Source: an uncultured Acidimicrobiia bacterium (lineage in GTDB: Bacteria; Actinomycetota; Acidimicrobiia; Acidimicrobiales; AC-14). From it: a stretch of DNA of 64,000 nt. Both the position numbers and the translations under genes were made by a program. The stretch covers positions 250,536-314,535 of the forward strand of contig CAWIIV010000007.1 in assembly GCA_963836205.1 (NCBI GenBank). Reading direction: 5' to 3'. Below the pieces are notes generated by a model. It did no database searches and was not told the origin of the DNA. It saw only the letters and a list, made by a program, of their open reading frames with translations. Positions 1-64,000 of the stretch are shown here, piece after piece (position 1 is the stretch's first letter; the number at the start of each line of letters is the position of its first letter).

Positions 1-1036
1 AGAACTGGGCCACGAAGAAGGTGCCGATGACGGTGAGGACGCCTGCGGTGAGGAAGCCCCGGTTGATGGGGGCCATGGCCGACTTGTCGTTGTCGGTGGC
101 CCGCACCGCGTAGACGCCGACGATGGAGGCGAGCACGCCGAGGGCCCGGGCCACGATGGGGAAGATCACGCCCAGGGCCGGGTTGAGGCCGATGGACTCG
201 AAGGCGGCGAAGCCGAGGATGATGGAGGCGACCAGGGTGACCTCGTAGGACTCGAACAGGTCGGCGGCCATACCGGCGCAGTCACCGACGTTGTCGCCCA
301 CGTTGTCGGCGATGGTGGCCGCGTTGCGGGGGTCGTCCTCGGGGATGCCGACCTCGACCTTGCCCACCAGGTCGGCACCCACGTCGGCCGCCTTGGTGAA
401 GATGCCGCCGCCGACCCGCATGAACAGGGCCAGCAGCGACCCGCCGAAGCCGAAGCCGATGAGGATGGCGGAGGCCGTGTTCTGGAAGAGCATGATGATG
501 ACGGTGGCGCCCAGCAGGCCCAGGCCGACGGTGAACATGCCGGCCACGCCGCCGGTGCGGAAGGCCACCTTGAGGGCGGCGGGCAGGGAACCCTCTTTGG
601 CTGCGGCCGCGGTGCGCACGTTGCCCCGCACGGCCAGGCCCATCCCGATGAAGCCGGTGAGGCCGGACATGAAGCAGCCGGCGATGAAGGCGAGGGTGCG
701 GAACAGGCCCGATTCCCCGAAGGAGAGGGCGGTCGAGCCGTCCGGCTTGAGGATCTCGGTGGAGGTCAGGAAGACCAGGATCGCCAGCGGCACGATGATG
801 ATGGCGATGGTGCGGAACTGCCGCCGGAGGTAGGCCATGGCCCCCTCCTGGATGGCGAGGGCGATCTCCTTCATCTTCTCCGTGCCCTCGTCGGCGGCGA
901 GCACGCCCCGCATGAGGCGCCAGCCGACGAGGAGGGCGAGGATGGCGGTGGCGGCGGAGAACCACAGCCAGAACCACTCGGTGCTGCCCAGGGTGAAGTC
1001 CTGGAAGCCCCCCTCGGATGCGAGCACGATGTTCAT
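1..1036 (-). CDS. hppA: Membrane-bound H+/Na+-translocating pyrophosphatase (3' end outside window)
   Basis: Manual translation from ATG 1036 gives MNIVLASEGG...GGGIFTKAADVGADLVGKVEVGIPEDDPRNAATIADNVGDNVGDCAGMAADLFESY, the mPPase signature. AAGGAG RBS upstream. Not in the supplied ORF track. Confidence 0.95.
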   Translation of the reverse strand, partial: MNIVLASEGGFQDFTLGSTEWFWLWFSAATAILALLVGWRLMRGVLAADEGTEKMKEIALAIQEGAMAYLRRQFRTIAIIIVPLAILVFLTSTEILKPDGSTALSFGESGLFRTLAFIAGCFMSGLTGFIGMGLAVRGNVRTAAAAKEGSLPAALKVAFRTGGVAGMFTVGLGLLGATVIIMLFQNTASAILIGFGFGGSLLALFMRVGGGIFTKAADVGADLVGKVEVGIPEDDPRNAATIADNVGDNVGDCAGMAADLFESYEVTLVASIILGFAAFESIGLNPALGVIFPIVARALGVLASIVGVYAVRATDNDKSAMAPINRGFLTAGVLTVIGTFFVAQF

Positions 1037-1701
1037 GCCGACAGCTCCTTCCTGACAAAGATCTGGTGGGCGACCTTCTCGCCCAGGAGTCGGTCCTTCC
1101 CGTCGACCCGGACCACGATGGGGCCGTCGAAGGGATGGCGTTCACGCACTTCGAGACGCACGCCGGGCCGCAGCCCGAGGGTCTCCAGGAACTCGATGAC
1201 GTCCGGGTCGGTGGAGCCGGGGACGGCCATCACCGCGAATTCGCCGGGCTCGAGGTCGTACAACGGGGGCAGCGAGGGGATGTCGGCGGTCTCCGGCTCC
1301 GGGATCGGAAAGCCGTGGGGACACGACGACGGGCGGTCGAGGGCCACGAACAGCCGGTCCTCCACCTCTTGGGGCAGGTCGTGCTCGAACGAGGTGGCGA
1401 GGCGGTCGGCCTCGTTCCAGGCGTAGCCGAGCATGTCGGACAGGAAGCGCTCGACGATGCGGTGGCGGCGGATGGCCGCGACCGCCGCCGAGCGGCCGAG
1501 GGGGGTGAGCTCGACACCCTTGTAGAGCTTGTGGACGAGGAGTCCCCGCTCGGCCAGCCGCTTGACGGTGGCGGTGGCGGTGCCGGGGGCCACGCCCAGG
1601 GCCTCGGCCAAGGCGCCGGTGGACGCGTCGTGGCCTTCGTTCGACATCCGGTAGAGCGCTTTGAGCGCCTCGCGGTCGGGTTTCGAGTGGACGGGATCCA
1701 T
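1033..1701 (-). CDS. DtxR/MntR-family metal-dependent transcriptional regulator with C-terminal FeoA/SH3-like domain
   Basis: wHTH (LAEALGVAPGTATATVKRL), RRHRIVERFL...FEH and CPHGFPIP motifs, FeoA-like tail. Stop overlaps the hppA start (ATGA). Confidence 0.9.
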   Translation of the reverse strand: MDPVHSKPDREALKALYRMSNEGHDASTGALAEALGVAPGTATATVKRLAERGLLVHKLYKGVELTPLGRSAAVAAIRRHRIVERFLSDMLGYAWNEADRLATSFEHDLPQEVEDRLFVALDRPSSCPHGFPIPEPETADIPSLPPLYDLEPGEFAVMAVPGSTDPDVIEFLETLGLRPGVRLEVRERHPFDGPIVVRVDGKDRLLGEKVAHQIFVRKELSA

Positions 1702-1702
1702 G

Positions 1703-1733
1703 TTTCGGCGTGCGAAAACTAGGACGCGACCTA
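1703..1733. promoter_or_regulatory. Candidate autoregulatory operator of the DtxR-family gene
   Basis: Two adjacent dyads, TTTCG-N5-CGAAA (1703-1717) and TAGG-N6-CCTA (1720-1733), immediately upstream of the start codon. Confidence 0.35.
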
Positions 1734-1741
1734 CCCAAACG

Positions 1742-2136
1742 TCAAACTTCGCCTGGGTGCCAACCTTCGGGGGCGAGTTCGAACCCTTCGAACCGGAAGG
1801 CGGGGGAGACGGTGCACCCCACCAGGCTCCACCGACCGAGGGAGACCGCCGCCTGCCACTCTCCGGCGGCGACGACGTGCTGGGGATGGTCGGGTCGGAG
1901 GACGTGTCTGGTGGGGGGGTGAGGCCGTCGGCGGGGGCGGTGGAGAGCTCGAGCGGGTCGCCGTCGTAGAAGTGCCAGATCTCGGTGGCATCGACCCGGT
2001 GCCAATGCGACCGCTCGCCCGCCTGGAGGAGGTAGTAGATGGCGGTGACCGCCGCCTCCCGCCACGTCTCCCGGTACCACCCTCCCTCGGGATGGGGAGC
2101 GAGGTCGAGTGCCCGGATGACGTCGTCGGCGTCCAA
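1742..2136 (-). CDS. Cupin (DUF985/Cupin_5-like), frameshifted at G-run near 1913-1919
   Basis: LDLAPHPEGGWYRET...SHWHRVDATEIWHFY in one frame, PQHVVAAGEWQAA...LVGCTVSPAFRFEGFELA in another. Break lies in a G7 homopolymer. Confidence 0.85.
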
Positions 2137-2144
2137 CCGATCGG

Positions 2145-2645
2145 TCAGGCCGGGTCTTGGTAGGGGATCTGGTCGCCGAAAACGAGGTCGATCCGCCGCC
2201 GCTTGAGCGCCTGCTCGTCGTGGCACAGGGCCTCGATGGCGGCGACGGTCTCCTCGCTCACTCCGAGTCGCTCGGTGACCCGCCGCACCTGGGCCCGTTC
2301 GTCGTCGTTGTAGGCCCCGTCGGCGCCCGAGGCCCGGACGGCATCGAACACGGCCACCCGGCCCCACGTCTCCGCTACCGGCATGTTGCGCTCGATGATG
2401 TCCATCACGTCCTCGTCGGCCGCGTAGGCCTCCAGGGCGTCGACGGTGGACTGGTGGGCGCCGCATGCGGCCCCGTAGCCGATCACCCAGTCCTCCTCCG
2501 CCTGGGTCAGCTCGCCGTCACCGCCGCCCCGGGCGCAGACCATGATCATCTTCAGGTAGTCGAGGCGCTCGTCCTCGGGCACGCCGCTCGGGAAGTCCCA
2601 CATCTCCCGCAGCAGCCAGAGCCCACCCGTCTCGTGCGTGTCCAT
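2145..2645 (-). CDS. Hypothetical protein, TerB-like helical fold
   Basis: 166 aa ORF with paired DGELTQAE / ADGAYNDDE motifs, as seen in TerB-like proteins. Confidence 0.6.
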   Translation of the reverse strand: MDTHETGGLWLLREMWDFPSGVPEDERLDYLKMIMVCARGGGDGELTQAEEDWVIGYGAACGAHQSTVDALEAYAADEDVMDIIERNMPVAETWGRVAVFDAVRASGADGAYNDDERAQVRRVTERLGVSEETVAAIEALCHDEQALKRRRIDLVFGDQIPYQDPA

Positions 2646-2679
2646 GTGCCGCCTCCGTTCGCCCGGATGACGGGGAATC

Positions 2680-2943
2680 CTAGGCGGGCAGGATCTCGTA
2701 GAGCGGGTTGAGGATGGCCAGGCGGTCGTGGTAGCTGCCGGCCATGCCCTCCACCGCCAGCAGGGTGCCGGGGTGGATGCCGGCCACCTTGCGCCGGCCG
2801 AGGAAGACCACCCCGATGCCGCCGGTGGCGTCGACCAGGGTGCACTCGAGCGTGGGGACGCCGGCCCGGGGCTGCACCCGCACCGATCGCACCCGACCCG
2901 CGACCCGCACCCGGGTCCGCCATTGCACGTCCCCGATCGTCAT
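2680..2943 (-). CDS. Small OB-fold protein (RecG-wedge/Rv2694c-like)
   Basis: MTIGDVQWRTRVRVAGRVRSV...LVDATGGIGVVFLGRRKVAGI...LNPLYEIL. ATGA overlap with the permease stop. Confidence 0.85.
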   Translation of the reverse strand: MTIGDVQWRTRVRVAGRVRSVRVQPRAGVPTLECTLVDATGGIGVVFLGRRKVAGIHPGTLLAVEGMAGSYHDRLAILNPLYEILPA

Positions 2944-4889
2944 TGGCCCAGGTGGTAGGGGACGAAGGTCACGTTGGCGTGGGGCAGCCCGGCCAGGGCG
3001 CGGGCCAGTCGGTCGGCCGTGCGATCGTGCAACAGGCGGTGCCACAGCCGGCGGTAGCAGCGGCGGGGCAGCAACACGCTGACCTCGGTGTCGCCGCCGG
3101 CCAGGAGCTCGCTCACCACCTCCACCAGCGCCTGCGTCAATCGCCGGTCGGGGCAGTCGACCAACTCCAGGGTGAGCCGGGACAGTCCGAGCCGGGCCCA
3201 CTCGTCGGCCAAGCCCTCGGCCACCACCAGGTCGGAGGCGAGGTGGACCGCCCGCAGCTCGTCCGGAGCCAGGGTGCGGGCGTACTGGATGGCCCGGGCC
3301 GTGCTCCGGTCGAGGCGCTCGACGAGGACGAGGACCACGTGGCGGCGCAGGATCGGCGCGGTGGCGGCGAGCCGGGCGTCGTGCTCCAGCTCGGTGGCCT
3401 CCAGCTCGTACTGGCGGTGGAGGCGCATGACCAGCAGGACGCTCACCGGCACCAGGACCACGATCAACCAGGCCCCGTGGGTGAACTTGGTGATCGTGAT
3501 GACCAGCAGGACCACGGCCGACAGGAGCGCGCCGATGCCGTTGATGGCCAGCCCGGCGCGCCAACCATCCTCCCGGAGGCGCAGGTGGTGCCGCGTCATT
3601 CCCGCCTGCGACAGGGTGAACGAGGTGAACACGCCCACCGCGTACAGGGGGATGAGGTGGTCGACCTTGGCCCCGGTGACCACGACCAGGGCGATCGACG
3701 CCGCCGTCAGCCACAGGATGCCGGTGGAGAACACCAGCCGGTGGCCCCGGTGGACCAGCCGCCGGGGAAGGAAGCCGTCCTCCGCCTGGAACGAGGCCAG
3801 CCGGGGAAAGTCGGCGAAGGAGGTGTTGGCGGCCAGGACGAGGATGAGCAACGTCCCCGCCTGGAGGGTGAAGAAGAGCACGTGGCCGGTGGCGCCGCCG
3901 CCGTAGACGAGCTTGCCCACCTGCGAGATCACCGTCGGCGATCCCTCCGCGAAGGGGACCACGTGCATCTTCGCGGCCAGCACCGACAGGCCGAGGAACA
4001 TCACCCCGAGGGCGGCCCCCATCACCACCAGGGTGGAGCGGGCGTTCTTCCACTCCGGCGCCCGGAAGGCGGGCACCCCGTTGGAGATGGCCTCCACCCC
4101 GGTGACCGCGGCCCCGCCCGAGGCAAAGGCGTGGAGGAGCACGAACAGACCCGCCCCCAGGAACAGGGTGGGGTCGTTGGTCCCCAGCTGCACCAGCCCC
4201 TCGTGGTCGAGCGCCGCCGTGGGCAGCCCGCCGACCACCATCCGCACCAGCCCCACGCCGAGCAGCAGGAGCATGTTGACGATGAAGAAGTAGGTGGGAA
4301 GGGCGAAGAGCTTCCCCGACTCCCGAACGCCCCGCAGGTTGCCGTAGGCCACGATCAGGATGAAGCCGATCGAGATCGGGACCGCCGCCGGGACCAGGGC
4401 GGGCACCGCAGACGTGAGCGCGGCCGTCCCTGCGGACACCGACACCGCCACCGTGAGCACGTAGTCGGCCATCAGGGACACGCCGGCGACCTGGGCGGGG
4501 ACGATCCCGAAGTTGTCGCGGGTGACCACGTAGGCGCCGCCCGCCGTCGGGTAGGCCTTGATCGTCTGCCGGTAGGACAGGATCAGGAAGGCGAGCACCA
4601 CCAGCATGGCCACGGTGAGGGGCACGACGAGGGCGAAGGCGGCCAGGCCCACCGCCGGCACCAGGACCCGCAGGATCTCCTCGGTGGCGTAGGCCGACGA
4701 CGACAGGTTGTCGGACGCGAACACGGCCAGGGCGGTGGGCCGGCCCAGGCGCTCGTGGACCAGTTGCTCGTTGCTGAGGGGCGGGCCGAGGAAGCGGTCC
4801 TTGGCCCGCTCGACCATCCCCCCCGGCGGGGGCGGCGGGGCCGGGGGGAGGGGCCGGGGGGTGGCGGTGAGCGTCATCGGGCTCATCAT
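2940..4889 (-). CDS. APC-superfamily permease, KimA-like K+ transporter (copy 1)
   Basis: [34 protein letters not shown] and AANTSFADFPRL motifs, many TM helices, soluble C-terminal domain ending VPYHL. Confidence 0.9.
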   Translation of the reverse strand: MMSPMTLTATPRPLPPAPPPPPGGMVERAKDRFLGPPLSNEQLVHERLGRPTALAVFASDNLSSSAYATEEILRVLVPAVGLAAFALVVPLTVAMLVVLAFLILSYRQTIKAYPTAGGAYVVTRDNFGIVPAQVAGVSLMADYVLTVAVSVSAGTAALTSAVPALVPAAVPISIGFILIVAYGNLRGVRESGKLFALPTYFFIVNMLLLLGVGLVRMVVGGLPTAALDHEGLVQLGTNDPTLFLGAGLFVLLHAFASGGAAVTGVEAISNGVPAFRAPEWKNARSTLVVMGAALGVMFLGLSVLAAKMHVVPFAEGSPTVISQVGKLVYGGGATGHVLFFTLQAGTLLILVLAANTSFADFPRLASFQAEDGFLPRRLVHRGHRLVFSTGILWLTAASIALVVVTGAKVDHLIPLYAVGVFTSFTLSQAGMTRHHLRLREDGWRAGLAINGIGALLSAVVLLVITITKFTHGAWLIVVLVPVSVLLVMRLHRQYELEATELEHDARLAATAPILRRHVVLVLVERLDRSTARAIQYARTLAPDELRAVHLASDLVVAEGLADEWARLGLSRLTLELVDCPDRRLTQALVEVVSELLAGGDTEVSVLLPRRCYRRLWHRLLHDRTADRLARALAGLPHANVTFVPYHLGQ

Positions 4890-4902
4890 CGGCCCCGAGC
4901 CG

Positions 4903-4950
4903 TCAAGGACTCCTCAAGGCGGCCGGTCGAGTCGTCAAGAACGCGCAAAG
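4903..4950. promoter_or_regulatory. Candidate KdpE (OmpR-type) direct-repeat binding sites
   Basis: TCAAG at 4903 and 4914, TCAAG at 4935 and CAAAG at 4946: two pairs with 11-bp period in the 72-bp divergent intergenic region. Confidence 0.55.
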
Positions 4951-4961
4951 ATCGTCCCCCG

Positions 4962-6119
4962 ATGACCCGCTTCCGCCTGCCCCGGCACGCCCCCGGGTTG
5001 GGGGCCGCTGTCGGCGTCGGTGGGGCGGTGGCGGTGCTCACCGTGCTGGTGCCGTTCCGATCACGGATCAGCGCCACGTCACCCGCCCTCCTCCTCGTCC
5101 TGGCGGTGGTGGCGGCGGGCGTGGTGGGCGGGGCCCGGGCCGCCGCCGGCACCGCGGTGGTGGCCGCCGCCGGCTTCAACCTCACGTTCATCCGCCCCTA
5201 CGGCAAGCTCAAGGTCGACGCCTGGGAGGACTGGGTGGTGCTGGGGGTCTTCCTGGCGGTGGCCCTGGTGGTGGGGGTGCTGGTGGCGGCCGAGGCCGAC
5301 CGCCGGCGGGCGGCCGAGACCCGGGAGGGCGAGCTGCGGGTCCTGTATGAGCGGCTCCAGGCGGCCGACGAGGAGCGGGCCCGGCTGAGCGACGAGGTGG
5401 CCCGCATGGAGGTGCTCAAGCGGGTGGACGAGCAGCGCTCCGCCCTCCTGCGTTCGGTGTCCCACGACCTGCGCAGCCCCTTGGCCACCATCCGGGCGGT
5501 GGCCACCGACCTGCGGGACGGGGTGGTCTACGAGGAGCCGACCCGGACCGAGCTGCTGGCGACGGTGTGCGACGAGTCCGAGCGCCTCGACCGCATCGTC
5601 TCCAACCTGTTGTCGTTGAGCCGGATCGAGGCCGGCGCGTTCGCACCCGACCGCCAGGCCGTCCCCATCGACGAGCTCGTCGCCGACCGGGTCCGCCGCC
5701 TGAGCGGGCTGTTCCGCCAGGTGCGGGTGCAGGTCGAGCTGCCGGCCGACCTTCCACTGGTCGACGGCGACTACACCCAGCTGGAGCTGGTGGTCACCAA
5801 CCTGCTGGAGAACGCCGGCCGCCACGCCCCGTCCGGCTCCATCGTCCGCATCGGCGGACGCCGGCTCCCGGCGACCGACCAGGTCGAGGTCTGGGTGGCC
5901 GACGAGGGCATCGGCGTCGCCGACTGGGAGCGGCAGCGGGTGTTCGAGCCCTTCCGGCGGGGCGAGGGCAGCCGGTCGAGCGGTGTCGGGCTGGCCATCT
6001 GCAAGGCGGTGGTCGAGGCCCACGGCGGCACCATCCGGGTCGAGCGCACCCCGGGCGGCGGGGCCACCTTCGCCTTCACCGTCGGCGTCCGACCGGAGGG
6101 CTCGCGGGCGAGGCCATGA
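4962..6119 (+). CDS. kdpD: KdpD-like sensor histidine kinase, short form (DUF4118-type TM region, HisKA, HATPase)
   Basis: Four TM segments with [10 protein letters not shown]-box [11 protein letters not shown]-box NLLENA, DEGIG and GVGLAICK. No N-terminal KdpD/Usp domain. Confidence 0.85.
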
Positions 6120-7024
6120 ACCCCTCCGATCCACCGGCGATCCTGGTCGTCGACGACGAGCCGGCGATGTTGCGGGCGTTGCGGGCGGGGCTGGGGGCGA
6201 GGGGGTACCGGGTGCTGGCCGCGATCACCGGGCAGCAGGCCATCGACGTGGTGGCGGTGGATCGGCCCGCCCTGGTGGTCCTCGACCTCAACCTGCCCGA
6301 CATCGACGGCGTCGAGGTGTGCCGCCGCATCCGGGGGTGGACCGACGTCCCGATCGTGGTGCTGTCGGCCGAGGGGTCCGAGTCCCGCAAGGTGCTGGCC
6401 CTCGACGAGGGGGCCGACGACTACGTCACCAAGCCCTTCTCCATGCCCGAGCTCCTGGCCCGGATCCGAGTCGCCCTCCGCCACCGCCCGTCCCACGCGG
6501 CCGGGGCCGGCCCCGACCAGGCGGTGCTGGAGGTGGGCGACGTGCGGGTCGACCTGGCCCGCCACCGGGTGGCAGTGGGGGGCCGTCCGGTGGAGCTGAC
6601 CCCCAAGGAGTTCGGGTTCCTGGCCCTGCTGGCCCGATGGCCGGGACGGGTGCTCACCCACCGGGCCATCCTGCGGGAGGTGTGGGGCCCCGACTACGGC
6701 ACCGAGACCCAGTACCTGCGGGTCTACGCCAGCCAGCTGCGCAAGAAGCTCGACGACGACCCCGAGCGTCCCCGCCTGATCACGGAGCCGGGGGTGGGGT
6801 ATCGCCTGGTGGCCCCGACGGGGGCCCCGGATCCGACGGGGGAGCCGGATCCGACGGGGTCGACGGATCGCGCGGGGTCGACGAATCCGACGGGGTCGCC
6901 GAATCCGACGGGGGAGCCGGATCCGACGGGGTCGCCGGGTCCGACGGGGTCGCCGGGTCCGACGGGGTCGACGGGGGCGACGAGTCCGACGGGGTCGACG
7001 GATCGGGCGGGGTCGACCGGGTAG
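6116..7024 (+). CDS. kdpE: KdpE-like OmpR-family response regulator with repeat-encoded tail
   Basis: [57 protein letters not shown] overlap with the kinase. Confidence 0.9.
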
Positions 7025-9032
7025 GCGCGGGGGACTCCCGCGCCGGAGGGGTCTCGGCGGGAGCGAGCCCGGCCGGGTCCGACGGGGGGGCACCCGCCGC
7101 AACCGGCGGCGTCACCTGGGTCGCCGACGGCCGAGGCACCGCCCGCCGCGGGGGTGGGGCAGGCGGATTCTGGTGGTCGATGTGATACGGCACCGACGTC
7201 ACCACCGTGCCCGTCCGGAACAGGAGCTTGCCCTTGAGGAACAGGGCGCTCTGGTTGTGGAGGATGTTCTCCCACCACTTCCCGACCACGAACTCGGGGA
7301 TCACCACGGTGACGGTGTCGTCGCCCCAGCGGGCGTCGACCTCGTCGATGTACTCCACCACCGGCGCCACCAGCTCCCGGTAGCGGGAGTACTTGATCTC
7401 GAGCGGAACCTCGATGTTGTACTCCCGCCACTGGCGCTCCATCTCCTCCCGGTCGTCCTCCTCGTAGGTGACGTAGAGGGCGACCAGGTGCTGGGGGCGC
7501 AGGGAGCGGGCGTAGGCCAGGGCCTTGAGCACGCCCACGTGAATGCGGCCCACCAGCACGATCACGGTGTGGTTGATGGGCTGGGGCCGGACCATGCTCG
7601 GGTCGAAGACGAGGGCTGTCGACACCCGGACGTAGTGCCGCTTGATGGCGCTGAACAGGAGGATGATCATCGGGATCACGACCACGGGCAGCCACGCCCC
7701 CTTGGTGAACTTGGTCACGGCCACGATGAGCAGGACGATGCCGGTGGCGGTGGCGCCCAGGGCGTTGATGGTGATGCCCTTGCGCCAGCCGGGTTCCTTC
7801 AGGTTGAGGTGGCGCTTCACCATGCCCGTCTGGCTGAGGGTGAACGAGGTGAACACGCCCACCGCGTAGAGGGGGATGAGGGCGGTGGTGATGCCGCCGA
7901 AGGCGATCAGCAGGGCGCCGGCGGCGACGGCCAGGAACACCACGCCGTTGGAGAACACCAGCCGGTCGCCCTGGTTCATGAACTGCCGGGGCAGGAACCC
8001 GTCGCGGGCGATGATCGACGACAGCCGGGGGAAGTCGGCGTAGGCGGTGTTGGCGGCCAGGGTGAGGACGGCCGCGGTGGCGAACTGCAGGATCACGTAC
8101 AGCGGACCCCCGCCGTAGACGGCCTGGCCCATCTGGGAGATGACGGTCTCGTTGTGGCTGGGGTAGGGCCCGACGTGATGGGCCAGCACCGACACGCCCA
8201 CGAACAGGGTGGCCAGGATGCAGCCCATGATCGTGAGGGTGGCGGCCGCGTTCTTGGCCTCCGGCTTCTTGAATGCGGGCACGCCGTCGGCGATGGCCTC
8301 GATACCGGTCAGGGCCACTGCGCCCGAGGAGAAGCCCCGGAGCAGGAGGAACAGGCTCATGCTGCCGCCGGCCAACATCCCGTGGAAGTCCTCGGGCGAG
8401 GGCGGGGGCACCTTGGACACGTCGCCCAGGAGGTACTCCCGCCCCAGCCCGTAGGCGATGAGCAGGGAGAGGCTGGCGATGTAGGTGTAGGTGGGGAAGG
8501 CGAAGACGAAGCCCGACTCCTTGAGCCCCCGCAGGTTGGCCACTGTGATGATCAGGATCAGGACCAGGCCGACGGCCACCCGGTGCTCGGCCAGCCCCCG
8601 GAGGGCGGGCAGGGAGACGATGGCGCCCACCCCGGCCGAGATCGACACCGCCACCGTGAGGATGTAGTCGACCAGCAGCGACGCCCCCGCCACCAGCGAC
8701 GGGTAGGTGCCGAGGTTGTCGCGGCTGACCAGATACGAACCACCGCCGTTGGGATAGGCGAAGATCGTCTGCCGGTACGACGCCACCACGATGGCGATGA
8801 GGAACGCCACCACGATCGAGATCGGCACCAGCCTGCCGAGGCCCAGGGCCAGGCTGGAGCCCGTGCCCGCGGCCGCGATGACGAAGAGGATCTCCTCGGT
8901 GGCGTAGGCGGTGGACGAGATGGCGTCGGCCGAGAAGGTGGCCAGGGCAACCGGTTTCGACAGCCGCTGGTGCTCGCCCTCGGTGGTGGCGATGGGTCGT
9001 CCCACGAGAAGCCGCTTGATGGCCGCGTACAC
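6780..9032 (-). CDS. APC-superfamily permease, KimA-like K+ transporter (copy 2) with low-complexity tail
   Basis: [42 protein letters not shown] and [12 protein letters not shown]...VPYH motifs. Divergent from the trkA pair. Confidence 0.9.
6815..7021. repeat. 18-bp minisatellite (about 11 units, consensus ccgacggggtcgccggat)
   Basis: Units start at 6815, 6833, 6851, 6869, 6887, 6905, 6923, 6941, 6959, then a 9-bp half unit, 6986 and 7004. No unique spacers. Confidence 0.9.
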
Positions 9033-9117
9033 GGGGGGTCACGGTACCTGTCCCCGCCCACCCGGACCCCTTCGCCACGAGTTGTGTTAAGTCCCGCAAG
9101 GCTGTTGCATTGGCCCC

Positions 9118-9777
9118 GTGCACGTCATCGTCGTGGGCTGTGGGCGGGTGGGCTCGGAGCTCGCCGTGTCGTTGGAGAACGCGGGGCACACGGTGGCGGT
9201 GATCGACAAGGACCGCGACTCGTTTCGCAACCTGCCCGACTCCTTCAGCGGACGGGCTGTCCTCGGTTTCGGGTTCGACCGGGAGCACCTCGAGCAGGCG
9301 GGCATCGAGGAGGCCGGCGCCCTGGCCGCCGTCACCAGCGGCGACAACTCCAACATCCTCACCGCCCGCATCGCCCGGGAGACCTACGAGATCCCCAACG
9401 TGGTGGCCCGCATCTACGACCCCCGGCGGGCGGTGATCTACCAGCGCCTGGGCATCCAGACGGTGGCCACCGTGGCCTGGACCACCGATCAGGTGCTGCG
9501 CCGGCTGTTCCCCGAGCAGTCGGTCAGCGAGTGGACCGACGCCACCGGCAGCGTCCGCCTCATCGAGCGGGCCCTTCCCCCGTCGTGGGCCGGCCACAAG
9601 CTGACCGGGATCGAGGATCGCGACCGGGTGCGGGTGGTGGCCCTCACCCGTTCCGGGGAGGCCCGGCTGTGCGGGCCCGATCTGTTGGGCCAGGAAGGCG
9701 ACCTGTTGCACCTGGCCGTCCGGTCCGACGCGGTCGAGGAACTGGAAGCCAGGCTGTCGAGGAAGGCGGGCACATGA
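9118..9777 (+). CDS. trkA: TrkA-family RCK K+ uptake regulatory protein (CeoB-like)
   Basis: VIVVGCGRVG Rossmann motif, AVTSGDNSNI, VVARIYDPRRA. Confidence 0.92.
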   Translation: MHVIVVGCGRVGSELAVSLENAGHTVAVIDKDRDSFRNLPDSFSGRAVLGFGFDREHLEQAGIEEAGALAAVTSGDNSNILTARIARETYEIPNVVARIYDPRRAVIYQRLGIQTVATVAWTTDQVLRRLFPEQSVSEWTDATGSVRLIERALPPSWAGHKLTGIEDRDRVRVVALTRSGEARLCGPDLLGQEGDLLHLAVRSDAVEELEARLSRKAGT

Positions 9778-10475
9778 AAGTCGCCATCGCGGGCGCGGGC
9801 AACGTCGGCACCTACATCGCCGCCGACCTCAAGGAGGCCGGCCACGAGGTGATGGTCATCGAGCAGAACCCCGATCTGGTCGCCCGCCTGCGCAAGAACC
9901 TCGACGTGAAGTGGGTCATCGCCGACGCCTGTGAGGTGGCGTCGCTGCACTCGGCCGGGCTGGCCGGGGTCGATGTGGTGGTGGCCGCCACCGGCGACGA
10001 CGAGGACAACCTGGTGATCTCGCTGCTGGCCAAGCAGGAGTTCGCCGTCCCCCGGGTGGTGGCCCGGGTGAACCACCCGGCCAACCAATGGTTGTTCAAC
10101 GAGACGTGGGGGGTCGACGTGTCGGTGTCGACGCCCCACCTCCTCACCGCCCTGGTGGAGGAGGCGGTGTCGGTCGGCTCCCTCGTGCGCCTGCTGCAGT
10201 TCCAGGACGCCCGCCTGGTGGAGGTCACCCTGGCCGACGTGTCCCCCGCGGTCGACATCCCCATCGCGGAGATGGGGGTGCCCCGGGACGCCACCATCGT
10301 GGCCATCATCCGCGATCGGCACGTGATCGTCCCCCGGGGCGACACGGTGATGCAGGCCGGCGACGAGGTGCTGGCCCTGGTGACCCCGGAGACGGAGGAG
10401 GCGGTGAAGACCCTGCTGGTCGGGGCCAAGGTCGACACCGGCCCCGACGGCACCTTCGGCCTGGCCATGAGCTGA
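9774..10475 (+). CDS. trkA: TrkA-family RCK protein (CeoC-like) with TrkA_C domain
   Basis: MKVAIAGAGNVG, AATGDDEDNL, WGVDVSVSTP, PRGDTVMQAGDEV. ATGA overlap. Confidence 0.92.
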   Translation: MKVAIAGAGNVGTYIAADLKEAGHEVMVIEQNPDLVARLRKNLDVKWVIADACEVASLHSAGLAGVDVVVAATGDDEDNLVISLLAKQEFAVPRVVARVNHPANQWLFNETWGVDVSVSTPHLLTALVEEAVSVGSLVRLLQFQDARLVEVTLADVSPAVDIPIAEMGVPRDATIVAIIRDRHVIVPRGDTVMQAGDEVLALVTPETEEAVKTLLVGAKVDTGPDGTFGLAMS

Positions 10476-10499
10476 GGCGCCTCCCGGCTCGAGCCCTCC

Positions 10500-10862
10500 C
10501 TAGCCGAGGAGCTCGTACCGGGGGTTCATCAGCAGGATGCGGCCCCGACCACCCTGGTCGGTACCCCGCCCGCTGAGGAGCAGGCGGCGGCCGGGGGAGA
10601 TGCCGGCGATGCGGCGGCGGCCGGTCCAGACGACCACCAGCATGCCGCTGCCGTCACCCACAGTGGCCTCCAGCGACGGGGATCCGGCCCGGGGGACGAT
10701 CCGCATGGAGGAGATCTCGCCGGCCACGGTGATCTCCTCGCGGGGCTGGCACTGGCCGATGGGTGTGACTCCCGGCAGCTTGGTGCAGAAGGTGCGCAGC
10801 TGCTCCTTGTCGAGCTCGGCCACGGGCACCGACAGCTCCCGGAACAGCTTGCGCAGGGGCAC
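10500..10862 (-). CDS. Small OB-fold protein (Rv2694c-like, copy 2)
   Basis: ITVAGEISSMRIVPRAGSPSLEATVGDGSG...WTGRRRIAGI...MNPRYEL; visibly similar to 2680-2943. Confidence 0.85.
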   Translation of the reverse strand: MPLRKLFRELSVPVAELDKEQLRTFCTKLPGVTPIGQCQPREEITVAGEISSMRIVPRAGSPSLEATVGDGSGMLVVVWTGRRRIAGISPGRRLLLSGRGTDQGGRGRILLMNPRYELLG

Positions 10863-10870
10863 GGCCGGTC

Positions 10871-11314
10871 CTACTGGTCGGTGGGCTGGCCGTTGTGGCG
10901 CATCACCAGCCGGACTTCGGTGCCCTCGCCCGACGAGCTGAACTCGACCACGTCGACCAGGGCCCGGATGAGGGGGATGCCCAGGCCCCGCTCGAACTTG
11001 AGGCGGGCGGGGTCGGTGACCGGCGGGTGGTCGGGCAGCTCCGCCGGGTCGAACCCGGCCCCCCGGTCGCAGATGCGGACCTCGAGGCCGCCCTCATCGA
11101 CCCAGCACCGGACGACGACCCGTTCGTCGGTGTCGATGGCGCTGTGGGCCTCGATGGCGTTGGTGCACGCCTCGGAGACGGCCAGCTTGAGGTCGTCGAC
11201 CCGCTCGTCGGCCAGCTCGCCGTCGGCGGCGGCCATGGCCGACACTGCCAGCCGGGCCAACGCGACGAACTCGGCCCGCGCCGGAATCTCGAGCTCCACG
11301 GCCTCCCCAACCAT
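10871..11314 (-). CDS. Anti-sigma factor / Ser kinase, RsbW-like
   Basis: DLKLAVSEACTNAI, DRGAGFD and ERGLGIPLIRALVD HATPase motifs. Confidence 0.9.
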   Translation of the reverse strand: MVGEAVELEIPARAEFVALARLAVSAMAAADGELADERVDDLKLAVSEACTNAIEAHSAIDTDERVVVRCWVDEGGLEVRICDRGAGFDPAELPDHPPVTDPARLKFERGLGIPLIRALVDVVEFSSSGEGTEVRLVMRHNGQPTDQ

Positions 11315-11335
11315 GGTCTCCGTCCTGCCCTCCCT

Positions 11336-11677
11336 CTAGGTGCCGTCCACCACGGCTGCATCGACCGATTCGTGGATGGAGAACACCTTGGTGAGTCCGG
11401 TGATCTCGAACACCTTCAGGATGCGGGTCTGGGTGCAGACCAGAGCGAGGTCGCCGTCGTGGCTGCGGAGCCGCTTCAGTCCGCCGACGAGCACCCCCAG
11501 CCCGGTGGAGTCGAGGAAGTCGACGGCCTCGAGGTCGACGACGATCTGGTACTTCCCGTCGCTGACCAGCTCGATGAGCTTCTCGCGAAACTTGGGAGCG
11601 GTGTAGACGTCGACTTCGCCCGTTACGCTCAGTACGGCCCAGCCGTCGCGTTCGGTGACGTCGAGTCCGAGATCCAT
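11336..11677 (-). CDS. bldG: Anti-sigma factor antagonist (STAS), BldG-like
   Basis: [41 protein letters not shown]. Divergent from a DUF1998 helicase, as bldG is in Streptomyces. Confidence 0.85.
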
Positions 11678-11789
11678 GACTGCTCCTCCTCCCCGTTGCC
11701 CACAGACCCTGGGCTCGGAGCCACGCTACCCCGTTGGTCCCCCCTCCCGAAACACGGAGGGTGGTGATCTGGCCGCGACGGTGGCCGCC

Positions 11790-14036
11790 ATGGCCGACGA
11801 CGGCCAGGTCGTCCACGTCGAGCGCATCCCGGCCCGGGCGGCGCGGGTGAGGGCGCCGGCCCGACCCTTCCCCGAGGAGTTGGCCGGATGTGTACCCCCG
11901 GACGGCTTGTGGACGCACCAGGCCGCCGCCGTCGACCTCGCCCGCGCCGGCACGTCGGTGGCGGTGAGCACCGGTACCGCGTCGGGCAAGTCGCTCTGCT
12001 ACCAGCTGCCGGTGGCGGAGGCCGCCCTGTCGGGCGGGACGGCTCTGCTCCTGTTCCCGACCAAGGCCCTGGCCCAGGACCAGCTGCGGTCGCTGGGGGC
12101 GCTGGGAGCCCCGGGCCTGGTGGCGGTGACCTACGACGGCGACACCGACCCGTCGGCCCGGACCTGGGCCCGGCGGTCGGCGAGCGTCGTGCTCACCAAC
12201 CCCGACATGCTCCACGTGGGCGTGCTGCCCCACCACGAGCGGTGGGCTCGGTTCCTCGGCCGGTTGCAGTACGTGGTGGTCGACGAGCTGCACACCCTGC
12301 GGGGGATCTTCGGCACCCACGTGGCCCACGTCCTGCGCCGGCTGCGACGGGTGTGCGCCCACTACCGGTCGGACCCGACGTTCGTGTTCTGCTCGGCCAC
12401 CATCGGCCGCCCGGGGGAGCTGGCGTCGGCCCTGTGCGGGCGCCCGGTGGCGGAGGTGGTCGACGACGGGTCGCCCCGCGGCGAGCGGGTGTTCGTGCTG
12501 TGGAACCCGCCGGTGGTCGACGAGGTGGCCGGCACCCGGGCGTCGGGCCACGGCCAGTCGGCCCGGCTGCTGGCGGGGCTGGTGGCCGGGGGGTCGCGGG
12601 CCATCGCCTTCACCCGCAGCCGGCGGGGGGCGGAGCTGGTGGCGGCCGAGGCCCGGCGGCGGGTGGCGGCGATGTCGGCCGCCGACGACGGGAGCGGCCG
12701 TGGGGGCCCGGGCCTGGCCGAGCTGATCCGGCCGTATCGGGGCGGGTACCTGGCGTCGGAGCGGCGGGAGATCGAGGCCGAGCTGTTCGGGGGTCGCCTC
12801 CGGGGCGTGGCCGCGACCAACGCCCTCGAGCTGGGGATCGACGTGGGCGGGCTCGACGCCTGCATCCTCGACGGGTTTCCCGGCACCATCGCGTCGATGT
12901 GGCAGCAGGCGGGCCGGGCCGGGCGGCAACGCCAGCAATCGGCTGCGGTGCTGGTGGCGGGGGAGGACCAGCTCGACCAGTGGCTCATGGCCCACCCGTC
13001 CGAGGTGTTCTCGCGGTCGCCGGAGCCGGCGGTGGTCAACCCGGGGAACCCGTTCGTGCTCGACCCTCACCTGGCCTGCGCCGCCTACGAGCTGCCGCTG
13101 ACGGCCGCCGACGAGGCGTGGTGGGGCGACGACCTTGACGACGGCGTGCGCCGGCTGGTGCTGGAGGACCGGCTGAAGTTGCGGGACGGGCGGGCGGTCT
13201 ACGCCGGCGGGGCGGCACCGGCACCGTCGGTCGGGCTGCGGACGGGATCGTCGTCGTCCGAGTACCGGATCGTCGCCGGCGACGAGGGCCGCCTGATCGG
13301 GACGGTCGACGAGGGGCGGGCGTACTCCACGGTCCATCCGGGGGCGCTGTACCTCCACCAGGGTCGGCAGTTCCGGGTGACCCGGCTTGACCGCGACGAC
13401 CGGGCCGCGTGGGTGGAGCCGTGCGAGGCGGACGAGGTGACGCAGGCGATGTCCGACCTGAACGTGGCCCTGCTCGGGGTCGACGACCAGGCCGTGGTAG
13501 GCCGGGCCGAGCTGTTCGTGGGGGCCGTGGAGGTCACCGAGCGGGTGACGGGCTACCAACGGCGGCGACGGTCGACCCGGGAGGTGCTGGAGCTGGTGGC
13601 GCTGGAGCTGCCACCCACCCGCCTTCGCACCCGGGCCTTCTGGTACGTGTTGGACGACTCGTTGTTGGCCGACGCCGGCATCCACCCGGCCCGGGTGCCC
13701 GGGGTCGTCCACGCGGTGGAGCACGCCGCCATCGGGATGCTGCCGCTCTTCACGATCTGCGACCGGTGGGACGTCGGCGGGCTGTCGACCAACCGCCAGG
13801 CCCAGACGGGGCTGGCCACGATCGTGATCTACGACGGCTACCCGGGCGGGGCCGGAATCGCCGAGCTGGGCTTCGCCGCCGGTCGCGGCCACCTGGAGGC
13901 CACGCTCGAGGTCGTGTCCCGGTGCGGGTGCGTCGCCGGCTGCCCGTCGTGCGTGCAGTCGCCCAAGTGCGGCAACCTCAACGAACCGCTGGACAAGGCG
14001 GGCGCGGTGTCGCTCCTGACGGCCCTTCTGGACTGA
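11790..14036 (+). CDS. DEAD/DEAH-box helicase with DUF1998 Zn domain (Hrq1/MrfA-like); start uncertain
   Basis: TGTASGKS, DELH, SAT, ATNALELGID, QQAGRAGR and C-terminal CGCVAGCPSCVQSPKC. Confidence 0.93.
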   Translation: MADDGQVVHVERIPARAARVRAPARPFPEELAGCVPPDGLWTHQAAAVDLARAGTSVAVSTGTASGKSLCYQLPVAEAALSGGTALLLFPTKALAQDQLRSLGALGAPGLVAVTYDGDTDPSARTWARRSASVVLTNPDMLHVGVLPHHERWARFLGRLQYVVVDELHTLRGIFGTHVAHVLRRLRRVCAHYRSDPTFVFCSATIGRPGELASALCGRPVAEVVDDGSPRGERVFVLWNPPVVDEVAGTRASGHGQSARLLAGLVAGGSRAIAFTRSRRGAELVAAEARRRVAAMSAADDGSGRGGPGLAELIRPYRGGYLASERREIEAELFGGRLRGVAATNALELGIDVGGLDACILDGFPGTIASMWQQAGRAGRQRQQSAAVLVAGEDQLDQWLMAHPSEVFSRSPEPAVVNPGNPFVLDPHLACAAYELPLTAADEAWWGDDLDDGVRRLVLEDRLKLRDGRAVYAGGAAPAPSVGLRTGSSSSEYRIVAGDEGRLIGTVDEGRAYSTVHPGALYLHQGRQFRVTRLDRDDRAAWVEPCEADEVTQAMSDLNVALLGVDDQAVVGRAELFVGAVEVTERVTGYQRRRRSTREVLELVALELPPTRLRTRAFWYVLDDSLLADAGIHPARVPGVVHAVEHAAIGMLPLFTICDRWDVGGLSTNRQAQTGLATIVIYDGYPGGAGIAELGFAAGRGHLEATLEVVSRCGCVAGCPSCVQSPKCGNLNEPLDKAGAVSLLTALLD

Positions 14037-14066
14037 CCCTCCGCCGCGGCCGGGGGCGGCAGCCCG

Positions 14067-16439
14067 TTAGCGCCGAGGGCCGACGAAGACCTCGGGGTTG
14101 GCCGCCCAGTCCACCTCGTCCTCGTCGTCGAAGAGCGCATAGAGCAGGTGGCGGTCGGGCTCCGGCTCCGGCTCGAAGACCCGCTCCGGCTCGACCTTGG
14201 CCCGTCGCTCCGGCGCGGGCTCGACCTTGGCCCGTCGCTCCGGCTCGACCGTCGCCCGACGCTCCGGCACGGCCTTGGCCCGTCGCTCCGGCTCGAACAG
14301 CGTCTCCACCTCGGCCATTGCATCCGGGTCGAAGAAGGTCTCGACGTCGGGCACGCGCTCCGGCTCGAAGTCCGGCAGGGTCGTTCCTTGGGCCTCGGGT
14401 TTCGGTTCGCCGGACCGCCAGGGCGCATGGGCCGGCTCGGGCTCGGGCGCCGGCTCCATATCGAGCGCCATCTCGGGCCCAGCCGTGGCGCCGTCAGCCT
14501 CGACGACGTGCTCGGCCTCGGCGTGGGCGACGAGCTTCGGCTCGCGGGAGCGGCCGCGCCGGACCCGGCGTGCCGGCTCGGGCACGACATCGTCGTCCAT
14601 CTCGGGCTCAGCCGATCGCTCGGGCTCGGCGGGTGCCACGGGTACCCGGGCCCGGTGGGGCTGGGGCGGCAGCGGCGGCTCGGGCTCGCCGTCGAGCTCC
14701 GCTGTGGACCAGTCCATTCGCGCAGGCTCGACGACGGCCTCGGCCTCGGCCTCGGGCTCGGGCTCGGCGTGGGCCACGGGCCGCCGGGGCCGGGCGGGCT
14801 CGGGGCCGGGCTGTTCGGGCCCGCGATCGTGCTCCGCATCCGGCCAATCCATTTGCTCGGGCTCGACGACGGGCGACCGGGCGGGCCGCGCCGGCTCGGG
14901 CATGAGATCGAACTCCGCCGCGGACCAGTCCGTTCGCTCAGGCTCGACGTCGGGCTCGGGCTCGGCGAGGGCCACGCCCACCCGGGACCGGGCGGGCAGG
15001 GGCGGAAGGGCAGGCTCGGGCACGTCATCGAGCTCCGGCGGGGGACCGTAGCGGTCGTGGTCGGCATCGTCGGCATCGGCATCGTCGGCATCGTCGGCAT
15101 CGTCGGGGGCGTCGAGGAACCCGAGGGCCAAGGCGGGCTCGAACTCGGCCCACACCGGTAGCCCGGCCAGATCGTCGTCGGGTGGAGCCCGGTGATGACC
15201 GTTGGCCACCGCGGCGGCGACATCGAGGGTGATCGGCATCGAGGCCTGTCTGGCAGCGGCCTGGTTGGCCCGCGCCGCCTCCAGCGCCCGGGCCACGTAG
15301 GTCCCCGGCGGTGGCTTCTCGGGGGCGGCCTTGGTGCGCACGTTGAGCAGCCGGACGTGGCCGGCCATGACGAGCAGGATGAGGCCCGCGGCCACCGGGA
15401 CGAGCGGGCGGTTGCGCTTGAACTCGGCCACCTGCCGCTGCCGGGGCGTCGTCGGCAGCACCGCGTCCTCCTCGCCCGGCTCGGCCTCGTCGGGGAACGT
15501 GCCGAAGGGGAGGGTGTCGCCGAAGCCGGTGTCGGGCAGGTCGAGGAAGATCGGACCCGGGCTGGGCAGAGTGGGTGCCTGCCCGGACAGGAACGCCCCG
15601 ATGTCGACGCCCTGGCCGGCCACGGTGGTCACCGGGCCGCCGGGGGGGTCGCCGGGATTGGTGGTGGTGGGCGGCGGGACGACGCTGATGGTGCGCTCGC
15701 CCGACGCAGTCGAGAGCTTGGTCGACTTCTCGTCACCGGTGAAGCCTCTGCGGACGGCGACGACCTTGTAGGCGAAGTCGCCTCCGCTGGTCGCGGCGGC
15801 GCTGGTGTCGGTGAACGTGGGACGCCCCGACGCCGGCTGCCTGATGTCGGACCCGAGCCGGCGGAAGTCGCCCCCGGGGTCCTTGCGGAAGAGGGCGTAG
15901 TAGAGGATGTCGGGCTCGCCGTTGCGGGCCCACGACACCTCCACGTTGCGGTCGTCACCGGTCTGGAGCCTGAGGTCGGTGGGTGCCGCCGGTTCCACGC
16001 CCAGGCGGAAGGTGATCGGCTCCACCGACGCCGACCCGGGGCTGCCGCAGCCCAGCCCCACGATGTCGCAGTACTTGCCGGTGGCTTCGACCACGTAAGG
16101 CCCGTTGTAGGTCAGCTCCGGGATCTCCCAGGTGAAGCTGACGTTGCCGGTGCCGCAATCCCCGGCGGTGGCGAGCTGGCAGCCGTCCTGGCCTATTGCG
16201 TCGCCGCCGGTGGGTCCGGTGGGCGAGACCCGGAGGTTGATCGCCGAGATCTGTTCCGTCGCCAGCCCGAGCAGTGACGCCCCGGTGAACGTGCCGCTGG
16301 CCACGGGCGACGTCGTCACGTCGTCGGCGGGGTCGATCGACATCGACCGGGCCGGGTCGGCGCCCGCCGGGGCGGCACTGCCCACGACCAGCACCACTAC
16401 CGCGGCCGCTCCGCTCAGGAGCCGGCCGTAATGGCCCAT
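14067..16439 (-). CDS. Single-pass membrane protein: signal peptide, Fn3-like domain, TM, long acidic Pro/Glu-rich repetitive tail
   Basis: Signal ...SAAPAGA-D, PAAPTDL...VEVSW...YYALFRK...FAYKVVAV (Fn3 pattern), TM PLVPVAAGLILLVMAG. Alternative GTG start at 16457. Confidence 0.75.
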   Translation of the reverse strand: MGHYGRLLSGAAAVVVLVVGSAAPAGADPARSMSIDPADDVTTSPVASGTFTGASLLGLATEQISAINLRVSPTGPTGGDAIGQDGCQLATAGDCGTGNVSFTWEIPELTYNGPYVVEATGKYCDIVGLGCGSPGSASVEPITFRLGVEPAAPTDLRLQTGDDRNVEVSWARNGEPDILYYALFRKDPGGDFRRLGSDIRQPASGRPTFTDTSAAATSGGDFAYKVVAVRRGFTGDEKSTKLSTASGERTISVVPPPTTTNPGDPPGGPVTTVAGQGVDIGAFLSGQAPTLPSPGPIFLDLPDTGFGDTLPFGTFPDEAEPGEEDAVLPTTPRQRQVAEFKRNRPLVPVAAGLILLVMAGHVRLLNVRTKAAPEKPPPGTYVARALEAARANQAAARQASMPITLDVAAAVANGHHRAPPDDDLAGLPVWAEFEPALALGFLDAPDDADDADDADADDADHDRYGPPPELDDVPEPALPPLPARSRVGVALAEPEPDVEPERTDWSAAEFDLMPEPARPARSPVVEPEQMDWPDAEHDRGPEQPGPEPARPRRPVAHAEPEPEAEAEAVVEPARMDWSTAELDGEPEPPLPPQPHRARVPVAPAEPERSAEPEMDDDVVPEPARRVRRGRSREPKLVAHAEAEHVVEADGATAGPEMALDMEPAPEPEPAHAPWRSGEPKPEAQGTTLPDFEPERVPDVETFFDPDAMAEVETLFEPERRAKAVPERRATVEPERRAKVEPAPERRAKVEPERVFEPEPEPDRHLLYALFDDEDEVDWAANPEVFVGPRR
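14160..14300. repeat. Coding tandem repeat (about 24-bp units, EPERRAKV-like)
   Basis: Repeated gctccggctcgaccttggcccgtc-like units in the tail of 14067-16439. A gcatcgtcg (DAD) repeat also lies at about 15061-15104. Confidence 0.75.
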
Positions 16440-16453
16440 CCGCCGGCTGGCGG

Positions 16454-17065
16454 TCACGCCGCCTTGATGTCGTGAACCCATTTGCCCTGGACCACCAGGC
16501 GTTGGGCAGCAGAGCCCTTGGGGTGGCAGGTGGTGAGGGTGAGCACCTTGTCCGCCGTCGTGGCGATGACGCCGAGGTCGGTGGGCGTGGTGACCCACGG
16601 GTCCTTGGTGAGCTCGTACTGGCACGCCCCGACGGGCGTGATGAGGTCGATGGTGTCGCCGGCCTTGAGCTCGTCGAGGTTGCCGAAGGGGCGCCCGTAG
16701 GTGGTGCGGTGCCCGGCGATGGCGACGTTGCCGCCTTCGCACGGCAGGGCCGTGTTGGGGTAGTGGCCGGCGCCGGCCCGCAGCGCGCTGGGGGTGATCC
16801 CCTCGACGACGACCACGTCGACGTCGATGGCGGGGATCCGGATGCGGGTCAGGCTGTCGCCGGTCTCGACCTTTCCCTCCTTGTAGGCCTGCTGCAGCTC
16901 GGGGCTCACCAACTGGTCGTCGAGCTTGGCCTGGATACGGCTCTGCCAGGCGTTGGTGAAGAAGGGATAGCCGACGAGGCCGATGCCCCCGAGGAGAAGC
17001 GCCACCGACAGCCCGGAAAGGCTCACGCGAATCCAGCGGTGGCTGCGGAGAAGGTTTATGAGCAC
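16454..17065 (-). CDS. Sortase (class E/D-like)
   Basis: N-terminal TM, GHYPNTALP, IAGHRTTYG and LTLTTCHP...QRLVV (His/Cys/Arg triad). Confidence 0.93.
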   Translation of the reverse strand: MLINLLRSHRWIRVSLSGLSVALLLGGIGLVGYPFFTNAWQSRIQAKLDDQLVSPELQQAYKEGKVETGDSLTRIRIPAIDVDVVVVEGITPSALRAGAGHYPNTALPCEGGNVAIAGHRTTYGRPFGNLDELKAGDTIDLITPVGACQYELTKDPWVTTPTDLGVIATTADKVLTLTTCHPKGSAAQRLVVQGKWVHDIKAA

Positions 17066-17150
17066 GCGGCCCTACCAATCAATTCAGGCTCGATCCAGAT
17101 GCAACGTGAGGGTACCGGAGCCGCCGGTGGGCCCGGCGTCAGCCCGGCGG

Positions 17151-18428
17151 TTAGTGGTCGGCCGGGTTGCGGTTGCCACTGGGCCGGGCGACGACCAGGC
17201 GGCGGGTGGTAAAGGCAGCCAGCAGGAGGACGAAGCCGGCCATCGGGACCCAGGGGTCGCCACCGGTCTTGGCCAGCTGGGCCACCGGCTCCACCACCTT
17301 CGCCTGCTCGACCAGTTGCGACTGTCCACCGATGCCGCTCTCGGCGTGGGCCAGCTCGAGCAGGATCCCGCCGCTGATGCCCTTGAGCAGGTGGAGCTTC
17401 ACGCCGTCGGCCACCGACGAGACGCTGCCGTCGGGGTTCTTGGTGGTGGTGCCGCCGCCGAGGGCGATGGTGGACTCGAGCGGCGTGCCGGCCAGCAGGG
17501 TGATGGGAGCGCCCAGCTTCACCGGGATCTCGGTGAGGGTACCGAGGATGGGCAGGCCGAGCTTGATGGTGAGGATGGCGGCGTCGAAGCCGGGGGTGCT
17601 GGTGCCGCCGGTTCGGTCGAACACCGACGTGGCCTTGGCCGAGCCGACGACGATCGACAGCAGCGGGGCACCGCCGAGGGCGAGGCCGGGCAGGACGTCG
17701 ATCTGGCCGCCCTGGGCGGTGGCGATGGCGCTGATCTTGCCCGTCTCGCTGAGGCCCTGGGAGGTGGAGTTGCCGAGGCGGATGGAGGCCAGCTGGGTCG
17801 CGTTCTCGAGCCCGTCGACCAGGCTGGACACGAGGCCGGTGTTGGGGTCGAGGCCGAGCTGGCTGACGAGGCCGGGGAGGAGGCCACCGAGGAGCGGGTT
17901 GAGGACGCCGGTGACGGTGCCGATGACCTGGTCGAGCAAGGGGGTGAGGGCGTCGAGGACGGGGGCGAGGAGGGCGAGGATCTGCTGGCCGCCGACATCG
18001 ATGGCGGCGACGCTGCCTTGGCCGAAGGCCTGGGGGGCGCCGACGGTGCTGTCGGCCTTGGCCTCACCACAGGCCAGCTGCAGGTTGAGGAGATTGAGAA
18101 GGGGGAGGTTGAGGACGCAGGCCTTGTCGGGGGCGAGCGCCTGGCCGGGACCGGTGGTCTGCACCGTGCTCACGGTGCCGGGGACGAGCAGGACGCCACC
18201 GCCGGTGGCCTTGGCCGCGGGGGCGCTGGTCATCTCGATACCGGAGGCACCGACGGTGATGTTGTTGCCCAGCAGGCCCAGGTTGAGGGCGCGGGCGCTG
18301 GCGGTGGCGATGAAGCTCTCGGCGCGGGTCTGTGTCGTCTGGGCCGAGGCGGGAGATGGCAGCACGAGGAACGCGCAGACAACGAGAGCCGATAGGGCAA
18401 TAGCCCCGGTTCGGCGGAACATGCTCAT
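17151..18428 (-). CDS. Secreted surface protein with LAxTG sorting signal
   Basis: Signal peptide ...SPASA-Q, Gly/Leu-rich body, C-terminal LAKTG plus hydrophobic segment and RR. Directly upstream of the sortase. Confidence 0.85.
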   Translation of the reverse strand: MSMFRRTGAIALSALVVCAFLVLPSPASAQTTQTRAESFIATASARALNLGLLGNNITVGASGIEMTSAPAAKATGGGVLLVPGTVSTVQTTGPGQALAPDKACVLNLPLLNLLNLQLACGEAKADSTVGAPQAFGQGSVAAIDVGGQQILALLAPVLDALTPLLDQVIGTVTGVLNPLLGGLLPGLVSQLGLDPNTGLVSSLVDGLENATQLASIRLGNSTSQGLSETGKISAIATAQGGQIDVLPGLALGGAPLLSIVVGSAKATSVFDRTGGTSTPGFDAAILTIKLGLPILGTLTEIPVKLGAPITLLAGTPLESTIALGGGTTTKNPDGSVSSVADGVKLHLLKGISGGILLELAHAESGIGGQSQLVEQAKVVEPVAQLAKTGGDPWVPMAGFVLLLAAFTTRRLVVARPSGNRNPADH

Positions 18429-18648
18429 GCTGTTCTGTCTCCTCCCGATGTAGCCGAGCCGAGTGCTCGACGACGCGCCCCGAGTGGCAACTACGTGCCT
18501 ACCGCATGTAGGTACCAGAATTCTCACCCCGGGTCCAGCCTTGGCCTGCAACTTCTTGCGTAGAAAGGCGGTTTGAACACTCTGCGTGGTCGGTGGCTTG
18601 GTCGGGAAGGATAATGGACCTCGCCGGACGCCGCCAGTGGTCGGTTGG

Positions 18649-19041
18649 CTACCTTTCAACTCTCATAGTGGCAGATGCCTCCAAGGTGACGTCGGGAATG
18701 GCCGCCCCGACCAGGGGAACGTCGGTTGGTGCCCGGTAGGTGACGTGGATCCGGACCCGGCTCCCGGGCCCGCCCCGGCCGCTGGCTTCGACCGAGAGAC
18801 GCGCCTCGTCGAGGGTGGAGCTGGCCGCCGCCGCCCGGGTGGGCACGTCCGCAGCGGCGTCGACGGCTGCCTCCCGGGCCGCCTCCCGGGCGGCGTGGAT
18901 GACCAGGATCTGGTCGCGCACGAGCAGCCCCACCTGGACCAGCACCAGCAGGAGGATGGCGACGAGGGGCAGGACGAGGGCCAGCTCGACTGCAGCCTGG
19001 CCCTCGTCGCCGGTTCCTCTCCGGGCGTGGTGGCCCGTCAC
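18649..19041 (-). CDS. tadE: TadE-like minor pilin
   Basis: G-QAAVELALVLP prepilin motif and AAREAAREAA. GTGA overlap with the pilin gene. Confidence 0.88.
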   Translation of the reverse strand: MTGHHARRGTGDEGQAAVELALVLPLVAILLLVLVQVGLLVRDQILVIHAAREAAREAAVDAAADVPTRAAAASSTLDEARLSVEASGRGGPGSRVRIHVTYRAPTDVPLVGAAIPDVTLEASATMRVER

Positions 19042-19250
19042 TTGGCCTTTCCGGTGATGCTCTTCATCACCGTGTCGAGGAGCTTCTCGATCAGGTCGGT
19101 CTTGGTGGCCCAGGCCACGATCAGCAGGGCGATGGCGGCTGCCCCCAGCAACACGAGGGCGTACTCGGCGGAGGCCTGGCCCCGCTCGTCGGTGCGGGCG
19201 CGGCCGTCGAGCAGGGTCCGGACATAGAAGTAGACGGAGATGGCGAGCAT
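19038..19250 (-). CDS. Flp-type major pilin (DUF4244-like)
   Basis: DERG-QASAEYALVLLGAAAIA Flp motif (G, E+5, Y). AAGGAG RBS. Confidence 0.88.
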   Translation of the reverse strand: MLAISVYFYVRTLLDGRARTDERGQASAEYALVLLGAAAIALLIVAWATKTDLIEKLLDTVMKSITGKAK

Positions 19251-19273
19251 CGGTGCTCCTTGGTGAGACGTGG

Positions 19274-20074
19274 TCACAGGCGCAGCGACCGCACGGCGCT
19301 GGCGATGAGGGGCGCAACCGTGAGCAGCCCGAAGGCGGGGAGCGTGCAGCTCACCAAGGGGAAGAGGAGCTTGACCGGGATCTTGCGGGCGGCCTCTTCG
19401 GCCCGTCGCCGCCGGTCGGCCCGCACTTCGTGGGCCAGCCGTTCGAGTCCCGGGCCCAACGGCGCCCCGTAGCGCTCGGAGGCGAGCAGGGCCGCCACCA
19501 GGGGCCGGGTGGCCTCGCCCGCCCGGCCCGGGATGTCGTCGAGGGCGTCTCCCAGCCGCCGACCGAGGGAGACCTCGTCGCACGCTCGGGCCAGCTCGGC
19601 ACCGAGTGGCCCCGGTGCCCTCCGGGCCACGCTCCGCACCGCCAGGGGGACGGTGAGCCCGGCGCCGACCGCGAGGACGAGCAGATCGACCACGTCGGGC
19701 AGGTCGGCGGCCAGGGCGGCGATGCGACGGCGATGCCGCCGCTTGGCCTTCATCCCCGGGGCGGCCCATACCACCAGGGCCACGGCGGGGGCGATCGGCG
19801 GGAAGACGGGTAGGGCCGCCGCGCCCGCCAGCAGCGCTCGGCCGACGCGTCGCGAGCCCTGGGGCTCGGCCGGTCGACCCACGCGCCGCAGCAGGGCGCC
19901 GCCCACCCGGTCGGCGAGGCGGTCGAGGACGCGGTCGCCCCCCCTTGCCATCCGCGGCGCAGGCGGGCGCGGGTGGACGAGAGTGCGGACCCGTTGGGGG
20001 CGGGGACGCCAACGCCAGCCGCCGGCGACGACCACCGCCATCCAGGCCATCCCCACCAGGGCGGCCGCGCTCAT
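19274..20074 (-). CDS. tadC: TadC-like T2SSF membrane protein
   Basis: LPDVVDLLVLAVGAG, SERYGAPL, AEEAARKIPVKLLFPL. Confidence 0.88.
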   Translation of the reverse strand: MSAAALVGMAWMAVVVAGGWRWRPRPQRVRTLVHPRPPAPRMARGGDRVLDRLADRVGGALLRRVGRPAEPQGSRRVGRALLAGAAALPVFPPIAPAVALVVWAAPGMKAKRRHRRRIAALAADLPDVVDLLVLAVGAGLTVPLAVRSVARRAPGPLGAELARACDEVSLGRRLGDALDDIPGRAGEATRPLVAALLASERYGAPLGPGLERLAHEVRADRRRRAEEAARKIPVKLLFPLVSCTLPAFGLLTVAPLIASAVRSLRL

Positions 20075-21006
20075 GGGGCGACCCGGCACAGGCGCTGCAT
20101 CCACAACCAGCCGGCACCGTCGAGGGTGAGCCCGACGCCCACGAGGGCCAGGCCCACCGGCGTGTGGAGCAGGAACTCGGACGTGCGGGGGTCGGTGGCG
20201 GCTGCGAAGGCGCCGAACCCGAGCGGGGCCAGGCCGATCACCAGGGCCGACATCCGGGCCTGAGACGACAGCGCCCGCACCTCGGCCTCCACCGCCAGGC
20301 GCTCCCGCATGGTGGCGGCCACCCCGTCGACCGCCCGGGCCTGGGCTCCTCCGGTGTCGACGCCGAGGCACAGGGCCGCCACCGCCAGCCGCACCCCCGG
20401 GCTCCGCCGGCGAGCGGCCAGCCCTTCGAGGGCGTCGACCAGCCCCGCCCCGTGCCCGGCCTGGGCGGCCACCGTGGCCAGCTCGGCGTGGAGCCGCCCC
20501 CGGCCCCGCGCCCGCCCCCGGCCCGCTCCATCGGCGAACCCGGCGGGGGCGGCGGCCGCCTCCGCGATCGCCTGGCGGACCGACGCCCCCGACCGCAGTG
20601 AGCGGGCGATCGACTCCAAGGCCGCGGGCAGCTCCTGCTCAAGACGGGCATCGGCCCGCCCCCGCCGGGCACGGAGGGCGACCGCTGGCGCCCCACCGAC
20701 GCCGACCAGGGCGAGGACGGCAGCGGCGACCCCCGAGAGCACAAGTGCCCCGAGGAGGGTGACGGCGAGCGCGGCCCACCATCCGACCCAGACGGTGGAC
20801 GCGGGTACGTCCACCGCGGCGTCGGAGAGGGCGGCAGGCAACCACGAGGGCGGCGGGGGAACCCACAGCCGTCGTCGCCCCCGGTCGGCCCCGGCCGCCG
20901 GCAGCCGGCCGGCGACGGCGGCCCGCCGGTTCGAGGCGCCGGCCCACCTCACGGCCGCCCCCAGGGCCAGCACCGAGAGCGGGAGTGCGATCACGGCCGG
21001 GCTCAC
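20071..21006 (-). CDS. tadB: TadB-like T2SSF membrane protein
   Basis: LPAALESIARSLRSGAS, TGG, EVRALSSQARMSALVI. Confidence 0.88.
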   Translation of the reverse strand: MSPAVIALPLSVLALGAAVRWAGASNRRAAVAGRLPAAGADRGRRRLWVPPPPSWLPAALSDAAVDVPASTVWVGWWAALAVTLLGALVLSGVAAAVLALVGVGGAPAVALRARRGRADARLEQELPAALESIARSLRSGASVRQAIAEAAAAPAGFADGAGRGRARGRGRLHAELATVAAQAGHGAGLVDALEGLAARRRSPGVRLAVAALCLGVDTGGAQARAVDGVAATMRERLAVEAEVRALSSQARMSALVIGLAPLGFGAFAAATDPRTSEFLLHTPVGLALVGVGLTLDGAGWLWMQRLCRVAP

Positions 21007-22178
21007 GGCCGGTGGCTGTCGAGAGCGGGCGGCGGGTAGCCGGGCGCCCGGGCCGGCCGGGTGGGCCGGGCGACGACCTCGTCGCCGACTGCGATGGGAT
21101 GGGTGCGGGGCGGCTCCCGTCCCTCGACGGTGGCCCAGGCGGCCTGCGCGACCACCTCCGACACGGCTACGACCCGCCGTGACCCGTCGGGCCGGCGGGC
21201 GACCTGGACGACGAGGTCGAGGGCGGCCTCGAGCTGGGCTCGTACGGCGGTCAGCGGCAGGCCCACCTCGCCCATGAGCACCATCGTCTCCAGCCGGCGG
21301 AGAGCATCGTCGGGGCTGTTGGCGTGGCAGGTGGACAGCGAACCCTCGTGGCCGGTGTTCATGGCCTGCAACATGTCGAGCGCTTCCGGGCCCCGGACCT
21401 CGCCGACGACGATGCGATCGGGACGCATCCGCAAGGCGTTGCGGACCAGCTCCCGGATGCGAACCTCGCCCGCCCCCTCGGCGTTGGCCGGGCGCGCCTC
21501 CAGCCGAACGACGTGCTCGCCCGGAAGCCGAAGCTCGGCCGCGTCCTCGACGGTGACGATTCTCTCTCCGTCGGGGATGCAGCCGGCGAGGGCATTGAGG
21601 AGCGTGGTCTTGCCCGCGCCCGTCCCTCCCGACACGAGGACGTTGAGCCGGGCCGTGACCGCCCAGGCCAGCAGGGCGACCACCGGAGGCGGGGCGAAGG
21701 CCGAGAGGGGGATGGCCCGGGCCCCGAACCGGCGCACGGTGAGGCAGGGCCCGTCGACCGCCAGCGGGGGGACGATGGCGTTGACCCGGGACCCGTCGGC
21801 CAAGCGGGCATCCACCAGGGGCGACGAGCGGTCGATGCGCAGCCCGAGGGGGGCGACCACCTTCTCGATGAGGTGCTCGATGGCGGCCGTGTCGAGCGCG
21901 ATCGGCACCCGTTCGAGGCGACCCGCCCGCTCGACCCACACCCGGCCGGGGCCGTTGACCATGACCTCGGTGACGGCGGGATCGGCCAGGATCGGCTCCA
22001 GCGGCCCCAGCCCGCACACCTCGGCCAGCACCTCCCGCACCACCCGGGCCTGGTCGCCGGGCGGCAGCAGGGGGCTCTCGGCCGCCACCAGCTCGGCCAC
22101 CCGCTCCGGGAGGCGCCCGCCGGGGCCGTCGGCCAGGAGCCGGGTGTGGACCCGGGACTTGAGCACGGCCCCGCTCAC
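21003..22178 (-). CDS. tadA: TadA/CpaF pilus assembly ATPase
   Basis: GGTGAGKTT, VEDAAEL, LRMRPDRIVVGEVRG, AMNTGHEGSLSTCHAN. Confidence 0.95.
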   Translation of the reverse strand: MSGAVLKSRVHTRLLADGPGGRLPERVAELVAAESPLLPPGDQARVVREVLAEVCGLGPLEPILADPAVTEVMVNGPGRVWVERAGRLERVPIALDTAAIEHLIEKVVAPLGLRIDRSSPLVDARLADGSRVNAIVPPLAVDGPCLTVRRFGARAIPLSAFAPPPVVALLAWAVTARLNVLVSGGTGAGKTTLLNALAGCIPDGERIVTVEDAAELRLPGEHVVRLEARPANAEGAGEVRIRELVRNALRMRPDRIVVGEVRGPEALDMLQAMNTGHEGSLSTCHANSPDDALRRLETMVLMGEVGLPLTAVRAQLEAALDLVVQVARRPDGSRRVVAVSEVVAQAAWATVEGREPPRTHPIAVGDEVVARPTRPARAPGYPPPALDSHRP

Positions 22179-22852
22179 GCCGCCTCCCGCAGCGCCTTCT
22201 CCAGGGCCTTCGGCACCCGACCGGCGAGGAGCCCGGCGTCGACGGCGCGGGCGATGGCGGGGTCGTAGGCGATCTCGGCCCGCACCGGTACGCCCAGGAC
22301 GTCTTCCACGTCGCGCCGGGTGAGGGCCCGGCCTGGTTCGTCGACGAGGACGATGGCGGATGGCCGGATCGGTGCCGCCAGCGCCCGCCGCAGGGCGAGG
22401 TAGCAGGGGCGCAGCACGAGGAGGGAGACCTCGGCCGCGGCGGCCACGGCCAGGGCCGCGCCGCCTGCCGCCGACCCGCAGTCGGCCACCACGGCCCGTG
22501 GGCCGCTGGCCAGCGCCTCGGCCAGGACCTCGCCCCGTTCCGTGCTCTCGGCCGCGGTGGCCGCCGCTGCCGACAGCTCTCCCCCCCATGCCAGCAGCCG
22601 CAGGCCGGGCCCGGCCTCGATCTCGAGCCGGGCCAATGCCTCGGCCGGCACGTCGGGGCCGGCGGCGAGCCAGTCGACCAGGCCCGGTGTCGGGGGCGTG
22701 GGCAGGCCGAGGACGGCGGGGACGTCGCCCGACAGGTCGGCGATCAGGACGCCCGCCGGGGCCGGCTGGGACCGGGCCAGGACGAGTGCCAGCCCGCACG
22801 AGACGACGGTGGTGCCGGTGCCACCCTTCGGCGACCAGCAGGCGATGAGCAT
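22175..22852 (-). CDS. Ssd/CpaE-like MinD-family protein of the Tad locus
   Basis: SPKGGTGTT deviant Walker A and DPAIARAVDAG. First gene of the tad operon. Confidence 0.8.
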   Translation of the reverse strand: MLIACWSPKGGTGTTVVSCGLALVLARSQPAPAGVLIADLSGDVPAVLGLPTPPTPGLVDWLAAGPDVPAEALARLEIEAGPGLRLLAWGGELSAAAATAAESTERGEVLAEALASGPRAVVADCGSAAGGAALAVAAAAEVSLLVLRPCYLALRRALAAPIRPSAIVLVDEPGRALTRRDVEDVLGVPVRAEIAYDPAIARAVDAGLLAGRVPKALEKALREAA

Positions 22853-22947
22853 CGACGTTCCTCCGAGAGCGGAAAGCAGCTACCTCGGGGGAAGAGGGGT
22901 GGAACGAAACTTAGTGGAAAGTAGTGAGAGGGCGCAAGACCCTGTCG

Positions 22948-23022
22948 CTACGAGGCCCGGACCTTCTTGGCCGCCACCGCGCCCAGGACGACGAGCACGG
23001 CCAACAGGATCAGTTTCTTCAT
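22948..23022 (-). CDS. Putative 24-aa single-TM small protein MKKLILLAVLVVLGAVAAKKVRAS
   Basis: Manual translation. Basic-hydrophobic-basic pattern and nearly all codons end in G/C. Too short for the ORF track. Confidence 0.6.
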   Translation of the reverse strand: MKKLILLAVLVVLGAVAAKKVRAS

Positions 23023-23130
23023 GCGGGAATGCTATCCGGGCGGTGAGACAACGAACCCCCGGCGACCCCCACACGCACCAAAGAGCCGGAACAGCGGCCA
23101 GGCCGGCCGCGACGCCAGTAGGTTGCCCCC

Positions 23131-23226
23131 GGAGGTGTCAGGCGACCTGGTGGCGTCCCCCGCCTTCAAAGCGGGTGGGACGGGTGCTCCCCGTCCGGCG
23201 GGTTCGATTCCCGTCCACCTCCGCCA
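23131..23226 (+). tRNA. selC: tRNA-Sec (anticodon UCA)
   Basis: 96 nt: GGAGGTG/CACCTCC acceptor, CTTCAAA anticodon loop, long variable arm, GTTCGATT T-loop, GCCA end. selA and selB are in the window. Confidence 0.93.
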
Positions 23227-23264
23227 CCGATGCCCCTTGACAGGCCGCTCCCGATGCCCCAACT

Positions 23265-23945
23265 TTGGCGCCACGCCGGCGGAATGCGGCTACCGGGAGC
23301 CGCCTCCGGGGCGCGGAGGACAAGGCGCTGCCGACGCTGCTTTGGAACATCATCGACGGCCAGGCGATGTACGTCGGCAGCGGTCGTTGCTCCGTCGGCT
23401 TCAACGCCCGCAGCGCGGCGGGAGTCCGGTACGTCGTCACCGCCGGCCACTGCACCAACGACGGGGGCTCGTGGAGCGGCGTCGGCGGCACCCTGGGCCC
23501 GACCGCCGGGTCGTCGTTCCCGACCAACGACTACGGGGTCATCCGGGTCACCAGTTCCGCGGCCACGTCGACTCCTCTTGTCGACCGCTACACGAGCGGC
23601 GTCGACGTCACCGTGATCGGCGCCGTAAAAACGCCGGTGGGGGGTTCGGTGTGCCGGTCGGGGTCGACCACCGGGTGGCGGTGCGGCACCGTCCAGGCCT
23701 ACAACCAGACTGTGAACTACGGCGGCGGCCAGGTCGTCAGCGGCCTGACCCGCACCTCGGCCTGCGCCCAGCCGGGCGATTCCGGTGGTGCGTTCGTGAG
23801 CAACCCCGGGGCCACTGGGGGACGGGTGCACGCCCAAGGCGTCACCTCCGGAGGCTCGGGGAGCTGCTCCACCGGAGGCACCACGTTCTTCCAGCCGGTG
23901 AGCGAGGCGCTGAGCGCCTACGGCCTCACCCTCTACACCGGATAG
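23265..23945 (+). CDS. S1-family (streptogrisin/alpha-lytic-like) serine protease, mature domain only, possibly 5'-truncated
   Basis: RCSVGF, TAGHC, DYGVI and CAQPGDSGG show an intact triad. No signal peptide or pro-domain. Confidence 0.75.
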   Translation: MAPRRRNAATGSRLRGAEDKALPTLLWNIIDGQAMYVGSGRCSVGFNARSAAGVRYVVTAGHCTNDGGSWSGVGGTLGPTAGSSFPTNDYGVIRVTSSAATSTPLVDRYTSGVDVTVIGAVKTPVGGSVCRSGSTTGWRCGTVQAYNQTVNYGGGQVVSGLTRTSACAQPGDSGGAFVSNPGATGGRVHAQGVTSGGSGSCSTGGTTFFQPVSEALSAYGLTLYTG

Positions 23946-23956
23946 AGCGGGGGCAG

Positions 23957-23984
23957 GCAGCCGGGGCGGGACGGCCCCGGCTGC
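23957..23984. terminator. Hairpin between convergent genes (probable bidirectional terminator)
   Basis: Perfect 11-bp stem GCAGCCGGGGC/GCCCCGGCTGC with a 6-nt loop. Confidence 0.6.
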
Positions 23985-23995
23985 GCCCGGCGTGA

Positions 23996-24934
23996 TCAGA
24001 CAGCCAGCAAGTCGCGCGCGCCCGTGTCGCTCGACGGGTGGCGCAGCTTCGACATGGCCCGGGCCTCGATCTGGCGGATGCGCTCCCGGGTGAGGTTGAA
24101 GTGCTCGCCCACCTCTTCGAGGGTGCGGGGCTCGCCCCGGTCGAGGCCGAACCGCAGGCGCAGGATCTCGCGCTCGCGCTCGTCCAAGGGACCGAGCAAC
24201 TTGGAGATCTCCTCCGGCAGCAGGGCGGTGGCGGCCACCTCGAAGGGCGACTCGGCCGAGCGGTCCTCGACCACGTCGCCCAACTCGGCGTCGCCGTCCT
24301 CCCGCAACGGCTCCGACAAGGACAACGGCTCGGCCGCGAAGCGCAGGGCCTCGGTGACCTTGTCCTCCGGCATCTCCACCTCGGCCGACAGCTCCGAGAG
24401 GGTGGCCGGGCGGCCCAGCTTGAGCTCCAGCCGGGCCCGGGCCTTCTGCAGCCGGGCCAGGGTGTCGCCCGCGTGGACCGGCAGGCGGATGGTGCGGCCG
24501 GTGTTGGCGATGCCGCGGGTGATCGCCTGGCGGATCCACCACGTGGCGTAGGTGGAGAACTTGAAGCCCTTGCGCCAGTCGAACTTCTCGACCGCGTGCA
24601 TCAGGCCCAGGTTGCCTTCCTGGATCAGGTCGAGCAGGGGCAGCCCCGACGCCTGGTACTTCTTGGCGATGGAGACCACCAGCCGCAGGTTGGACTGGAC
24701 GAACGTGCGCTGGGCGTTGACGCCCTCCTGGGCCACTCGGCGCAGCTCACGACGCTTGGCCTGAGGCAGGCTCGTGCCGTCGGACTCGAGCTTGACCCGC
24801 GCCTCGTTCCCGCCCTCGATGGCCTTGGCCAGGCGTACTTCGTCGTCCTTGGTGAGCAGCGGGTACTGCCCGATATCAGTGAGGTAGAGTCGGACGAGGT
24901 CTTCCTCGTCCCGCTCGACGCGCTCCTTGGGCAC
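23996..24934 (-). CDS. Sigma-70 factor, RpoD/HrdB-like without region 1.1 (probably group 2)
   Basis: [43 protein letters not shown]...TRERIRQIE. Confidence 0.93.
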
Positions 24935-25066
24935 AGAGAAAACGTCCTTACAGTCGTAGGCCTAGCAGTGGGAACGCCCCGGAAGGCGCGACGATTCCGC
25001 CCCAGCCATCTGGCGGCCGCATTTACTCCACCATACCTGGGCGGTCAAGCCCCCCGGCCCGGGCGG

Positions 25067-26793
25067 CTACCCCCGGTAGCGGTTGGTGATGGGCAGGCGG
25101 CGGTCCTTGCCGAACGCCTTGGGCGTCACCCGCACGCCCGGAGGGGCCTGGCGGCGCTTGTACTCCGACCGGTCCACCATGGCGACGACCTTGCGCACCA
25201 GCTCGGGGTCGAAGCCGGCGGCCTCCAGGTCGGTCACCGTCGTGTCGCCTTCCACGTAGGCCTCGAGGACGGGGTCGAGCTGGTCGTAGGGGGGGAGGGA
25301 CTGGTCGTCGCGCTGGTCGGGGCGCAGCTCGGCCGACGGGGGCTTGGTCAGCACCGCCTCCGGGATGAGGGGGGCGACGGACCGCCGGTTGCGGTCGTGG
25401 CACAGCTGGTAGACGGTGGTCTTGAGGACGTCCTTGATGACGGCGAAGCCACCCGCGAGGTCGCCGTAGAGGGTGGAGAAGCCCACCGCCATCTCGCTCT
25501 TGTTGCCGGTGGCCAGCACCATCCAGCCGAACTTGTTGGACAGGGCCATGAGGGTGGCCCCCCGGATCCGGGCCTGGATGTTCTCCTCGGTGAGGTCGGG
25601 CTCGACGCCGGCGAACGAGGGGGCCAGCATCTCCAGGAACGACTCGTGCACCTCCTCGATGCCGATCACCCGCCACTCGATGCCCAGGTTGCCGGCCAGC
25701 TCCTTGGCGTCGGTGAGCGAGCTCTCGCTCGAGTACCGCGACGGCATCATCACCCCGTGGACGTGGTCGGCTCCCAGGGCGTCGACCGCGACGGTGGCCA
25801 CCAGCGACGAGTCGACGCCGCCCGACAGCCCGACGACGACGTCGGTGAAGCCGTTCTTGGTCACGTAGTCCCTGGTGCCGAGGACGAGGGCCTCGTAGAT
25901 CTCGTGGACGTCGTCGAGGGGCTCGGCGCAGGGCGGCGGCCCGGCGGCGGGCCGCCCGGCGGGGGTGCCGGCGGGGACTCCCCGCTCACCGTCACCTCGG
26001 GCAGGGCGGGGGCCATGGCCCGGCCCCGGGGGTCGAGCAGCCGCTTGCGGAAGACGGGCTTGACGTCGATGTCGACGACCATGACGTCGGCGACGAACTG
26101 CGGGGCCCGCGCCACCACCCGGCCCTGGGTGTCGAAGACGAGCGACGCCCCGTCGAAGACGAGCTCGTCCTGGCCACCGATGAGGTTGACGTAGACCAGT
26201 GAGCACGACGAGTCGAGGGCGCGGGTGGCGAGCATGCGCTCCCGCTCCGCCAGCCGGCCGGCGTGGTAGGGGGAGGCGTTGAGGTTGACGATCAGCTCGG
26301 CCCCGCCCGCGGCCTGGTCGGCGATGGGCCCGTCGGGCGACCAGGCGTCCTCGCACACGACCACGCCCACCCGGACGCCGCCGATCACGAACAGCTGGGC
26401 AGGGTCGTCGCTGCGGGCGAAATAGCGCTGCTCGTCGAACACGCCGTAGTTGGGGAGCAGGCGCTTGCGGTAGACGCCGTGGACCTTGCCGTCGGCGCAC
26501 ACCGCGGCCGCGTTGTAGAGGTCGCGGCCGGCGTCGACGAAGCCGACCACCGCCGCACACCGGCCGGTGCCGGCCGCCACCCGCTCGAGGGCGGCCCGGT
26601 TGTCGGCCACGAAGCCGGGTTTGAGGAGGAGGTCCTCGGGCGGGTAGCCGGTGATGGCCAGCTCGGGGAACACGGCCACGTCGCACTCGGCGATCTCGGC
26701 CCGGTCGATGGCGTCGAGGATGGCGGTGGCGTTGCCCTCCAGGTCGCCCACGATCAGGTTGAGCTGGCAGGCGGCGAGACGCAGGCGGGGCAC
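25067..26793 (-). CDS. nadE: Glutamine-dependent NAD+ synthetase, with a frameshift at about 25930-25980 (likely assembly error)
   Basis: Nitrilase domain ([20 protein letters not shown]) in ORF 25861-26793; synthetase domain ([28 protein letters not shown]) in ORF 25067-26965. Confidence 0.92.
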
Positions 26794-26825
26794 GAACCGA
26801 GGCTACCCAGAGCCGACAGCGGGCC

Positions 26826-27638
26826 CTATCGGGCTCCGGCCCGGCGGCGGTACACACCGACCCCGCCGAGACCCAACAGGGCGGCTGCGGCGGCGACCAC
26901 CACCAGCCCGGTGGGGAGACCGCCGCCCCCGTCCTCGCTGGCCGCCAGCGCCGCCTCCGGTTCACCGCTGAGGCCCTGTCGCTCCAGGCTGGCGGGGACG
27001 GCGACGGTCGTGGTCGGCGCAGGCTCGGCGACAGGGACCGGCGCGACCGTCGTCACGGGCGGCGCCTCGGTCGTGGGCGCCTCGGTCGCGGGCGCCTGGG
27101 TGGTGGGTGGGAGAGTGGCGGTGGTGACGGTCGTGGTCGGCCGGAGGGCGGCGACAGCCAGTGGCCCGGCGGACGTGGCCCGGGTGCCGCCGCAGAGGCT
27201 GGCATGGTACGGGCCCGGAGTCGCCTGCCCCATGATGTCCCGCCGGCTGGCGAAGACGAAGAACTCCCCCTGGTGCGGGATCTCCAGCCCGCAGCTGGCG
27301 CCGCTGACGGCGGAGATGACCGGCTGCGACGGAGCGACGTCGCCCTTGTAGACCTCGCTCACGGCGAAGGTCCAGATGGCGGGGTCGCCGGAGCTCATGA
27401 AGGGCTGGGCCGGCGGCGGCTGGTAGCCGACGAGCTGGCCGCGGAAGACGGCCTCGGCCCGGGCGAACTGCTCCTCGTCGGACGACACCATGCAGGAACA
27501 GGCGTGGGCGGGCCCGGCTGACGGCCCGACCAGGAGGACGGCGGCGCCGAGGATGACCGCCGTCACTCCTGCGCCGAAGGAGCGGTGACGTCGGACGGGC
27601 ACCTGCGCGGTCACGGGGCCTCCAGGGGTTCGAGTCAA
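26826..27638 (-). CDS. Secreted, C-terminally anchored protein with TIMP/NTR-like domain
   Basis: Signal ending AHA-CSC, VFRG, VYKG and GASCG motifs, Thr/Pro linker, C-terminal TM and RRR. Start uncertain. Confidence 0.7.
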
Positions 27639-27753
27639 TCAGGTGGAGTTTGGACGTTCGCCCACCCACCGTGGTTCCCTGACCACTGCTCGACGAGGAT
27701 ACCGGCACCCCAGACGGACCCAGGCGCCATGTGCTGCCAGACTTCCGGGCGCC

Positions 27754-30462
27754 ATGAGCCTCCAGACCGCGATCGAGCGTTCGGCCTCGCCGGCGGCGGT
27801 GGCGGTGGCGCTCGAACGGCTGTCCGACGCGGTGCCGGGGGTGCAGGCCCGCCTCGCCGGCAACCCCCGCCTGCGCGACGCCGTTTTCGCCGTCACCGCC
27901 GCCAGCCGGTCGCTCACCGAGCTCCTCATGTCGGAGCCGGCCGCCCTCGAGGTGCTCGCCGGCCTCGACGACCGGCCCGTCCGCCTCGACGGCGACGACC
28001 CGCCCGAGGCCGGGCTCCGCCGGTGGATGCGGCTCGAGCTCCTTCGGATCGCGGCACGCGACCTCACCGGCCTCGACGACCTGCCGGTGGTGGGCCAGGG
28101 CCTGGCCCGGCTGGCCGACGAGGTCCTCCAGGCGGCGGCGACCGCGGCCGGCGCCGATCCGGGGCTGGCCGTCATCGGGATGGGCAAGCTCGGCGGCTGC
28201 GAGCTCAACTACTCCAGCGACATCGACATCATGTTCGTGGGCGACCCCCACGTCCACGACCGCACCGCCCGGGCCATCCTCGACGTCGCCCGCACCTGCT
28301 ACCGGGTCGACGTCGACCTCCGCCCCGAGGGCCGCGACGGGCCCCTCGTGCGCACGCTCGAGTCCTTCGAGGCCTACTGGGAGCGGTGGGCGCACACCTG
28401 GGAGTTCCAGGCCCTGCTCAAGGCCCGGCCGGTGGCGGGCGACCCGGCCCTCGGAGCCGCCTTCCTCGAAGGGGCCCGGGCCCGGGTCTGGGAGCGCCCG
28501 TTCACCCTCGACGACCTGCGGGCGGTGCGGGCCATGAAGGCCCGTTCGGAGGAGATGCTGGCCAAGAAGGGCCTCACCGACCGGGAGGTGAAGCGGGGAC
28601 GGGGCGGCATCCGCGACATCGAGTTCTCGGTGCAGCTGCTCCAGCTCGTCCACGGCCGGGCCGACCCGGATCTGCGGTCGCCGACCACCCTCGACGCCCT
28701 GGCCGCCCTCGGCTCCACCGGCTACGTCGACCCGGCCGACGCCCGCGCCCTCGACGCCGCCTACCGCCTGCTGCGGACGGTCGAGCACCGGCTCCAGCTG
28801 GTCCACGAGCAGCAGGTCCACACCCTTCCCGCGCCCACCGACCTCGCCGGCCGCGACCGCCTGGCCCGGGTGATGGGCTACCGGGACACGGCCGAGGCCA
28901 CCGCCGGCGAGTTGCTCGACGGCTTCCTCCGCCGCCAGCAGGCCAACGTCCGGTCGATCCACCAGCACCTGTTCTTCCGCCCGCTGCTCGACGCCCTCAC
29001 CGCCAGCGGCGCCACCACCGTCCTCATGTCGGAGGAGGCGGTGGCCACCCGGCTGGAGGCGTTCGGGTTCACCGACGCCAAGCGCACCCGGTTGGCGCTG
29101 CAGGAGCTGACGAGGGGCCTGACCCGGTCGTCCCGCCTGATGCAGCAGATGTTGCCGTTGCTGCTCGGGTGGCTGTCGGAGTCGCCCGACCCCGACCTGG
29201 GACTGCTCGGGCTGCGGGTGCTCGCCGGCGGCCCGGCCCAGGCCACCGAGCTGGCCACCGCCTTCCGGGAGTCGCCCGAGGCCGCCCGCCGGCTGTGCAC
29301 CCTGCTCGGCACCAGCCGCCGCCTGAGCGAGACGCTCGAGCACCACCCCGACATGATCCCGGCCCTGGCCCAGGCCGACACCCTCGCCCGCCGTCCGGCG
29401 GAGGCGCTGCTGCTGGGGGCCTCGGCCGCCGTCGCCTGGCGCGACCATTTGGAGGACAGGCAGCGGGGCCTGCTCCGCTACAAGCGGCGGGAGGAGCTGC
29501 GGGTGGCGGCGGGCGACGTCCTCGAACTGGCGCCGCCGGACGAGGACCAGGTCGTCGTCACCGCCGGGCAGCTGACGGCGCTGGCCGAGGCCAGCCTGCA
29601 GGCGGCGCTGGAGGCCCTGCACCCGTCCGTGCCGTTCGGGGTGGTGGCCATGGGCCGCCTGGGCGGGGCCGAGCTGTCGTACGCCAGCGACCTCGACCTG
29701 CTCTTCGTCTACGACGGCCAGACGCCGGCCGACTTCGCCGCGGCCGAGAAGCTGGGGGAGGCGCTGGTCCGCTTCCTGGCCGGGACGACGCCTGCCACCC
29801 GCATCTACCCCGTCGATCTGGGCCTGCGCCCGGAGGGCAAGGACGGCCCCCTCGCCCGCAGCCTCGACGGCTATTCCTCCTACTACGGCCGGTGGTCGCA
29901 GACCTGGGAGCGCCAGGCCCTGGTGCGGGCCCGGTTCGTGGCCGGCGACGCCGACGTCGGGCGCCGGTTCATGGAGATCGTGGAGCCGCACGTGTGGTCC
30001 AGCCCCCTGGGCGAGTCCGAGATCCGGGAGATCCGCCGGGTCAAGGCCCGCATCGAGCGGGAGCGCATCCCCCACGGCGAGGACCCCCAGTTCCACCTCA
30101 AGCTGGGCCGGGGCTCGCTGTCGGACGTGGAGTTCACCGCCCAACTCCTGCAACTCCGACACCGGGTGCAGGCCACCGGCACCATGGACGCCCTGGTGCG
30201 GCTGGAGGAGGCGGGCGCCCTCGACCCCGACGACCGGGAGATCCTGGCCGACGCCTACCGCTTCTGCGAGCGGGCCCGCAACCGGTGGTTCCTGGTGAAG
30301 GGCGCCCCCGGCGACTCGCTGCCCACCAAGGCCGAGCAGATGGCGGCCCTCGCCCGCTCCCTGGGGATGACGGCCGCCGACCTGCGGGAGAACTACCGCC
30401 GCGTCACCCGCCGGTCGCGCAACGTGGTGGAGCGGGTGTTCTACGGCAAGGTCGACTCGTGA
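27754..30462 (+). CDS. glnE: Glutamine synthetase adenylyltransferase/deadenylylase
   Basis: Two NT domains (MGKLGGCELNYSSDID; MGRLGGAELSYASDLD), DLRPEG, WEFQALLKAR, GGIRDIEF. Confidence 0.95.
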   Translation: MSLQTAIERSASPAAVAVALERLSDAVPGVQARLAGNPRLRDAVFAVTAASRSLTELLMSEPAALEVLAGLDDRPVRLDGDDPPEAGLRRWMRLELLRIAARDLTGLDDLPVVGQGLARLADEVLQAAATAAGADPGLAVIGMGKLGGCELNYSSDIDIMFVGDPHVHDRTARAILDVARTCYRVDVDLRPEGRDGPLVRTLESFEAYWERWAHTWEFQALLKARPVAGDPALGAAFLEGARARVWERPFTLDDLRAVRAMKARSEEMLAKKGLTDREVKRGRGGIRDIEFSVQLLQLVHGRADPDLRSPTTLDALAALGSTGYVDPADARALDAAYRLLRTVEHRLQLVHEQQVHTLPAPTDLAGRDRLARVMGYRDTAEATAGELLDGFLRRQQANVRSIHQHLFFRPLLDALTASGATTVLMSEEAVATRLEAFGFTDAKRTRLALQELTRGLTRSSRLMQQMLPLLLGWLSESPDPDLGLLGLRVLAGGPAQATELATAFRESPEAARRLCTLLGTSRRLSETLEHHPDMIPALAQADTLARRPAEALLLGASAAVAWRDHLEDRQRGLLRYKRREELRVAAGDVLELAPPDEDQVVVTAGQLTALAEASLQAALEALHPSVPFGVVAMGRLGGAELSYASDLDLLFVYDGQTPADFAAAEKLGEALVRFLAGTTPATRIYPVDLGLRPEGKDGPLARSLDGYSSYYGRWSQTWERQALVRARFVAGDADVGRRFMEIVEPHVWSSPLGESEIREIRRVKARIERERIPHGEDPQFHLKLGRGSLSDVEFTAQLLQLRHRVQATGTMDALVRLEEAGALDPDDREILADAYRFCERARNRWFLVKGAPGDSLPTKAEQMAALARSLGMTAADLRENYRRVTRRSRNVVERVFYGKVDS

Positions 30463-30710
30463 TTCCCGTCCTCCTCCTTCTTGGGCTCGTGCTCGGACGA
30501 TGGTGGCGGACGGTCGTCGTGGCGGCCGCCGTCGGGTGGCCGCTCGTCCTGGTCCTCGACGGCGCCATGAATTGGGAGTGGGGCTTGCTGGGCTCGGCTG
30601 GGCTGGCTGCGGCCAACACCGCCGTCGGCGTGCTCGTCCACCAGGGCGGACGGCTGCTGGTCCGACTGTTCCGGACGCCCGGGTCGGACTACGTCGACAA
30701 GCTGGGTTGA
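30459..30710 (+). CDS. Small hypothetical membrane protein (83 aa)
   Basis: GTGA overlap with the glnE stop and three hydrophobic segments. Confidence 0.65.
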   Translation: MIPVLLLLGLVLGRWWRTVVVAAAVGWPLVLVLDGAMNWEWGLLGSAGLAAANTAVGVLVHQGGRLLVRLFRTPGSDYVDKLG

Positions 30711-30745
30711 CCGCCTGAGTCGAGCCGGGCCGGCCCGCCCGGGGG

Positions 30746-31300
30746 TCAGGAGGCGGCGCGGGCCCGGCGGGTGACGGTGAGCAGGGCCCCGGCCACCACG
30801 ACGAGGGCGAGACCCTGGGCCAGCGCCGAACGACCCCCGCTGTTGGGGAGCCCGCTGAGGGGGACGGTGGCGGTGGTGGACACCCGGATCATGCTCGTAC
30901 TCGGACCCGGTCCCGCTCCCGCCCGGGTGGTCGACGTGGTCGGTCCCCCGGCCCGGGTGGTGCTGGTGCCGGCCGCGGCCCGGGTGGTGCTCGTGGTCCC
31001 GGCGACGGCGGCAGTGGTGCTCGGGGCCGCCGCCTGGGTGGTGCTGGTGGCGGCGACCGCGGTGGTCGTGGGGCCGCCTGACGTGGTGGTGGACGCGCCG
31101 GCCGTGGTGGTCGTGGTGGCTGTGATCCCGCCCGACGTGCCGCCCGCGGCCCGGGTGGTCGACGTGGCCGCGGGGGGAGCGGCGGTGGACGTGTCGTCAT
31201 CGTCGTCCTGGCGGTTGATGAGGGTGGCCACGGCCACGCCGAGCACGATCAGGACCACCAGCAGCAGGAAAATGGTCAGTCCCCGTCTCATCCGCACCAT
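30746..31300 (-). CDS. Thr/Ala-rich surface protein with LPxSG-type sorting signal
   Basis: N-terminal TM, mucin-like TTT stretches, C-terminal LPNSG plus hydrophobic segment and RRAR. Confidence 0.7.
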   Translation of the reverse strand: MVRMRRGLTIFLLLVVLIVLGVAVATLINRQDDDDDTSTAAPPAATSTTRAAGGTSGGITATTTTTAGASTTTSGGPTTTAVAATSTTQAAAPSTTAAVAGTTSTTRAAAGTSTTRAGGPTTSTTRAGAGPGPSTSMIRVSTTATVPLSGLPNSGGRSALAQGLALVVVAGALLTVTRRARAAS

Positions 31301-31398
31301 CTCATCGCTCGACGCCTACCCCGGTTGGAACACACAACTGTGCCGTACCGGAGGCCGCAACTCCACCACCCTCCCGCCGGCCCGCTCGCGGCGGGTGG

Positions 31399-31773
31399 TC
31401 AGGCGGCGGCGATGGGCCTGCTGCGGATGCGGGTGAAGCGGCGGATGAAGGTGGCCATGTGCTGGTACACCTCGCCCAGCACTTCGGCCTCGGCGTCGAG
31501 CGTCTGCCGGCCCCGGGGAGTGATGCGGTAGACGCGGCGGTCGGGCCCGACGGCGCTGTCCTCCCAGCTGGAGGCGACCAGCCCGTCGTCCTCCATCATC
31601 CGCAGCACGCGGTAGAGGGCGCCCAGGTCGAAGCCCGTCGGCCCGACGGCGGACAGGCGGGCGAGCAGTTGGTAGCCGTGGGCCGGCGCCTCCGAGATCA
31701 GGAGCAGAGCGCACGCCTTCAGGTAGTTGCTGGGCAGTCCCGAGGGCAGGGCGTCCTGTTCGCGTCTGGCCAC
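31399..31773 (-). CDS. PadR-family transcriptional regulator
   Basis: LLLISEAPAHGYQL, LYRVLRMMEDDGLV.S.W, GPDRRVYRITPRG. GGAGGAGG RBS before GTG 31773. Confidence 0.88.
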   Translation of the reverse strand: MARREQDALPSGLPSNYLKACALLLISEAPAHGYQLLARLSAVGPTGFDLGALYRVLRMMEDDGLVASSWEDSAVGPDRRVYRITPRGRQTLDAEAEVLGEVYQHMATFIRRFTRIRSRPIAAA

Positions 31774-31979
31774 GCGGTACCTCCTCCGTCGGTCGTAATC
31801 GGACGAGGGCATGATCGCCCGGCCTCGTATCGGCGGCGCGACGGCGTCGTGAACGGCGGAAAAACCCTTCCTGTTGCCGACGGGGGGCGATGTCGGCGGT
31901 CCGGGCGCGCCTCGGGCCGGCCCGCTACCGTTCGGTGGCCGACCCCACGGTCGACCGAACTGGGAACTGGCGGCGTCAC

Positions 31980-33722
31980 ATGGGCGGAAACGAGGGGTTT
32001 CGGCAACCGGAGGCGGACGACCCCCTTTCGCCGTCCGAGCAGGTCGAGAAGGGTACGACCCGCTTCGCGGGCCGCCTGTGGGCCGTCGACCGGATGCTGG
32101 CCTGGCTCCGCGTCCCCGACACCCGGTTCTTCGTCCTGACGGGCGAGCCCGGCATCGGCAAGTCGGCCCTCGCCGCGTGGATGGTCGGGCACGGCCCCCT
32201 TCCTGGCGACGCCCTCGGGACCTCCGACCTGGCCGACATGCGCCACCGGTGGAGCGCGGTCCACTTCTGCCGGGCCAAGGCGGGCGGGACCCTCGATCCC
32301 AAGACGTTCGCAGCCTCGATGTCGAGGCAGCTCGCCACCCGCGACGAGGCCTTCGGCGAGCTGGCGCTGCACCACCTCGCACCCGAGGTCCGGATCACGC
32401 AGACGGTGGGCGAGAACCGGGGCCACGTCGTCGGGATCAGGGCGGAGCAGGTGATCGTGAACAGCCGCGACGCCGACGACGTCTACGACAAGGCGGTCCG
32501 GAAACCGCTGCGGGACCTGGCCCAGGCCCGGCCCGACCTGTTCCCGATGTTCTTCCTCGTCGACGGCCTGGACGAGGCCTGGGGTCGCGCCGAGCCGAAC
32601 ATCGTCACCCTCCTGGAGCGATCGGACGATCTCCCCGAGGGGGTCCACGTCCTCGTCACCACCCGCGACCTTCCGGTCGTCGTCGAGCGCATGGCCGACC
32701 GCACCCAGCTCGACCTCTCCGCGCCCGGATTCGGCGCCGACAACGACCGCGACGTGCGGGCCTACGTCGAGGAGCGGCTCGGCCACGACGGCCTGCGGGC
32801 CCAGGCGGCGGACCTGGCGAACCGGCAGGCGGTGGTCGACGAGCTGGTCGCCAGCGCCGGCGGCAACTTCCTGTTCGTGGAGTTCCTGCTCGACGACGCC
32901 GCCAGCCGCCCGGACGGGCTGGGCGACCTCGCCCGCACCCCCCGCGGGCTCTATCCCCTGTACCGCCAGTACCTCGACCGCCTGCTCCCGGCCGTGGCCC
33001 AGCCGGGCGGGGCCGATGCCTGGGCCCACACCTACCGCCCGTTGCTGGGCAGCCTCAGCGTGGCCACGCCCAGCGCCCCCGAGCCGGCCCTCCCCCGTTG
33101 GCTCACCTGGGGGATGGAGGACGTCGACCTGCGGCTCGGTGAGGTGCGGCAGCTCTGGGGGGAGAGTGGCGCCGCCGGCAGCCCCGACCACGGCTACCGC
33201 ATCTACCACCGCTCGCTGGCCGACTTCCTGGGCACGCGGGAGTACCCGGACGGGAAGGTCTCCACCAGGAACCGGTACTTCGCCGCGCCGGCGGTCCAGC
33301 ACCAGCGCATCGCCACGTATTACCTCTCGATCGGCACCGGAGCCGACGGCGACTGGGCGATGAGCGACAGGTACGGGCTCCGCCAGGTCGTTCCCCACCT
33401 GGGCGCCTGGCTCGACGGGGAGGACGAGCCCCGTCTCCAACGGGAAGTCGCCCGAACGCTCTACCAGGTCGTGCTCGACCCCGGCCTCAAGGAGGAGCAG
33501 GAGCGGCGGCTGGGTGGTGTCGGCGCCACGGTCGCGGCGTTCCGGATCGCCCTCGACACGACCTTGCGTCGGGACGACTTCGACGTGGCCGAGCGGCTCG
33601 TCACCACCCTCGCGTCCGACCTCGACGCCGAGCTGCGGGCCCTGGGCCACGAGTTCATCCTGCGCATCCAGGCGGTCGATCCGGGCCGCTTCGACGGCCT
33701 GGTCAAGAGCCTGCTGGCATGA
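31980..33722 (+). CDS. STAND (NACHT-like) P-loop NTPase without an N-terminal effector domain
   Basis: FAGRLW, Walker A GEPGIGKS, Walker B FFLVDGLDEA, VLVTTR, GGNFLF, PRGLYPLY, YHRSLADFL. Alternative start at 31890. Confidence 0.85.
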   Translation: MGGNEGFRQPEADDPLSPSEQVEKGTTRFAGRLWAVDRMLAWLRVPDTRFFVLTGEPGIGKSALAAWMVGHGPLPGDALGTSDLADMRHRWSAVHFCRAKAGGTLDPKTFAASMSRQLATRDEAFGELALHHLAPEVRITQTVGENRGHVVGIRAEQVIVNSRDADDVYDKAVRKPLRDLAQARPDLFPMFFLVDGLDEAWGRAEPNIVTLLERSDDLPEGVHVLVTTRDLPVVVERMADRTQLDLSAPGFGADNDRDVRAYVEERLGHDGLRAQAADLANRQAVVDELVASAGGNFLFVEFLLDDAASRPDGLGDLARTPRGLYPLYRQYLDRLLPAVAQPGGADAWAHTYRPLLGSLSVATPSAPEPALPRWLTWGMEDVDLRLGEVRQLWGESGAAGSPDHGYRIYHRSLADFLGTREYPDGKVSTRNRYFAAPAVQHQRIATYYLSIGTGADGDWAMSDRYGLRQVVPHLGAWLDGEDEPRLQREVARTLYQVVLDPGLKEEQERRLGGVGATVAAFRIALDTTLRRDDFDVAERLVTTLASDLDAELRALGHEFILRIQAVDPGRFDGLVKSLLA

Positions 33723-36168
33723 GGCCGCAGAGCTCGTCCGTCCCACTGGCCCGCCGCTGGCTGGTCCTCATGATTGTCGCGCTGGTCGTGCCCTGGCTCG
33801 GCCCGCAGGCAGCCGGCGCGGCGGATGTGAGCGTCTCCCCGACGAGCGGACCGCCCGGGACGACTGTGACCGTCGCGTTCGAGGGGGCGTTCTCGTTCTG
33901 CGCGGTGTACTTCGACGGCAGGCCGGTGGAGATCGTCATCGGTTGCGACTCGGCGACGGTGTCGTTCGCCGTCCGGGAGTCGGCCTCCGTCGGCGATCAC
34001 TCGATCCTCGCCCTCGCCGACGGGGCGCCCTCGGCGAACCCAACTGCGGCGGGCGGCACGGCGGAATCCGGCGGGCAACGGTCTAACTCGATCGAGCGGA
34101 CGTTCGAGTTCCGCGTCACGCCCGACGACGTGACGACCACGACCACCACGACCACCACGACGACGACGGTGCCGCCACCGATCACCTCGGCGCCACCGAC
34201 CACCGTGCCGGAGCCCGAGATCCTGCTGGTGGCAACGCCGGTCGTCTTCACCCAGACGGCGGTCCCGACGACCACCAGCACGTCGAGCACGTCGAGCACG
34301 ACGACCACGACGACAACGCCCACGACGACCACCAGGACGACGACCACCGTCGCCCGCCCCCGCACGTGTCCGCCCGGCCAGGCCGCGCTCACGTCCTTCG
34401 CCGTCGATCCCACCAACGGCCGACCCGGGGCCAGGGTCGCGGCGACCACGACGTGGGGCCCACCTGGTGCATTGCATCGACGTCCGGGACCTGGCCATAC
34501 AGTTCGACGGCAAGCCTGTCGCCGGCCGGCCGCCCCCGGTGGGCACCGCCGGGACCTTCGAGATGACAGTCCCCGACGACGCCCGCCCCGGGACCCGTCG
34601 CTTCTCGCTCGTGGATGCAGGCGACCCGTCCGTCGAGATCGGGTCCGTGTCCTTCGAGGTGGAGGGGGCTTCGGAACCGGAGCCGTTCCCCAGCGGCTGG
34701 ATCCTCGTCGCCCTGGCCGCGGCCGCCGTACTCGCGGTCGCCCTGATCGTGGGACGACGCGGTCGGTCGGACGCCCCAGCCCCGCCGAACCAGGAGTCGG
34801 CGGGTGGCGTGGCGGCCGGCGGCGACCAGGAGCGCTGGCGGACGGCCCTCAAGGCCGCGGCCTTCGTCGGCGGGTCGCAGGACGACGACGCCTTCGCTTT
34901 CGCCGCCGCGTCCAGCAACCCAGTCCTGCGCTCGACGGTCGTCTACGCCCTCGCATACCGGTGGCGGCACGACCGGGCCGCGGTCAACGGTGTGCTCGAT
35001 TCCCTCGCCGACCGGGTGGAGGGATCCGGGGTCGACCGCCGGGCCCGAGTCCTGGTCGACGCCGCCTTCACGATCTACGGCGCTCATCCCGAGGACCGAG
35101 CGTTGGCCTTCGAGGCGAGCGAGCTGTGCCGGAGGGTTCTCGGGGGTCGGCGCCGCCTGCCCCGGCGCCTGTGGCGAAAGCCGGCGGCCAACCTCTTCGG
35201 CCCGGACCTGGGCACGTTCTTCGACGCCGACGACAATCTGCGAGCCCGCTTCGACCGGGTGGTGCTCCTCGTCGATCCGTCGTCGGCGCTGGACTCGGAG
35301 ACGGTCGCCGACGATCTGGCCGCGCTGCTCGAGTCGCCCGCTTACCCGCACAACGCGCTGGCCGCCCTCGTCGTCGCGATCCACGCCGTCGACGACTTCG
35401 ACGCCACCGAGTCGCTCGTCCGCGACCTCCACCGGCGAGTCGACGCCCACGGCCGGCGCCAGCTCCTCCAGGCCTTCGCCGTCCTGCTCCCAGACACGCC
35501 CGGGGCCTGGCTGCCACTCGTCGAGCAGCTCACCCGCGACACCTTCCCGACCGCCGAACCCACGGGGGCCACCCTCGATCTGGCCCTGCTGCCCCTTGGG
35601 CTGGCCTACGCCAAGTCGACCACGACCACCGGCATGCCCATGGTCGACGCCCTCCTGGCCGAGGCGGTCGAGCGGGCGGACTGGGCCCTACGTGGCGCTG
35701 GTGGTTGAGGCCCTGGCCCCGATCGGGTTCTACGGGGCCGACCTGGTCTTCCGCTCCCTGCGCCCGGTGATGGGTGCCCTGCTCGGCGAGCCCGGGACCC
35801 GCCGGGCGCTGGCCTCGACTCTGGCTACCACCCGAACGTTCTGGTTCGACGAGGTCGACCTGTTCCTCCGGGAAACCGATGTCGGCGTCGACTTCTGGCG
35901 ACTGGTCGCGTCAGAGACGAGGCCCGAACGCATGGCGGCGCTGGTCGCTCGCATCGGCCTGCACAACAGCGCCGTCCACCACGCCATTGCTTCCCCGACG
36001 ATCCGGGAGCACCTGCTACAGGGCGGCTTCCGCGACCTGGCCTCGTCGTCGTCGCCCCGCCAATTCGCCGCCCGCTACACCCACCGCGTCCGCGGTCTCC
36101 TCCACGCCTCCGACTTCGAGCCCATCCGCTGGACCGAGCCACGCAACAACGCCGATGGTCCGAGCTGA
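33719..36168 (+). CDS. Single-pass membrane protein (signal, Ig-like x2, TM, about 470-aa helical cytoplasmic domain), with two +1 frameshifts (about 34472 and 35686)
   Basis: Joined from ORFs 33719-, 34467- and 34804-36168. Alignment with paralog 45868-48753 pins the first break (GA[t]CIDVR vs GTCTEVR). Removing 2 nt gives an 815-aa ORF. Confidence 0.75.
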
Positions 36169-36244
36169 TCGCGCCGGCAACCAGATTCTGTGCCTGCTCG
36201 GCCACCTCGATCATCTCCGCAAGCAGGACGAGCTCACGCCGCAT
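36166..36244 (-). pseudogene. 5' remnant of a HepT/DUF86 toxin gene
   Basis: MRRELVLLAEMIEVAEQAQNLVAG overlaps the MNT stop and resembles DUF86 N-termini. Similarity is lost where it meets the convergent gene end. Confidence 0.6.
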
Positions 36245-36533
36245 ACAGCAGCTGCGCCTCTGCGAGCACGGCATCCCGGATCAGGTCTTGCAACGCGACT
36301 CGGGAGACGAGGTCGACCCGACGGCCGAGGACGGCTTCGAGCTCCTCGGCGAGGGCCTCGACGTCCCAACCGAGCCGGGCGTCAGTCGCCAGGTCGTAGA
36401 GCAGGTCGACGTCGCTGTCGGGCGAGGCGTCGCCGCGGCCGACCGAGCCGAACACCTCGAGCCGCGCCACGCCGTAGCGTTCGCACACGGTTCGTAGGCG
36501 CTCGGAGTCGACCGCGAGCCCGGCGATGGTCAT
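36234..36533 (-). CDS. Minimal nucleotidyltransferase (MNT antitoxin)
   Basis: VFGSVGRGDASPDSDVDLL and LGRRVDLV motifs. Confidence 0.9.
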   Translation of the reverse strand: MTIAGLAVDSERLRTVCERYGVARLEVFGSVGRGDASPDSDVDLLYDLATDARLGWDVEALAEELEAVLGRRVDLVSRVALQDLIRDAVLAEAQLLYAA

Positions 36534-36645
36534 CGCTCAAGAGTATGGCGACCGTCGTGGCCGGCGCGGCCTCGGTCGGTGCGGTGGTGGACCGATGCCG
36601 GCGTGTGCAGCTCGTCCGGATAACCGCAGCTCAGCGCCTGCCGGC

Positions 36646-38070
36646 TCAGATGTCGTAATAGAGCATGAACTCCCACGGGTGGGGCCGTAGGCGGACCTCG
36701 TCGATCTCTCGCAGGCGTTTGTACGCGACCCACGTCTCGATGAGGTCGGAGGTGAAGACGCCGCCGGCGGTGAGGTAGTCGTGGTCGGCTTCCAAGGCCA
36801 ATAGCGCCTCGTCCAGCGACGCCGGCACCTGCGGGACGAGGGCCAATTCCTCGGGGGGGAGGTCGTAGAGGTCCTTGTCGACGGGGTCGGGTGGCTCGAT
36901 CCGGTTCTGCACCCCGTCCAACCCCGCCATCAACATGGCGGAGAAGGCGAGGTAGGGGTTGCACGACGGGTCCGGGCAGCGGAACTCCAACCGCTTGGCC
37001 TTCGGACTCTTCGAGTACAGCGGGATCCGCACCGCGGCCGACCGGTTCCGTTGGGAATACACCAGGTTGACGGGCGCCTCGTAGCCGGGAACGAGCCGTT
37101 TGTACGAGTTCGTCGTCGGCGCCGCGAACGCCAGGATCGACGGGGCATGGGCCAGCAGCCCGCCCACGTACCAACGAGCCATGTCGGACAGCCCGCCGTA
37201 GCCGGTCTCGGAGAAGAACAGCGGCTCACCCGCCTTCCACAGCGACTGGTGGCAGTGCATGCCCGACCCGTTGTCCTGAAACAGGGGCTTGGGCATGAAC
37301 GTCACCGACAGGTCGTGGGCCCAGGCCACGCACTTGGTGACGTACTTGTAGAGCATGAGCTTGTCGGCCATGCGCAGGAGGGTGTCGAAGCGCATGTCGA
37401 TCTCGGCCTGGCCGGCGGTGCCCACCTCGTGGTGTTGCACCTCCGTCTCGATTCCCACCCGCTCGAGCATGAGGATCATCTTCGAGCGCAGGTCCTGGAA
37501 GTGGTCCATCGGCGGGACCGGGAAGTAGCCCTCCTTGTACCGGGGCTTGAACCCGAGGTTGGGCTTCTCGTCGGCGCCCGAGTTCCAGATGCCCTCCACC
37601 GAGTCGACCGAGTACATCGCCGAGTGCTGGTCCTGGTGGAAGCGGACGTCGTTGAAGATGTAGAACTCCGCCTCCGGCCCGAAGTAGGCGGTGTCGGCCA
37701 GTCCGGTCGAGGTGAGGTAGTCCTCCGCCTTCTTGGCCACGAACCGGGGGTCGCGGGTGTAGGAGTCGCCGGTGACAGGGTCGCGCACGAAGCAGTTGAG
37801 GTTGAGGGTCTTGGCCTCCCGGAAGGGGTCGATCACGGCCGTGTTGGAGTCGGGGACGAGGATCATGTCCGACTCCTGGATCTCCTGGAACCCCCGGATC
37901 GACGATCCGTCGAAGCCGTAGCCCTCCTCGAAGCCGTCCTCCGTGAGCTGGTGGGCGGGCGTGGAGAAGTGCTGCATGAGGCCGGGCAGGTCGCAGAAGC
38001 GGAAGTCGACGATCTCCACGCCCTCGTCCTGCATGAGCCGCACCACGTCAGCCGGACTGCGTTCCTCCAC
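36646..38070 (-). CDS. glnA: Glutamine synthetase type I-beta (copy B)
   Basis: [40 protein letters not shown], adenylylation loop DKDLYDLP. Confidence 0.97.
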
Positions 38071-39383
38071 GGTGTCCTCCCTCGCTCGCCTCGGGCGTTG
38101 GCGAAGCTATCCCACGAGGCCCGCCGCCGACCGAGTCGTTGACCAACTGGAGCACCGCCTGGACCCCGGGCAGGCGGGCGATCCAACTGGCCGCGGCCCA
38201 CGCCAGGTTGACGTGCTCCAGGCTGCGCCCGACGGCGCCGACGCCCAACTCCCGCCGGCCGTCGCCGCCGACGTAGGTGATCCGCCGCAACCGCTCCCCG
38301 CTGCTCTCGGCGGCCTCGACCGCCAGCCCCACCGACGGCCGGCGGGCGAGGAACCCGCCCACCTCGGCGCACGGCTCGCAGGTGCGGGCGACGTAGACGA
38401 CGGCGGTGGCGGACGAGCCGATCATGGCCGGTCGCCAGCGCGGCCACCACACCCGCACCTGGCGCCGGTACTCGTGCCAGGCGGGCCCGAAGCGGTCGGC
38501 CAGCTCGATGTCCTCGCTCCACGCGGCCAGCCCGGCGGAGAAGACGGCTGCACCGGCGGCCGCGGCCACCACCGCGGGACTGGCCAGCAGCACTCCCCAT
38601 CCGGCGAGCACGACGGTCGCCCCCAGCTGCATGGGGTTGGCCACGTAGGCGTAGGGCCCGGTGGTGACGAGTCGCACGGGCGGGTCGAGGGGGACGGGCG
38701 TGCCGCCGCCGGCGCTGACGAACTCGCGGACGGCCTGGATCGCCATCGCCCCTGCCGGAGCCAGGACGAGCCCGGCGACGACGAAGTGCCACCGGGGTCG
38801 TACCAGTAGCGCGTCCCAGCCCTCGCCTGTCACCACGAACACGAGCGACGGCAGGACGAACAGGAGCAGCCCGGTGAATGCCACCACCTGGAGGACGGCC
38901 CGCCGGGGAAGGTGTTCGCCGCGGGCGGTCCACCGGCCGAGGGCCACGCCCGGCACCAGGCAGGTGGCCACGGCGAGCGCCTCGCCCACCAGCCACGATG
39001 CCGTGGAGCACGACCACCGGCTGACCCAGGGGCATGAGCACCAGGTCGGCGGCCACGAGCAGCCCGCTGGCGAGCACGAGCCGGTCGACGGTCGCCAGCA
39101 GGGGGACGGCGCCCCACAGCAGGGCCCACCCGATCCAAAGGTCGGCCGGCACCCCCGCCACCGCCCCGCCGGACACGGCGAACGTCCACCACCCGGCCCG
39201 CACCGCGACCAGGTTGAGAGCCAGCAGTGCGGGCAGGTTCCAGGCCGTCGCCAACAGGGCAGCGGCCCAGCGCCGGCGATCAGGCGGCCGGCGGTGCAGG
39301 ACCAGCGCGATCGCCAGGAGGATCGGCAGGTACAGCGCCGCCGCCCGCACCACCAGCTCGGACGACGAGCCCGGCCTGATCAC
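38048..39383 (-). CDS. Membrane protein with PEMT/ICMT-like methyltransferase domain and C-terminal CxxC (DCC1-like) domain, frameshifted near 39000
   Basis: [44 protein letters not shown]. The N-terminal TM part lies in ORF 37863-39572. GTGA overlap at 39380-39383. Confidence 0.7.
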
Positions 39384-40327
39384 CGGAGGTGCGCTTCCAC
39401 CACCGCGTCGAGGAGGTAGCCGGCCGCCCGGTCCATGCCGAAGCGTTGAAGGGGAGCGAAGTAGACGGTCGGGTAGAGGAGGCGCTCGTACTCGAGCGTC
39501 CACGTGACCCGGGTCCGGCCGGAGTCGCCGATCGGCGCCCAGGTGACCACGGCCCGGTCGACGCGGACCCACCGGGCGAGCATGGTTCCGTCGTGGTCGA
39601 CCCCGAAGACCACCCGGCCGGGGCTCGACTCCACCACCCGCAGGTGCATCTCGGCGTGGTGGTCGACGCTGCGGTGCCCGCCCAGGCCGAAGAGCCGCAG
39701 GGGATGGTCGTCGTGGGTACCGCCGGTGAACTCGATGGCCCGGACGTCGCCCACGGCGATGCCCGACCCGGTGGCGCCCACGGGCCGGTTGAACCCGACG
39801 GTGAGGAACATCGGCAGCGGCGTGTCGAACCGGGGCGGAGCGGCAACGGCTTCCGCCACTTGGGCCGGTGTGGCGCGGACGATGACGGCGGCGGTGGCCG
39901 AGTCGAGCGTGGCGAAGGGCGACCCGGCCACGCCTTCCATGCTCATGAGGAGGAGGGGGAACGTGACCACCATGAGCGTCGGTCCCTGGCCGCGCTTGTG
40001 GCGGCGGGCGAAGTCGATCGCCCCTCCGACGACCACCGAGATGAGCGCCACCAGGGGCACCGCGAACAGCAGGCAGAGCAGGCCCTCGGGGAGGATCACG
40101 CAGGCGATCAGGAGGGCGAGGACCGAGCCCTTGAGGAGCATGCCGGTGGCGCTGCGGCGACGAGGGGTGAGCACCAGCCCGATGGCGAGGAGGGTCGGGA
40201 TGCCCACGTAGAGCGCCGCCGTGCGGGACCAGCCGGTGGCGTAGACCAGTCGCTAGGCGACGTTCACCACCGCCAGCACCACGATGAGGACGATCACCTG
40301 CATCCGGGCGTCGAAGCGGGGGGTCAT
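39380..40327 (-). CDS. Membrane protein with C-terminal SRPBCC-like domain; in-frame TAG at 40253-40255
   Basis: MTPRFDARMQVIVLIVVLAVVNVA*RLVYATGWSRTAALYVGIP continues in frame into ORF 39380-40207 (EGLLCLLFAVP, TRVTWTLEYERLLYP). Confidence 0.65.
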
Positions 40328-40333
40328 GCCGTT

Positions 40334-40363
40334 ATGGTACACTTCACTAGTGTCTACTAGCAA
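40334..40363 (-). promoter_or_regulatory. Candidate MerR-type promoter, probably leaderless
   Basis: Minus strand reads TTGCTA-18 nt-TACCAT-6 nt-ATG, with a CTAGT-N4-ACTAG dyad (40347-40360) overlapping the -35 and spacer. Divergent MerR gene. Confidence 0.55.
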
Positions 40364-40373
40364 GGTAAACGAT

Positions 40374-41126
40374 ATGGCGATCGACGAGCTGGCTCAGGCC
40401 GCCGGTGTCGTCGTGTCGACGGTCCGCCTCTATCAGAACCGAGGGCTGCTCCCGCCGCCGGTGAAGCGGGGCCGGGTGGGCTTCTACGGCGCCGGCCATC
40501 TCGGTCGCCTCCGCCTCATCGGCCAGCTCCAGGAGCGGGGGTTCTCACTGGCCGGCATCAAGGCCCTGCTCGACGGGATGGACCGGGGGGAGAGCCTCCA
40601 GGCCGTCCTCGGCGTCGACGGAGGGTCGGCTTCACCCACTTGGGCGCCGGAGCAGCCGGTGACGATGACGGTGGCCGAGCTGGCCGTCCACCTCCCCGAC
40701 GTGGAGCTCGACGCCGGCCTCGTGCGGCGCACGATCGAGCTGGGCCTGCTCGAGTTCACCGCCGACGGCACCGGGGTGGTGGTCCGCAGCCCGTCGTTTC
40801 TCCGCATCGGCAGCCAGCTGGCCGCCCTGGGACTGCCGCCGCGGGTGATCCTCGACGAATACGAACAGCTGGTGGAGGAGACGGCCGGCGTCGCCGCCCG
40901 CTTCACCGACGTGTTCCGCACACACCTGTGGGAGCCGTTCGTGACCCAAGGCATGCCGGCGGCCGAGGTCACCCGCCTGGTCGGCGCCCTGGAACAACTC
41001 GGACCGCTGGCCGAGGCCGTCGTCGAGACGTCGCTCCGCCATGCTTTGCAGGCCGCCGCCGAACGCTTCGTCGAGACCGAAGCCGACCGTCTCGGCATCG
41101 ACATCCCCCGCCCCGGCCAACTCTGA
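40374..41126 (+). CDS. MerR-family transcriptional regulator
   Basis: MAIDELAQAAGVVVSTVRLYQNRGLLPPP...RLRLIGQLQERGFSLAGI. Confidence 0.9.
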   Translation: MAIDELAQAAGVVVSTVRLYQNRGLLPPPVKRGRVGFYGAGHLGRLRLIGQLQERGFSLAGIKALLDGMDRGESLQAVLGVDGGSASPTWAPEQPVTMTVAELAVHLPDVELDAGLVRRTIELGLLEFTADGTGVVVRSPSFLRIGSQLAALGLPPRVILDEYEQLVEETAGVAARFTDVFRTHLWEPFVTQGMPAAEVTRLVGALEQLGPLAEAVVETSLRHALQAAAERFVETEADRLGIDIPRPGQL

Positions 41127-41152
41127 CGCCGGCCCCCACCCGTCCCCCCACA

Positions 41153-41264
41153 GCCAACCGGTGACAATTTCGGTGGCCCTGGCCCCCAAAAACGTCACCG
41201 GTTCGCGCGCCCGCCGCCAACCGGTGACGCTTTCGGTGGCCCTGGCCCCCAGATCCGTCACCAG
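41153..41264. repeat. Two tandem REP-like palindromic units (about 50 bp, 63-bp period)
   Basis: gccaaccggtgac..tttcggtggccctggccccca....cgtcacc at 41153 and 41216. Each unit closes a ggtgac/gtcacc stem. Lies between convergent genes. Confidence 0.8.
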
Positions 41265-41282
41265 ATCGGCTGGTACGGCCCG

Positions 41283-41702
41283 CTACAACCCGCGGATGAC
41301 GATCTCACGGTGGCCGTTCGCGAGCGCCTCGAGATCATCGGGATCGCCGGTGAGGATCACGCCACCGCCGAGCTCGATTGCTGTCGCGACCACCACGGCG
41401 TCGACCGTGGAGTTGGACCGGGCCGCGCCGAGCAGACCGCCCGCCACACGCCCGGTCCCCTCGTCAGCAGGCCGCACCTGTCCGACCGCCGTGATGACCC
41501 GGTTGACGGGGGCATCCTTGGCCGATCCACGCACTGTCTCGGCGACCACCAACGACGGGAGCGACACCTCGACCCCGGCCTCCCACGCCGCGGCCAGCAC
41601 GGCGCGGGCTCGCTGGTCGTTGCGGGACAGCGCGATCACCGCGCCGCTGTCGAGGATCAGGCGCTGCGGCGGGGTTTGGGTGCGACGGCGGATCCGCGCC
41701 AA
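41283..41702 (-). CDS. vapC: PIN-domain toxin (VapC-like)
   Basis: LILDSGAVIA, VVAET, VDAVVVATA and ILTGDPDDL acidic PIN motifs. Confidence 0.88.
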   Translation of the reverse strand: MARIRRRTQTPPQRLILDSGAVIALSRNDQRARAVLAAAWEAGVEVSLPSLVVAETVRGSAKDAPVNRVITAVGQVRPADEGTGRVAGGLLGAARSNSTVDAVVVATAIELGGGVILTGDPDDLEALANGHREIVIRGL

Positions 41703-41908
41703 AGCTGCCTGGCCTCCTCCAGCAGGTCATCGGGGATCGGGCCTGACTCGGCGTCCATCTGTGCCAGGAGTTCACCGAGCCGGTCGTGCTGCAACTGGCG
41801 GCGCAGCGCCTCGGTCACGTACGACGACAGCTCCCGGCGACCGGCACGCTGGCGCGCCTCGGCGAGCACATCCTCCTCGATGCTGAGCGACACCTTCGCT
41901 ATCGCCAT
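41657..41908 (-). CDS. RHH antitoxin (VapB/CopG-like)
   Basis: KVSLSIEEDVLAEAR...LSSYVTEALRRQL, overlapping and upstream of the PIN gene. Confidence 0.82.
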   Translation of the reverse strand: MAIAKVSLSIEEDVLAEARQRAGRRELSSYVTEALRRQLQHDRLGELLAQMDAESGPIPDDLLEEARQLWRGSAVAPKPRRSA

Positions 41909-42001
41909 GGGCGTATCGTACCTTGAGTAGGAATACCTGCGCCGTCGTGCGGGCCGCCGACCCGCGTCTTCGAACGTCAGCGGCCCAGCCGGGTAACGAA
42001 C

Positions 42002-43426
42002 TCAGATGTCGTAGTAAAGGTGGAACTCGTAGGGGTGAGGCCGTAGCCGCAAAGCGTCGATCTCGTGCTCCCGCTTGTAGGCGATGTGGGTCTCGATGAC
42101 GTCGTCGGTGAAGACCCCTCCGGCCCGGAGGAAGTCGCCGTCGGACTCCAGGGCCAGCAACGCCTCGTCCAGCGACGCCGGAACCTGCGGCACCATGGCC
42201 AGCTCCTCCGGAGGGAGGTCGTAAAGGTCCTTGTCGACCGGGTCGGGGGGCTCGATGCGGTTGAGGACCCCGTCCAGGCCCGCCATCATCATGGCCGCGA
42301 AGGCCAGGTAGGCGTTCGACGACGAGTCGGGGCAGCGGAACTCGACGCGCTTCGACTTGGGCGCCTTCTGCGCCAGCGGGATGCGGCACGACGCCGACCG
42401 GTTGCGCTGGGAGTACACCAGGTTCACCGGCGCCTCGTAACCCGGCACCAGCCGCTTGTACGAGTTGGTGGTGGGGTTGGAGAAGGCGCAGATGGCGGCC
42501 GCGTGTGACAAAAGCCCGCCGATGTACCACCGCCCGATGTCGGACAGGCCGGCGTAGCCCGTCTCCGAGTAGAAGAGCGGCGTGTCGCCCTTCCACAGCG
42601 ACTGGTGGGTGTGCATGCCCGACCCGTTGTCCTCGAACAGGGGCTTGGGCATGAACGTGATCGTCTTGCCGAACGCCTTGCCCACGTTCTTGACCACGTA
42701 CTTGAACGTCACCAGCTTGTCGGCCATGGCCAGCAGGGTGTCGAAGCGCATGCCGATCTCGCCCTGACCACCCGAGGCCACCTCGTGGTGGTGCAGCTCG
42801 ACCGGGATCCCCAGCGCGATCAGCGTCGCCGCGATCTCCGAGCGGAGGTCCTGGTAGTGGTCCATCGGGGGGACGGGGAAGTAGCCCTCCTTGGTGCGGG
42901 GCTTGTAGCCGAGGTTCGGCCCCTCGTCGCGGCCCGTGTTCCAGGTGCCCTCCACCGAGTCGACCAGGTGGAACGACGAGTTGCCCCGGTAGTAGAAGCG
43001 GACGTCGTCGAAGATGAAGAACTCGGGCTCGGGGCCGAAGTAGGCCTTGTCGCCCACGCCGGTCGATCCCAGGTAGGCCTCCGCCTTCTTGGCGACGTAC
43101 CGGGGGTCGCGGCTGTAGGCCTCGCCCGTCACCGGGTCGTGCACGAAGCAGTGGACGTTGAGCGTCTTGCGGGTGCGGAAGGGGTCGATGTAGGCGGTGT
43201 TGGGGTCGGGAATCAGGATCATGTCCGATTCCTGGATCTGCTGGAACCCCCGGATCGACGAGCCGTCGAAGCCGTGGCCGTCGGTGAACACCGCCTCCGT
43301 CATCTGCGTCGCGGGGACGCTCACGTGCTGCACCAGACCAGGTAGGTCACAGAAGCGATAGTCGACGAACTCGACGTCTTGATCCGACAACATCGCCAAG
43401 ACGTCGGCCGGGCTGCGTTCCTGCAC
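42002..43426 (-). CDS. glnA: Glutamine synthetase type I-beta (copy A)
   Basis: Same motif set and length (474 aa) as 36646-38070, including DKDLYDLP. Confidence 0.97.
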
Positions 43427-43481
43427 GGGTGTCCCCCTTCATGGGCCTCTGCGTACGAACGTGCAACCATCGCGGCAGCCA

Positions 43482-43497
43482 GTTACCCGTCAGTTGC
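43482..43497 (-). promoter_or_regulatory. Candidate GlnR box
   Basis: Minus strand GCAAC-n6-GTAAC, similar to the actinobacterial gTnAc-n6-GaAAc motif, in the glnA/glnA2 divergent region. Confidence 0.5.
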
Positions 43498-43581
43498 GTC
43501 TTGATGAACGGGGTGTGAACTAGCAGGTCGCCAAACTCCGGAGGGTTCGGGGGTGGTTCAGGGGCTGCGAAGATACCGGCC

Positions 43582-44919
43582 ATGGAACGTCAGCAGGACT
43601 ATGTCCTCCGGTCGGTGGAGGAGCGGGGCATCCGTTTCATCCGCCTGTGGTTCACCGACGTGCTCGGCCAGCTCAAGTCGATCGCCATCGTCCCCGGCGA
43701 GCTGGAGAACGCCTTCGAGGAGGGGATGACGTTCGACGGCTCGGCCATCGACGGCTTCAGCCGGGTGCAGGAGAGCGACATGCTCCTCCACCCCGACCCC
43801 AACACCTTCGAGCTGCTCCCTTGGCGGGGCGAGGACGCACCCGTCGCCCGGATGTTCTGCGACGTCACCAACCTCGACGGCTCACCCTTCGAGGGTGACC
43901 CCCGCAACGTCCTGCGGCGGGCGCTCGACCGGGCACGGAACCTGGGATTCTCGTTCTACGTCGGCCCCGACATGGAGTTCTTCTACTTCAAGGGCGTGGC
44001 CGACGGTCCGCCCCAGCCGGTGCCCATCGACTACGGCGGCTACTTCGACCTCACCACCGTCGACGTCGCCACCGACCTGCGCCGGCGCACGATCCTCGCC
44101 CTCGAGTCGATCGGCATCCCCGTCCGCTACAGCCACCACGAGGACGCCCCCGGCCAGCACGAGATCGACCTCCGCTACACCGACGCCCTGACCATGGCCG
44201 ACAACGTCATGACCTTCAAGCTGGTGGTGAAGGAGATCGCGCTCGAGCGGGGCGTGTACGCGTCGTTCATGCCCAAGCCCCTGCCCGGCGTCCAGGGATC
44301 GGGGATGCACACCCACATCTCCCTGTTCGAGGGCGACGTCAACGCCTTCAGCGACCCCGGCGACGAGACCCACCTGTCCAAGGTGGGCAAGGGCTTCGTG
44401 GCCGGGCTGCTCCACCACGCCCGGGAGATCACCGCCGTCACCAACCAGTGGGTGAACTCCTACAAGCGGCTGGTGGTGGGGTTCGAGGCGCCGGTGTACG
44501 TGGCCTGGGCCCGCAACAACCGCTCCGCCCTGGTGCGCATCCCGGGGGCGAAGAAGGGCAAGCAGTCGTCGACCCGCATCGAGTTCCGCTCCCCCGACCC
44601 CGCCTGCAACCCCTACCTCGCCTTCGCCGTCATCCTCGGCGCCGGCCTGCGGGGCATCGAGCACGGCTACGACCTGCCGACGGAGCTCACCGCCAACCTC
44701 TACGAGATGACCCCCGAGGAGCGCCTCGCCGAGGGGGTGGAGGCCCTCCCCGGCTCCCTGGAGGAGGCGGTGGCCTGCATGGCGAAGTCGGAGCTGCTAC
44801 CTGAGGTGCTGGGCGAGCATGTCTTCGAGTGGTTCATCCGCAACAAGCGGGTGGAGTGGGAGGCCTACAAGTCGCAGGTCACCCCGTTCGAGATCGACCG
44901 CTACCTGCCGATCCTCTAA
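43582..44919 (+). CDS. glnA2: Glutamine synthetase family protein, GlnA2-like
   Basis: FIRLWFTDVLGQLKS, FDGSAIDGF, HHEDAPGQHEID, GSGMHTH, NRSALVRIP, RIEFRSPDPACNPY. Confidence 0.92.
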   Translation: MERQQDYVLRSVEERGIRFIRLWFTDVLGQLKSIAIVPGELENAFEEGMTFDGSAIDGFSRVQESDMLLHPDPNTFELLPWRGEDAPVARMFCDVTNLDGSPFEGDPRNVLRRALDRARNLGFSFYVGPDMEFFYFKGVADGPPQPVPIDYGGYFDLTTVDVATDLRRRTILALESIGIPVRYSHHEDAPGQHEIDLRYTDALTMADNVMTFKLVVKEIALERGVYASFMPKPLPGVQGSGMHTHISLFEGDVNAFSDPGDETHLSKVGKGFVAGLLHHAREITAVTNQWVNSYKRLVVGFEAPVYVAWARNNRSALVRIPGAKKGKQSSTRIEFRSPDPACNPYLAFAVILGAGLRGIEHGYDLPTELTANLYEMTPEERLAEGVEALPGSLEEAVACMAKSELLPEVLGEHVFEWFIRNKRVEWEAYKSQVTPFEIDRYLPIL

Positions 44920-44938
44920 GGCGAGGGGACCGAACAAC

Positions 44939-45619
44939 TTGGAATCGCTACTGCTCTTCCCGGAGCCGCCGCCGCCCTTGGTGGTGGCCGTGCTCGACAC
45001 GGCCGGCTATCCGTGGAAGCCGGCCACCACGTCCGACGAAGCGTCCAAACGGGAGCCGGAGGACGGGTGGTCGGGCGCCGTCATCTGCGCCGACGACGAC
45101 GCCGAGGGCGCGCTGGCGATGTGTCGCAGCCTGCGCAAGCGCGACATCCCCCTCGAGCCCTTGCTGCTGCTGGTGGCCGCGACCCAGCTCGACGACCTCG
45201 AGCTGCGGGAGGACCTGTTCGACGACATCTGCGTGCTCCCCCTGCGGGCGGGCGAGCTGGAGGCCCGGCTACGGCATCTGTTCTGGCGGACGGGCCGGGG
45301 CACCCGTCCCGAGCTCATCGAGTACGGGCAGCTGATCCTCAACCTGGAGACGTACCAAGCCGCCATCGCCGGCCGCCCCCTCGACCTCACCTACATGGAG
45401 TACGAGCTGCTCAAGTTCCTGGCCACCCACCCGGGCAAGGTGTTCACCCGGGAGATGCTGCTGTCGCGGGTGTGGGGCTACGAGTACTACGGCGGCGCCC
45501 GCACGGTCGACGTCCACATCCGGCGGCTGCGGGCGAAGCTCACCGAGGAGCACGCAGGGCTGATCCACACCGTGCGGTCCGTGGGCTACCGATTCGGGCA
45601 GTCCCGCTGGGGATTGTGA
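44939..45619 (+). CDS. glnR: GlnR-like orphan OmpR-family regulator
   Basis: LDLTYMEYELLKFLATHPGKVFTRE...VWGYEYYGGARTVDVHIRRLRAKL, atypical receiver, directly downstream of glnA2. TTG start. Confidence 0.8.
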   Translation: MESLLLFPEPPPPLVVAVLDTAGYPWKPATTSDEASKREPEDGWSGAVICADDDAEGALAMCRSLRKRDIPLEPLLLLVAATQLDDLELREDLFDDICVLPLRAGELEARLRHLFWRTGRGTRPELIEYGQLILNLETYQAAIAGRPLDLTYMEYELLKFLATHPGKVFTREMLLSRVWGYEYYGGARTVDVHIRRLRAKLTEEHAGLIHTVRSVGYRFGQSRWGL

Positions 45620-45638
45620 AGGGTCGGCGCCGCCGGCT

Positions 45639-45845
45639 TCAGCCGCCGCCTTCCATCTTCTGGCGCAGGCTGAGCGGGCGCATGTCGGTCCAGACCTCCT
45701 CGATGTAGGCCAGGCACTCGGCCTTGGTGCCGGACTTGCCCGCCTCCCGCCAGCCGAGGGGCACCTCCCGGTCGGCGGGCCAGATGGAGTACTGCTCCTC
45801 GTCGTTCACCACGACGGTGTAGGTCTTGTCGTCCTCTTCGGCCAT
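45639..45845 (-). CDS. mbtH: MbtH-like protein
   Basis: [13 protein letters not shown]...PLGW...[17 protein letters not shown]. Confidence 0.95.
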
Positions 45846-45867
45846 CAGTCCACCTCGCTTCGACTCG

Positions 45868-48753
45868 TCAGCTGTTCGACATGGCGCCCGAGGCTACCCG
45901 TCCCGCCACCCAGGCGGTGAGCTGCAGGAACCGCTCCCAGGGGAAGCCGGGGCCGGGGTCGAAGTCGCGGTTGGCGGCGATCCCGGCCTGGCCGTCGTGC
46001 CACTGTTCGACCGTGATGCGCCGCACGGCGATCCCGTGGCGCACGGCCCGTATCCCGGCCCACGTGGCCGCCCGCACGAGGAGGGCCTCCTCCCGGGCGG
46101 GGTCGGTGCCCCACGCCGACGGGTCGTAGGCGAGGGCCAGGTCGATGGCGGCCGAGCTGGAGCGGACGCCGTGGAGGGCGGTGGCCTCGTCCGGGAGGAG
46201 GTCGACGATGACGTCGGGGTCGACGACGGCGTGGGCCGCCTCCGGCTGGTCGACGGACGCCAGGTGAGCGGCGACGGCGTCGGCCGTGCCGCCGGGGAGC
46301 GTGTGGAGGACGACGGCCCGGATCCCGCCGTAACGGGTCGGGTAGTACCAGCCGTGCTTGCCGTTGGCCCGGAGGGTCGCGTGGGCGTTCTGGTGCTCGA
46401 GCAGGTAGTACGAGGGCTCGGCGCTGACCTGGGCGATGAGCTCGTCCGGCGTCGGGAGCGGCCGTCGGGGCCGGGGGAGTGAGGGAGCGGGAGCCCCATT
46501 GGCCGGCCGGGACGGTTCGAGGCCCTCACCCTCGGTCGACTCATGGGTCGGTACGGCCGCGCCAACGGCCGCCGCCGTCTCGACCGGCGCCACCTCGACA
46601 GGCAGCGGCGCCGAGTCCGGCGCCTCCCCGATCGGTGCCTCCGAGACCGACGATTCCGAGACCCGCCGTTCCGAGGACGGCAAAGGCTCAGCGACCGACT
46701 CCGGGACCGGCGACTCCGGGACCGTCGCGGCGTCGACCGGCATCGGCCGCGGCGCCCATACGGGGCGCTCCGCGTCCGGCGGCTCCGAAGTGGGCAACGC
46801 CGAGGCGACTGGCGACTCGGAGACCGTTCCCGCCTGGACGAGCGGCGCCCCCCAGACTGGCCGCGGCCCGATCGACGGCGCCTCCGGGATCGGCCGAGGC
46901 TCCCAGGCTGGTCGGTGCCCGACCGGCGGCGGCGCGTCCGGCGTCTCCGAGACCGGCGCGGGCGCGGCGACCGTCGCCTCCGGGACCGGCACCGGTTCGT
47001 CGTCCTCCGGTTTCGAGTCGGCGGTCTCGTCGGCCATGGCCGTGGCCGGCGGCGGATCGGTCAGGGTGACCATCCGGTGCCAGAGGAACGTCGTGTCGCC
47101 CGAGAGGAGGCCGAGGTCGCCGGCCTCGAACTCGACCCCGGTGACGAGGCGGGCGGGGATGGCGTGCTCCCGCATCTTGGCCTCGGCCCACCGGCCGGCG
47201 TGGCCGAACACGGCCTCGTCGACGGACGGTTCCTGGCCCAGTCCGGCCAGGAGCAGGACCAGGATCGCCTCGTCGTGCTCGGGCTGGTGAACGGCGACCA
47301 CGTCGTCGGGCAGGAGGTCGAGGGCGCCGTCGACGTCGACCAGCACGTGGGCCGACGCCGGCGTCTCACCCATCGCCAGCTCCGACGCCGCCGCCCCCGC
47401 GGTGTGGGCCTCGACGGTGTCGACCACGATGCCCCGGATCGGTTGGGTCCGACCGTCGCGGTACCAACCCCGCTTGCCGTTGGCCTGGCGGGGGGCGTGG
47501 GGATTCTGGCGTTCGAGGAGGTAGAACGACCCGTGGCGCCCGCCGGCCACCACGAGGGGGACGACCGGCATCGTGGGATGGTCCTCGACGAGGATCGCAG
47601 GCGCGGTCGGCACGTCGACGTCGGGGGATGCACTGCCGTCGGCGACGACGGGGACCTCGAGGGTGCCTCCCCACCCGCCCCCGTCGTCGCCGTCAAAGCC
47701 GTCGTCGGCCCAGCCGTCGTCGGTCGGCCGCCCCCGATCCGCCCTCCTCGCCCGCCGCCCTCGCCGGCGCCGCCGCCGCACCATCAGCAACACGAGCAGC
47801 AGCAACGCCACTCCCGCCGCCGCCAGTCCGGCGATGGGCAGGATCGACGCCTTGGCCTCTTCGACCCGGAAGGCGATGGTGGCCAGCTCGACCGACGGGT
47901 CGTCGTCGGCCACCAGGGCCAGGGTGTGGGGGCCCGCCTCGGCGTCCCTCGGGATGCTCATCTCGAAACTCCCGGAGGTGCCGGCGACGGGCGGCTCGCC
48001 CGGCACCGTCTTGCCGTCGAGGATCACCCGCAGGGTGCGGACCTCGGTGCACGTGCCCACCAGCCCGTAGGTGGTCGTGCCCGTGACCTTGGCCCCCGGC
48101 CGGCCCCGGAGCGGTGCGACGGCGAATCGCTTCAGCGCCACCTGGCGGGGCGGGCAGACGGCACCGATCCCCTGCCCCGTGCCGGTGGTGGAGGCTCCGG
48201 TCAGCACGCCGGCCACCGAGGTCGAGTTTGGTGGCCCGGTGGTCGTGGGCTGCGGGGTGGTCGAAGCAGTGGAGCCGGTCGTCGCGGTGCGGGCGACTGT
48301 CGTCGGCGCGCCCACCGCGCCCACGACGACGTTGTTCTCCGTGGCCGAGACGGGTGCGGAGCTGATCGGGGGCGTGGTCGGCGCCGGTGCGGTGGTGGTG
48401 GGCGTGGCCGTGACCCGGAAGGTGAAGCTCTGCGACGGCGCCGTGCCCTCGAGCACGATGCCTTCGGCCAGGATGGTGTGGTTGCCGGCGGCGGTGGGCG
48501 GCACCTCGAACACGAGGGTGGTGGCGTCCTGGCAGTCTCGCGCTCCCGCCACCGGTTCACCGTCGAAGAACACGACGCAGCCCGCTCCGAAGTCGGTGAG
48601 GGTGACGCTCACCGTCGTGCCCACGGGGCCGCTCTGCGGATCCACAGTCACCGTGTACGCGGCGGCAGGGCCCTGTCCGAGCCATGGGCCCGCGAGCAGG
48701 GCGAGAACCACCAACAACCAGCGTCGAGCAGGCGGGGCAGCCTGGCCGGTCAT
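45868..48753 (-). CDS. Single-pass membrane protein (signal, Ig-like x2, TM) with two cytoplasmic degenerate Amidase_2/PGRP-like domains
   Basis: Ectodomain is paralogous to 33719. TM followed by RRRRRRGRR. Repeated domain YLLE.QN.HA...NGK.GWY...IR.VV(D/H)T...AH..VD, the second ending [11 protein letters not shown]. Confidence 0.8.
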
Positions 48754-48821
48754 GCCGTCCCCCTCAGTTAGCGCCCGCCAATGCTACCGCCGAGCCTGTG
48801 GAAAAGTACGGATGGCCCGGA

Positions 48822-49169
48822 TCAGCCCACGAAAGCCCAGGCCTCGATCTCCACCAGCGCCCCCATGGGCAGGCCCGCGACCCCCACCGTGGCCCGGGCC
48901 GGACGGTGCTCACCGAAGACTTCGGCGTACACCTCGTTCATGGCCGGGAAGTCCTCGATGTGGCGCAGGTAGACGGTGGTCTTGACCACGTCGGCCAGCG
49001 ACGCGCCCTCCGTGTCGAGCACCGCGGCCAGGTTGGCCAGCACCTGGCGGGTCTGTTCGGGGACGCCACCGTCGACGATGGCGCCACCCGACAGCGGGAT
49101 CTGGCCGGAGACGGCCAGCCACTCTCCTGCTCGGACGACCGGGCGGTAGGGCCCGATCGGGGTGCTCAG
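48822..49169 (-). CDS. RidA/YjgF family protein (apparent CTG start)
   Basis: STPIGPYRP...SGQIP...VVKTTVYL...MNEVY...PARATVGVAGLP..ALVEIE. Confidence 0.88.
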   Translation of the reverse strand: MSTPIGPYRPVVRAGEWLAVSGQIPLSGGAIVDGGVPEQTRQVLANLAAVLDTEGASLADVVKTTVYLRHIEDFPAMNEVYAEVFGEHRPARATVGVAGLPMGALVEIEAWAFVG

Positions 49170-49177
49170 CTGGAGGC

Positions 49178-49498
49178 CTAGCTGAAGGAGGAGCCGCAGC
49201 CGCAGCTACGGGTGGCGTTGGGGTTGTTGATGGCGAACCCGGCGCCCTGGAGGCCGTCCTTGTAGTCGAGCTGGGCACCCGTGAGCAGCGGGGCGCTGGC
49301 CGCGTCGACGACGACCTTCACGCCACCGAGCTCGACGACGCTGTCGTCGGCGGTGAACTCGGTGTCGAAGAACATCTCGTAGCTGTAGCCCGAGCACCCG
49401 CCGGGACGAACGGCGACCCGCAAAGCCAGATCGTCGTTCCCCTCGGCCTTGATGAGCTCCTGGACCTTGGTGGTGGCGCTATCGGTGAGGGTGATCAT
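49178..49498 (-). CDS. A-type Fe-S carrier (HesB/IscA/ErpA)
   Basis: GGCSGYSY and NPNATRSCGCGSSF. Confidence 0.95.
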   Translation of the reverse strand: MITLTDSATTKVQELIKAEGNDDLALRVAVRPGGCSGYSYEMFFDTEFTADDSVVELGGVKVVVDAASAPLLTGAQLDYKDGLQGAGFAINNPNATRSCGCGSSFS

Positions 49499-49538
49499 CC
49501 CTACTCCTCCTGAAACGAAAATCCGGCTGTTGACAATT

Positions 49539-50201
49539 CTAACGGACAGAGAGCTCTACCTGGCAGGGGTCTCGGTCGGCGAGCGTTCCGAACCTTTCAA
49601 CGCTGGCGCCGCCGATCTGTTCCACGTATCCCTGGACGAGGCCCCGGTGCAGGTGGCAGACCACCTCGGGATGGGCCGCGGCCAGCTCGGCGAAGGGGCA
49701 GTGGGTGAAGGCGATGGTGGCCACCTCGTCGTCGGCGACCACCGCGGGGTCGAAGCCGAGGTCGGCCAACATGGTGGTGACGGCCTCGACGCACGCCTTG
49801 CGGGGGACACCGCCGTTGGCCTTGGCCATGGCCCGGCCCGCCTCCGCACCCACGAGGGCCACGTCGTCGGGTTCGAGCTCGGAAGCGGCGGCCAGGGGTG
49901 CGAGCATGCGGGCGAGGAGGGGGAAGGCGGGGGCCTCGAGGCCGAGCGAAGGCGCGTCGGGAGCGAGGGCGTAGCGGTGCTGGGGCCGGCCGACGCTGCC
50001 CCGGCCGTCGGCCTCCACGTGCAGCAGTCCGACGTCGCGCATGCGCTCCAGGTGGGGGCGGACGGTGTTGGGGTGCAGCCCGAGCGACTCGGCGATGTCG
50101 GCAGTGGTGCGGGGGGACCCGGCCCGGGCCAGCTCCAGGTAGATGGCGTACCGGGTGTTGTCGCCCAACGCCTTGAGGACGTCGAGCCGCGGGGTCTCCA
50201 T
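49539..50201 (-). CDS. ArsR/SufR-like HTH metalloregulator
   Basis: KALGDNTRYAIY, LHPNTVRPHL, GRPQHRY, C-terminal HCPF...VCHLHRG...C. Confidence 0.85.
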   Translation of the reverse strand: METPRLDVLKALGDNTRYAIYLELARAGSPRTTADIAESLGLHPNTVRPHLERMRDVGLLHVEADGRGSVGRPQHRYALAPDAPSLGLEAPAFPLLARMLAPLAAASELEPDDVALVGAEAGRAMAKANGGVPRKACVEAVTTMLADLGFDPAVVADDEVATIAFTHCPFAELAAAHPEVVCHLHRGLVQGYVEQIGGASVERFGTLADRDPCQVELSVR

Positions 50202-50206
50202 CGGGT

Positions 50207-50238
50207 TGGATATTACCGGGCCAGACCGGTAAAATCCA
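50207..50238. promoter_or_regulatory. 13-bp inverted repeat carrying back-to-back -10 elements
   Basis: TGGATATTACCGG-N6-CCGGTAAAATCCA (1 mismatch). TAAAAT lies 6 nt before the mrp ATG; minus-strand TAATAT lies 8 nt before the regulator ATG. Confidence 0.7.
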
Positions 50239-50241
50239 GAC

Positions 50242-51396
50242 ATGGCCGCTGCCCCCACTGAGGAAGACGTTCGGGGCACGCTCCGGGGCGTCGTCGACCC
50301 CGAGCTGGGGGCCAACATCGTCGACCTCGGCATGGTCAACGCCATCGACGTCGGCGACGACGGGTTCGTCCTGGTCACGGTGGCGCTGACGATCAGCGGC
50401 TGCCCGCTGCGGGTGCAGATCCGCGACGACGTGGAGTCCAAGGTGCGGGGCCTGCCCGGCGTCACCGGGGTGACGGTGAAGTTCGGCGAGATGGACCAAG
50501 CCCAACGGAGCGCGGTCATGCAGCGGGCCCGCCGCCACGCCGCCGACCACGCCCCCGAGACCGAGGTCCCGCTCACCACCCGCATCATCGCCATCGCCAG
50601 CGGCAAGGGGGGCGTGGGCAAGAGCAGCGTCACCGTCAACCTGGCGTCGGCCCTGGCCTTCCGGGGCTTCTCCGTGGGCGTGCTCGACGCCGACATCTGG
50701 GGCTTCTCCGTCCCCCGCATGCTGGGCCTCAGTGGACGGCTGGAAGGCACCGACCAGGGCCAGATCAGCCCGCTCGAAGTGCCGGTGGGCGCCGGTCGGA
50801 TCAAGGTGGTCAGCATGGGCTTCCTCGTCGACGACGAGGACATGGCCATCATGTGGCGGGGATTGATGCTGGCCAAGGCGCTGGAGGAGTTCCTGGTCAA
50901 GGTCGCCTGGGGTCCGATGGACTACCTGCTGGTCGACATGCCCCCGGGCACGGGCGACGTGCAGATGGCCCTCGGCCGGCTCCTGCCCCGGACGGAGATG
51001 GTGGTCGTCACCACGCCCGCCCTGGCCGCCCAGAAGGTGGCGGTCCGGGTGGCCGACATGGCCCGCCGCTCCTACCTCAAGGTGCTCGGCGTGATCGAGA
51101 ACATGAGCTCGTTCACGTGCGACCACGGCGAGACGTACCCGCTGTTCGGCGTCGGCGGCGGCGAGACCCTGGCCACCGACCTCGGCGTGCCCCTCCTGGG
51201 GCGGATCCCGCTGGAGCCCGAGGTCAGCCTGGCCAACGACGCCGGCAAGCCCCTCTCGGTGGCGGCACCGGCGAGCGCGGCCGGATCGGTGTTCGCCGCC
51301 ATCGCCGACCTAATCGCCGACGAGCTGCTCCCCCCCGTCGACATGGCCGGCTGCACCGCCCGCATGCTGGCTGCCGTCGAACAGGCCCTGGGCTAA
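50242..51396 (+). CDS. mrp: Mrp/ApbC/NBP35 Fe-S carrier ATPase
   Basis: DPELGANIVDLG (DUF59), GCP, SGKGGVGKS, DADIWGFS, DMPPGTGD, ENMS. Confidence 0.95.
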   Translation: MAAAPTEEDVRGTLRGVVDPELGANIVDLGMVNAIDVGDDGFVLVTVALTISGCPLRVQIRDDVESKVRGLPGVTGVTVKFGEMDQAQRSAVMQRARRHAADHAPETEVPLTTRIIAIASGKGGVGKSSVTVNLASALAFRGFSVGVLDADIWGFSVPRMLGLSGRLEGTDQGQISPLEVPVGAGRIKVVSMGFLVDDEDMAIMWRGLMLAKALEEFLVKVAWGPMDYLLVDMPPGTGDVQMALGRLLPRTEMVVVTTPALAAQKVAVRVADMARRSYLKVLGVIENMSSFTCDHGETYPLFGVGGGETLATDLGVPLLGRIPLEPEVSLANDAGKPLSVAAPASAAGSVFAAIADLIADELLPPVDMAGCTARMLAAVEQALG

Positions 51397-51517
51397 GCCC
51401 CGCCCGGGTCAGCCGCGGAGCATCGCCCCGCCGCACACCACCGCAGGTCGGGCGACCGTCGACATCGGCCCCGAGGGGCTTTGTTTCAACCGGGCCGCCT
51501 ATCGGTACGTTCCGGCC

Positions 51518-51679
51518 ATGAACGCAACCGTTTTGTGGGTCATCGCCGTCATCCTGGCCATCGTGGGCATCGTGCAGCTGCTCCAGGGCCAGATCATCTT
51601 CGGCATCATCTTGCTCATCGCGGCCGCGGCCGTCGGCCCGGGCGGGTGGTCGGTCTTCCGGGGCCGCTCGCGCGTCTAA
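51518..51679 (+). CDS. GPGG-motif small membrane protein (53 aa)
   Basis: Manual translation: MNATVLWVIAVILAIVGIVQLLQGQIIFGIILLIAAAAVGPGGWSVFRGRSRV. Upstream GTTT-N16-CGGTAC resembles a SigB/SigF-type promoter. Confidence 0.8.
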   Translation: MNATVLWVIAVILAIVGIVQLLQGQIIFGIILLIAAAAVGPGGWSVFRGRSRV

Positions 51680-51752
51680 CTCCAAGCGCCCAACCAAGAA
51701 GTGCAATCGAGGGCGGTCGGCTCTGCCGGCCGCCCTCGGCCCGTCACGATCC

Positions 51753-52361
51753 TCAGGCGGCGCGTAGCTCCTGGGCCAAGGCGGCCTTGGCGTCGTCGAT
51801 GAAGTGGCCGTGGCCGGGGGCGATGCCGCGGAGGGGCGGGCGCAGCTTCGACAGCCGTTCGATCGACGCCAGCCAGCCGGCGGCGTCGAGGTCGGCGGGG
51901 GCGGCCAGGTCGTCGCCACAGTCGTCGCCCCGGACGAGGTCGCCCGCGATGAGGATGCGGTCGTCCTCCAGCAGGTAGCAGAGGTGGTCGGGGGCCATGC
52001 CCGGCGTGTGCAGGGCGAGCAGGCGGAACTCGGTGGCCTCCACCTCGTAGCCCTCGCCGATCTCGACGTCGGGCACGAACCCGCTCCCGGCCCCGAAGCC
52101 CAGCACCTGGGCCCCGGTGCGGGCGGCGACCGCGGCCGCCCCCTCGGCGTGGCCCCGGGCGGTGGAAGTCACCAGGATCCACCGGATGCGGTCGCCGCCG
52201 CAGCCGACGATGGCGTCGACGTGGTCGGGGTCGGCCGAGCCGGGGTCGATCACCGCGATCTCGTCGATGCCGACCAGATAGGTGTTGGTGCCGGTGGGCG
52301 ACACGATGCGGCGGACGAGGGGCCGCAGGGCGTTGGGCACGCCCGGGGAGAGGTCAGCCAC
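51753..52361 (-). CDS. MBL-fold hydrolase homolog with degenerate metal site
   Basis: GTNTYLVG, IDPG, HTPG, AGD and APGHG are present, but HxHxDH reads STARGH. Confidence 0.8.
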   Translation of the reverse strand: MADLSPGVPNALRPLVRRIVSPTGTNTYLVGIDEIAVIDPGSADPDHVDAIVGCGGDRIRWILVTSTARGHAEGAAAVAARTGAQVLGFGAGSGFVPDVEIGEGYEVEATEFRLLALHTPGMAPDHLCYLLEDDRILIAGDLVRGDDCGDDLAAPADLDAAGWLASIERLSKLRPPLRGIAPGHGHFIDDAKAALAQELRAA

Positions 52362-52743
52362 GTTCCACCCGGATGAACTTCCGCCCCACCCGGTACAGGG
52401 CCGCGCTGCGGATGGCGGCCCGCACCGGCGGGAGCAGGAGCAGGATGCCGCAGATGTCGGTGACGAAGCCGGGCGAGATGAGCAGGGCGCCGGCGACCAT
52501 GATCAGCACCCCGTCGGCGATCTCCCGCCCCGGCACCACGCCCGTCTGGACCTGCTGGTGGAACCGTTTCCACACGCCCATGCCTTCGCGCTTGACCAGC
52601 CACGCCCCGACGAAGCTCACGATCAGCAGGGCGGCGATGGTGTTGAACACCCCGATCGCCTGCCCGACCTGGAGGATCACGGCCAGCTCGATGATCGGCA
52701 GGATGATGAACAGGAGGGCGAGCAACGCGACCACGACCTCCAT
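52354..52743 (-). CDS. fxsA: FxsA family membrane protein
   Basis: LPIIELAVI, GAWLVKREG, AGALLISPGFVTD. Confidence 0.9.
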   Translation of the reverse strand: MEVVVALLALLFIILPIIELAVILQVGQAIGVFNTIAALLIVSFVGAWLVKREGMGVWKRFHQQVQTGVVPGREIADGVLIMVAGALLISPGFVTDICGILLLLPPVRAAIRSAALYRVGRKFIRVERG

Positions 52744-52767
52744 GGTACGCCCGGTACTGTCCTACCG

Positions 52768-53670
52768 ATGCCGCTGGACAATGACCGGTGGGCGAGCCCT
52801 GCCCCGGCCGCGACGCAGCGGCGCCGGCGCAACGGGCTCATCCAGCGCCATCTGTGGCCGCCGAGCGTCCCGGGGTTCATCGTCATCGCCGTCGTGGCGT
52901 CGATCGTCGTCGGGCTGATCGGCGGCTACTGCTACACCCAGTCGGGGAGCGCCAAGGTCGTCCTCCAGGACCCTGCCGGGCCCGAGCCGGTCGCCGACGT
53001 CAGCATCCCGCTGGCCGCTACGCCCGAGGAGACGACAAGCACCACGGCCCCCACCCTGTCGGTGGAGGCCCTGGGCGCCCGGGTGGCGCCCTCGATCTGG
53101 CGGGTGAGCACGCTCGACGAGGCCGGCCGTCCGGTCGAGGCCTCGGCGGTGGTGGCGGGCTCCTTCGGCGGCCAGAGCTACCTCTTGACGACGTTCGCCG
53201 CGGTGCGGGCGTCGACCCGGGTGCCCGGCCCAGCACTCGTGGTCCGCAACGGCGGCTCGGAATCGCCGGCCACCCTGTGGACCTGGGACGAGGACAGGGA
53301 CGTCGCCCTCCTCGTCATCTCCCGCCCCGCCCCGCCCCTGCTCTGGGCCACCGACAGTCCCGAAGGTGAGGTCGACGACCGGGTGTTCGTGGCTGCCGAA
53401 GGGGCGGGCCTGGCGCCGGGGAAGATCCTGACGACATCGGGCACGGCCATCCAGCACAACATCTCCATCGACGACCGCCGCCAGGGCGGGGCCCTGATCA
53501 ACGAGAAGGGCGAGGTGCTGGCCATGGTGTCCCGGGACTACGACCCGGGCGGCGTCGGCACCGACCGCATCTTCGTGGCCTTGCCCATGCGGTCGACGTG
53601 CGGCCAGATCCTCCAGTGCGGCGGTGGCAACGCGACCGTCGGGGCGACCACCACCACCGTCGCCGACTGA
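52768..53670 (+). CDS. Membrane-anchored trypsin-like (HtrA-type) domain protein, catalytic His/Ser apparently absent
   Basis: One TM; YLLTTFAAV in place of LTNxHV, RDVALL retained, RRQGGALINEKGEV in place of GNSGGPL. Confidence 0.7.
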   Translation: MPLDNDRWASPAPAATQRRRRNGLIQRHLWPPSVPGFIVIAVVASIVVGLIGGYCYTQSGSAKVVLQDPAGPEPVADVSIPLAATPEETTSTTAPTLSVEALGARVAPSIWRVSTLDEAGRPVEASAVVAGSFGGQSYLLTTFAAVRASTRVPGPALVVRNGGSESPATLWTWDEDRDVALLVISRPAPPLLWATDSPEGEVDDRVFVAAEGAGLAPGKILTTSGTAIQHNISIDDRRQGGALINEKGEVLAMVSRDYDPGGVGTDRIFVALPMRSTCGQILQCGGGNATVGATTTTVAD

Positions 53671-53689
53671 CGACGGTCGACGCCGCCCG

Positions 53690-55927
53690 CTAAGGCGGAA
53701 ATCCGTTCGGGAACACGTTGAGCGTGGTGCTCGTCGTGGGCACGGTGGTGGTGCCGAACAGGGGCGGCAGGGTGAAGATGGTGCTGGGCTGGGTCGTGGT
53801 GGTGGCGGGGAAGAGCGTCACCGGCGGGGTGACCGCCACCGCCTGCTCGTTACCCTTGGGGGTGATGTCGATGGGGGCCCGCCGGGCGCCGGCGGCCACG
53901 TCACCGGCCAGAGGGGCCACCTTGGGGAAATCGGCCTTGGGCGCGTCCTCGAGGGCGGCGCCCATGAAGTCCTGCCAGGTGGACGCGGGGATGGTGCCGC
54001 CGTACACCCGCGACACGCCCTTGATGTTGTGGAGCGAACGGGTGTTGGAGTCGCTGTAGCCCATCCACACCGACGTCGAGAGGGCGGGGGTGTAGCCCAC
54101 GAACCAGGCGTCGCGGTTCTCGTCGGCGCTGCCGGTCTTGCCCGCAGTGCCCTCGGGCCGGCCGATGGCGGCCCCGGTGCCGGTGCCACTGGTGACGACG
54201 CCCTTGAGCACGTCGGTGACGTTGTCGGCCACGACCTCCGACAGCACCCGGGTGGGGGTGCGTGTGGTGTTGTCCTCGATGACCTGGCCCTTGGCGTCGG
54301 TGACCTTGAGGATGGGGGTGGCCGGGAGCTGGTTGCCCCGGTTGGCGAGGACGGCGTAGGCGGCGGCCATGTCGAGGGGCGACACCTCGGCCGCGCCCAG
54401 TGTGAGGCTGATGCCGTAGGCGTCGCCGTTGGCCTGGATCCCGTCGGCCGGCACCATGGTGATGCCCAGGCGGTGGGCCATCTCGGCCGTCTCCGGCACC
54501 CCGACGTCGCCGATGAGCTGGGCGAACACCGTGTTCACCGAGTGGATGGTGGCCTCCCGCAGGGTGATGCTCCCGTAGCTACCGCTCTCGACGTTGCCCA
54601 CCGTGCAGTCGGTGCCGGTGCAGTTGGGGACGGTGTACTTGCTGGGGCCGGAGTACACCCGGCTCGGACCGATGCCCTCCTCGAAGGCCTTGGCCAGGGT
54701 GAAGGGCTTGAACGCCGAACCCGGCTGGCGCCCGGTGCCACCCCCGGCCATGCAGACGGGTCCCTCCGCAGGGGGCTCGTAGCCCTCGGGGCAGGCGCCC
54801 AGGGCCAGGTTGACCTGGGACGCGTTGAAGTCTCGTCCCCCCACCAGGGACTTCACGAAGCCGGTCGACGGTTCCACCGTCACCATCGCCATCTCCAGAG
54901 GCGGGTCGGTGCCGTCGAGGGCGTCGGCCACGCTGGCCTCGGCCAGGCCCTGGAGGCGGGGGTCGAGGGTGGTCTCCACCCGCAGGCCGCCCCGGTAGAT
55001 CAGGTCGTCGCCATACTTGGCCACCAGGTAGCGGCGCACGTAGTCGACGAAGTAGGGCTGGATCGACGACTGGAGCTCAAGGGGCTGCACGAGGGTCGCG
55101 GCCGCCGGCGGCTCGCCCTCGGTCGAGCCCACGAGGAACAGCGCCTGGGCGTTGGCCTCGGAGTACTGGGAGCCGGTGATCCGCTTCTGCTCGAGCATCT
55201 CGTCGAGCACGTCCTTGCGGTTGGACTCGGCCCGCTCGGGGTTGGCGCGGGGGTCGAAGTCGGACGGGGCCGAGATGAGGCCGGCGAGGAGGGCCGACTC
55301 CGACAGGGTCAGCTCGTTGACCGGCTTGTGGAAGTACGACTCCGCCGCCGCCCCCACGCCGTAGGCCCCGCCGCCGAAGTAGATGGTGTTGAGGTAGCGG
55401 TAGAGGATCTCGTCCTTGGTCACCTTGCGGTCGAGTTGGCCGGCGAGCACCGCCTCCCGGATCTTGCGGGACAGGGTGCGCTCCTCGCCCGTGTAGACCT
55501 TCTTCACGTACTGCTGGGTGATGGTGGACCCGCCCTGGACCACCGTCTTGCCCCGGAAGTCGGCCCACGCCGCCCGCATGGCGCCGAAGATGTCGAAGCC
55601 GCCGTGGGAGTAGAACCGCTTGTCCTCCGCCGCCACCACCGCCTGCTTGAGGATCTCGGGGATGTCCTTCTGTTCGACGGGGATGCTGGTGTCGAAGCGG
55701 CGGAAGACGCCGATCTCGGCGCCGGTGGCGTCGAAGACGTGGGTGACGCGGGACTCGACGCTTGGCTTCGGGTCGGGCAGCTCGGGCGCGGGGAAGGGCA
55801 GGTAGAGCATGGCGGTGAGGGCCGTGCCGACGGTGAGGATTGGAGCCACGACTGTGACCACCAGGAAGATCGTCACCGCCTTGGCGACCTGCATGCCGCT
55901 GGGCATGTTGAACGCGGGGGCGGACAT
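53690..55927 (-). CDS. Class A penicillin-binding protein (transglycosylase/transpeptidase)
   Basis: EDKRFYSHGG, GGSTITQQY, RKIRE; SAFK, SVN and KTG motifs. Confidence 0.95.
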   Translation of the reverse strand: MSAPAFNMPSGMQVAKAVTIFLVVTVVAPILTVGTALTAMLYLPFPAPELPDPKPSVESRVTHVFDATGAEIGVFRRFDTSIPVEQKDIPEILKQAVVAAEDKRFYSHGGFDIFGAMRAAWADFRGKTVVQGGSTITQQYVKKVYTGEERTLSRKIREAVLAGQLDRKVTKDEILYRYLNTIYFGGGAYGVGAAAESYFHKPVNELTLSESALLAGLISAPSDFDPRANPERAESNRKDVLDEMLEQKRITGSQYSEANAQALFLVGSTEGEPPAAATLVQPLELQSSIQPYFVDYVRRYLVAKYGDDLIYRGGLRVETTLDPRLQGLAEASVADALDGTDPPLEMAMVTVEPSTGFVKSLVGGRDFNASQVNLALGACPEGYEPPAEGPVCMAGGGTGRQPGSAFKPFTLAKAFEEGIGPSRVYSGPSKYTVPNCTGTDCTVGNVESGSYGSITLREATIHSVNTVFAQLIGDVGVPETAEMAHRLGITMVPADGIQANGDAYGISLTLGAAEVSPLDMAAAYAVLANRGNQLPATPILKVTDAKGQVIEDNTTRTPTRVLSEVVADNVTDVLKGVVTSGTGTGAAIGRPEGTAGKTGSADENRDAWFVGYTPALSTSVWMGYSDSNTRSLHNIKGVSRVYGGTIPASTWQDFMGAALEDAPKADFPKVAPLAGDVAAGARRAPIDITPKGNEQAVAVTPPVTLFPATTTTQPSTIFTLPPLFGTTTVPTTSTTLNVFPNGFPP

Positions 55928-55967
55928 CGCCTCGGATCCTACGGCCGGGCGGTCGTAAGGTCAGGTC

Positions 55968-57251
55968 GTGGAGCCCACTTCGCGCCCGCCGTCGGTCGAC
56001 GCCCTGGCCCGCAGCCTGGCCGACATCGGCCTGCCCCACCCCCTGCTGGTCGACGCGGCCCGGGCCGCGATCGCGGCCGGCGACCCGTCGTCGGCCCGGG
56101 ACCGGGCCGAGGCGGTGGCGGCGGCCCTGCTGCGGCCGGTCGTCAATGCCACCGGCGTACTACTGCACACCAACCTCGGGCGGGCACCGGCGACGGCCGC
56201 GACGGCGCTGCGCTACTCGAATCTCGAGCTCGATCTGGTCGGCGGGAAGCGGGCGTCGCGGTCCGACCACGCCGCGTCGCTGCTGGCCCGGGCGTGCGGG
56301 GCGGAGGCGGCCCACGTGGTCAACAACGGGGCGGCCGCCCTGTTGCTGGTGCTGGCCGCCCTGGCCCGCGACGTGGGGGTGGTGGTGTCGCGGGGCGAGT
56401 TGGTGGAGATCGGCGGGGGGTTCCGCATCCCCGAGGTGATGGCTCAGTCGGGCGCCCGCCTGGTGGAAGTGGGGACCACCAACCGCACCCGCCTGGCCGA
56501 CTACCAGTCGGCGGTGACCGCGGCCGGCGCCGACGTGGGCCTCGTGCTCAAGGTCCACCAGTCGAACTACCGGATCGTGGGCTTCACCGAGGCGGTCGAG
56601 GTGGGGGCCCTGACCGGGATGGGCGTGCCGGTGGTGGCCGACATCGGGTCGGGCCTCCTCGACGCGGCCACCCCGTGGCTCGACGGCGGCCCTCCCTCCT
56701 GGCTGGCCGGTGAGCCGGCGGCCCGCCAGACGCTGGCCGCGGGGGCGGCCGTCGTCACCTTTTCCGGCGACAAGCTCCTCGGCGGCCCCCAGGCGGGCAT
56801 CATCGCGGGCCGGGCCGACCTGGTGGCGGCCTGCGCCCGTCACCCGCTCAGCCGGGCCCTGCGCCCCGGGGGCCTGGTGCTGGCCGCCCTCCAGGAGACG
56901 GCGTTGGCGTACCTGCGTCGCGACGGTATGGCCATCCCGTTCTGGCGGATGGCGGCCACGCCCGTGGCCGAGCTGTGGCGGCGGGCCGAGGGGTTGGGCG
57001 TGGGTCGGGCGTGCCACACGGTGGCGGTGGCGGGTGGAGGGTCGGTGCCGGGCCACGACGTGCCGTCGGCGGGGGTGGCCGTCGCCGGCGACCACGCCGC
57101 CGCCCTCCGGGCCAACGACCCGCCCATCGTGGCCCGGGTCCGCGATGGGGAGACCGTGCTCGACCTGCGCACCGTCGACCCCGCCGACGACCCAGTCCTG
57201 GCCAAGGCCCTGGGCGAACTGGTGACGGGAAAGGGCCCCTATGGACCTTGA
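55968..57251 (+). CDS. selA: L-seryl-tRNA(Sec) selenium transferase
   Basis: VVNATGVLLHTNLGRA, SRGELVEIGGGFRIP, EVGTTNRT, FSGDKLLGGPQAG. Confidence 0.96.
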   Translation: MEPTSRPPSVDALARSLADIGLPHPLLVDAARAAIAAGDPSSARDRAEAVAAALLRPVVNATGVLLHTNLGRAPATAATALRYSNLELDLVGGKRASRSDHAASLLARACGAEAAHVVNNGAAALLLVLAALARDVGVVVSRGELVEIGGGFRIPEVMAQSGARLVEVGTTNRTRLADYQSAVTAAGADVGLVLKVHQSNYRIVGFTEAVEVGALTGMGVPVVADIGSGLLDAATPWLDGGPPSWLAGEPAARQTLAAGAAVVTFSGDKLLGGPQAGIIAGRADLVAACARHPLSRALRPGGLVLAALQETALAYLRRDGMAIPFWRMAATPVAELWRRAEGLGVGRACHTVAVAGGGSVPGHDVPSAGVAVAGDHAAALRANDPPIVARVRDGETVLDLRTVDPADDPVLAKALGELVTGKGPYGP

Positions 57252-57275
57252 GTGTCACCGGTTGCCGGGTGGGGC

Positions 57276-58994
57276 GTGCCGGTAATCGCCACTGCCGGGC
57301 ATGTCGACCACGGGAAGTCGACCCTCGTCCTCGGCCTCACCGGGATGGACCCCGACCGTTTCGCCGAGGAGAAAGCCCGCGGCCTCACCATCGACCTCGG
57401 CTTCGCCTGGACCACGTTGGCATCGGGCCGGCAACTGGCGTTCGTCGACGTGCCCGGCCACGTCCGGTTCCTCAAGAACATGCTGGCCGGGGTGGGTGCG
57501 GTGGAGGCGTGCCTGTTCGTGGTGGCCGCCACCGAGGGGTGGAAGCCCCAGTCCGAGGAGCACCTGCGGATCCTCGAGCTGCTGGGCGTCGGCCACGGGC
57601 TGGTGGCCTTGACCAAGGTGGGACTGGTCGACGGCGAGACCCGGGAGCTGGCCCGGATGGAGCTGGCCGACATGGTGGAGGGGACGTTTCTCGCCGGGGC
57701 CGAGGTGGTGGAGGTCGACGTGCCCGGGGGAGAGGGCGTCGGGGAGCTGCGGGCCGCACTCGACCGGCTGCTCGACGTGACCCCGGCTGCTGTCGACCGG
57801 GGCCGGCCCCGGCTCTGGGTCGACCGGGTGTTCGCGGCCAAGGGGTCGGGGACCGTGGTGACCGGCACGCTGGCGGGGGGCGCGCTGGCCGTCGACGACG
57901 AGTTGGTCACCGCTCCCGGCGGGCGCAAGGCGCGGGTGCGGGGGCTGCAGAGCCTCCAGCGGGCCGTCAGCCAGGTGGAGCCGGGGAGCCGGGTGGCGGT
58001 GAACCTGTCGGGCGTGGCGCGGGTCGAGCTGGCCCGGGGCGACGCCCTGGTGCGGCCCGGCCAGTGGCGTCCCACCCGCACGTTCGACGCCTCCCTGCGC
58101 ACGCTGGCTGCTCTGGGCCACGATGTCGGCCGCAAGGGCGCCTACCAGCTGTACGTCGGCTCGGGCGAGCACCCGGTGGCGCTCCGGGTCCTGGGGGGCG
58201 ACGGGATCGGCCCGGGCCAGGAAGGGCTGGTGCGGCTGCGGCTGCCGGTGGCGGCGCCCCTCCTGCCGGGAGACCGGTTCGTCCTGCGGGAGAGCGGGCG
58301 GGACGAGACCGTCGGCGGCGGCGAGGTGCTCGACGTGGCGCCGGTGCTGGCCGCCCGCCGGGCCCGCCCGTCCCGTTCGGTGGACCGGGTGGTCGCCGAG
58401 CGCGGTTGGGTCTTGGCCGACGAGCTCGAGCGGATCACCGGCGAGCGTCGGCGGGCCCTGGTCGGACGATGGGTCGTGGCCCCCGACGCCCTGGCCACGG
58501 CGATGACCGAGCTGCGGGCGGCGATCGACGGGGCTGGTCGCCTCGGGCTCGAAGTGGCCGGCCTCGACGAGCGCCGGCGGGCGATGCTGGTCCTCATCGA
58601 GGGGGTGGTCGTCGACGGCGGCCGGGTCCGGGCGGCCGCCGCCACCGACCCCCTGGCCGACCATCCCTACGTCGCCGCCCTGGAGGCGGCACCGTTCTCA
58701 CCCCCCGAGCCCGACGGAGTCGACCGGGCCGAGCTGTCCGAGCTGGTCCGCCGCGGCCTGGTGGTCGAGCGCGACGGGGTCTACTTCGCCCCGTCGGCCG
58801 TCTCCGAGGCCGCCCACCGGTTGGCCGTGGCCCTGGCCGCCCACCCCGACGGCCTCACCGTGGCCCAGGTCCGTGACGCCCTCGCCACCACCCGCCGCCA
58901 TGCCCTCCCCCTCCTCGCCCACCTCGACGCCACAGGCGTCACCCGCCGACGGGGCGACGTCCGCATAGGAGGCCCGCGGCTGCCGAAGCCGTAG
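57276..58994 (+). CDS. selB: Selenocysteine-specific elongation factor
   Basis: TAGHVDHGKSTL, RGLTIDLGF, DVPGH, C-terminal wHTH TTRRHALPLLAHLD...TRRRGDVR. Confidence 0.96.
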   Translation: MPVIATAGHVDHGKSTLVLGLTGMDPDRFAEEKARGLTIDLGFAWTTLASGRQLAFVDVPGHVRFLKNMLAGVGAVEACLFVVAATEGWKPQSEEHLRILELLGVGHGLVALTKVGLVDGETRELARMELADMVEGTFLAGAEVVEVDVPGGEGVGELRAALDRLLDVTPAAVDRGRPRLWVDRVFAAKGSGTVVTGTLAGGALAVDDELVTAPGGRKARVRGLQSLQRAVSQVEPGSRVAVNLSGVARVELARGDALVRPGQWRPTRTFDASLRTLAALGHDVGRKGAYQLYVGSGEHPVALRVLGGDGIGPGQEGLVRLRLPVAAPLLPGDRFVLRESGRDETVGGGEVLDVAPVLAARRARPSRSVDRVVAERGWVLADELERITGERRRALVGRWVVAPDALATAMTELRAAIDGAGRLGLEVAGLDERRRAMLVLIEGVVVDGGRVRAAAATDPLADHPYVAALEAAPFSPPEPDGVDRAELSELVRRGLVVERDGVYFAPSAVSEAAHRLAVALAAHPDGLTVAQVRDALATTRRHALPLLAHLDATGVTRRRGDVRIGGPRLPKP

Positions 58995-59017
58995 GAGTCC
59001 CGCGGCGCACGGCCGCT

Positions 59018-59180
59018 GCCAGCCGATCGGGACCCGCCGCGGAACGGCTGAGGGACCTGGGCCAGCGCCCCCGTGTCGCCAGCCGGTCGGGATGCGCCGC
59101 GGAACGGTTGACCGCCGGGCTCTGCGTACCGGGGCGCGTCAGTGTCGCCTGGCGATCGGGACGCGCCGCGGAACCGCCGG
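59018..59180. repeat. Three degenerate repeats of about 34 bp, each forming a hairpin, with unique spacers
   Basis: Core tcggga-n2-cgccgcggaac at about 59027, 59087 and 59156 (periods 60 and 69), between convergent selB and whiB. Confidence 0.75.
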
Positions 59181-59185
59181 CGCGG

Positions 59186-59455
59186 TTAGCCGGCCCGGGA
59201 GCTGCTGGTGATGATCTGCTTGCGCTCGACCTCGTTGAGGCCGCCCCAGATGCCGTGGGGCTCGTGGATCGACATGGCGTAGTCGAGGCAGGCGGCCCGG
59301 ACGGGGCAGATGGCGCAGATCGACTTGGCCCGCTGCTCGCGCGCCTCGCGCTCGTCCTTGCGTTCGACGTGTGAAGGTGGAAAGAACACCACCGACTGCG
59401 GCCCTTTGCAGGCCGCTCGCTGCTGCCACAGTTCGCCGATCCGTTGCGGCTTCAA
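59186..59455 (-). CDS. WhiB-family Fe-S transcription factor (WhiB3/WhiD-like)
   Basis: WQQRAAC...AKSICAICPVRAAC...EPHGIWGG (4 Cys plus GIWGG). GGAGG RBS before TTG. Confidence 0.92.
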   Translation of the reverse strand: MKPQRIGELWQQRAACKGPQSVVFFPPSHVERKDEREAREQRAKSICAICPVRAACLDYAMSIHEPHGIWGGLNEVERKQIITSSSRAG

Positions 59456-59564
59456 CCCGCCTCCCCTTCTCCCTCGGTCTGCTACCGTACCGCCGCCTTC
59501 CGGCGATCCACAAGGGGCAAGGTGCAAAAACCGCAGGTCGGGGCCTGTGGATATCTAGTGGGCG

Positions 59565-60813
59565 CTAGTGGCCGGCGTCCTTGGCCCCGCCCTCCTCGGG
59601 CTCGACTTCGAGCAGAAGCCCGTCGATGGCAATCACCCGGATGGAATCGCCCTCGCCGATCGGGAGTGGCCCGGTTGGTGCGGGCCCGCCACAGTCCGCC
59701 CCGGAGGGCCACCGTCCCCTCGGGGTCGACGGGGGTGCGGGCCTCGCCCATGGCCCCGATCATCGACTCCCGGCCGATCGTCGGGGTCGAGAACCGGGAC
59801 CGCACCATCGACGGGAGCCCTGACACCATCAGCAGCACCACGCTCACCACCAGCACCAGCATGGTCAGCCACGGGATGTCGATCCCGTCGCCGAAGAGCG
59901 TCAGCGACCCCACCAGGAGGCTGATGGTGCCGATGGCGGTCCACGCCCGGGGCGCTCCCGCCTGCACGTCGACCGAAAACCCGAAGAACCCCAGCGCCAC
60001 CAGGGCCAGCCCGAGAGGCCTGGTTGGCAGCGCCGCCAGCCCGTAGGCGGACAGGGCGAGCAGCACCGCCCCCGTCGCTCCCGCCACCCCGATGCCGACC
60101 GAGAAGAACTCGAACACGATCAGGGCCAGGCCCACGATCAGCAGCAGGTAGGCGACCGAGGGGCTGGCGGTGGCGTGCAGGAGCCGTTCCATCAGCGGCA
60201 GCTTCCCGAAGCGGACCTCGCCCGCGGCCTGGGTCTGCGACTCGCCGTCGGGAGCGGTGACGACCCGGGCCGTGTCCAGCTCCCGGCCCCCGATCTCCTT
60301 GCCGTCGATCTCGGCCAGGAACTCGCCGATGGTCGGCACGACGGCGTCGACCAGACCTCGGTCCCGGGCCGCCTCCGGCCCCACCGAACCAGGAACGTCG
60401 TCGAAACGGCCGATCTTGGTCCGGGGCGCCATGCCCACGTAGGCCGCCGCGCCCACCACCCGGGCCGCCCCTCCGTAGGCCCGGGCACCGGTCGGCCCGA
60501 TCCACACCGTCACCGGTACCGACGAGTGGGCGACGCGAAACACCAGCTCATCGACCTCCTGGCGGTCGATCAGCGCCCCCGGACTGTCCAGCTGGATGAC
60601 GACCGCCTCTGCGTTCTCCGCCTGGGCCGACGCCAGCGAGCGGACCACGAAGTTGGCCACGATGGCGTCGATGCGACCCTTGACCTCGATGATGTGCACC
60701 GGCCGGGGGGCGGACTCGTTCGCCTGGGCCCCCGCCCCGGCCGCCGGGGCCGCGGCGAAGAGGCCGGCCGAGGCCAGCATCGACAGCAAGAAGGCGGGAA
60801 GTAGTCTGCGCAC
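59565..60813 (-). CDS. NfeD family protein (ClpP-like domain, TM region, OB domain), +1 frameshift near 59662
   Basis: VIQLDSPG, YVGMAP, IVFEFF, PEGTVALRGGLWRAR; the alternate frame continues IGEGDSIRVIAIDGLLLEVEP. Confidence 0.85.
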
Positions 60814-60816
60814 GGG

Positions 60817-61827
60817 TTGGATCCTCGCGAGTTCTGCACTCAGTCGCGAGTCGTCATCGTCGCCGGGAAGGGGGGCGTCGGCAAGACGACGGTATCGGCC
60901 GCGCTGGCCCGGATGGCCGCGTCCGCCGGTCTGTCGGTCCTGATCGTCGAGTTGGAGGGCAAGAGCGGACTCGCTTCCGCCTTCGGATCGATCGACCTTC
61001 TGGGCTACACCGAGCGCACCCTGGCCCCCGGGATCAAGGCCCGATCCATCACCGCCGACGAGGCCCTCCTCGAGTATCTCGACGAGCACGCCCTGTCCAA
61101 GGTGGCCCGCAAGCTCGCCACCAGCGGCCTCATCGACGTGGTGTCCACCGCCGCCCCCGGCATCAAGGACATCCTCATCCTGGGCAAGGTCAAGCAGCTG
61201 GAGCAGGCCCGGGCGGCCGACCTCATCATCCTCGACGCCCCCGCGGCCGGCCATGCCCTCAGCTTCCTGCTGAGCGCCCGGGCCCTGGTCGACGTCGTCC
61301 GCAGCGGGGTGGTCCGCACCCAGGCCCAGGGGGTGCTCGAGCTGCTGTCGGATGCGTCCCGGTGCCAGGTCCTGCTCGTCACCATCCCCGAGGAGACGCC
61401 GGTCAACGAGGTGGTGGAGACGGCCGCCGCCCTGCGGGACCGGGTGGGCGTGGCCCTGGCCGGCGTGGTCGTCAACGGCCTGTACCCGATCCTCGACGGA
61501 CTCGACGCCGATCCCGAGAAGGTGGCCGAGGCCCAGTCGGTGGGGCTGTTCGAGGGCGAGGCCGACGTGCTGCGGGCGGCGGCCACCTTCCGCCAGCGCC
61601 GCCAGGAGCTGCAACAGGAGCAGATGGCCCGGCTGACTGGGGCCCTCCCTTCCCTGCCCCAGATCGTCCTGCCCGCCATCTTCGCCGTCGACCTCGGCAT
61701 CGGCGACGTCGACACCCTGGCCGCGGCCCTGGCCGACGGTGTGGCCGCCCTGCCGGCACCGCCGCCCTCGGCCTCTACGTCGCCGCGGTCGGCGGCGGCC
61801 AAGCCCTCGTACGGGACGAGCTGGTGA
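60817..61827 (+). CDS. ArsA/Get3-like ATPase (first of pair)
   Basis: AGKGGVGKTT, APGIKDIL, LDAPAAGH, PEETPVNE, VVVN. Confidence 0.9.
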   Translation: MDPREFCTQSRVVIVAGKGGVGKTTVSAALARMAASAGLSVLIVELEGKSGLASAFGSIDLLGYTERTLAPGIKARSITADEALLEYLDEHALSKVARKLATSGLIDVVSTAAPGIKDILILGKVKQLEQARAADLIILDAPAAGHALSFLLSARALVDVVRSGVVRTQAQGVLELLSDASRCQVLLVTIPEETPVNEVVETAAALRDRVGVALAGVVVNGLYPILDGLDADPEKVAEAQSVGLFEGEADVLRAAATFRQRRQELQQEQMARLTGALPSLPQIVLPAIFAVDLGIGDVDTLAAALADGVAALPAPPPSASTSPRSAAAKPSYGTSW

Positions 61828-62945
61828 CCGGCGGAGGGCTGTCCGACCTGGTCATGACCCGCTCGGTGGTCGTGTGCTGCGGGCCGGGCGGGGTGGGCAA
61901 GACGACGGTGGCGGGGGTCCTGGCCCTGGAGGCGGCCCGTCAGGGACGGCGGGCGGTGGTTATGACCGTCGACCCGGCCAAGCGCCTGGCCGACGCCCTC
62001 GGGCTGCAGAACCTGCCCAACTGGCCCCACAAGGTCGACGGTCCGTGGCCGGGCGAGCTGTGGGCGCTCATGCTCGACACCAAGGCCACGTTCGACTCAC
62101 TCGTCACCAAGTACTCCCGCCGGCAGACGCAGGCCGAGGCCATCCTCGCCAACCGGTTCTACAAGAACATGGCGGAGGGGCTGTCGGGCATCCAGGAGTA
62201 CATGGCCATCGAGAAGCTGTTCGAGCTCAACGCCGAGAAGCGCTTCGACCTCATCGTCATCGACACCCCGCCCACCCGCAACGCCCTCGACTTCCTCGAC
62301 GCCCCCCGCCGGCTCACCAGCTTCATCGACAACCGGTTCTACAAGTTCCTTATGTCGCCGTCGCGGCCGGGGCTGAAGGCCATCAACATCGCCACCGCGG
62401 CCATCCTGCGGGGGGTGTCGAAGGTGGTCGGGTCGGAGGTGGTGACCGACGCGGTCACGTTCTTCCAGGCCTTCGAGGGCATGGAGGAGGGGTTCCGCGA
62501 CCGGTCGCACAAGATGCGGGGGCTGCTCGCCGACTCGGGCACCGCCTTCGTCCTGGTCGCGTCGCCCCGGCGGGACGCGGTGCGGGAGGTCGGCTTCTTC
62601 GCCGACAGGCTGCGCCAGTCGGGGATCGTGGTGAAGGGGCTGGTGGTGAACCGCACCCATCCCCGGTTCGGGACGGGCCTGGCCGAGGCCGATCGGGAGC
62701 GGGCCCGCACCCTCGCCGGCACGCCGCTGGGGCCGCTGTACGAGAACCTGGCCGACTTCTCCCAGATGGCGGCGGCCGAGGGCAGCCACGTCGAGTCGCT
62801 GGTGGCCAAGGTCCGGGCCCAGGCGCTGGCCCGGGTGCCCGAGCTGTCGTCCGACGTCCATGACCTCGAGGGCATGGGCGAGGTGGCCCGCTACCTGTTT
62901 GCGGCCGACGGCGTCGCGGCCGCCCCGGGGCCCGCCGGGGCTTGA
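61824..62945 (+). CDS. ArsA/Get3-like ATPase (second of pair)
   Basis: GPGGVGKTT, VDPAKRLADALG, QEYMAIEKL, DTPPTRNALDFLDAP. GTGA overlap. Confidence 0.9.
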   Translation: MTGGGLSDLVMTRSVVVCCGPGGVGKTTVAGVLALEAARQGRRAVVMTVDPAKRLADALGLQNLPNWPHKVDGPWPGELWALMLDTKATFDSLVTKYSRRQTQAEAILANRFYKNMAEGLSGIQEYMAIEKLFELNAEKRFDLIVIDTPPTRNALDFLDAPRRLTSFIDNRFYKFLMSPSRPGLKAINIATAAILRGVSKVVGSEVVTDAVTFFQAFEGMEEGFRDRSHKMRGLLADSGTAFVLVASPRRDAVREVGFFADRLRQSGIVVKGLVVNRTHPRFGTGLAEADRERARTLAGTPLGPLYENLADFSQMAAAEGSHVESLVAKVRAQALARVPELSSDVHDLEGMGEVARYLFAADGVAAAPGPAGA

Positions 62946-63026
62946 CCGTTCAGGTTTCGATCACCGGGGGCGGGGTGATCCGGGCCGATGGAGCCGTTTT
63001 CACCCCGCTACGGGCGCTTGAAATGG

Positions 63027-63398
63027 CTACCGCCGGTGGTCGTCGATCCCCGCCTGCTCTTTTTCCTCGGTGAGCGACCGGGCCGCCTCGGCCAGGGTGT
63101 CGGTGACGGTGACGATGCGGTCGAAGCCGGTGGTGTGCAGGAGGCGGACCAGGGTGGGCCGGTTGCAGCAGACGGCGACGTCGCCCCCGACCTCCCGCGC
63201 CCGGCGGATGCCGCCGATGAGCGCGCCCAGGCCGGCAGAGTCGACGAACGGCACGTCGGACATGTCGATGAGGAGCTTCGGCCTCGACGCCAGCTCGCCC
63301 AGGGCTTCCCTGAACTGGCCGACGGTGTAGGCGTCCAACTCCCCGACGGGACGACAGATCGTGTAGTCGTCGCGCTCCTCGAGGTCGATCCGGAGCAC
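63027..63398 (-). CDS. Anti-sigma factor antagonist (STAS)
   Basis: GELDAYT, FVDSAGLGALIG, TGFDRI. GGAGG RBS before GTG. Confidence 0.9.
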   Translation of the reverse strand: MLRIDLEERDDYTICRPVGELDAYTVGQFREALGELASRPKLLIDMSDVPFVDSAGLGALIGGIRRAREVGGDVAVCCNRPTLVRLLHTTGFDRIVTVTDTLAEAARSLTEEKEQAGIDDHRR

Positions 63399-63471
63399 AA
63401 GGCCTCCTGGTGTTGCCGAGTGAGACACGGAGGATGCTACCCAAGGCCCCGCAGGACTACCCTGCGGGTTC

Positions 63472-63915
63472 ATGGCCGAGGTGCTCGTCGTCAGCGACTC
63501 GACCAAGGTGCGCAACGAGGTCGTGAGCAGCATCTTCGACCCCACCACCACCGTGCGGGAGCTCACCCGGGGTAGCGAAGTGCGGGCCGCGGTCGACGAG
63601 AACACCCCCGATTTGGTGGTGCTCGACCAGCAGATCGGCAAGATGGGCGGCATGGCCACGTGCATGGACCTCCGCCTGGAGGAGAGCGGCGGGCGTCTGG
63701 ACCACGTGCCGGTGCTGCTGCTGCTCGACCGCCGGGCCGACGTGTTCCTGGCCCGCCGGGCCGGTGCCGACGGCTGGGTCGTCAAGCCCCTCGACTCGAT
63801 GCGCCTGGCCAAGGCGGTGCAGACGCTGCTCAACGGCGGCGTCTACCAGGACGAGGCCTACCGCCCGGTGACGGTGTCGCCGGTTCCCAGTCGAACAGCC
63901 GACGCCGTCGGGTAA
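63472..63915 (+). CDS. Single-domain response regulator receiver
   Basis: PDLVVLD, GGMATC, VPVLLL, GADGWVVKPL. Confidence 0.85.
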   Translation: MAEVLVVSDSTKVRNEVVSSIFDPTTTVRELTRGSEVRAAVDENTPDLVVLDQQIGKMGGMATCMDLRLEESGGRLDHVPVLLLLDRRADVFLARRAGADGWVVKPLDSMRLAKAVQTLLNGGVYQDEAYRPVTVSPVPSRTADAVG

Positions 63916-63927
63916 GGTTGCTGCGCA

Positions 63928-64000
63928 CGGGAAGTGGCGCAGCTTGGTAGCGCGCAGCGTTCGGGACGCTGAGGCCGCGGGTTCAAGTCCCGCCTTCCCG
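63928..64000 (+). tRNA. tRNA-Pro (CGG), 3' end cut by window edge
   Basis: CGGGAAG/CTTCCCG acceptor, TGGCGCAGCTTGGTAGCGC D-arm, TTCGGGA anticodon loop, GTTCAAG T-loop. Confidence 0.95.

Follow-up and report, generated by a model that had tools for sequence, protein, structure and literature searches.

bNACHT and Avs proteins, including a class with C-terminal transmembrane (TM) regions, combine a NACHT-type P-loop module with a following large helical repeat domain at the sensor position; C-terminal helical domains of NACHT proteins are named by Kibby et al. The two-gene STAND system in the window (the whole stretch of 64,000 nucleotides analyzed here) has the same order of modules, and relatives of its helical domain bear CHAT, TIR, kinase or trypsin N-terminal domains. 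By contrast, the window system consists of two overlapping genes with an NTPase that lacks an effector domain, its sensor gene encodes, from the 5' end, a signal peptide, a pair of Ig/IPT-like domains and a single TM helix, so that in gene order the ectodomain separates the NOD module from the sensor, and the pair has no PADLOC match. A split STAND protein with an Ig-like ectodomain was not found in the accessible portion of the bacterial NACHT literature, the supplementary tables of which may list it.

The second gene carrying this ectodomain (gene 2) shares its cytoplasmic Amidase_2 fold with AmpD (1,6-anhydro-N-acetylmuramyl-L-alanine amidase; PDB 1j3g) and AmiD. AmpD is its best PDB sequence match (E 0.002 for the gene 2 C domain, 0.0004 for the profile), and the AmpD C-terminal motif GH...TDPGPsFdW has a counterpart in gene 2; only the GH...DPGP part of the AmpD motifs is visible in the PDB-search alignments. 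In gene 2, however, two copies of the fold follow one another in a protein that is anchored in the membrane and has an Ig-like ectodomain in front of them. CwlM, an Amidase_3 protein, is not known to have a TM helix or ectodomain, whereas gene 2 is Amidase_2-like and has both. In mycobacteria, CwlM is described (PMC4946905) as a cytoplasmic amidase homologue that regulates MurA, an Actinomycetota precedent for a cell-wall-amidase homologue serving as a cytoplasmic regulator; the comparison is functional only. Animal PGRP-LC, MET and plexins are likewise single-pass receptors with Ig/IPT-like or Amidase_2/PGRP-like domains. Non-catalytic PGRPs serve as receptors; relative to PGRP-LC, the predicted topology of gene 2 is inverted, with the amidase-like domains inside the cell. 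The IPT regions of MET and plexins are the best PDB matches of our ectodomain model, but the likeness is confined to the fold (7-12% identity).

The two ectodomain genes are laid out as follows.

33719-34468, plus strand: gene 1, frame A (translation, GC3 phase, alignment to gene 2 and P0013)
~33719-33820, plus: gene 1 signal peptide, frame A
~33821-34123, plus: gene 1 Ig/IPT-like domain 1, frame A
~34124-34370, plus: gene 1 Thr-rich stalk, frame A, then the first part of domain 2
34466-34472, plus: gene 1 first frame break (DNA, translations, homolog alignment)
34469-35690, plus: gene 1, frame B (translation, GC3 phase, alignment to P0013 and P0062)
to ~34667, plus: remainder of gene 1 domain 2, frame B
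~34701-34757, plus: gene 1 TM helix, frame B, then a basic stretch
from ~34824, plus: gene 1 helical domain, frame B
35686-35692, plus: gene 1 second frame break (DNA, translations, P0013 sequence, contiguous alignment across the break)
35692-36168, plus: gene 1, frame C, which supplies the final 158 aa of the helical domain and ends in IRWTEPRNNADGPS and a stop; aligns to the P0013 C-terminus
45868-48753, minus strand: gene 2, one intact ORF of 961 aa (translation, Pfam, AF2 ectodomain model, Foldseek, AmpD alignment, residue table, orthologs)
48658-48753, minus: gene 2 signal peptide
48400-48657, minus: gene 2 Ig/IPT-like domain 1
48160-48399, minus: gene 2 stalk
47854-48159, minus: gene 2 domain 2
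47779-47844, minus: gene 2 TM helix, then a 12-residue stretch
47059-47571, minus: gene 2 amidase-like domain N, with a Pro-rich linker next
45871-46428, minus: gene 2 amidase-like domain C

Genes 1 and 2 have in common a signal peptide, two Ig/IPT-like beta-sandwich domains, four conserved cysteines, a Thr-rich stalk and one TM helix. Read with an X at each break, gene 1 matches gene 2 with 36.4% identity over 332 aa (E 1.5e-37); residues 6-318 align to gene 2 residues 4-301, and there is no match past the TM helix. Taken separately, the frame-A ORF matches gene 2 with 36% identity across 256 aa (E 7e-18), and the frame-B ORF, in domain 2, with 48% across 67 aa (E 7e-16). Across an ectodomain alignment of 14 sequences, 18 columns are invariant; three of the cysteines (C28, C43 and C169) are among the invariant positions, and C204 is present in at least 90% of rows. 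The original prediction of two genes with one whole ectodomain architecture, four conserved cysteines and unrelated sequences after the TM helix is thus borne out. An AF2 model of the gene 2 ectodomain (mean pLDDT 78.3) has two beta-sandwich domains (block-mean pLDDT ~80-96) with a disordered linker. Foldseek matches it best to ectodomains with IPT/Ig domains in tandem (MET, plexin, intimin/invasin, S-layer; E 3e-5 to 3e-4), in agreement with the Ig-like fold that had been proposed. Pfam TIG or Big_6 is found in sequence relatives of domain 1. With the signal peptide and TM helix assigned by eye, a hydrophobic N-terminus that ends in AxA, a Cys pair in each domain and an Arg run after the TM helix predict that the Ig-like domains lie outside the cell, and the gene 1 solenoid and gene 2 amidase-like domains inside.

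The ectodomains might instead resemble each other as generic Ig/IPT or low-complexity sequences, with no common descent of one module. The stalk itself is Thr-rich low complexity, and domain 1 alone matches many unrelated multi-IPT surface proteins (~40 of the 57 matches among 1.84 billion representative proteins). However, signal peptide, domain 1, stalk, domain 2 and TM helix are colinear throughout, the domain 2 match is far above chance, the four cysteines and 18 invariant columns extend across 14 sequences, and full-length matches to a two-domain HMM are confined to the genus (401 genomes). We rejected generic similarity on these grounds as highly improbable, and with it the low-complexity objection raised alongside the original prediction.

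Immediately upstream of gene 1 lies the NTPase.

31890-33722, plus strand: NACHT-type STAND NTPase, 610 aa, intact (Pfam, alignment to P0062, P0063, L026)

The TGA of this gene overlaps the ATG of gene 1 (ATGA). The helical domain had been described as coupled to a STAND NTPase, and this pairing held; the NTPase had been placed in gene 1, but it is a separate gene that begins outside the region first described. It has a Walker A motif (GEPGIGKS) and a Walker B-like motif (FFLVDGLDEA), and matches Pfam NPHP3_N with 43.6 bits (cutoff 24.8) and NACHT with 19.8 bits, under the cutoff of 26.7. Neither the NTPase nor P0062, a fused paralog of 1096 aa encoded at another place in this genome, has a Pfam effector domain. 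The NTPase and the cytoplasmic part of gene 1 align end to end with P0062: the NTPase is 38% identical to residues 4-616 (E 3e-97), and residues 383-815 of P0013, an unbroken 827-aa homolog of gene 1, match residues 658-1096 (E 2e-61). By these alignments, the cytoplasmic part of gene 1 is the helical (HEAT/ARM-like) domain that forms the C-terminal part of a NACHT-type STAND NTPase split into two genes, in line with the NLR-like character originally suggested. A model of the solenoid is all-alpha (mean pLDDT 87.3, pTM 0.88), with only weak HEAT/ARM matches in the PDB and none at E <= 0.001. The same solenoid family also terminates CHAT-, TIR-, kinase- and trypsin-NACHT proteins.

The window NTPase shares 73% identity with the N-terminal part of P0063 and 65% with the NTPase of L026, a locus in an Acidimicrobiales MAG. 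The L026 NTPase (ORF 5178-6968) ends in KSLLA and a stop, as the window NTPase ends in VKSLLA and a stop, and shares a GTGA overlap with the beginning of a solenoid gene (486 aa) that has no ectodomain. In P0063 (1430 aa, another contig), NTPase, ectodomain, TM helix and solenoid are adjacent. The single ORF of P0063 stems from an out-of-frame stretch where its NTPase part ends, and it is proof that the parts are adjacent rather than proof of a natural fusion. The window, P0013 and P0063 are the three ectodomain-bearing STAND forms known. P0013 and P0063 are singleton clusters.

Gene 1 runs from an ATG at 33719 to a stop at 36166-36168 and spans three reading frames, with GC3 phase shifts at ~34470 and ~35690, because of what appear to be two one-base insertions. 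One extra base in GCATTGCATC best accounts for the first break; once that base is removed, the stretch reads TTTWGPPGACIDVRDL, equal in length to the matching 16 residues of gene 2. The second break fits one extra base in CCCTACGTG, and its product, ADWAL before and VALVVEAL after the break, corresponds to EDWPLVARVVEGL in P0013. The original prediction named only the frame join at 34472; by GC3 phase there is also the second break. Both breaks are present in the assembly, which comprises 25 contigs, is 88.6% complete and is MAG-like.

That gene 1 is intact in the living organism, with the breaks as metagenome consensus errors and the NTPase and TM sensor as a working two-gene system, is a serious but somewhat disfavored possibility. 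P0013 can be aligned through both breaks, with 50% identity over 810 aa, the three pieces of gene 1 are free of in-frame stops, the upstream NTPase gene is unbroken, and the MAG-like state of the assembly also favors it. Frame breaks are frequent in assemblies of this family: P0054 and P0063 have out-of-frame stretches, the G004 ortholog is two ORFs and the G006 ortholog has stops. On the other hand, there is no long homopolymer at either break, and the two breaks fall within 2.45 kb while 42.0 kb elsewhere in the window consists of uninterrupted coding-like ORFs; the chance of both falling in gene 1, if random among coding-like ORFs, is 0.003. A crude genome-wide frame-switch scan, of limited sensitivity in that it missed both gene 1 breaks, gave ~87-101 candidate breaks in 4.05 Mb. 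The window solenoid also sits on an end branch longer than any other of its clade (0.49, compared with 0.20 and 0.30) and is about twice as far from P0063 as its NTPase is (50% versus 27% difference, from identities of 50% and 73%). The variable genomic slot that the pair occupies likewise speaks for a pseudogene. No read or contig bridging either break was found. We consider it rather more probable that gene 1 here, interrupted twice, is a decaying pseudogene than that it is an assembly artefact.

Gene 2 has the tandem amidase-like domains originally described. Pfam Amidase_2, the superfamily of AmpD and PGRPs, in line with the PGRP-like resemblance noted earlier, matches residues 811-935 with 31.5 bits (cutoff 26), and an internal repeat ties this domain to residues ~395-565. 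We take the catalytic residues of AmpD to be His34, Glu116, His154 and Asp164. In the C domain of the genus, the first His (VLHT) and the DPGP Asp are kept, IDLA replaces GIE, and the second His is missing because of a 6-residue deletion; enzyme activity is therefore doubtful. The N domain lacks all four catalytic positions. By contrast, the distant tandem-amidase forms P0022, P0028, P0086 and P0089 keep the canonical residues, including the second His and the GIE Glu, in the C domain. Both domains thus look catalytically dead in the genus, and would therefore probably act by binding muropeptide-like ligands or partner proteins, not by cleaving them.

The upstream neighbors of gene 2 are as follows.

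48822-49205, minus strand: RidA (Pfam), conserved
49178-49498, minus: IscA/HesB-like (Pfam), conserved
49539-50900 (listed ORF; neighbor block 48822-50261), minus: ArsR-type HTH gene (Pfam, HTH at ORF residues 245-296)

Orthologs of the ArsR-type gene in the genus have 223-235 codons, and in 5/5 genus loci with a readable flank (L005, L006, L007, L008 and L012) the gene 2 ortholog has this gene ~700 nt upstream.

Gene 2 is found with conserved synteny in 7/7 genus-mates searched and in 0/33 other genera. Only G000, G002 and G004, among 401 genomes of the order, have the full two-domain module by HMM, and the genome of this high-GC bacterium has two copies only. The modular receptor family of the original prediction is thus not a large one: relatives were found, but not many paralogs with diverse tails. 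Proteins matching both domains mostly end in tandem amidase domains; P0013 instead has a STAND helical domain, P0035 a Cys-rich region, and P0046 lacks a tail. What stands of the reused chassis is one ectodomain-TM module before two unrelated cytoplasmic modules; the idea of many swapped modules is weakly matched by two main types and one tail-less form. In the ectodomain tree, the STAND-type sequences fall inside a 98/98 clade with the genus amidase-type sequences, outside of which lie P0022 and P0028. In the solenoid tree, the three ectodomain-bearing solenoids form one clade (support 100/99) nested in stand-alone forms, with fused forms outside, which points to a single capture. By synteny and phylogeny, gene 2, the amidase form, is the ancestral, conserved host of the module.

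Membrane anchoring may be the sole role of the module, in which case the Ig-like domains would bind the cell's own envelope and the solenoid would sense a cytoplasmic cue (e.g. an injected phage component), with no transmembrane signal. We consider this unlikely. Split pairs without an ectodomain (L026, P0064-P0068) and fused P0062 and P0072 show that the solenoid works without one, and bacterial STAND sensors described in the literature bind phage proteins in the cytoplasm. However, anchoring needs one TM helix only, and all three STAND-type copies retain both Ig-like domains and all four cysteines, suggesting selection on the ectodomain itself.

A similarly doubtful reading gives the NTPase/solenoid pair no part in conflict or immunity: it would be a STAND switch for housekeeping or regulation, gene 2 would regulate peptidoglycan recycling or the cell wall, and the ectodomain would couple both to the same envelope feature. 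Consistent with such roles are the missing effector domain, the PADLOC result (two sub-threshold matches only, E 0.0015 and 0.0055, none above noise), the retention of the fused paralog in 6/7 genus-mates, which is unusual for accessory defence genes, the housekeeping neighborhood of gene 2 (RidA, IscA, ArsR) and the CwlM precedent of wall synthesis regulated by a cytoplasmic amidase homologue (PMC4946905). By contrast, joining to CHAT, TIR, kinase and trypsin NACHT proteins, as seen elsewhere in the solenoid family, is typical of conflict systems, and the pair is present in 1/8 genus genomes searched, where PadR and glnA flank a variable slot that catabolic genes occupy in two genus-mates.

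We favor, with moderate confidence, a lineage-restricted surface module with two hosts, gene 2 and a split STAND sensor. The module comprises a signal peptide, two disulfide-bearing Ig/IPT-like domains connected through a disordered Thr-rich stalk, and a TM helix, and its original host is gene 2, a single-pass membrane protein with two cytoplasmic AmpD/Amidase_2-like domains. In this lineage, a fused NTPase-plus-helical-solenoid protein would have split into two translationally coupled genes, and the trees point to a single later event joining the module to the 5' end of the already separate sensor gene. Module exchange thus appears to have a direction and a history, with an old amidase form and a STAND form derived once. 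The HEAT/ARM-like solenoid would lie at the inner membrane face, beneath the extracellular Ig-like pair, and interact with the soluble NTPase from the overlapping upstream gene. Together they may form a membrane-tethered NLR-like switch, possibly with an immune role, whose sensor arm would detect a ligand and be open to influence from outside or from the envelope.

The source genome is 4.05 Mb in 25 contigs and 88.6% complete. The window, C7:250536–314535 in contig coordinates, is about 72% G+C, with long open reading frames (ORFs) in all six frames, and coding frames were therefore picked by third-position GC. The genes under study are:

31890–33722, plus strand: NACHT-type NTPase, 610 aa; its TGA overlaps the ATG of gene 1
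33719–36168, plus strand: gene 1, ectodomain, transmembrane segment (TM) and helical solenoid, in three frames
45868–48753, minus strand: gene 2, a single 961-aa ORF with ectodomain, TM and two amidase-like domains

The original prediction was that genes 1 and 2 share one extracellular architecture (signal peptide, Ig-like domain 1, Thr-rich stalk, domain 2 and one TM), with four conserved cysteines, and are unrelated after the TM. The frame-A product of gene 1 matched gene 2 with 36% identity over 256 aa (E 7e-18), and the frame-B product with 48% identity over 67 aa (E 7e-16). The X-joined translation of gene 1 was colinear up to the TM with residues 4–301 of gene 2 (36.4% identity over 332 aa, E 1.5e-37); the alignment ends there, and we detected no similarity past the TM. 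Across 14 aligned ectodomains of the family, C28, C43 and C169 are invariant, C204 is present in at least 90% of rows, and 18 columns are invariant in total. These matches, together with the conserved cysteines and columns, indicate that the common architecture is real and not noise from generic low-complexity sequence. The alignments and the colinearity of the module thus confirm the shared-ectodomain prediction as a whole.

We modelled the mature ectodomain of gene 2 with AlphaFold2 using the 14-row alignment. The model (mean pLDDT 78.3) has two beta-sandwich domains, with block-mean pLDDT values of about 80–96, linked by a disordered Thr/Pro-rich stretch. Consistent with the proposed Ig-like character, a Foldseek search of the PDB returned tandem Ig-like ectodomains (E 3e-5 to 3e-4, 7–12% identity), with matches to MET and plexin IPT regions, intimin/invasin, S-layer domains and Fc receptors. 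Pfam TIG did not match gene 2 at E ≤ 0.01, and Pfam gave only weak GEVED or Big_13 matches on ectodomain family members; among sequence relatives of domain 1, however, TIG (PF01833; P0016, P0019, P0021 and P0025) or Big_6 is present. The ectodomain therefore appears to be of the IPT/Ig type by its modelled fold and its TIG-bearing relatives, not by a direct Pfam TIG match. The hydrophobic N-terminal segment ends in AxA, each Ig-like domain has a Cys pair, and GRRGRS follows the TM in gene 1; judged by eye, the predicted topology of the module proteins is N terminus outside, C terminus inside. Homodimer modelling of the gene 2 ectodomain gave a score of 0.00, which carries no weight for or against a dimer.

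P-loop NTPases have a Walker A motif, GxxxxGK[ST], and a Walker B motif, hhhhD followed by acidic residues. The translation of the NTPase gene upstream of gene 1 contains both (GEPGIGKS and FFLVDGLDEA) and matched PF24883 (NPHP3_N), a NACHT-clade profile, above the cutoff (43.6 vs 24.8 bits); its score against PF05729 (NACHT) was under the cutoff (19.8 vs 26.7). No Pfam domain was found in the about 80 residues ahead of the P-loop, so the effector part of a tripartite effector-NOD-sensor layout was not detected. A paralog of the gene 1 cytoplasmic domain lies within a 1096-aa ORF (P0062) on contig C24 of the same genome, and six of the seven genus-mates have comparable ORFs of about 1085 aa. 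The helical sensor is contiguous with the NOD module in this fused paralog; the two parts are separate genes in the window and in L026, a locus of an Acidimicrobiales MAG. The window NTPase aligned with P0062 residues 4–616 (38% identity, E 3e-97), and the cytoplasmic domain of P0013, an intact 827-aa homolog of gene 1, aligned with residues 658–1096 (37%, E 2e-61). Together, the two genes therefore correspond to a single fused STAND protein whose NTPase/solenoid junction has received an insert of about 330 residues, made up of the signal peptide, the Ig-like domains and the TM. The predicted coupling of the helical domain to a STAND NTPase thus takes the form of a separate, overlapping upstream gene, the pair being collinear with P0062. 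A model of the solenoid (P0064, 20 rows) is all-alpha, with 27 helices (mean pLDDT 87.3, pTM 0.88). Foldseek found no PDB match for it at E ≤ 0.001, the weak matches being to HEAT/ARM proteins such as importins and Integrator subunits.

Searching with the helical domain as query yielded 19 proteins. These include P0013 and P0063, a 1430-aa ORF with NTPase, ectodomain, TM and solenoid in that order, which is a single ORF owing to an out-of-frame stretch of roughly 35 codons at the end of its NTPase part. Five are stand-alone solenoids of 463–496 aa (P0064–P0068), and the other matches are fused NACHT proteins with CHAT, TIR, protein kinase or trypsin-like N-termini. The L026 NTPase ORF (5178–6968) ends in ...KSLLA*, the window NTPase in ...VKSLLA*, and in L026 the NTPase stop codon shares bases with the GTG that starts a 486-aa solenoid gene without ectodomain. 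No relatives of the P0013 locus were found among the genome and metagenome contigs searched. In a maximum-likelihood tree of 21 solenoid domains, the three ectodomain-bearing solenoids form one clade (support 100/99), nested in a 100/99 clade of stand-alone copies, with the fused proteins P0062 and P0072 outside. In a tree of 17 ectodomains, those of the STAND type fall within a 98/98 clade that holds the genus amidase-type ectodomains, and P0022, P0028 and P0046 lie outside it; both trees were midpoint-rooted, for drawing only. The simplest history suggested by these sequences is that a fused protein became split, and that the split form then captured the module once from an amidase-type gene of the lineage. 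We rejected a recent duplication of gene 2 within the genome, as the two ectodomains are only 36–48% identical and that of gene 1 groups with P0013. The ectodomain-bearing STAND form is rare, with three copies known. The series from fused, to split, to split with a captured surface module is unusually readable, and shows that a receptor head can move between pathways.

Gene 1 runs from an ATG at 33719 to a stop at 36166–36168, with shifts in coding phase at about 34470 and about 35690. Removal of one base from GCATTGCATC, giving TTTWGPPGACIDVRDL, mends the first break and makes the length equal to that of the homologs; removal of one base from CCCTACGTG, giving ADWALVALVVEAL, mends the second, where P0013 has EDWPLVARVVEGL. 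The X-joined translation aligned with P0013 without interruption from residue 28 to 813 (50% identity). Programmed frameshifting was rejected, since two events would be needed and P0013 is a plain ORF. We lean, with modest confidence, towards gene 1 being a pseudogene in this genome. Several observations count for real mutations: both breaks lie in one 2.45-kb gene, set against 42.0 kb of the window in unbroken coding-like ORFs (the chance of two random breaks both falling in gene 1 is 0.003); the Tad-pilus region, irregular in the frame plot, resolves to ordinary overlapping genes; the window solenoid is the longest end branch in its clade; and the solenoids of the window and P0063 are 50% identical, the NTPases 73%. 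An assembly artefact, to which we give somewhat less than an even chance, would be consistent with the out-of-frame stretches seen in several other assemblies of these genes. A genome-wide scan, which we also count on the side of real mutations, found 576 same-strand frame switches, 475 of them with a stop at the switch, and by a rough count about 87–101 candidate breaks. Its first criterion, ORF overlap, was non-discriminating in this high-GC genome, and its second, distance to the stop, which gave the rough count, missed gene 1's own breaks, a blindness that also speaks for an artefact. Among sequencing reads, only four runs contained a small share (0.06–0.09) of the words. A few short contigs, from three soil runs belonging to a single study, matched the window exactly over 151–213 nt, and none of the read-derived contigs bridged 34466–34472. 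For a relative of roughly 92% identity, the alignment of a 700-nt contig stops at 34473, with the contig continuing for 51 nt, and that of a 151-nt contig starts at 35684, too near the contig end to judge the second break. These contigs favour neither reading of the frame breaks.

The tandem amidase-like domains proposed for gene 2 were recovered: PF01510 (Amidase_2) matched residues 811–935, in the C domain, above its cutoff (31.5 vs 26 bits), and the N domain is tied to Amidase_2 only via the internal repeat and the family alignment. The best solved relative was AmpD (PDB 1j3g; E 0.002 with the C domain, E 0.0004 with a 3-row profile); neither the N domain nor the whole of P0022, another tandem-amidase protein, had a PDB match. 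AmpD GH...TDPGP aligns to GFISHAELDP..RTDPGP in P0022 and P0028. We take the zinc ligands of AmpD to be His, His and Asp, and a Glu to be catalytic, with roles and numbering likewise assumed; a literature text search for the AmpD residue names gave no match. In a 12-row alignment of N and C domains together, the genus C domains (window, P0006 and P0009) keep VLHT and DPGP but not the second His, and have IDLA or LDLA in place of GIE. The first His, the Glu and the second His are missing from every N domain, as mostly is the Asp, and the window N domain has none of the four AmpD positions (His, Glu, His, Asp); distant homologs have a C domain with all four. Loss of these key positions suggests that both genus-type cytoplasmic amidase-like domains are probably non-catalytic, and the distant tandem-amidase relatives may be enzymatically active. 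For an amidase homologue that acts as a regulator in the cytoplasm there is a precedent in CwlM of mycobacteria (PMC4946905). All named members found of the tandem AmpD-like family are annotated as "hypothetical protein". These membrane proteins make up an uncharacterised family of Actinomycetota which, having active-looking and dead-looking members, is suited to studying how an amidase becomes a binding or regulatory protein.

A search with the ectodomain matched 8 of 41 genomes, namely the source genome and all seven genus-mates (other genera, 0 of 33). Of 401 genomes belonging to the order, only the source genome, G002 and G004 had full-length matches to an HMM of the two-domain unit, and three more matched domain 1 alone. 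Among 1.84 billion representative proteins there were 57 matches at E ≤ 1e-3 and 10 at E ≤ 1e-30, and most weak matches were classified by blastp as multi-IPT surface proteins with domain 1 only. Both domains are followed by tandem amidase-like domains in P0005, P0006, P0008, P0009, P0012, P0015, P0022 and P0028, by the STAND helical domain in P0013, by a 7-residue tail only in P0046 (present on contigs up to 39.6 kb), and by a large Cys-rich region in P0035. The last, a metagenomic protein of 1354 aa, has two rounds of domain 1/domain 2, a TM and then about 780 Cys-rich residues. The cytoplasmic part of gene 2 as query found 20 proteins, most with the same ectodomain and some of them fragments. 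In one of the 20, P0093, domain 1 is followed by two Big_9/cadherin-like domains and a domain-2-like stretch before the TM. Reuse of one ectodomain with different cytoplasmic modules, as predicted, is thus seen in the amidase-like and STAND helical forms, and the tally of domains after the TM gave more than one tail type; however, the family is small, and the full-length unit is confined to 3 of the 401 genomes. The five genus loci with a readable flank have an ArsR-type gene about 700 nt upstream of the gene 2 ortholog, as does the window, where IscA-like and RidA genes fill the interval. G004 has the ortholog on two contigs (L012, G004:C8; L009, G004:C4) with identical scores. The L012 copy is in two ORFs, split in a GC-rich repeat just past the TM, and the G006 ortholog (L010/L014/L016, G006:C10) contains stop codons, indicating that breaks or assembly trouble recur in gene 2 orthologs.

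The NTPase/gene 1 pair lies downstream of glnE, between a divergent PadR gene (31399–31800, minus strand) and a glutamine synthetase gene. After the PadR gene, the related genomes G005 and G002 have AMP-ligase-like and FAA-hydrolase genes, with a cupin gene also in G005, and G003 has a beta-propeller gene in this slot; a second solenoid match was absent in all seven genus-mates. The variable slot contents and this absence indicate that the pair is an accessory element of this genome. Convergent with gene 1, 65 nt from its stop, is a 99-aa MNT-type nucleotidyltransferase gene (PF01909; 36234–36533, minus strand); the flanking frames showed no HEPN partner for it. Three glutamine synthetase genes lie within 8 kb: 36646–38070 (minus), 42002–43426 (minus) and 43582–44919 (plus). 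The first two are 79–84% identical in DNA over segments and about 72% identical in protein, judged via one G005 gene (97% and 72%), and the third shows about 38% identity; glnE (27643–30462, plus), which encodes the adenylyltransferase, is nearby. The gap after a MerR gene holds two tandem 59-nt copies (41147–41268, 85% identical), each with the palindrome-like CCAACCGGTGAC...GTCACCGGTT. The gene at 30746–31300 (minus) encodes a protein of 184 aa that is rich in Thr and Ala and has a TM at its N-terminus and LPNSG, a hydrophobic segment and RRAR at its C-terminus. It resembles a sortase-anchored surface protein and is conserved in part beside glnE in genus-mates. Translations alone place a Tad/Flp-type pilus cluster at 18850–22900 (minus), with a CpaF-like ATPase, TadB/C-like membrane proteins and a CpaE/TadZ-like gene. 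Elsewhere, a UbiA-like prenyltransferase gene adjoins both P0062 (L025, 916–2664, minus) and the L026 split pair (4045–5157, minus), and a patatin-like gene (8385–9866, minus) is convergent downstream of the latter; either neighbour could be a partner or effector.

The predicted likeness to innate-immunity components has support in the NACHT/STAND and Amidase_2 homologies, and the CHAT, TIR, kinase and trypsin relatives of the STAND solenoid point to conflict systems; however, none of five proteins had a convincing match to PADLOC models, including Avs and bNACHT (best E-values 0.0015 and 0.0055, over short stretches). According to the sources covered, some bacterial NACHT proteins have TM regions and may sense signals of the membrane or the periplasm, and extracellular domains are present in other NTPase conflict systems. 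The split, Ig-headed STAND form was not found in the parts of the NACHT and conflict-system literature covered; Table S1 and the supplement of the bNACHT paper may list similar architectures. The solenoid would sit at the inner membrane face, beneath the Ig-like pair, and would bind the NTPase as in the fused protein, and the ectodomain might relay a cue from outside or from the envelope, or only localise the sensor.

In an unlikely version, intact P0013-type copies would pass a cue from the Ig-like ectodomain through the TM and a HEAT-like arm to the NACHT NTPase, and the same cue would reach a muropeptide or cell-wall pathway via the pseudo-amidase protein. Examples of such a cue, outside the cell or in the envelope, would be phage particles, neighbouring cells or fragments of the wall, and the HEAT-like sensor arm would release or activate the co-translated NACHT NTPase. 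The interpretation of the module as a receptor chassis is partly supported: its architecture, homologies and history are shown, but the form is rare, with its three STAND copies, the family is small, and one of the two window genes, gene 1, is probably broken. To our knowledge, the bacterial STAND/NLR-like proteins studied so far sense their ligands in the cytoplasm. If the surface cue does reach the NTPase, this would be a bacterial NLR-like switch on a surface receptor, with one head serving two inside pathways, and a single-pass sensor arm with extracellular Ig-like domains would offer a simple test case for whether STAND switches can be driven from outside.

What the first reader, a model, noticed from the sequence alone, without database searches (positions are those of the whole stretch)
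31980..36168. Effector-less STAND NTPase coupled to a membrane receptor: possible split NLR-like protein
Seen: the NTPase has NACHT-like motifs from Walker A to the winged-helix YHRSLADFL, begins about 25 aa before the P-loop domain, lacks TPR/WD/LRR repeats, and ends in a short helical stretch (ELRALGHEFILRIQAVDPGRFDGLVKSLLA). Its stop overlaps (ATGA) the start of the receptor, whose cytoplasmic region is about 470 aa of HEAT-like helical sequence starting WRTALKAAAFVG. Established: STAND proteins usually carry effector and sensor domains in one chain. Inference: the C-terminal helical region was split off and tethered behind an Ig-like ectodomain, linking an extracellular cue to NTPase oligomerisation. 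The divergent PadR gene may control the operon.
Basis: partly seen in the sequence, partly recalled or inferred. Interest (0 to 1): 0.8.

Follow-up and report, generated by a model that had tools for sequence, protein, structure and literature searches.

The report
Split NLR-like ATPase with membrane-anchored sensor
Two overlapping genes encode the two halves of what is normally a single NLR-like immune-type switch protein, and the sensor half has been fused behind a signal peptide, an outside-facing module and a membrane anchor, although this particular copy carries two frame breaks.

Summary
Window 31980-33722 encodes an effector-less NACHT-type STAND NTPase whose stop overlaps (ATGA) the start of a membrane protein (33719-36168), which is readable only across two +1 frame breaks.

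The split hypothesis is strongly supported. The same genome holds a single-chain paralog (1096 aa) that is colinear with NTPase plus cytoplasmic domain. The C-domain is a rare alpha-solenoid: 203 representative hits in 1.84 billion proteins. It always lies at the C-terminus of STANDs that elsewhere carry TIR, kinase, trypsin or CHAT effectors.

- Nine stand-alone NTPases of 552-582 aa, counting the window's own, end at the same residue.
- In three metagenome loci the partner is a bare 467-aa C-domain gene with a GTGA overlap.
- Trees put all split forms in one nested clade for both halves.
- An intact 827-aa receptor (P0073) and a second locus (P0003) share the window's architecture.
- The ecto/TM module also occurs on an Amidase_2 membrane protein 12 kb away.
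- A complex prediction docks the halves at the split point (0.78 against 0.01).

PadR is not part of the module. Outside-in signalling is untested, and whether this copy is alive is unresolved.

The parts
31980..33722 (+). Effector-less NACHT-type STAND NTPase, 580 aa: P-loop domain, winged helix and about 150 aa of helical arm, ending ...DGLVKSLLA
   Evidence: NPHP3_N 4.7e-11; 39% identity to the single-chain paralog, residues 28-616, E 5e-103; 8 other stand-alone relatives of 552-582 aa; motif columns invariant
33719..33722 (+). ATGA overlap of the NTPase stop with the receptor start
   Evidence: ORF coordinates. Loci L032-L034 have the equivalent GTGA overlap at the same protein position
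33719..33823 (+). Signal-peptide-like N-terminus (ARRWLVLMIVALVVPWLGPQAAGAA)
   Evidence: Hydropathy; conserved in P0073, P0003 and the paralog at 45868-48753
33824..34123 (+). Outer domain 1, with two conserved cysteines
   Evidence: Fold not verified
34124..34348 (+). Thr/Pro-rich linker (39 Thr in 82 residues counted)
34349..34682 (+). Outer domain 2, with two conserved cysteines, interrupted by frame break 1
34455..34461 (+). Frame break 1: one extra base in a GGGGCCC run
   Evidence: Orthologs P0003 and P0073 and the paralogs read W-G-x-x-G-T-C in one frame
34695..34751 (+). Single transmembrane helix GWILVALAAAAVLAVALIV, followed by RRGR
   Evidence: Kyte-Doolittle 19-residue mean 2.75
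34836..36165 (+). Cytoplasmic HEAT/ARM-like alpha-solenoid: the STAND C-terminal (sensor-position) domain, interrupted by frame break 2
   Evidence: 33-34% identity to paralog residues 638-890 and 951-1095, E 2e-19 and 2e-20; AF2 model of the paralog's domain, pLDDT 92.4
35683..35688 (+). Frame break 2: one extra base in a GGGCCC run
   Evidence: P0003 reads ...EDWPLVARVV... in one frame
31870..31890 (.). Left edge of the variable island that holds the pair; synteny with relatives ends here
36618..36646 (.). Right edge of the variable island; synteny resumes at glnA
45868..48753 (-). Paralogous carrier of the same outer/TM module: 961 aa with two Amidase_2 stretches after the TM. It belongs to the likely donor family of the module
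   Evidence: 46-64% identity in pieces; Amidase_2 5.3e-8. Orthologs in G002 and G004

Best explanation
This is a two-gene, split form of a NACHT-type STAND (NLR-like) protein.

Gene 1 makes the NTPase switch: P-loop domain, winged helix and the first helical repeats. Gene 2 makes the rest of the alpha-solenoid that in relatives is the C-terminal, sensor-position domain. In gene 2 that solenoid sits behind a signal peptide, two Cys-containing outer domains joined by a Thr/Pro-rich linker, and one transmembrane helix.

Shown by the sequence and comparisons: the homology, the colinearity, the ATGA overlap, and the one-clade origin of the split forms.

Predicted or inferred:
1. The two proteins are made together from the overlapping genes.
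2. The last helices of the NTPase (residues 542-579) stack on the first repeats of the cytoplasmic solenoid. This rebuilds the single-chain architecture at the inner face of the membrane.
3. As in other STANDs, a cue releases the NTPase for nucleotide-dependent oligomerisation.

I think it most likely that the solenoid is still the ligand-binding part, and that the outer/TM module positions or clusters it at the envelope.

The output is unknown, because neither gene carries an effector. Relatives carry TIR, kinase, trypsin-like or CHAT domains, or sit next to UbiA-like and CHAT genes. A conflict or immunity role is therefore the likeliest function, by family association only.

Evolutionary order inferred: single chain, then fission at ...LLA| with overlapping stop and start, then gain of the outer/TM module from an Amidase_2-type membrane protein family.
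For: Colinearity and family:
- Colinear BLASTP to the own-genome single-chain paralog: NTPase E 5e-103, C-domain pieces E 2e-19 and 2e-20.
- 19 of 19 hits to the cytoplasmic domain in the 'longer' search are long proteins. 16 of them carry NTPase, effector or both kinds of Pfam family: TIR, kinase, trypsin, CHAT.
- The C-domain match lies at the C-terminal end in nearly all of the 150 listed of 203 hits.

Split forms elsewhere:
- 9 of 25 hits to the NTPase, counting the window's own, are 552-582 aa with 44% identity or more and 96% coverage or more. They end at the same ...LL(A/V/G/P/S) position, or two residues past it in P0176.
- L032, L033 and L034 hold the NTPase stop TGA overlapping the GTG of a 467-aa C-domain gene.
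- NTPase tree: 10 split rows form one clade (SH-aLRT 99) among 26 single chains.
- C-domain tree: 9 split rows form one clade (97); the TM forms form a clade (98).

Same architecture elsewhere:
- The intact receptor P0073 (827 aa) and P0003 share the window's architecture.
- P0073 and the closest NTPase P0173 both report a longest contig of 9051 bases.

Structure:
- The AF2 model of the paralog puts the split in a loop between two helices. Its fold matches Avs3, Apaf-1, CED-4 and NLRPs.
- Complex prediction: ipSAE 0.78, best of 3 controls 0.01, runs agree in at least 92% of contacts, partner pLDDT at least 79. This mark was reached by 58 of 80 solved complexes and 2 of 110 mismatched pairs. 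The interface is NTPase 542-579 with C-domain residues 2-34.
- Topology comes from hydropathy and the conserved cysteines.
Against: - The receptor gene has two frame breaks, lacks stretches of 15, 8 and 3 aa present in P0003, and has the longest branch in its clade (0.55 against 0.30 and 0.18). This copy may be dead.
- No effector lies in or beside the pair. None of the six CHAT matches in the genome is in the window.
- No PADLOC model matches; the best is mad8 at E 0.01.
- The fold of the outer domains is unverified.
- The complex pass is what one expects for halves of a split gene. My alignments for both chains contained single-chain homologs, and the job (three chains, own alignments) differs from the calibration.
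- Adjacency of P0173 and P0073 rests only on equal contig length and congruent trees.
- There are no expression data.
- The family is rare: 1 of 401 sampled genomes of the phylum, G000 only, at E 1e-10 or lower. Generalisation is limited.
Confidence: 0.7

Rival explanations
1. Dead copy. The family and the split are real, but in this genome the receptor gene is a pseudogene (both frame breaks are real) and only the NTPase gene remains intact.
For: - Two breaks fall within 2.4 kb, while glnE, glnA, the NTPase and the 3.3-kb paralog are unbroken.
- Three internal deletions relative to P0003.
- The window's C-domain is the most diverged of its clade against both outgroups: 39.4% and 37.7% identity, against 42-48% and 40-43% for the others. 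Its NTPase is not more diverged (branch lengths).
Against: - Both breaks are single extra bases in G/C runs, and GC3 is undiminished in all three frames.
- The assembly has frame breaks in housekeeping genes. 2 of 5 sampled candidate sites, out of 164 candidates, are true breaks, in type I fatty acid synthase and in pyruvate dehydrogenase E1. One was a false call and two were unclear.
- Relatives' assemblies break glnE in 2 of 5 genomes.
- P0003 also has an apparent break.
Confidence: 0.45
2. Outside-in receptor. The outer domains are the true sensor. Binding of an extracellular or envelope ligand (a phage particle or a wall fragment) clusters the single-pass receptor and thereby triggers NTPase oligomerisation inside.
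For: - Receptor-like topology with four conserved cysteines.
- The module is kept in 3 of 3 TM-type copies at 63-68% identity between the window and P0073.
- Activation by clustering fits how STANDs work (established knowledge).
- The bacterial NACHT preprint 10.1101/2022.07.19.500537 (passages read) proposes that some TM-bearing NACHT proteins sense intramembrane or periplasmic signals.
Against:
- The full solenoid, the usual ligand-binding part, is retained and conserved.
- The same outer module serves an unrelated Amidase_2 protein, which fits a generic envelope anchor as well.
Confidence: 0.2
3. The split itself is an artefact: a single-chain gene broken by an assembly error at the NTPase/receptor junction.
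For: This assembly does contain frame errors, and P0003 was called as one 1430-aa protein.
Against: - Eight other independently called NTPases stop at the same residue or, in one case, two residues past it.
- Three metagenome loci at 88-100% mutual identity keep the TGA/GTG overlap.
- Stand-alone C-domain proteins start at the split point (P0027, P0028, P0040).
- A signal peptide and outer module lie between the halves, so a single chain would not make topological sense.
Confidence: 0.03
4. A transcription-linked STAND switch working with the divergent PadR regulator.
For: Divergent orientation and a roughly 240-bp shared intergenic region. Some bacterial STANDs, such as MalT, are transcription regulators (established knowledge; MalT appears among the fold matches).
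Against: - PadR and its co-directional membrane gene are conserved beside glnE in 3 of 3 relatives examined without the pair, and synteny ends between PadR and the NTPase.
- Neither protein has a DNA-binding family above threshold.
Confidence: 0.03

Closest known systems
Bacterial NACHT (bNACHT / NLR-related) proteins, as described in 10.1101/2022.07.19.500537 (passages read)
   Same: NACHT-type NTPase with the D[GAS]hDE Walker B signature and a winged helix. The C-terminal 'antigen receptor-type' repeat class includes HEAT. Some members have TM regions proposed to sense membrane or periplasmic signals. Effectors such as TIR or proteases occur at the N-terminus in relatives.
   Different: Those are described as single chains with effector, NACHT and sensor in one protein, and their TM class has multiple TM regions. 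Here the protein is split into two overlapping genes, the NTPase has no effector, and the sensor half is a single-pass protein with a large outer module. No PADLOC model matches.
Antiviral STAND (Avs) proteins, e.g. Avs3 (PDB 8dgc)
   Same: Best structural match of the single-chain paralog (Foldseek E 2.6e-6). Same logic of NTPase plus C-terminal sensor. 'Split proteins' are mentioned in the methods of 10.64898/2026.01.04.697583 (passage read).
   Different: Low TM-scores (0.16-0.28) and 10-11% identity. No Avs model matches in PADLOC. Avs sensors are cytoplasmic and not membrane-anchored.
Apaf-1 / CED-4 and animal NLRPs
   Same: STAND fold. The repeat domain lies after the NOD. Activation by oligomerisation is established knowledge.
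   Different: Single chains, with WD40 or LRR repeats rather than a HEAT-like solenoid. They have CARD or PYD effectors and no membrane tether.
The same family's own single-chain and bare-split forms (own paralog on contig 24; loci L032-L034)
   Same: 39-45% identity in the NTPase, 38-39% in the C-domain by global alignment and 33-34% by local BLASTP. Identical split point in L032-L034.
   Different: The paralog is one chain followed by UbiA-like and CHAT genes. L032-type loci have a bare 467-aa C-domain gene followed by a 630-aa UbiA-like gene. Neither has the outer/TM module.
Cell-surface receptor plus intracellular NLR pairs of plants, and single-pass receptors such as TLRs (recalled, for analogy only)
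   Same: An outer recognition module, a single TM helix and an inner oligomerising platform.
   Different: No homology of the outer or TM parts was shown. Here the inner part is literally the sensor half of the NLR-like protein.

Membership tests
STAND NTPases | P-loop NTPase with Walker A and B, followed by a helical and winged-helix module | tested here: met
   GEPGIGKS, LVDGLDEA and YHRSLADFL. Pfam NPHP3_N at 43.6 bits against a cut-off of 24.8. AAA_lid_TANC1 and NACHT families are on record for relatives P0178-P0180. The paralog's model matches Avs3, Apaf-1, CED-4, NLRPs and MalT at E 2.6e-6 to 2e-4.
STAND NTPases | C-terminal repeat or sensor region in the same polypeptide | tested here: not met
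   The NTPase ends at 580 aa, and the solenoid continues on the next gene product. It is met in the single-chain paralog.
NACHT clade | D[GAS]hDE signature at Walker B (definition taken from passages of 10.1101/2022.07.19.500537) | tested here: met
   D-G-L-D-E at residues 195-199. D195, G196 and D198 are invariant and E199 nearly invariant in 16 aligned sequences.
NACHT clade | Match to the Pfam NACHT model PF05729 above its cut-off | tested here: inconclusive
   19.8 bits against a cut-off of 26.7 for the window protein. PF05729 is on record for relatives P0178-P0180. NPHP3_N, a NACHT-type model, passes.
Known anti-phage STAND systems (Avs and other STAND-type models held in PADLOC-DB 2.0.0) | Match to a PADLOC protein model | tested here: not met
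   5 proteins scanned. The only hit was mad8 at E 0.01 and 13.4 bits for the NTPase; the receptor pieces and PadR had none.
HEAT/ARM alpha-solenoid repeats | All-helical right-handed solenoid resembling solved HEAT/ARM proteins | tested here: met
   The model of the paralog's domain has pLDDT 92.4 and about 30 helices. Foldseek top matches are the AP-3 beta subunit, importin-alpha and designed ARM proteins, at E 9e-4 to 1e-2 and TM 0.16-0.28. VIA Z is at most 8.1 (SF3b, PP2A-type, TOG), with no standout. The resemblance is generic only. No Pfam repeat family hit.
Ig-like / IPT domains (outer part) | Beta-sandwich fold or a match to an Ig-type family | tested here: inconclusive
   No Pfam family. 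PDB profile search best E 0.28, to an unrelated capsid protein. Atlas feature scores 0.86 or lower.
PadR-controlled operon | Co-conservation of PadR with the gene pair | tested here: not met
   PadR is conserved in G002, G004 and G005 without the pair, and the island edge lies between them.

The most novel reading that the evidence does not exclude
This is a bacterial 'transmembrane NLR'. The sensor half of a split STAND protein has become a single-pass surface receptor. Events outside the cell, such as phage adsorption or wall damage, are read by the outer domains and passed through receptor clustering to an NLR-like ATPase inside. Surface sensing and NLR-type oligomerisation would then be joined in one two-protein complex.
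Probability: 0.2. Interest if true: 0.9.

Novelty: new variant of a known kind. Interest (0 to 1): 0.62.

Why it matters
STAND/NLR proteins are normally described as single chains that sense inside the cell. Here a natural series is visible: a single chain, then two overlapping genes cut in an inter-helix loop, then a sensor half fused to a surface-exposed module.

- It shows that the NOD and the sensor can work, or at least persist under selection, as separate proteins.
- It gives a ready-made system to ask how a sensor domain controls a NOD in trans.
- It offers a candidate for coupling envelope or extracellular events to an NLR-like switch.
- It defines a rare, unnamed C-terminal solenoid domain shared by TIR-, kinase-, protease- and CHAT-bearing STANDs.

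Tried and rejected
**Reads.** Four runs hold small shares (0.06-0.09) of the stretch, and no RNA holder is listed.
- Three soil runs hold a few pieces with no or very few differences. One groundwater run holds a relative mostly 90-95% alike.
- No listed piece bridges either frame-break site. The nearest pieces start at 34473 and 35684. The reads therefore say nothing on whether the breaks are real.
- Of the 39 differences I tallied from that relative, third codon positions prevail only in the outer part. 79 further differences were not shown, so I draw nothing from this.

**Collection scans.** These looked for the receptor in species genomes (twice) and in metagenome contigs (once). No relative was confirmed.

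**Genome searches.**
- 8 of 41 genomes match the NTPase. No relative's match exceeds 48% identity, the full-length ones are 37-43%, and nearly all are of the single-chain type. I found no ortholog of the split pair in the 40 other genomes.
- 5 of 401 genomes of the order match P0073, only through the C-domain or the outer module separately. The tool used a stricter first look in that search.
- 1 of 401 genomes of the phylum, G000 itself, holds the C-domain at E 1e-10 or lower.

**Outer-domain fold.** Pfam, Atlas and PDB profile searches gave nothing usable.

**HepT remnant.** I suspected one after the MntA-like gene at 36100-36274(-). Pfam gives no support, so I dropped it.

**Programmed frameshifting.** Rejected: orthologs P0003 and P0073 and the paralogs are in one frame at both sites.

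**PadR as regulator.** Rejected.

**My frame-switch scan.** It is crude. Of 5 sites checked, 2 were true breaks, 1 was false and 2 were unclear. It caught only one of the window's two breaks.

**Literature.**
- No paper on a split, membrane-tethered STAND sensor appears among the listed rows. In 'membrane-tethered' occurs in only one of the 12 listed rows, a review of synthetic receptors, and in none of the STAND or phage-defence papers.
- I read passages only of PMC7159879, 10.64898/2026.01.04.697583 and 10.1101/2022.07.19.500537. I saw PMC8195603 only in listings.
- Supplements are closed. Table S1 and the supplementary figures of the bacterial NACHT paper may list such architectures, and I could not see them.

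Full report
**What is there.**
The window is a 72% G+C stretch of contig 7 of a 4.05-Mb, 25-contig genome that is 88.6% complete. The genes around the finding are:
- glnE, 27643-30462 (+).
- A Thr/Ala-rich membrane protein, 30746-31300 (-).
- PadR, 31399-31740 (-); Pfam E 1.1e-18.
- The NTPase, 31980-33722 (+).
- The membrane protein, 33719-36168 (+).
- An MntA-like nucleotidyltransferase, 36234-36533 (-); NTP_transf_2 E 7.3e-12.
- glnA, 36646-38070 (-).

**The NTPase.**
- It has GEPGIGKS, LVDGLDEA, TTR and YHRSLADFL.
- It matches NPHP3_N at 43.6 bits (cut-off 24.8) and NACHT below cut-off (19.8 against 26.7).
- It shows no TPR, WD or LRR family.
- It has no hydrophobic segment.
- Homologs begin at the ATG at 31980.

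**The downstream gene.**
- It starts at an ATG that overlaps the NTPase stop (ATGA).
- It is open only in three successive frames, each with GC3 of 0.85-0.95.
- Comparison with intact relatives places each break at one extra base in a G/C run: 34455-34461 and 35683-35688.
- Read through, it has a signal-like N-terminus, an outer domain with two cysteines, and a linker with 39 Thr in 82 residues.
- A second outer domain with two cysteines follows, then one TM helix followed by RRGR, and about 443 aa of helical sequence.

**The split is real homology.**
- The same genome holds a 1096-aa single-chain paralog on contig 24.
- BLASTP aligns the window's NTPase residues 1-569 to paralog residues 28-616 (39%, E 5e-103).
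- It aligns the second receptor piece to paralog 638-890 (33%, E 2e-19) and the third piece to 951-1095 (34%, E 2e-20).
- The order is colinear, and the cut falls after paralog ...LRLLA.
- Same-genus relatives hold only the single-chain type, at 37-43% identity over the full length, in open frames of 1081-1189 aa. 8 of 41 genomes match, G000 included.
- An AF2 model of the paralog (pLDDT 86, pTM 0.72) puts the cut in a four-residue loop between helices 572-582 and 587-600.
- Its best solved look-alikes are Avs3, Apaf-1, CED-4, SAMD9, NLRPs and MalT.

**The C-domain is a rare STAND sensor-position domain.**
- With the window's cytoplasmic piece, 19 long proteins were found. 16 of the 19 carry Pfam families of NTPases, effectors or both: kinase, TIR, trypsin-like and CHAT.
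- An exhaustive phmmer search with the paralog's C-domain found 203 representatives at E 1e-3 or lower among 1.84 billion. In nearly all of the 150 listed, the match ends at the protein's C-terminus.
- Only G000 among 401 sampled genomes of the phylum has it at E 1e-10 or lower.
- Its model (pLDDT 92.4) is an all-helical solenoid.
- Matches to AP-3 beta, importin-alpha, PP2A-type and TOG repeats are generic: Foldseek E 9e-4 or weaker, VIA Z 8.1 or lower, no standout.
- No Pfam or NCBIfam family covers it.

**The split is a lineage, not an accident.**
- Nine proteins of 552-582 aa, the window's own included, out of 25 hits, match the NTPase at 44-100% identity and 96-100% coverage. All end ...LL(A/V/G/P/S), with two extra residues in P0176.
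- Three metagenome loci of a lower-GC organism (L032-L034) show a 576-577-aa NTPase. Its TGA overlaps the GTG of a 467-aa gene that is nothing but the C-domain. A 630-aa UbiA-like gene follows.
- Stand-alone C-domain proteins that begin at the cut also appear in the exhaustive search: P0027, P0028, P0040, P0046 and P0031.
- For the trees I chose 24 single chains from the list, namely those whose match starts at query positions 1-6. I added the own paralog and its G002 ortholog. The other listed hits were left out.
- In the NTPase tree the 10 split rows form one clade (SH-aLRT 99) nested among 26 single chains. The L032-type rows are basal within it.
- In the C-domain tree the 9 split rows form one clade (97). 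The three TM-bearing rows (window, P0003, P0073) form a clade (98) whose sister, P0031, has no TM in its called sequence.
- The roots are not inferred. Fission rather than fusion is my reading, because everything outside the clade is single-chain.

**The membrane-tethered form exists elsewhere and can be intact.**
- P0073 is an unbroken 827-aa protein with the same signal, two outer domains, TM and C-domain.
- P0003 is the neighbouring NTPase and receptor read as one 1430-aa protein. Its receptor part is in one frame across both of the window's break sites.
- P0073 and P0173, the NTPase closest to the window's at 76% identity, both report a longest contig of 9051 bases. They occupy matching positions in the two trees. 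I infer, but did not see, that they are neighbours.

**Where the outer/TM module came from.**
- The window itself holds, at 45868-48753 (-), a 961-aa protein with the same signal, two Cys-pair domains and TM. It is 46-64% identical in pieces.
- After its TM come two Amidase_2 stretches (E 5.3e-8).
- Orthologs lie in G002 and G004 next to the same HTH gene.
- The module is therefore portable, and the receptor is best read as a stand-alone C-domain gene that acquired it.

**Do the halves bind?**
- I sent the NTPase (residues 30-580) and the two unaltered C-domain pieces as three chains, each with an alignment.
- The score was ipSAE 0.78 (runs 0.80, 0.78, 0.77) against a best control of 0.01. Runs agree in at least 92% of contacts, and partner pLDDT is at least 79.
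- The mark was reached by 58 of 80 solved complexes and 2 of 110 mismatched pairs in the tool's calibration.
- The confident contacts join NTPase 542-579 to residues 2-34 of the C-domain. That is the two sides of the cut.
- This supports binding and does not show it. Halves of a split gene tend to pass, my alignments included single-chain relatives, and the job differs from the calibration.

**Context and the PadR idea.**
- In G002, G004 and G005 the genes glnE, the Thr/Ala-rich gene and PadR are conserved (71-79% DNA identity). Similarity stops at 31857-31889. In the two relatives that reach glnA, it resumes at 36618-36646.
- The DNA in between differs in each genome: about 3.2 kb in G004 and about 9 kb in G005.
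- The pair and the MntA-like gene therefore sit in a variable island, and PadR belongs to the conserved flank.

**No effector is adjacent.**
- The genome's six CHAT matches all lie outside the window.
- By contrast, the single-chain paralog is followed by a UbiA-like gene. This held in 4 of 4 genomes tested: G000, G002, G003 and G005.
- A CHAT protease and Ku follow in the 2 of 2 tested, G000 and G002.
- UbiA-like neighbours in two distant lineages suggest that this effector-less branch already worked at the membrane. That is inference.

**Is this copy alive?**
Against it being alive:
- Two breaks in one gene.
- Three deletions relative to P0003.
- The longest branch of its clade.
- The lowest identity to both outgroups, while the NTPase is not accelerated.

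For the breaks being assembly error:
- Both are single bases in G/C runs, and codon bias is intact.
- The assembly breaks housekeeping genes. Of 164 candidate same-strand frame switches from my own scan I checked 5. Two are true breaks, in type I fatty acid synthase and pyruvate dehydrogenase E1. One is a normal gene boundary and two are unclear.
- Relatives' assemblies break glnE in 2 of 5 genomes.
- Public reads did not cover the sites.

I leave this near even.

**Comparison with what is known.**
- Passages of 10.1101/2022.07.19.500537 define NACHT by D[GAS]hDE, which is met here.
- They list HEAT among 'antigen receptor-type' C-terminal repeats. They also describe a class with multiple TM regions thought to sense membrane or periplasmic signals.
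- Passages of 10.64898/2026.01.04.697583 mention split proteins only in the methods.
- Passages of PMC7159879 describe HEAT and other superstructure-forming repeats, and TM segments, in related conflict systems.
- I found no description of a two-gene STAND whose sensor half is a single-pass surface protein. Supplements were closed.
- No PADLOC model matches.

**Verdict.**
This is a new variant of a known kind. The homology part is solid, the mechanism is inferred, and the state of this copy is uncertain.

Noticed in passing
window 45868-48753 (-), with the HTH gene at about 49539-50300 (-): A 961-aa membrane protein with the same signal, two Cys-pair domains and TM module. After the TM come two Amidase_2 (AmpD/PGRP-type) stretches separated by a long low-complexity linker. 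It is conserved in G002 and G004 next to a helix-turn-helix gene. By the positive-inside rule the amidase domains would be cytoplasmic.
   Followed up: partly
G000 contig 24 (L011:2687-9255, - strand); L012 in G002; L013 in G005; L014 in G003: The single-chain paralog sits in a conserved row: STAND, then a UbiA-like prenyltransferase, then a CHAT protease, then Ku. The UbiA-like gene overlaps the end of the STAND gene. P0004 is a database protein that reads the two as one.
   Followed up: partly
L032:11113-13005 and L033:13461-14678: In the lower-GC metagenome loci the bare split pair is followed by a double-length (630 aa) UbiA-like protein and then a phage-tail-sheath-like gene. An HTH-TPR protein and a glycosyltransferase lie upstream.
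   Followed up: partly
window 36234-36533 (-): An MntA-like nucleotidyltransferase gene of lower G+C with no recognisable HepT partner. The short frame after it runs into the receptor's 3' end and gave no Pfam support.
   Followed up: partly
G000 C9:45625 and C20:169170; also glnE in G001 and G003: Frame breaks inside type I fatty acid synthase and pyruvate dehydrogenase E1 of this assembly, and inside glnE of two relatives. This suggests indel errors in these assemblies. Candidate frame switches also cluster at C7:242179-245979, C15:249582-256739 and C20:74508-84105.
   Followed up: partly
window 31870-36646 compared with L029-L031: The stretch between PadR and glnA is a variable island with different content in each genome of the genus examined.
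   Followed up: partly
window 34473-36069 in run X4: A groundwater metagenome holds contigs of a relative mostly 90-95% alike, with an in-frame GTT insertion behind 34733. The Thr-rich stretch 34055-34418 attracts many unrelated contigs.
   Followed up: no
window 31980-32060 and the N-termini of P0173, P0175-P0177 and P0003: A short conserved N-terminal peptide (DDPxSP... then RFAGR) precedes the P-loop domain in the TM-type subclade. Its role is unknown.
   Followed up: no
window 43582-44919 (+): A second glutamine-synthetase-like gene (445 aa) lies a few kb from glnA.
   Followed up: no
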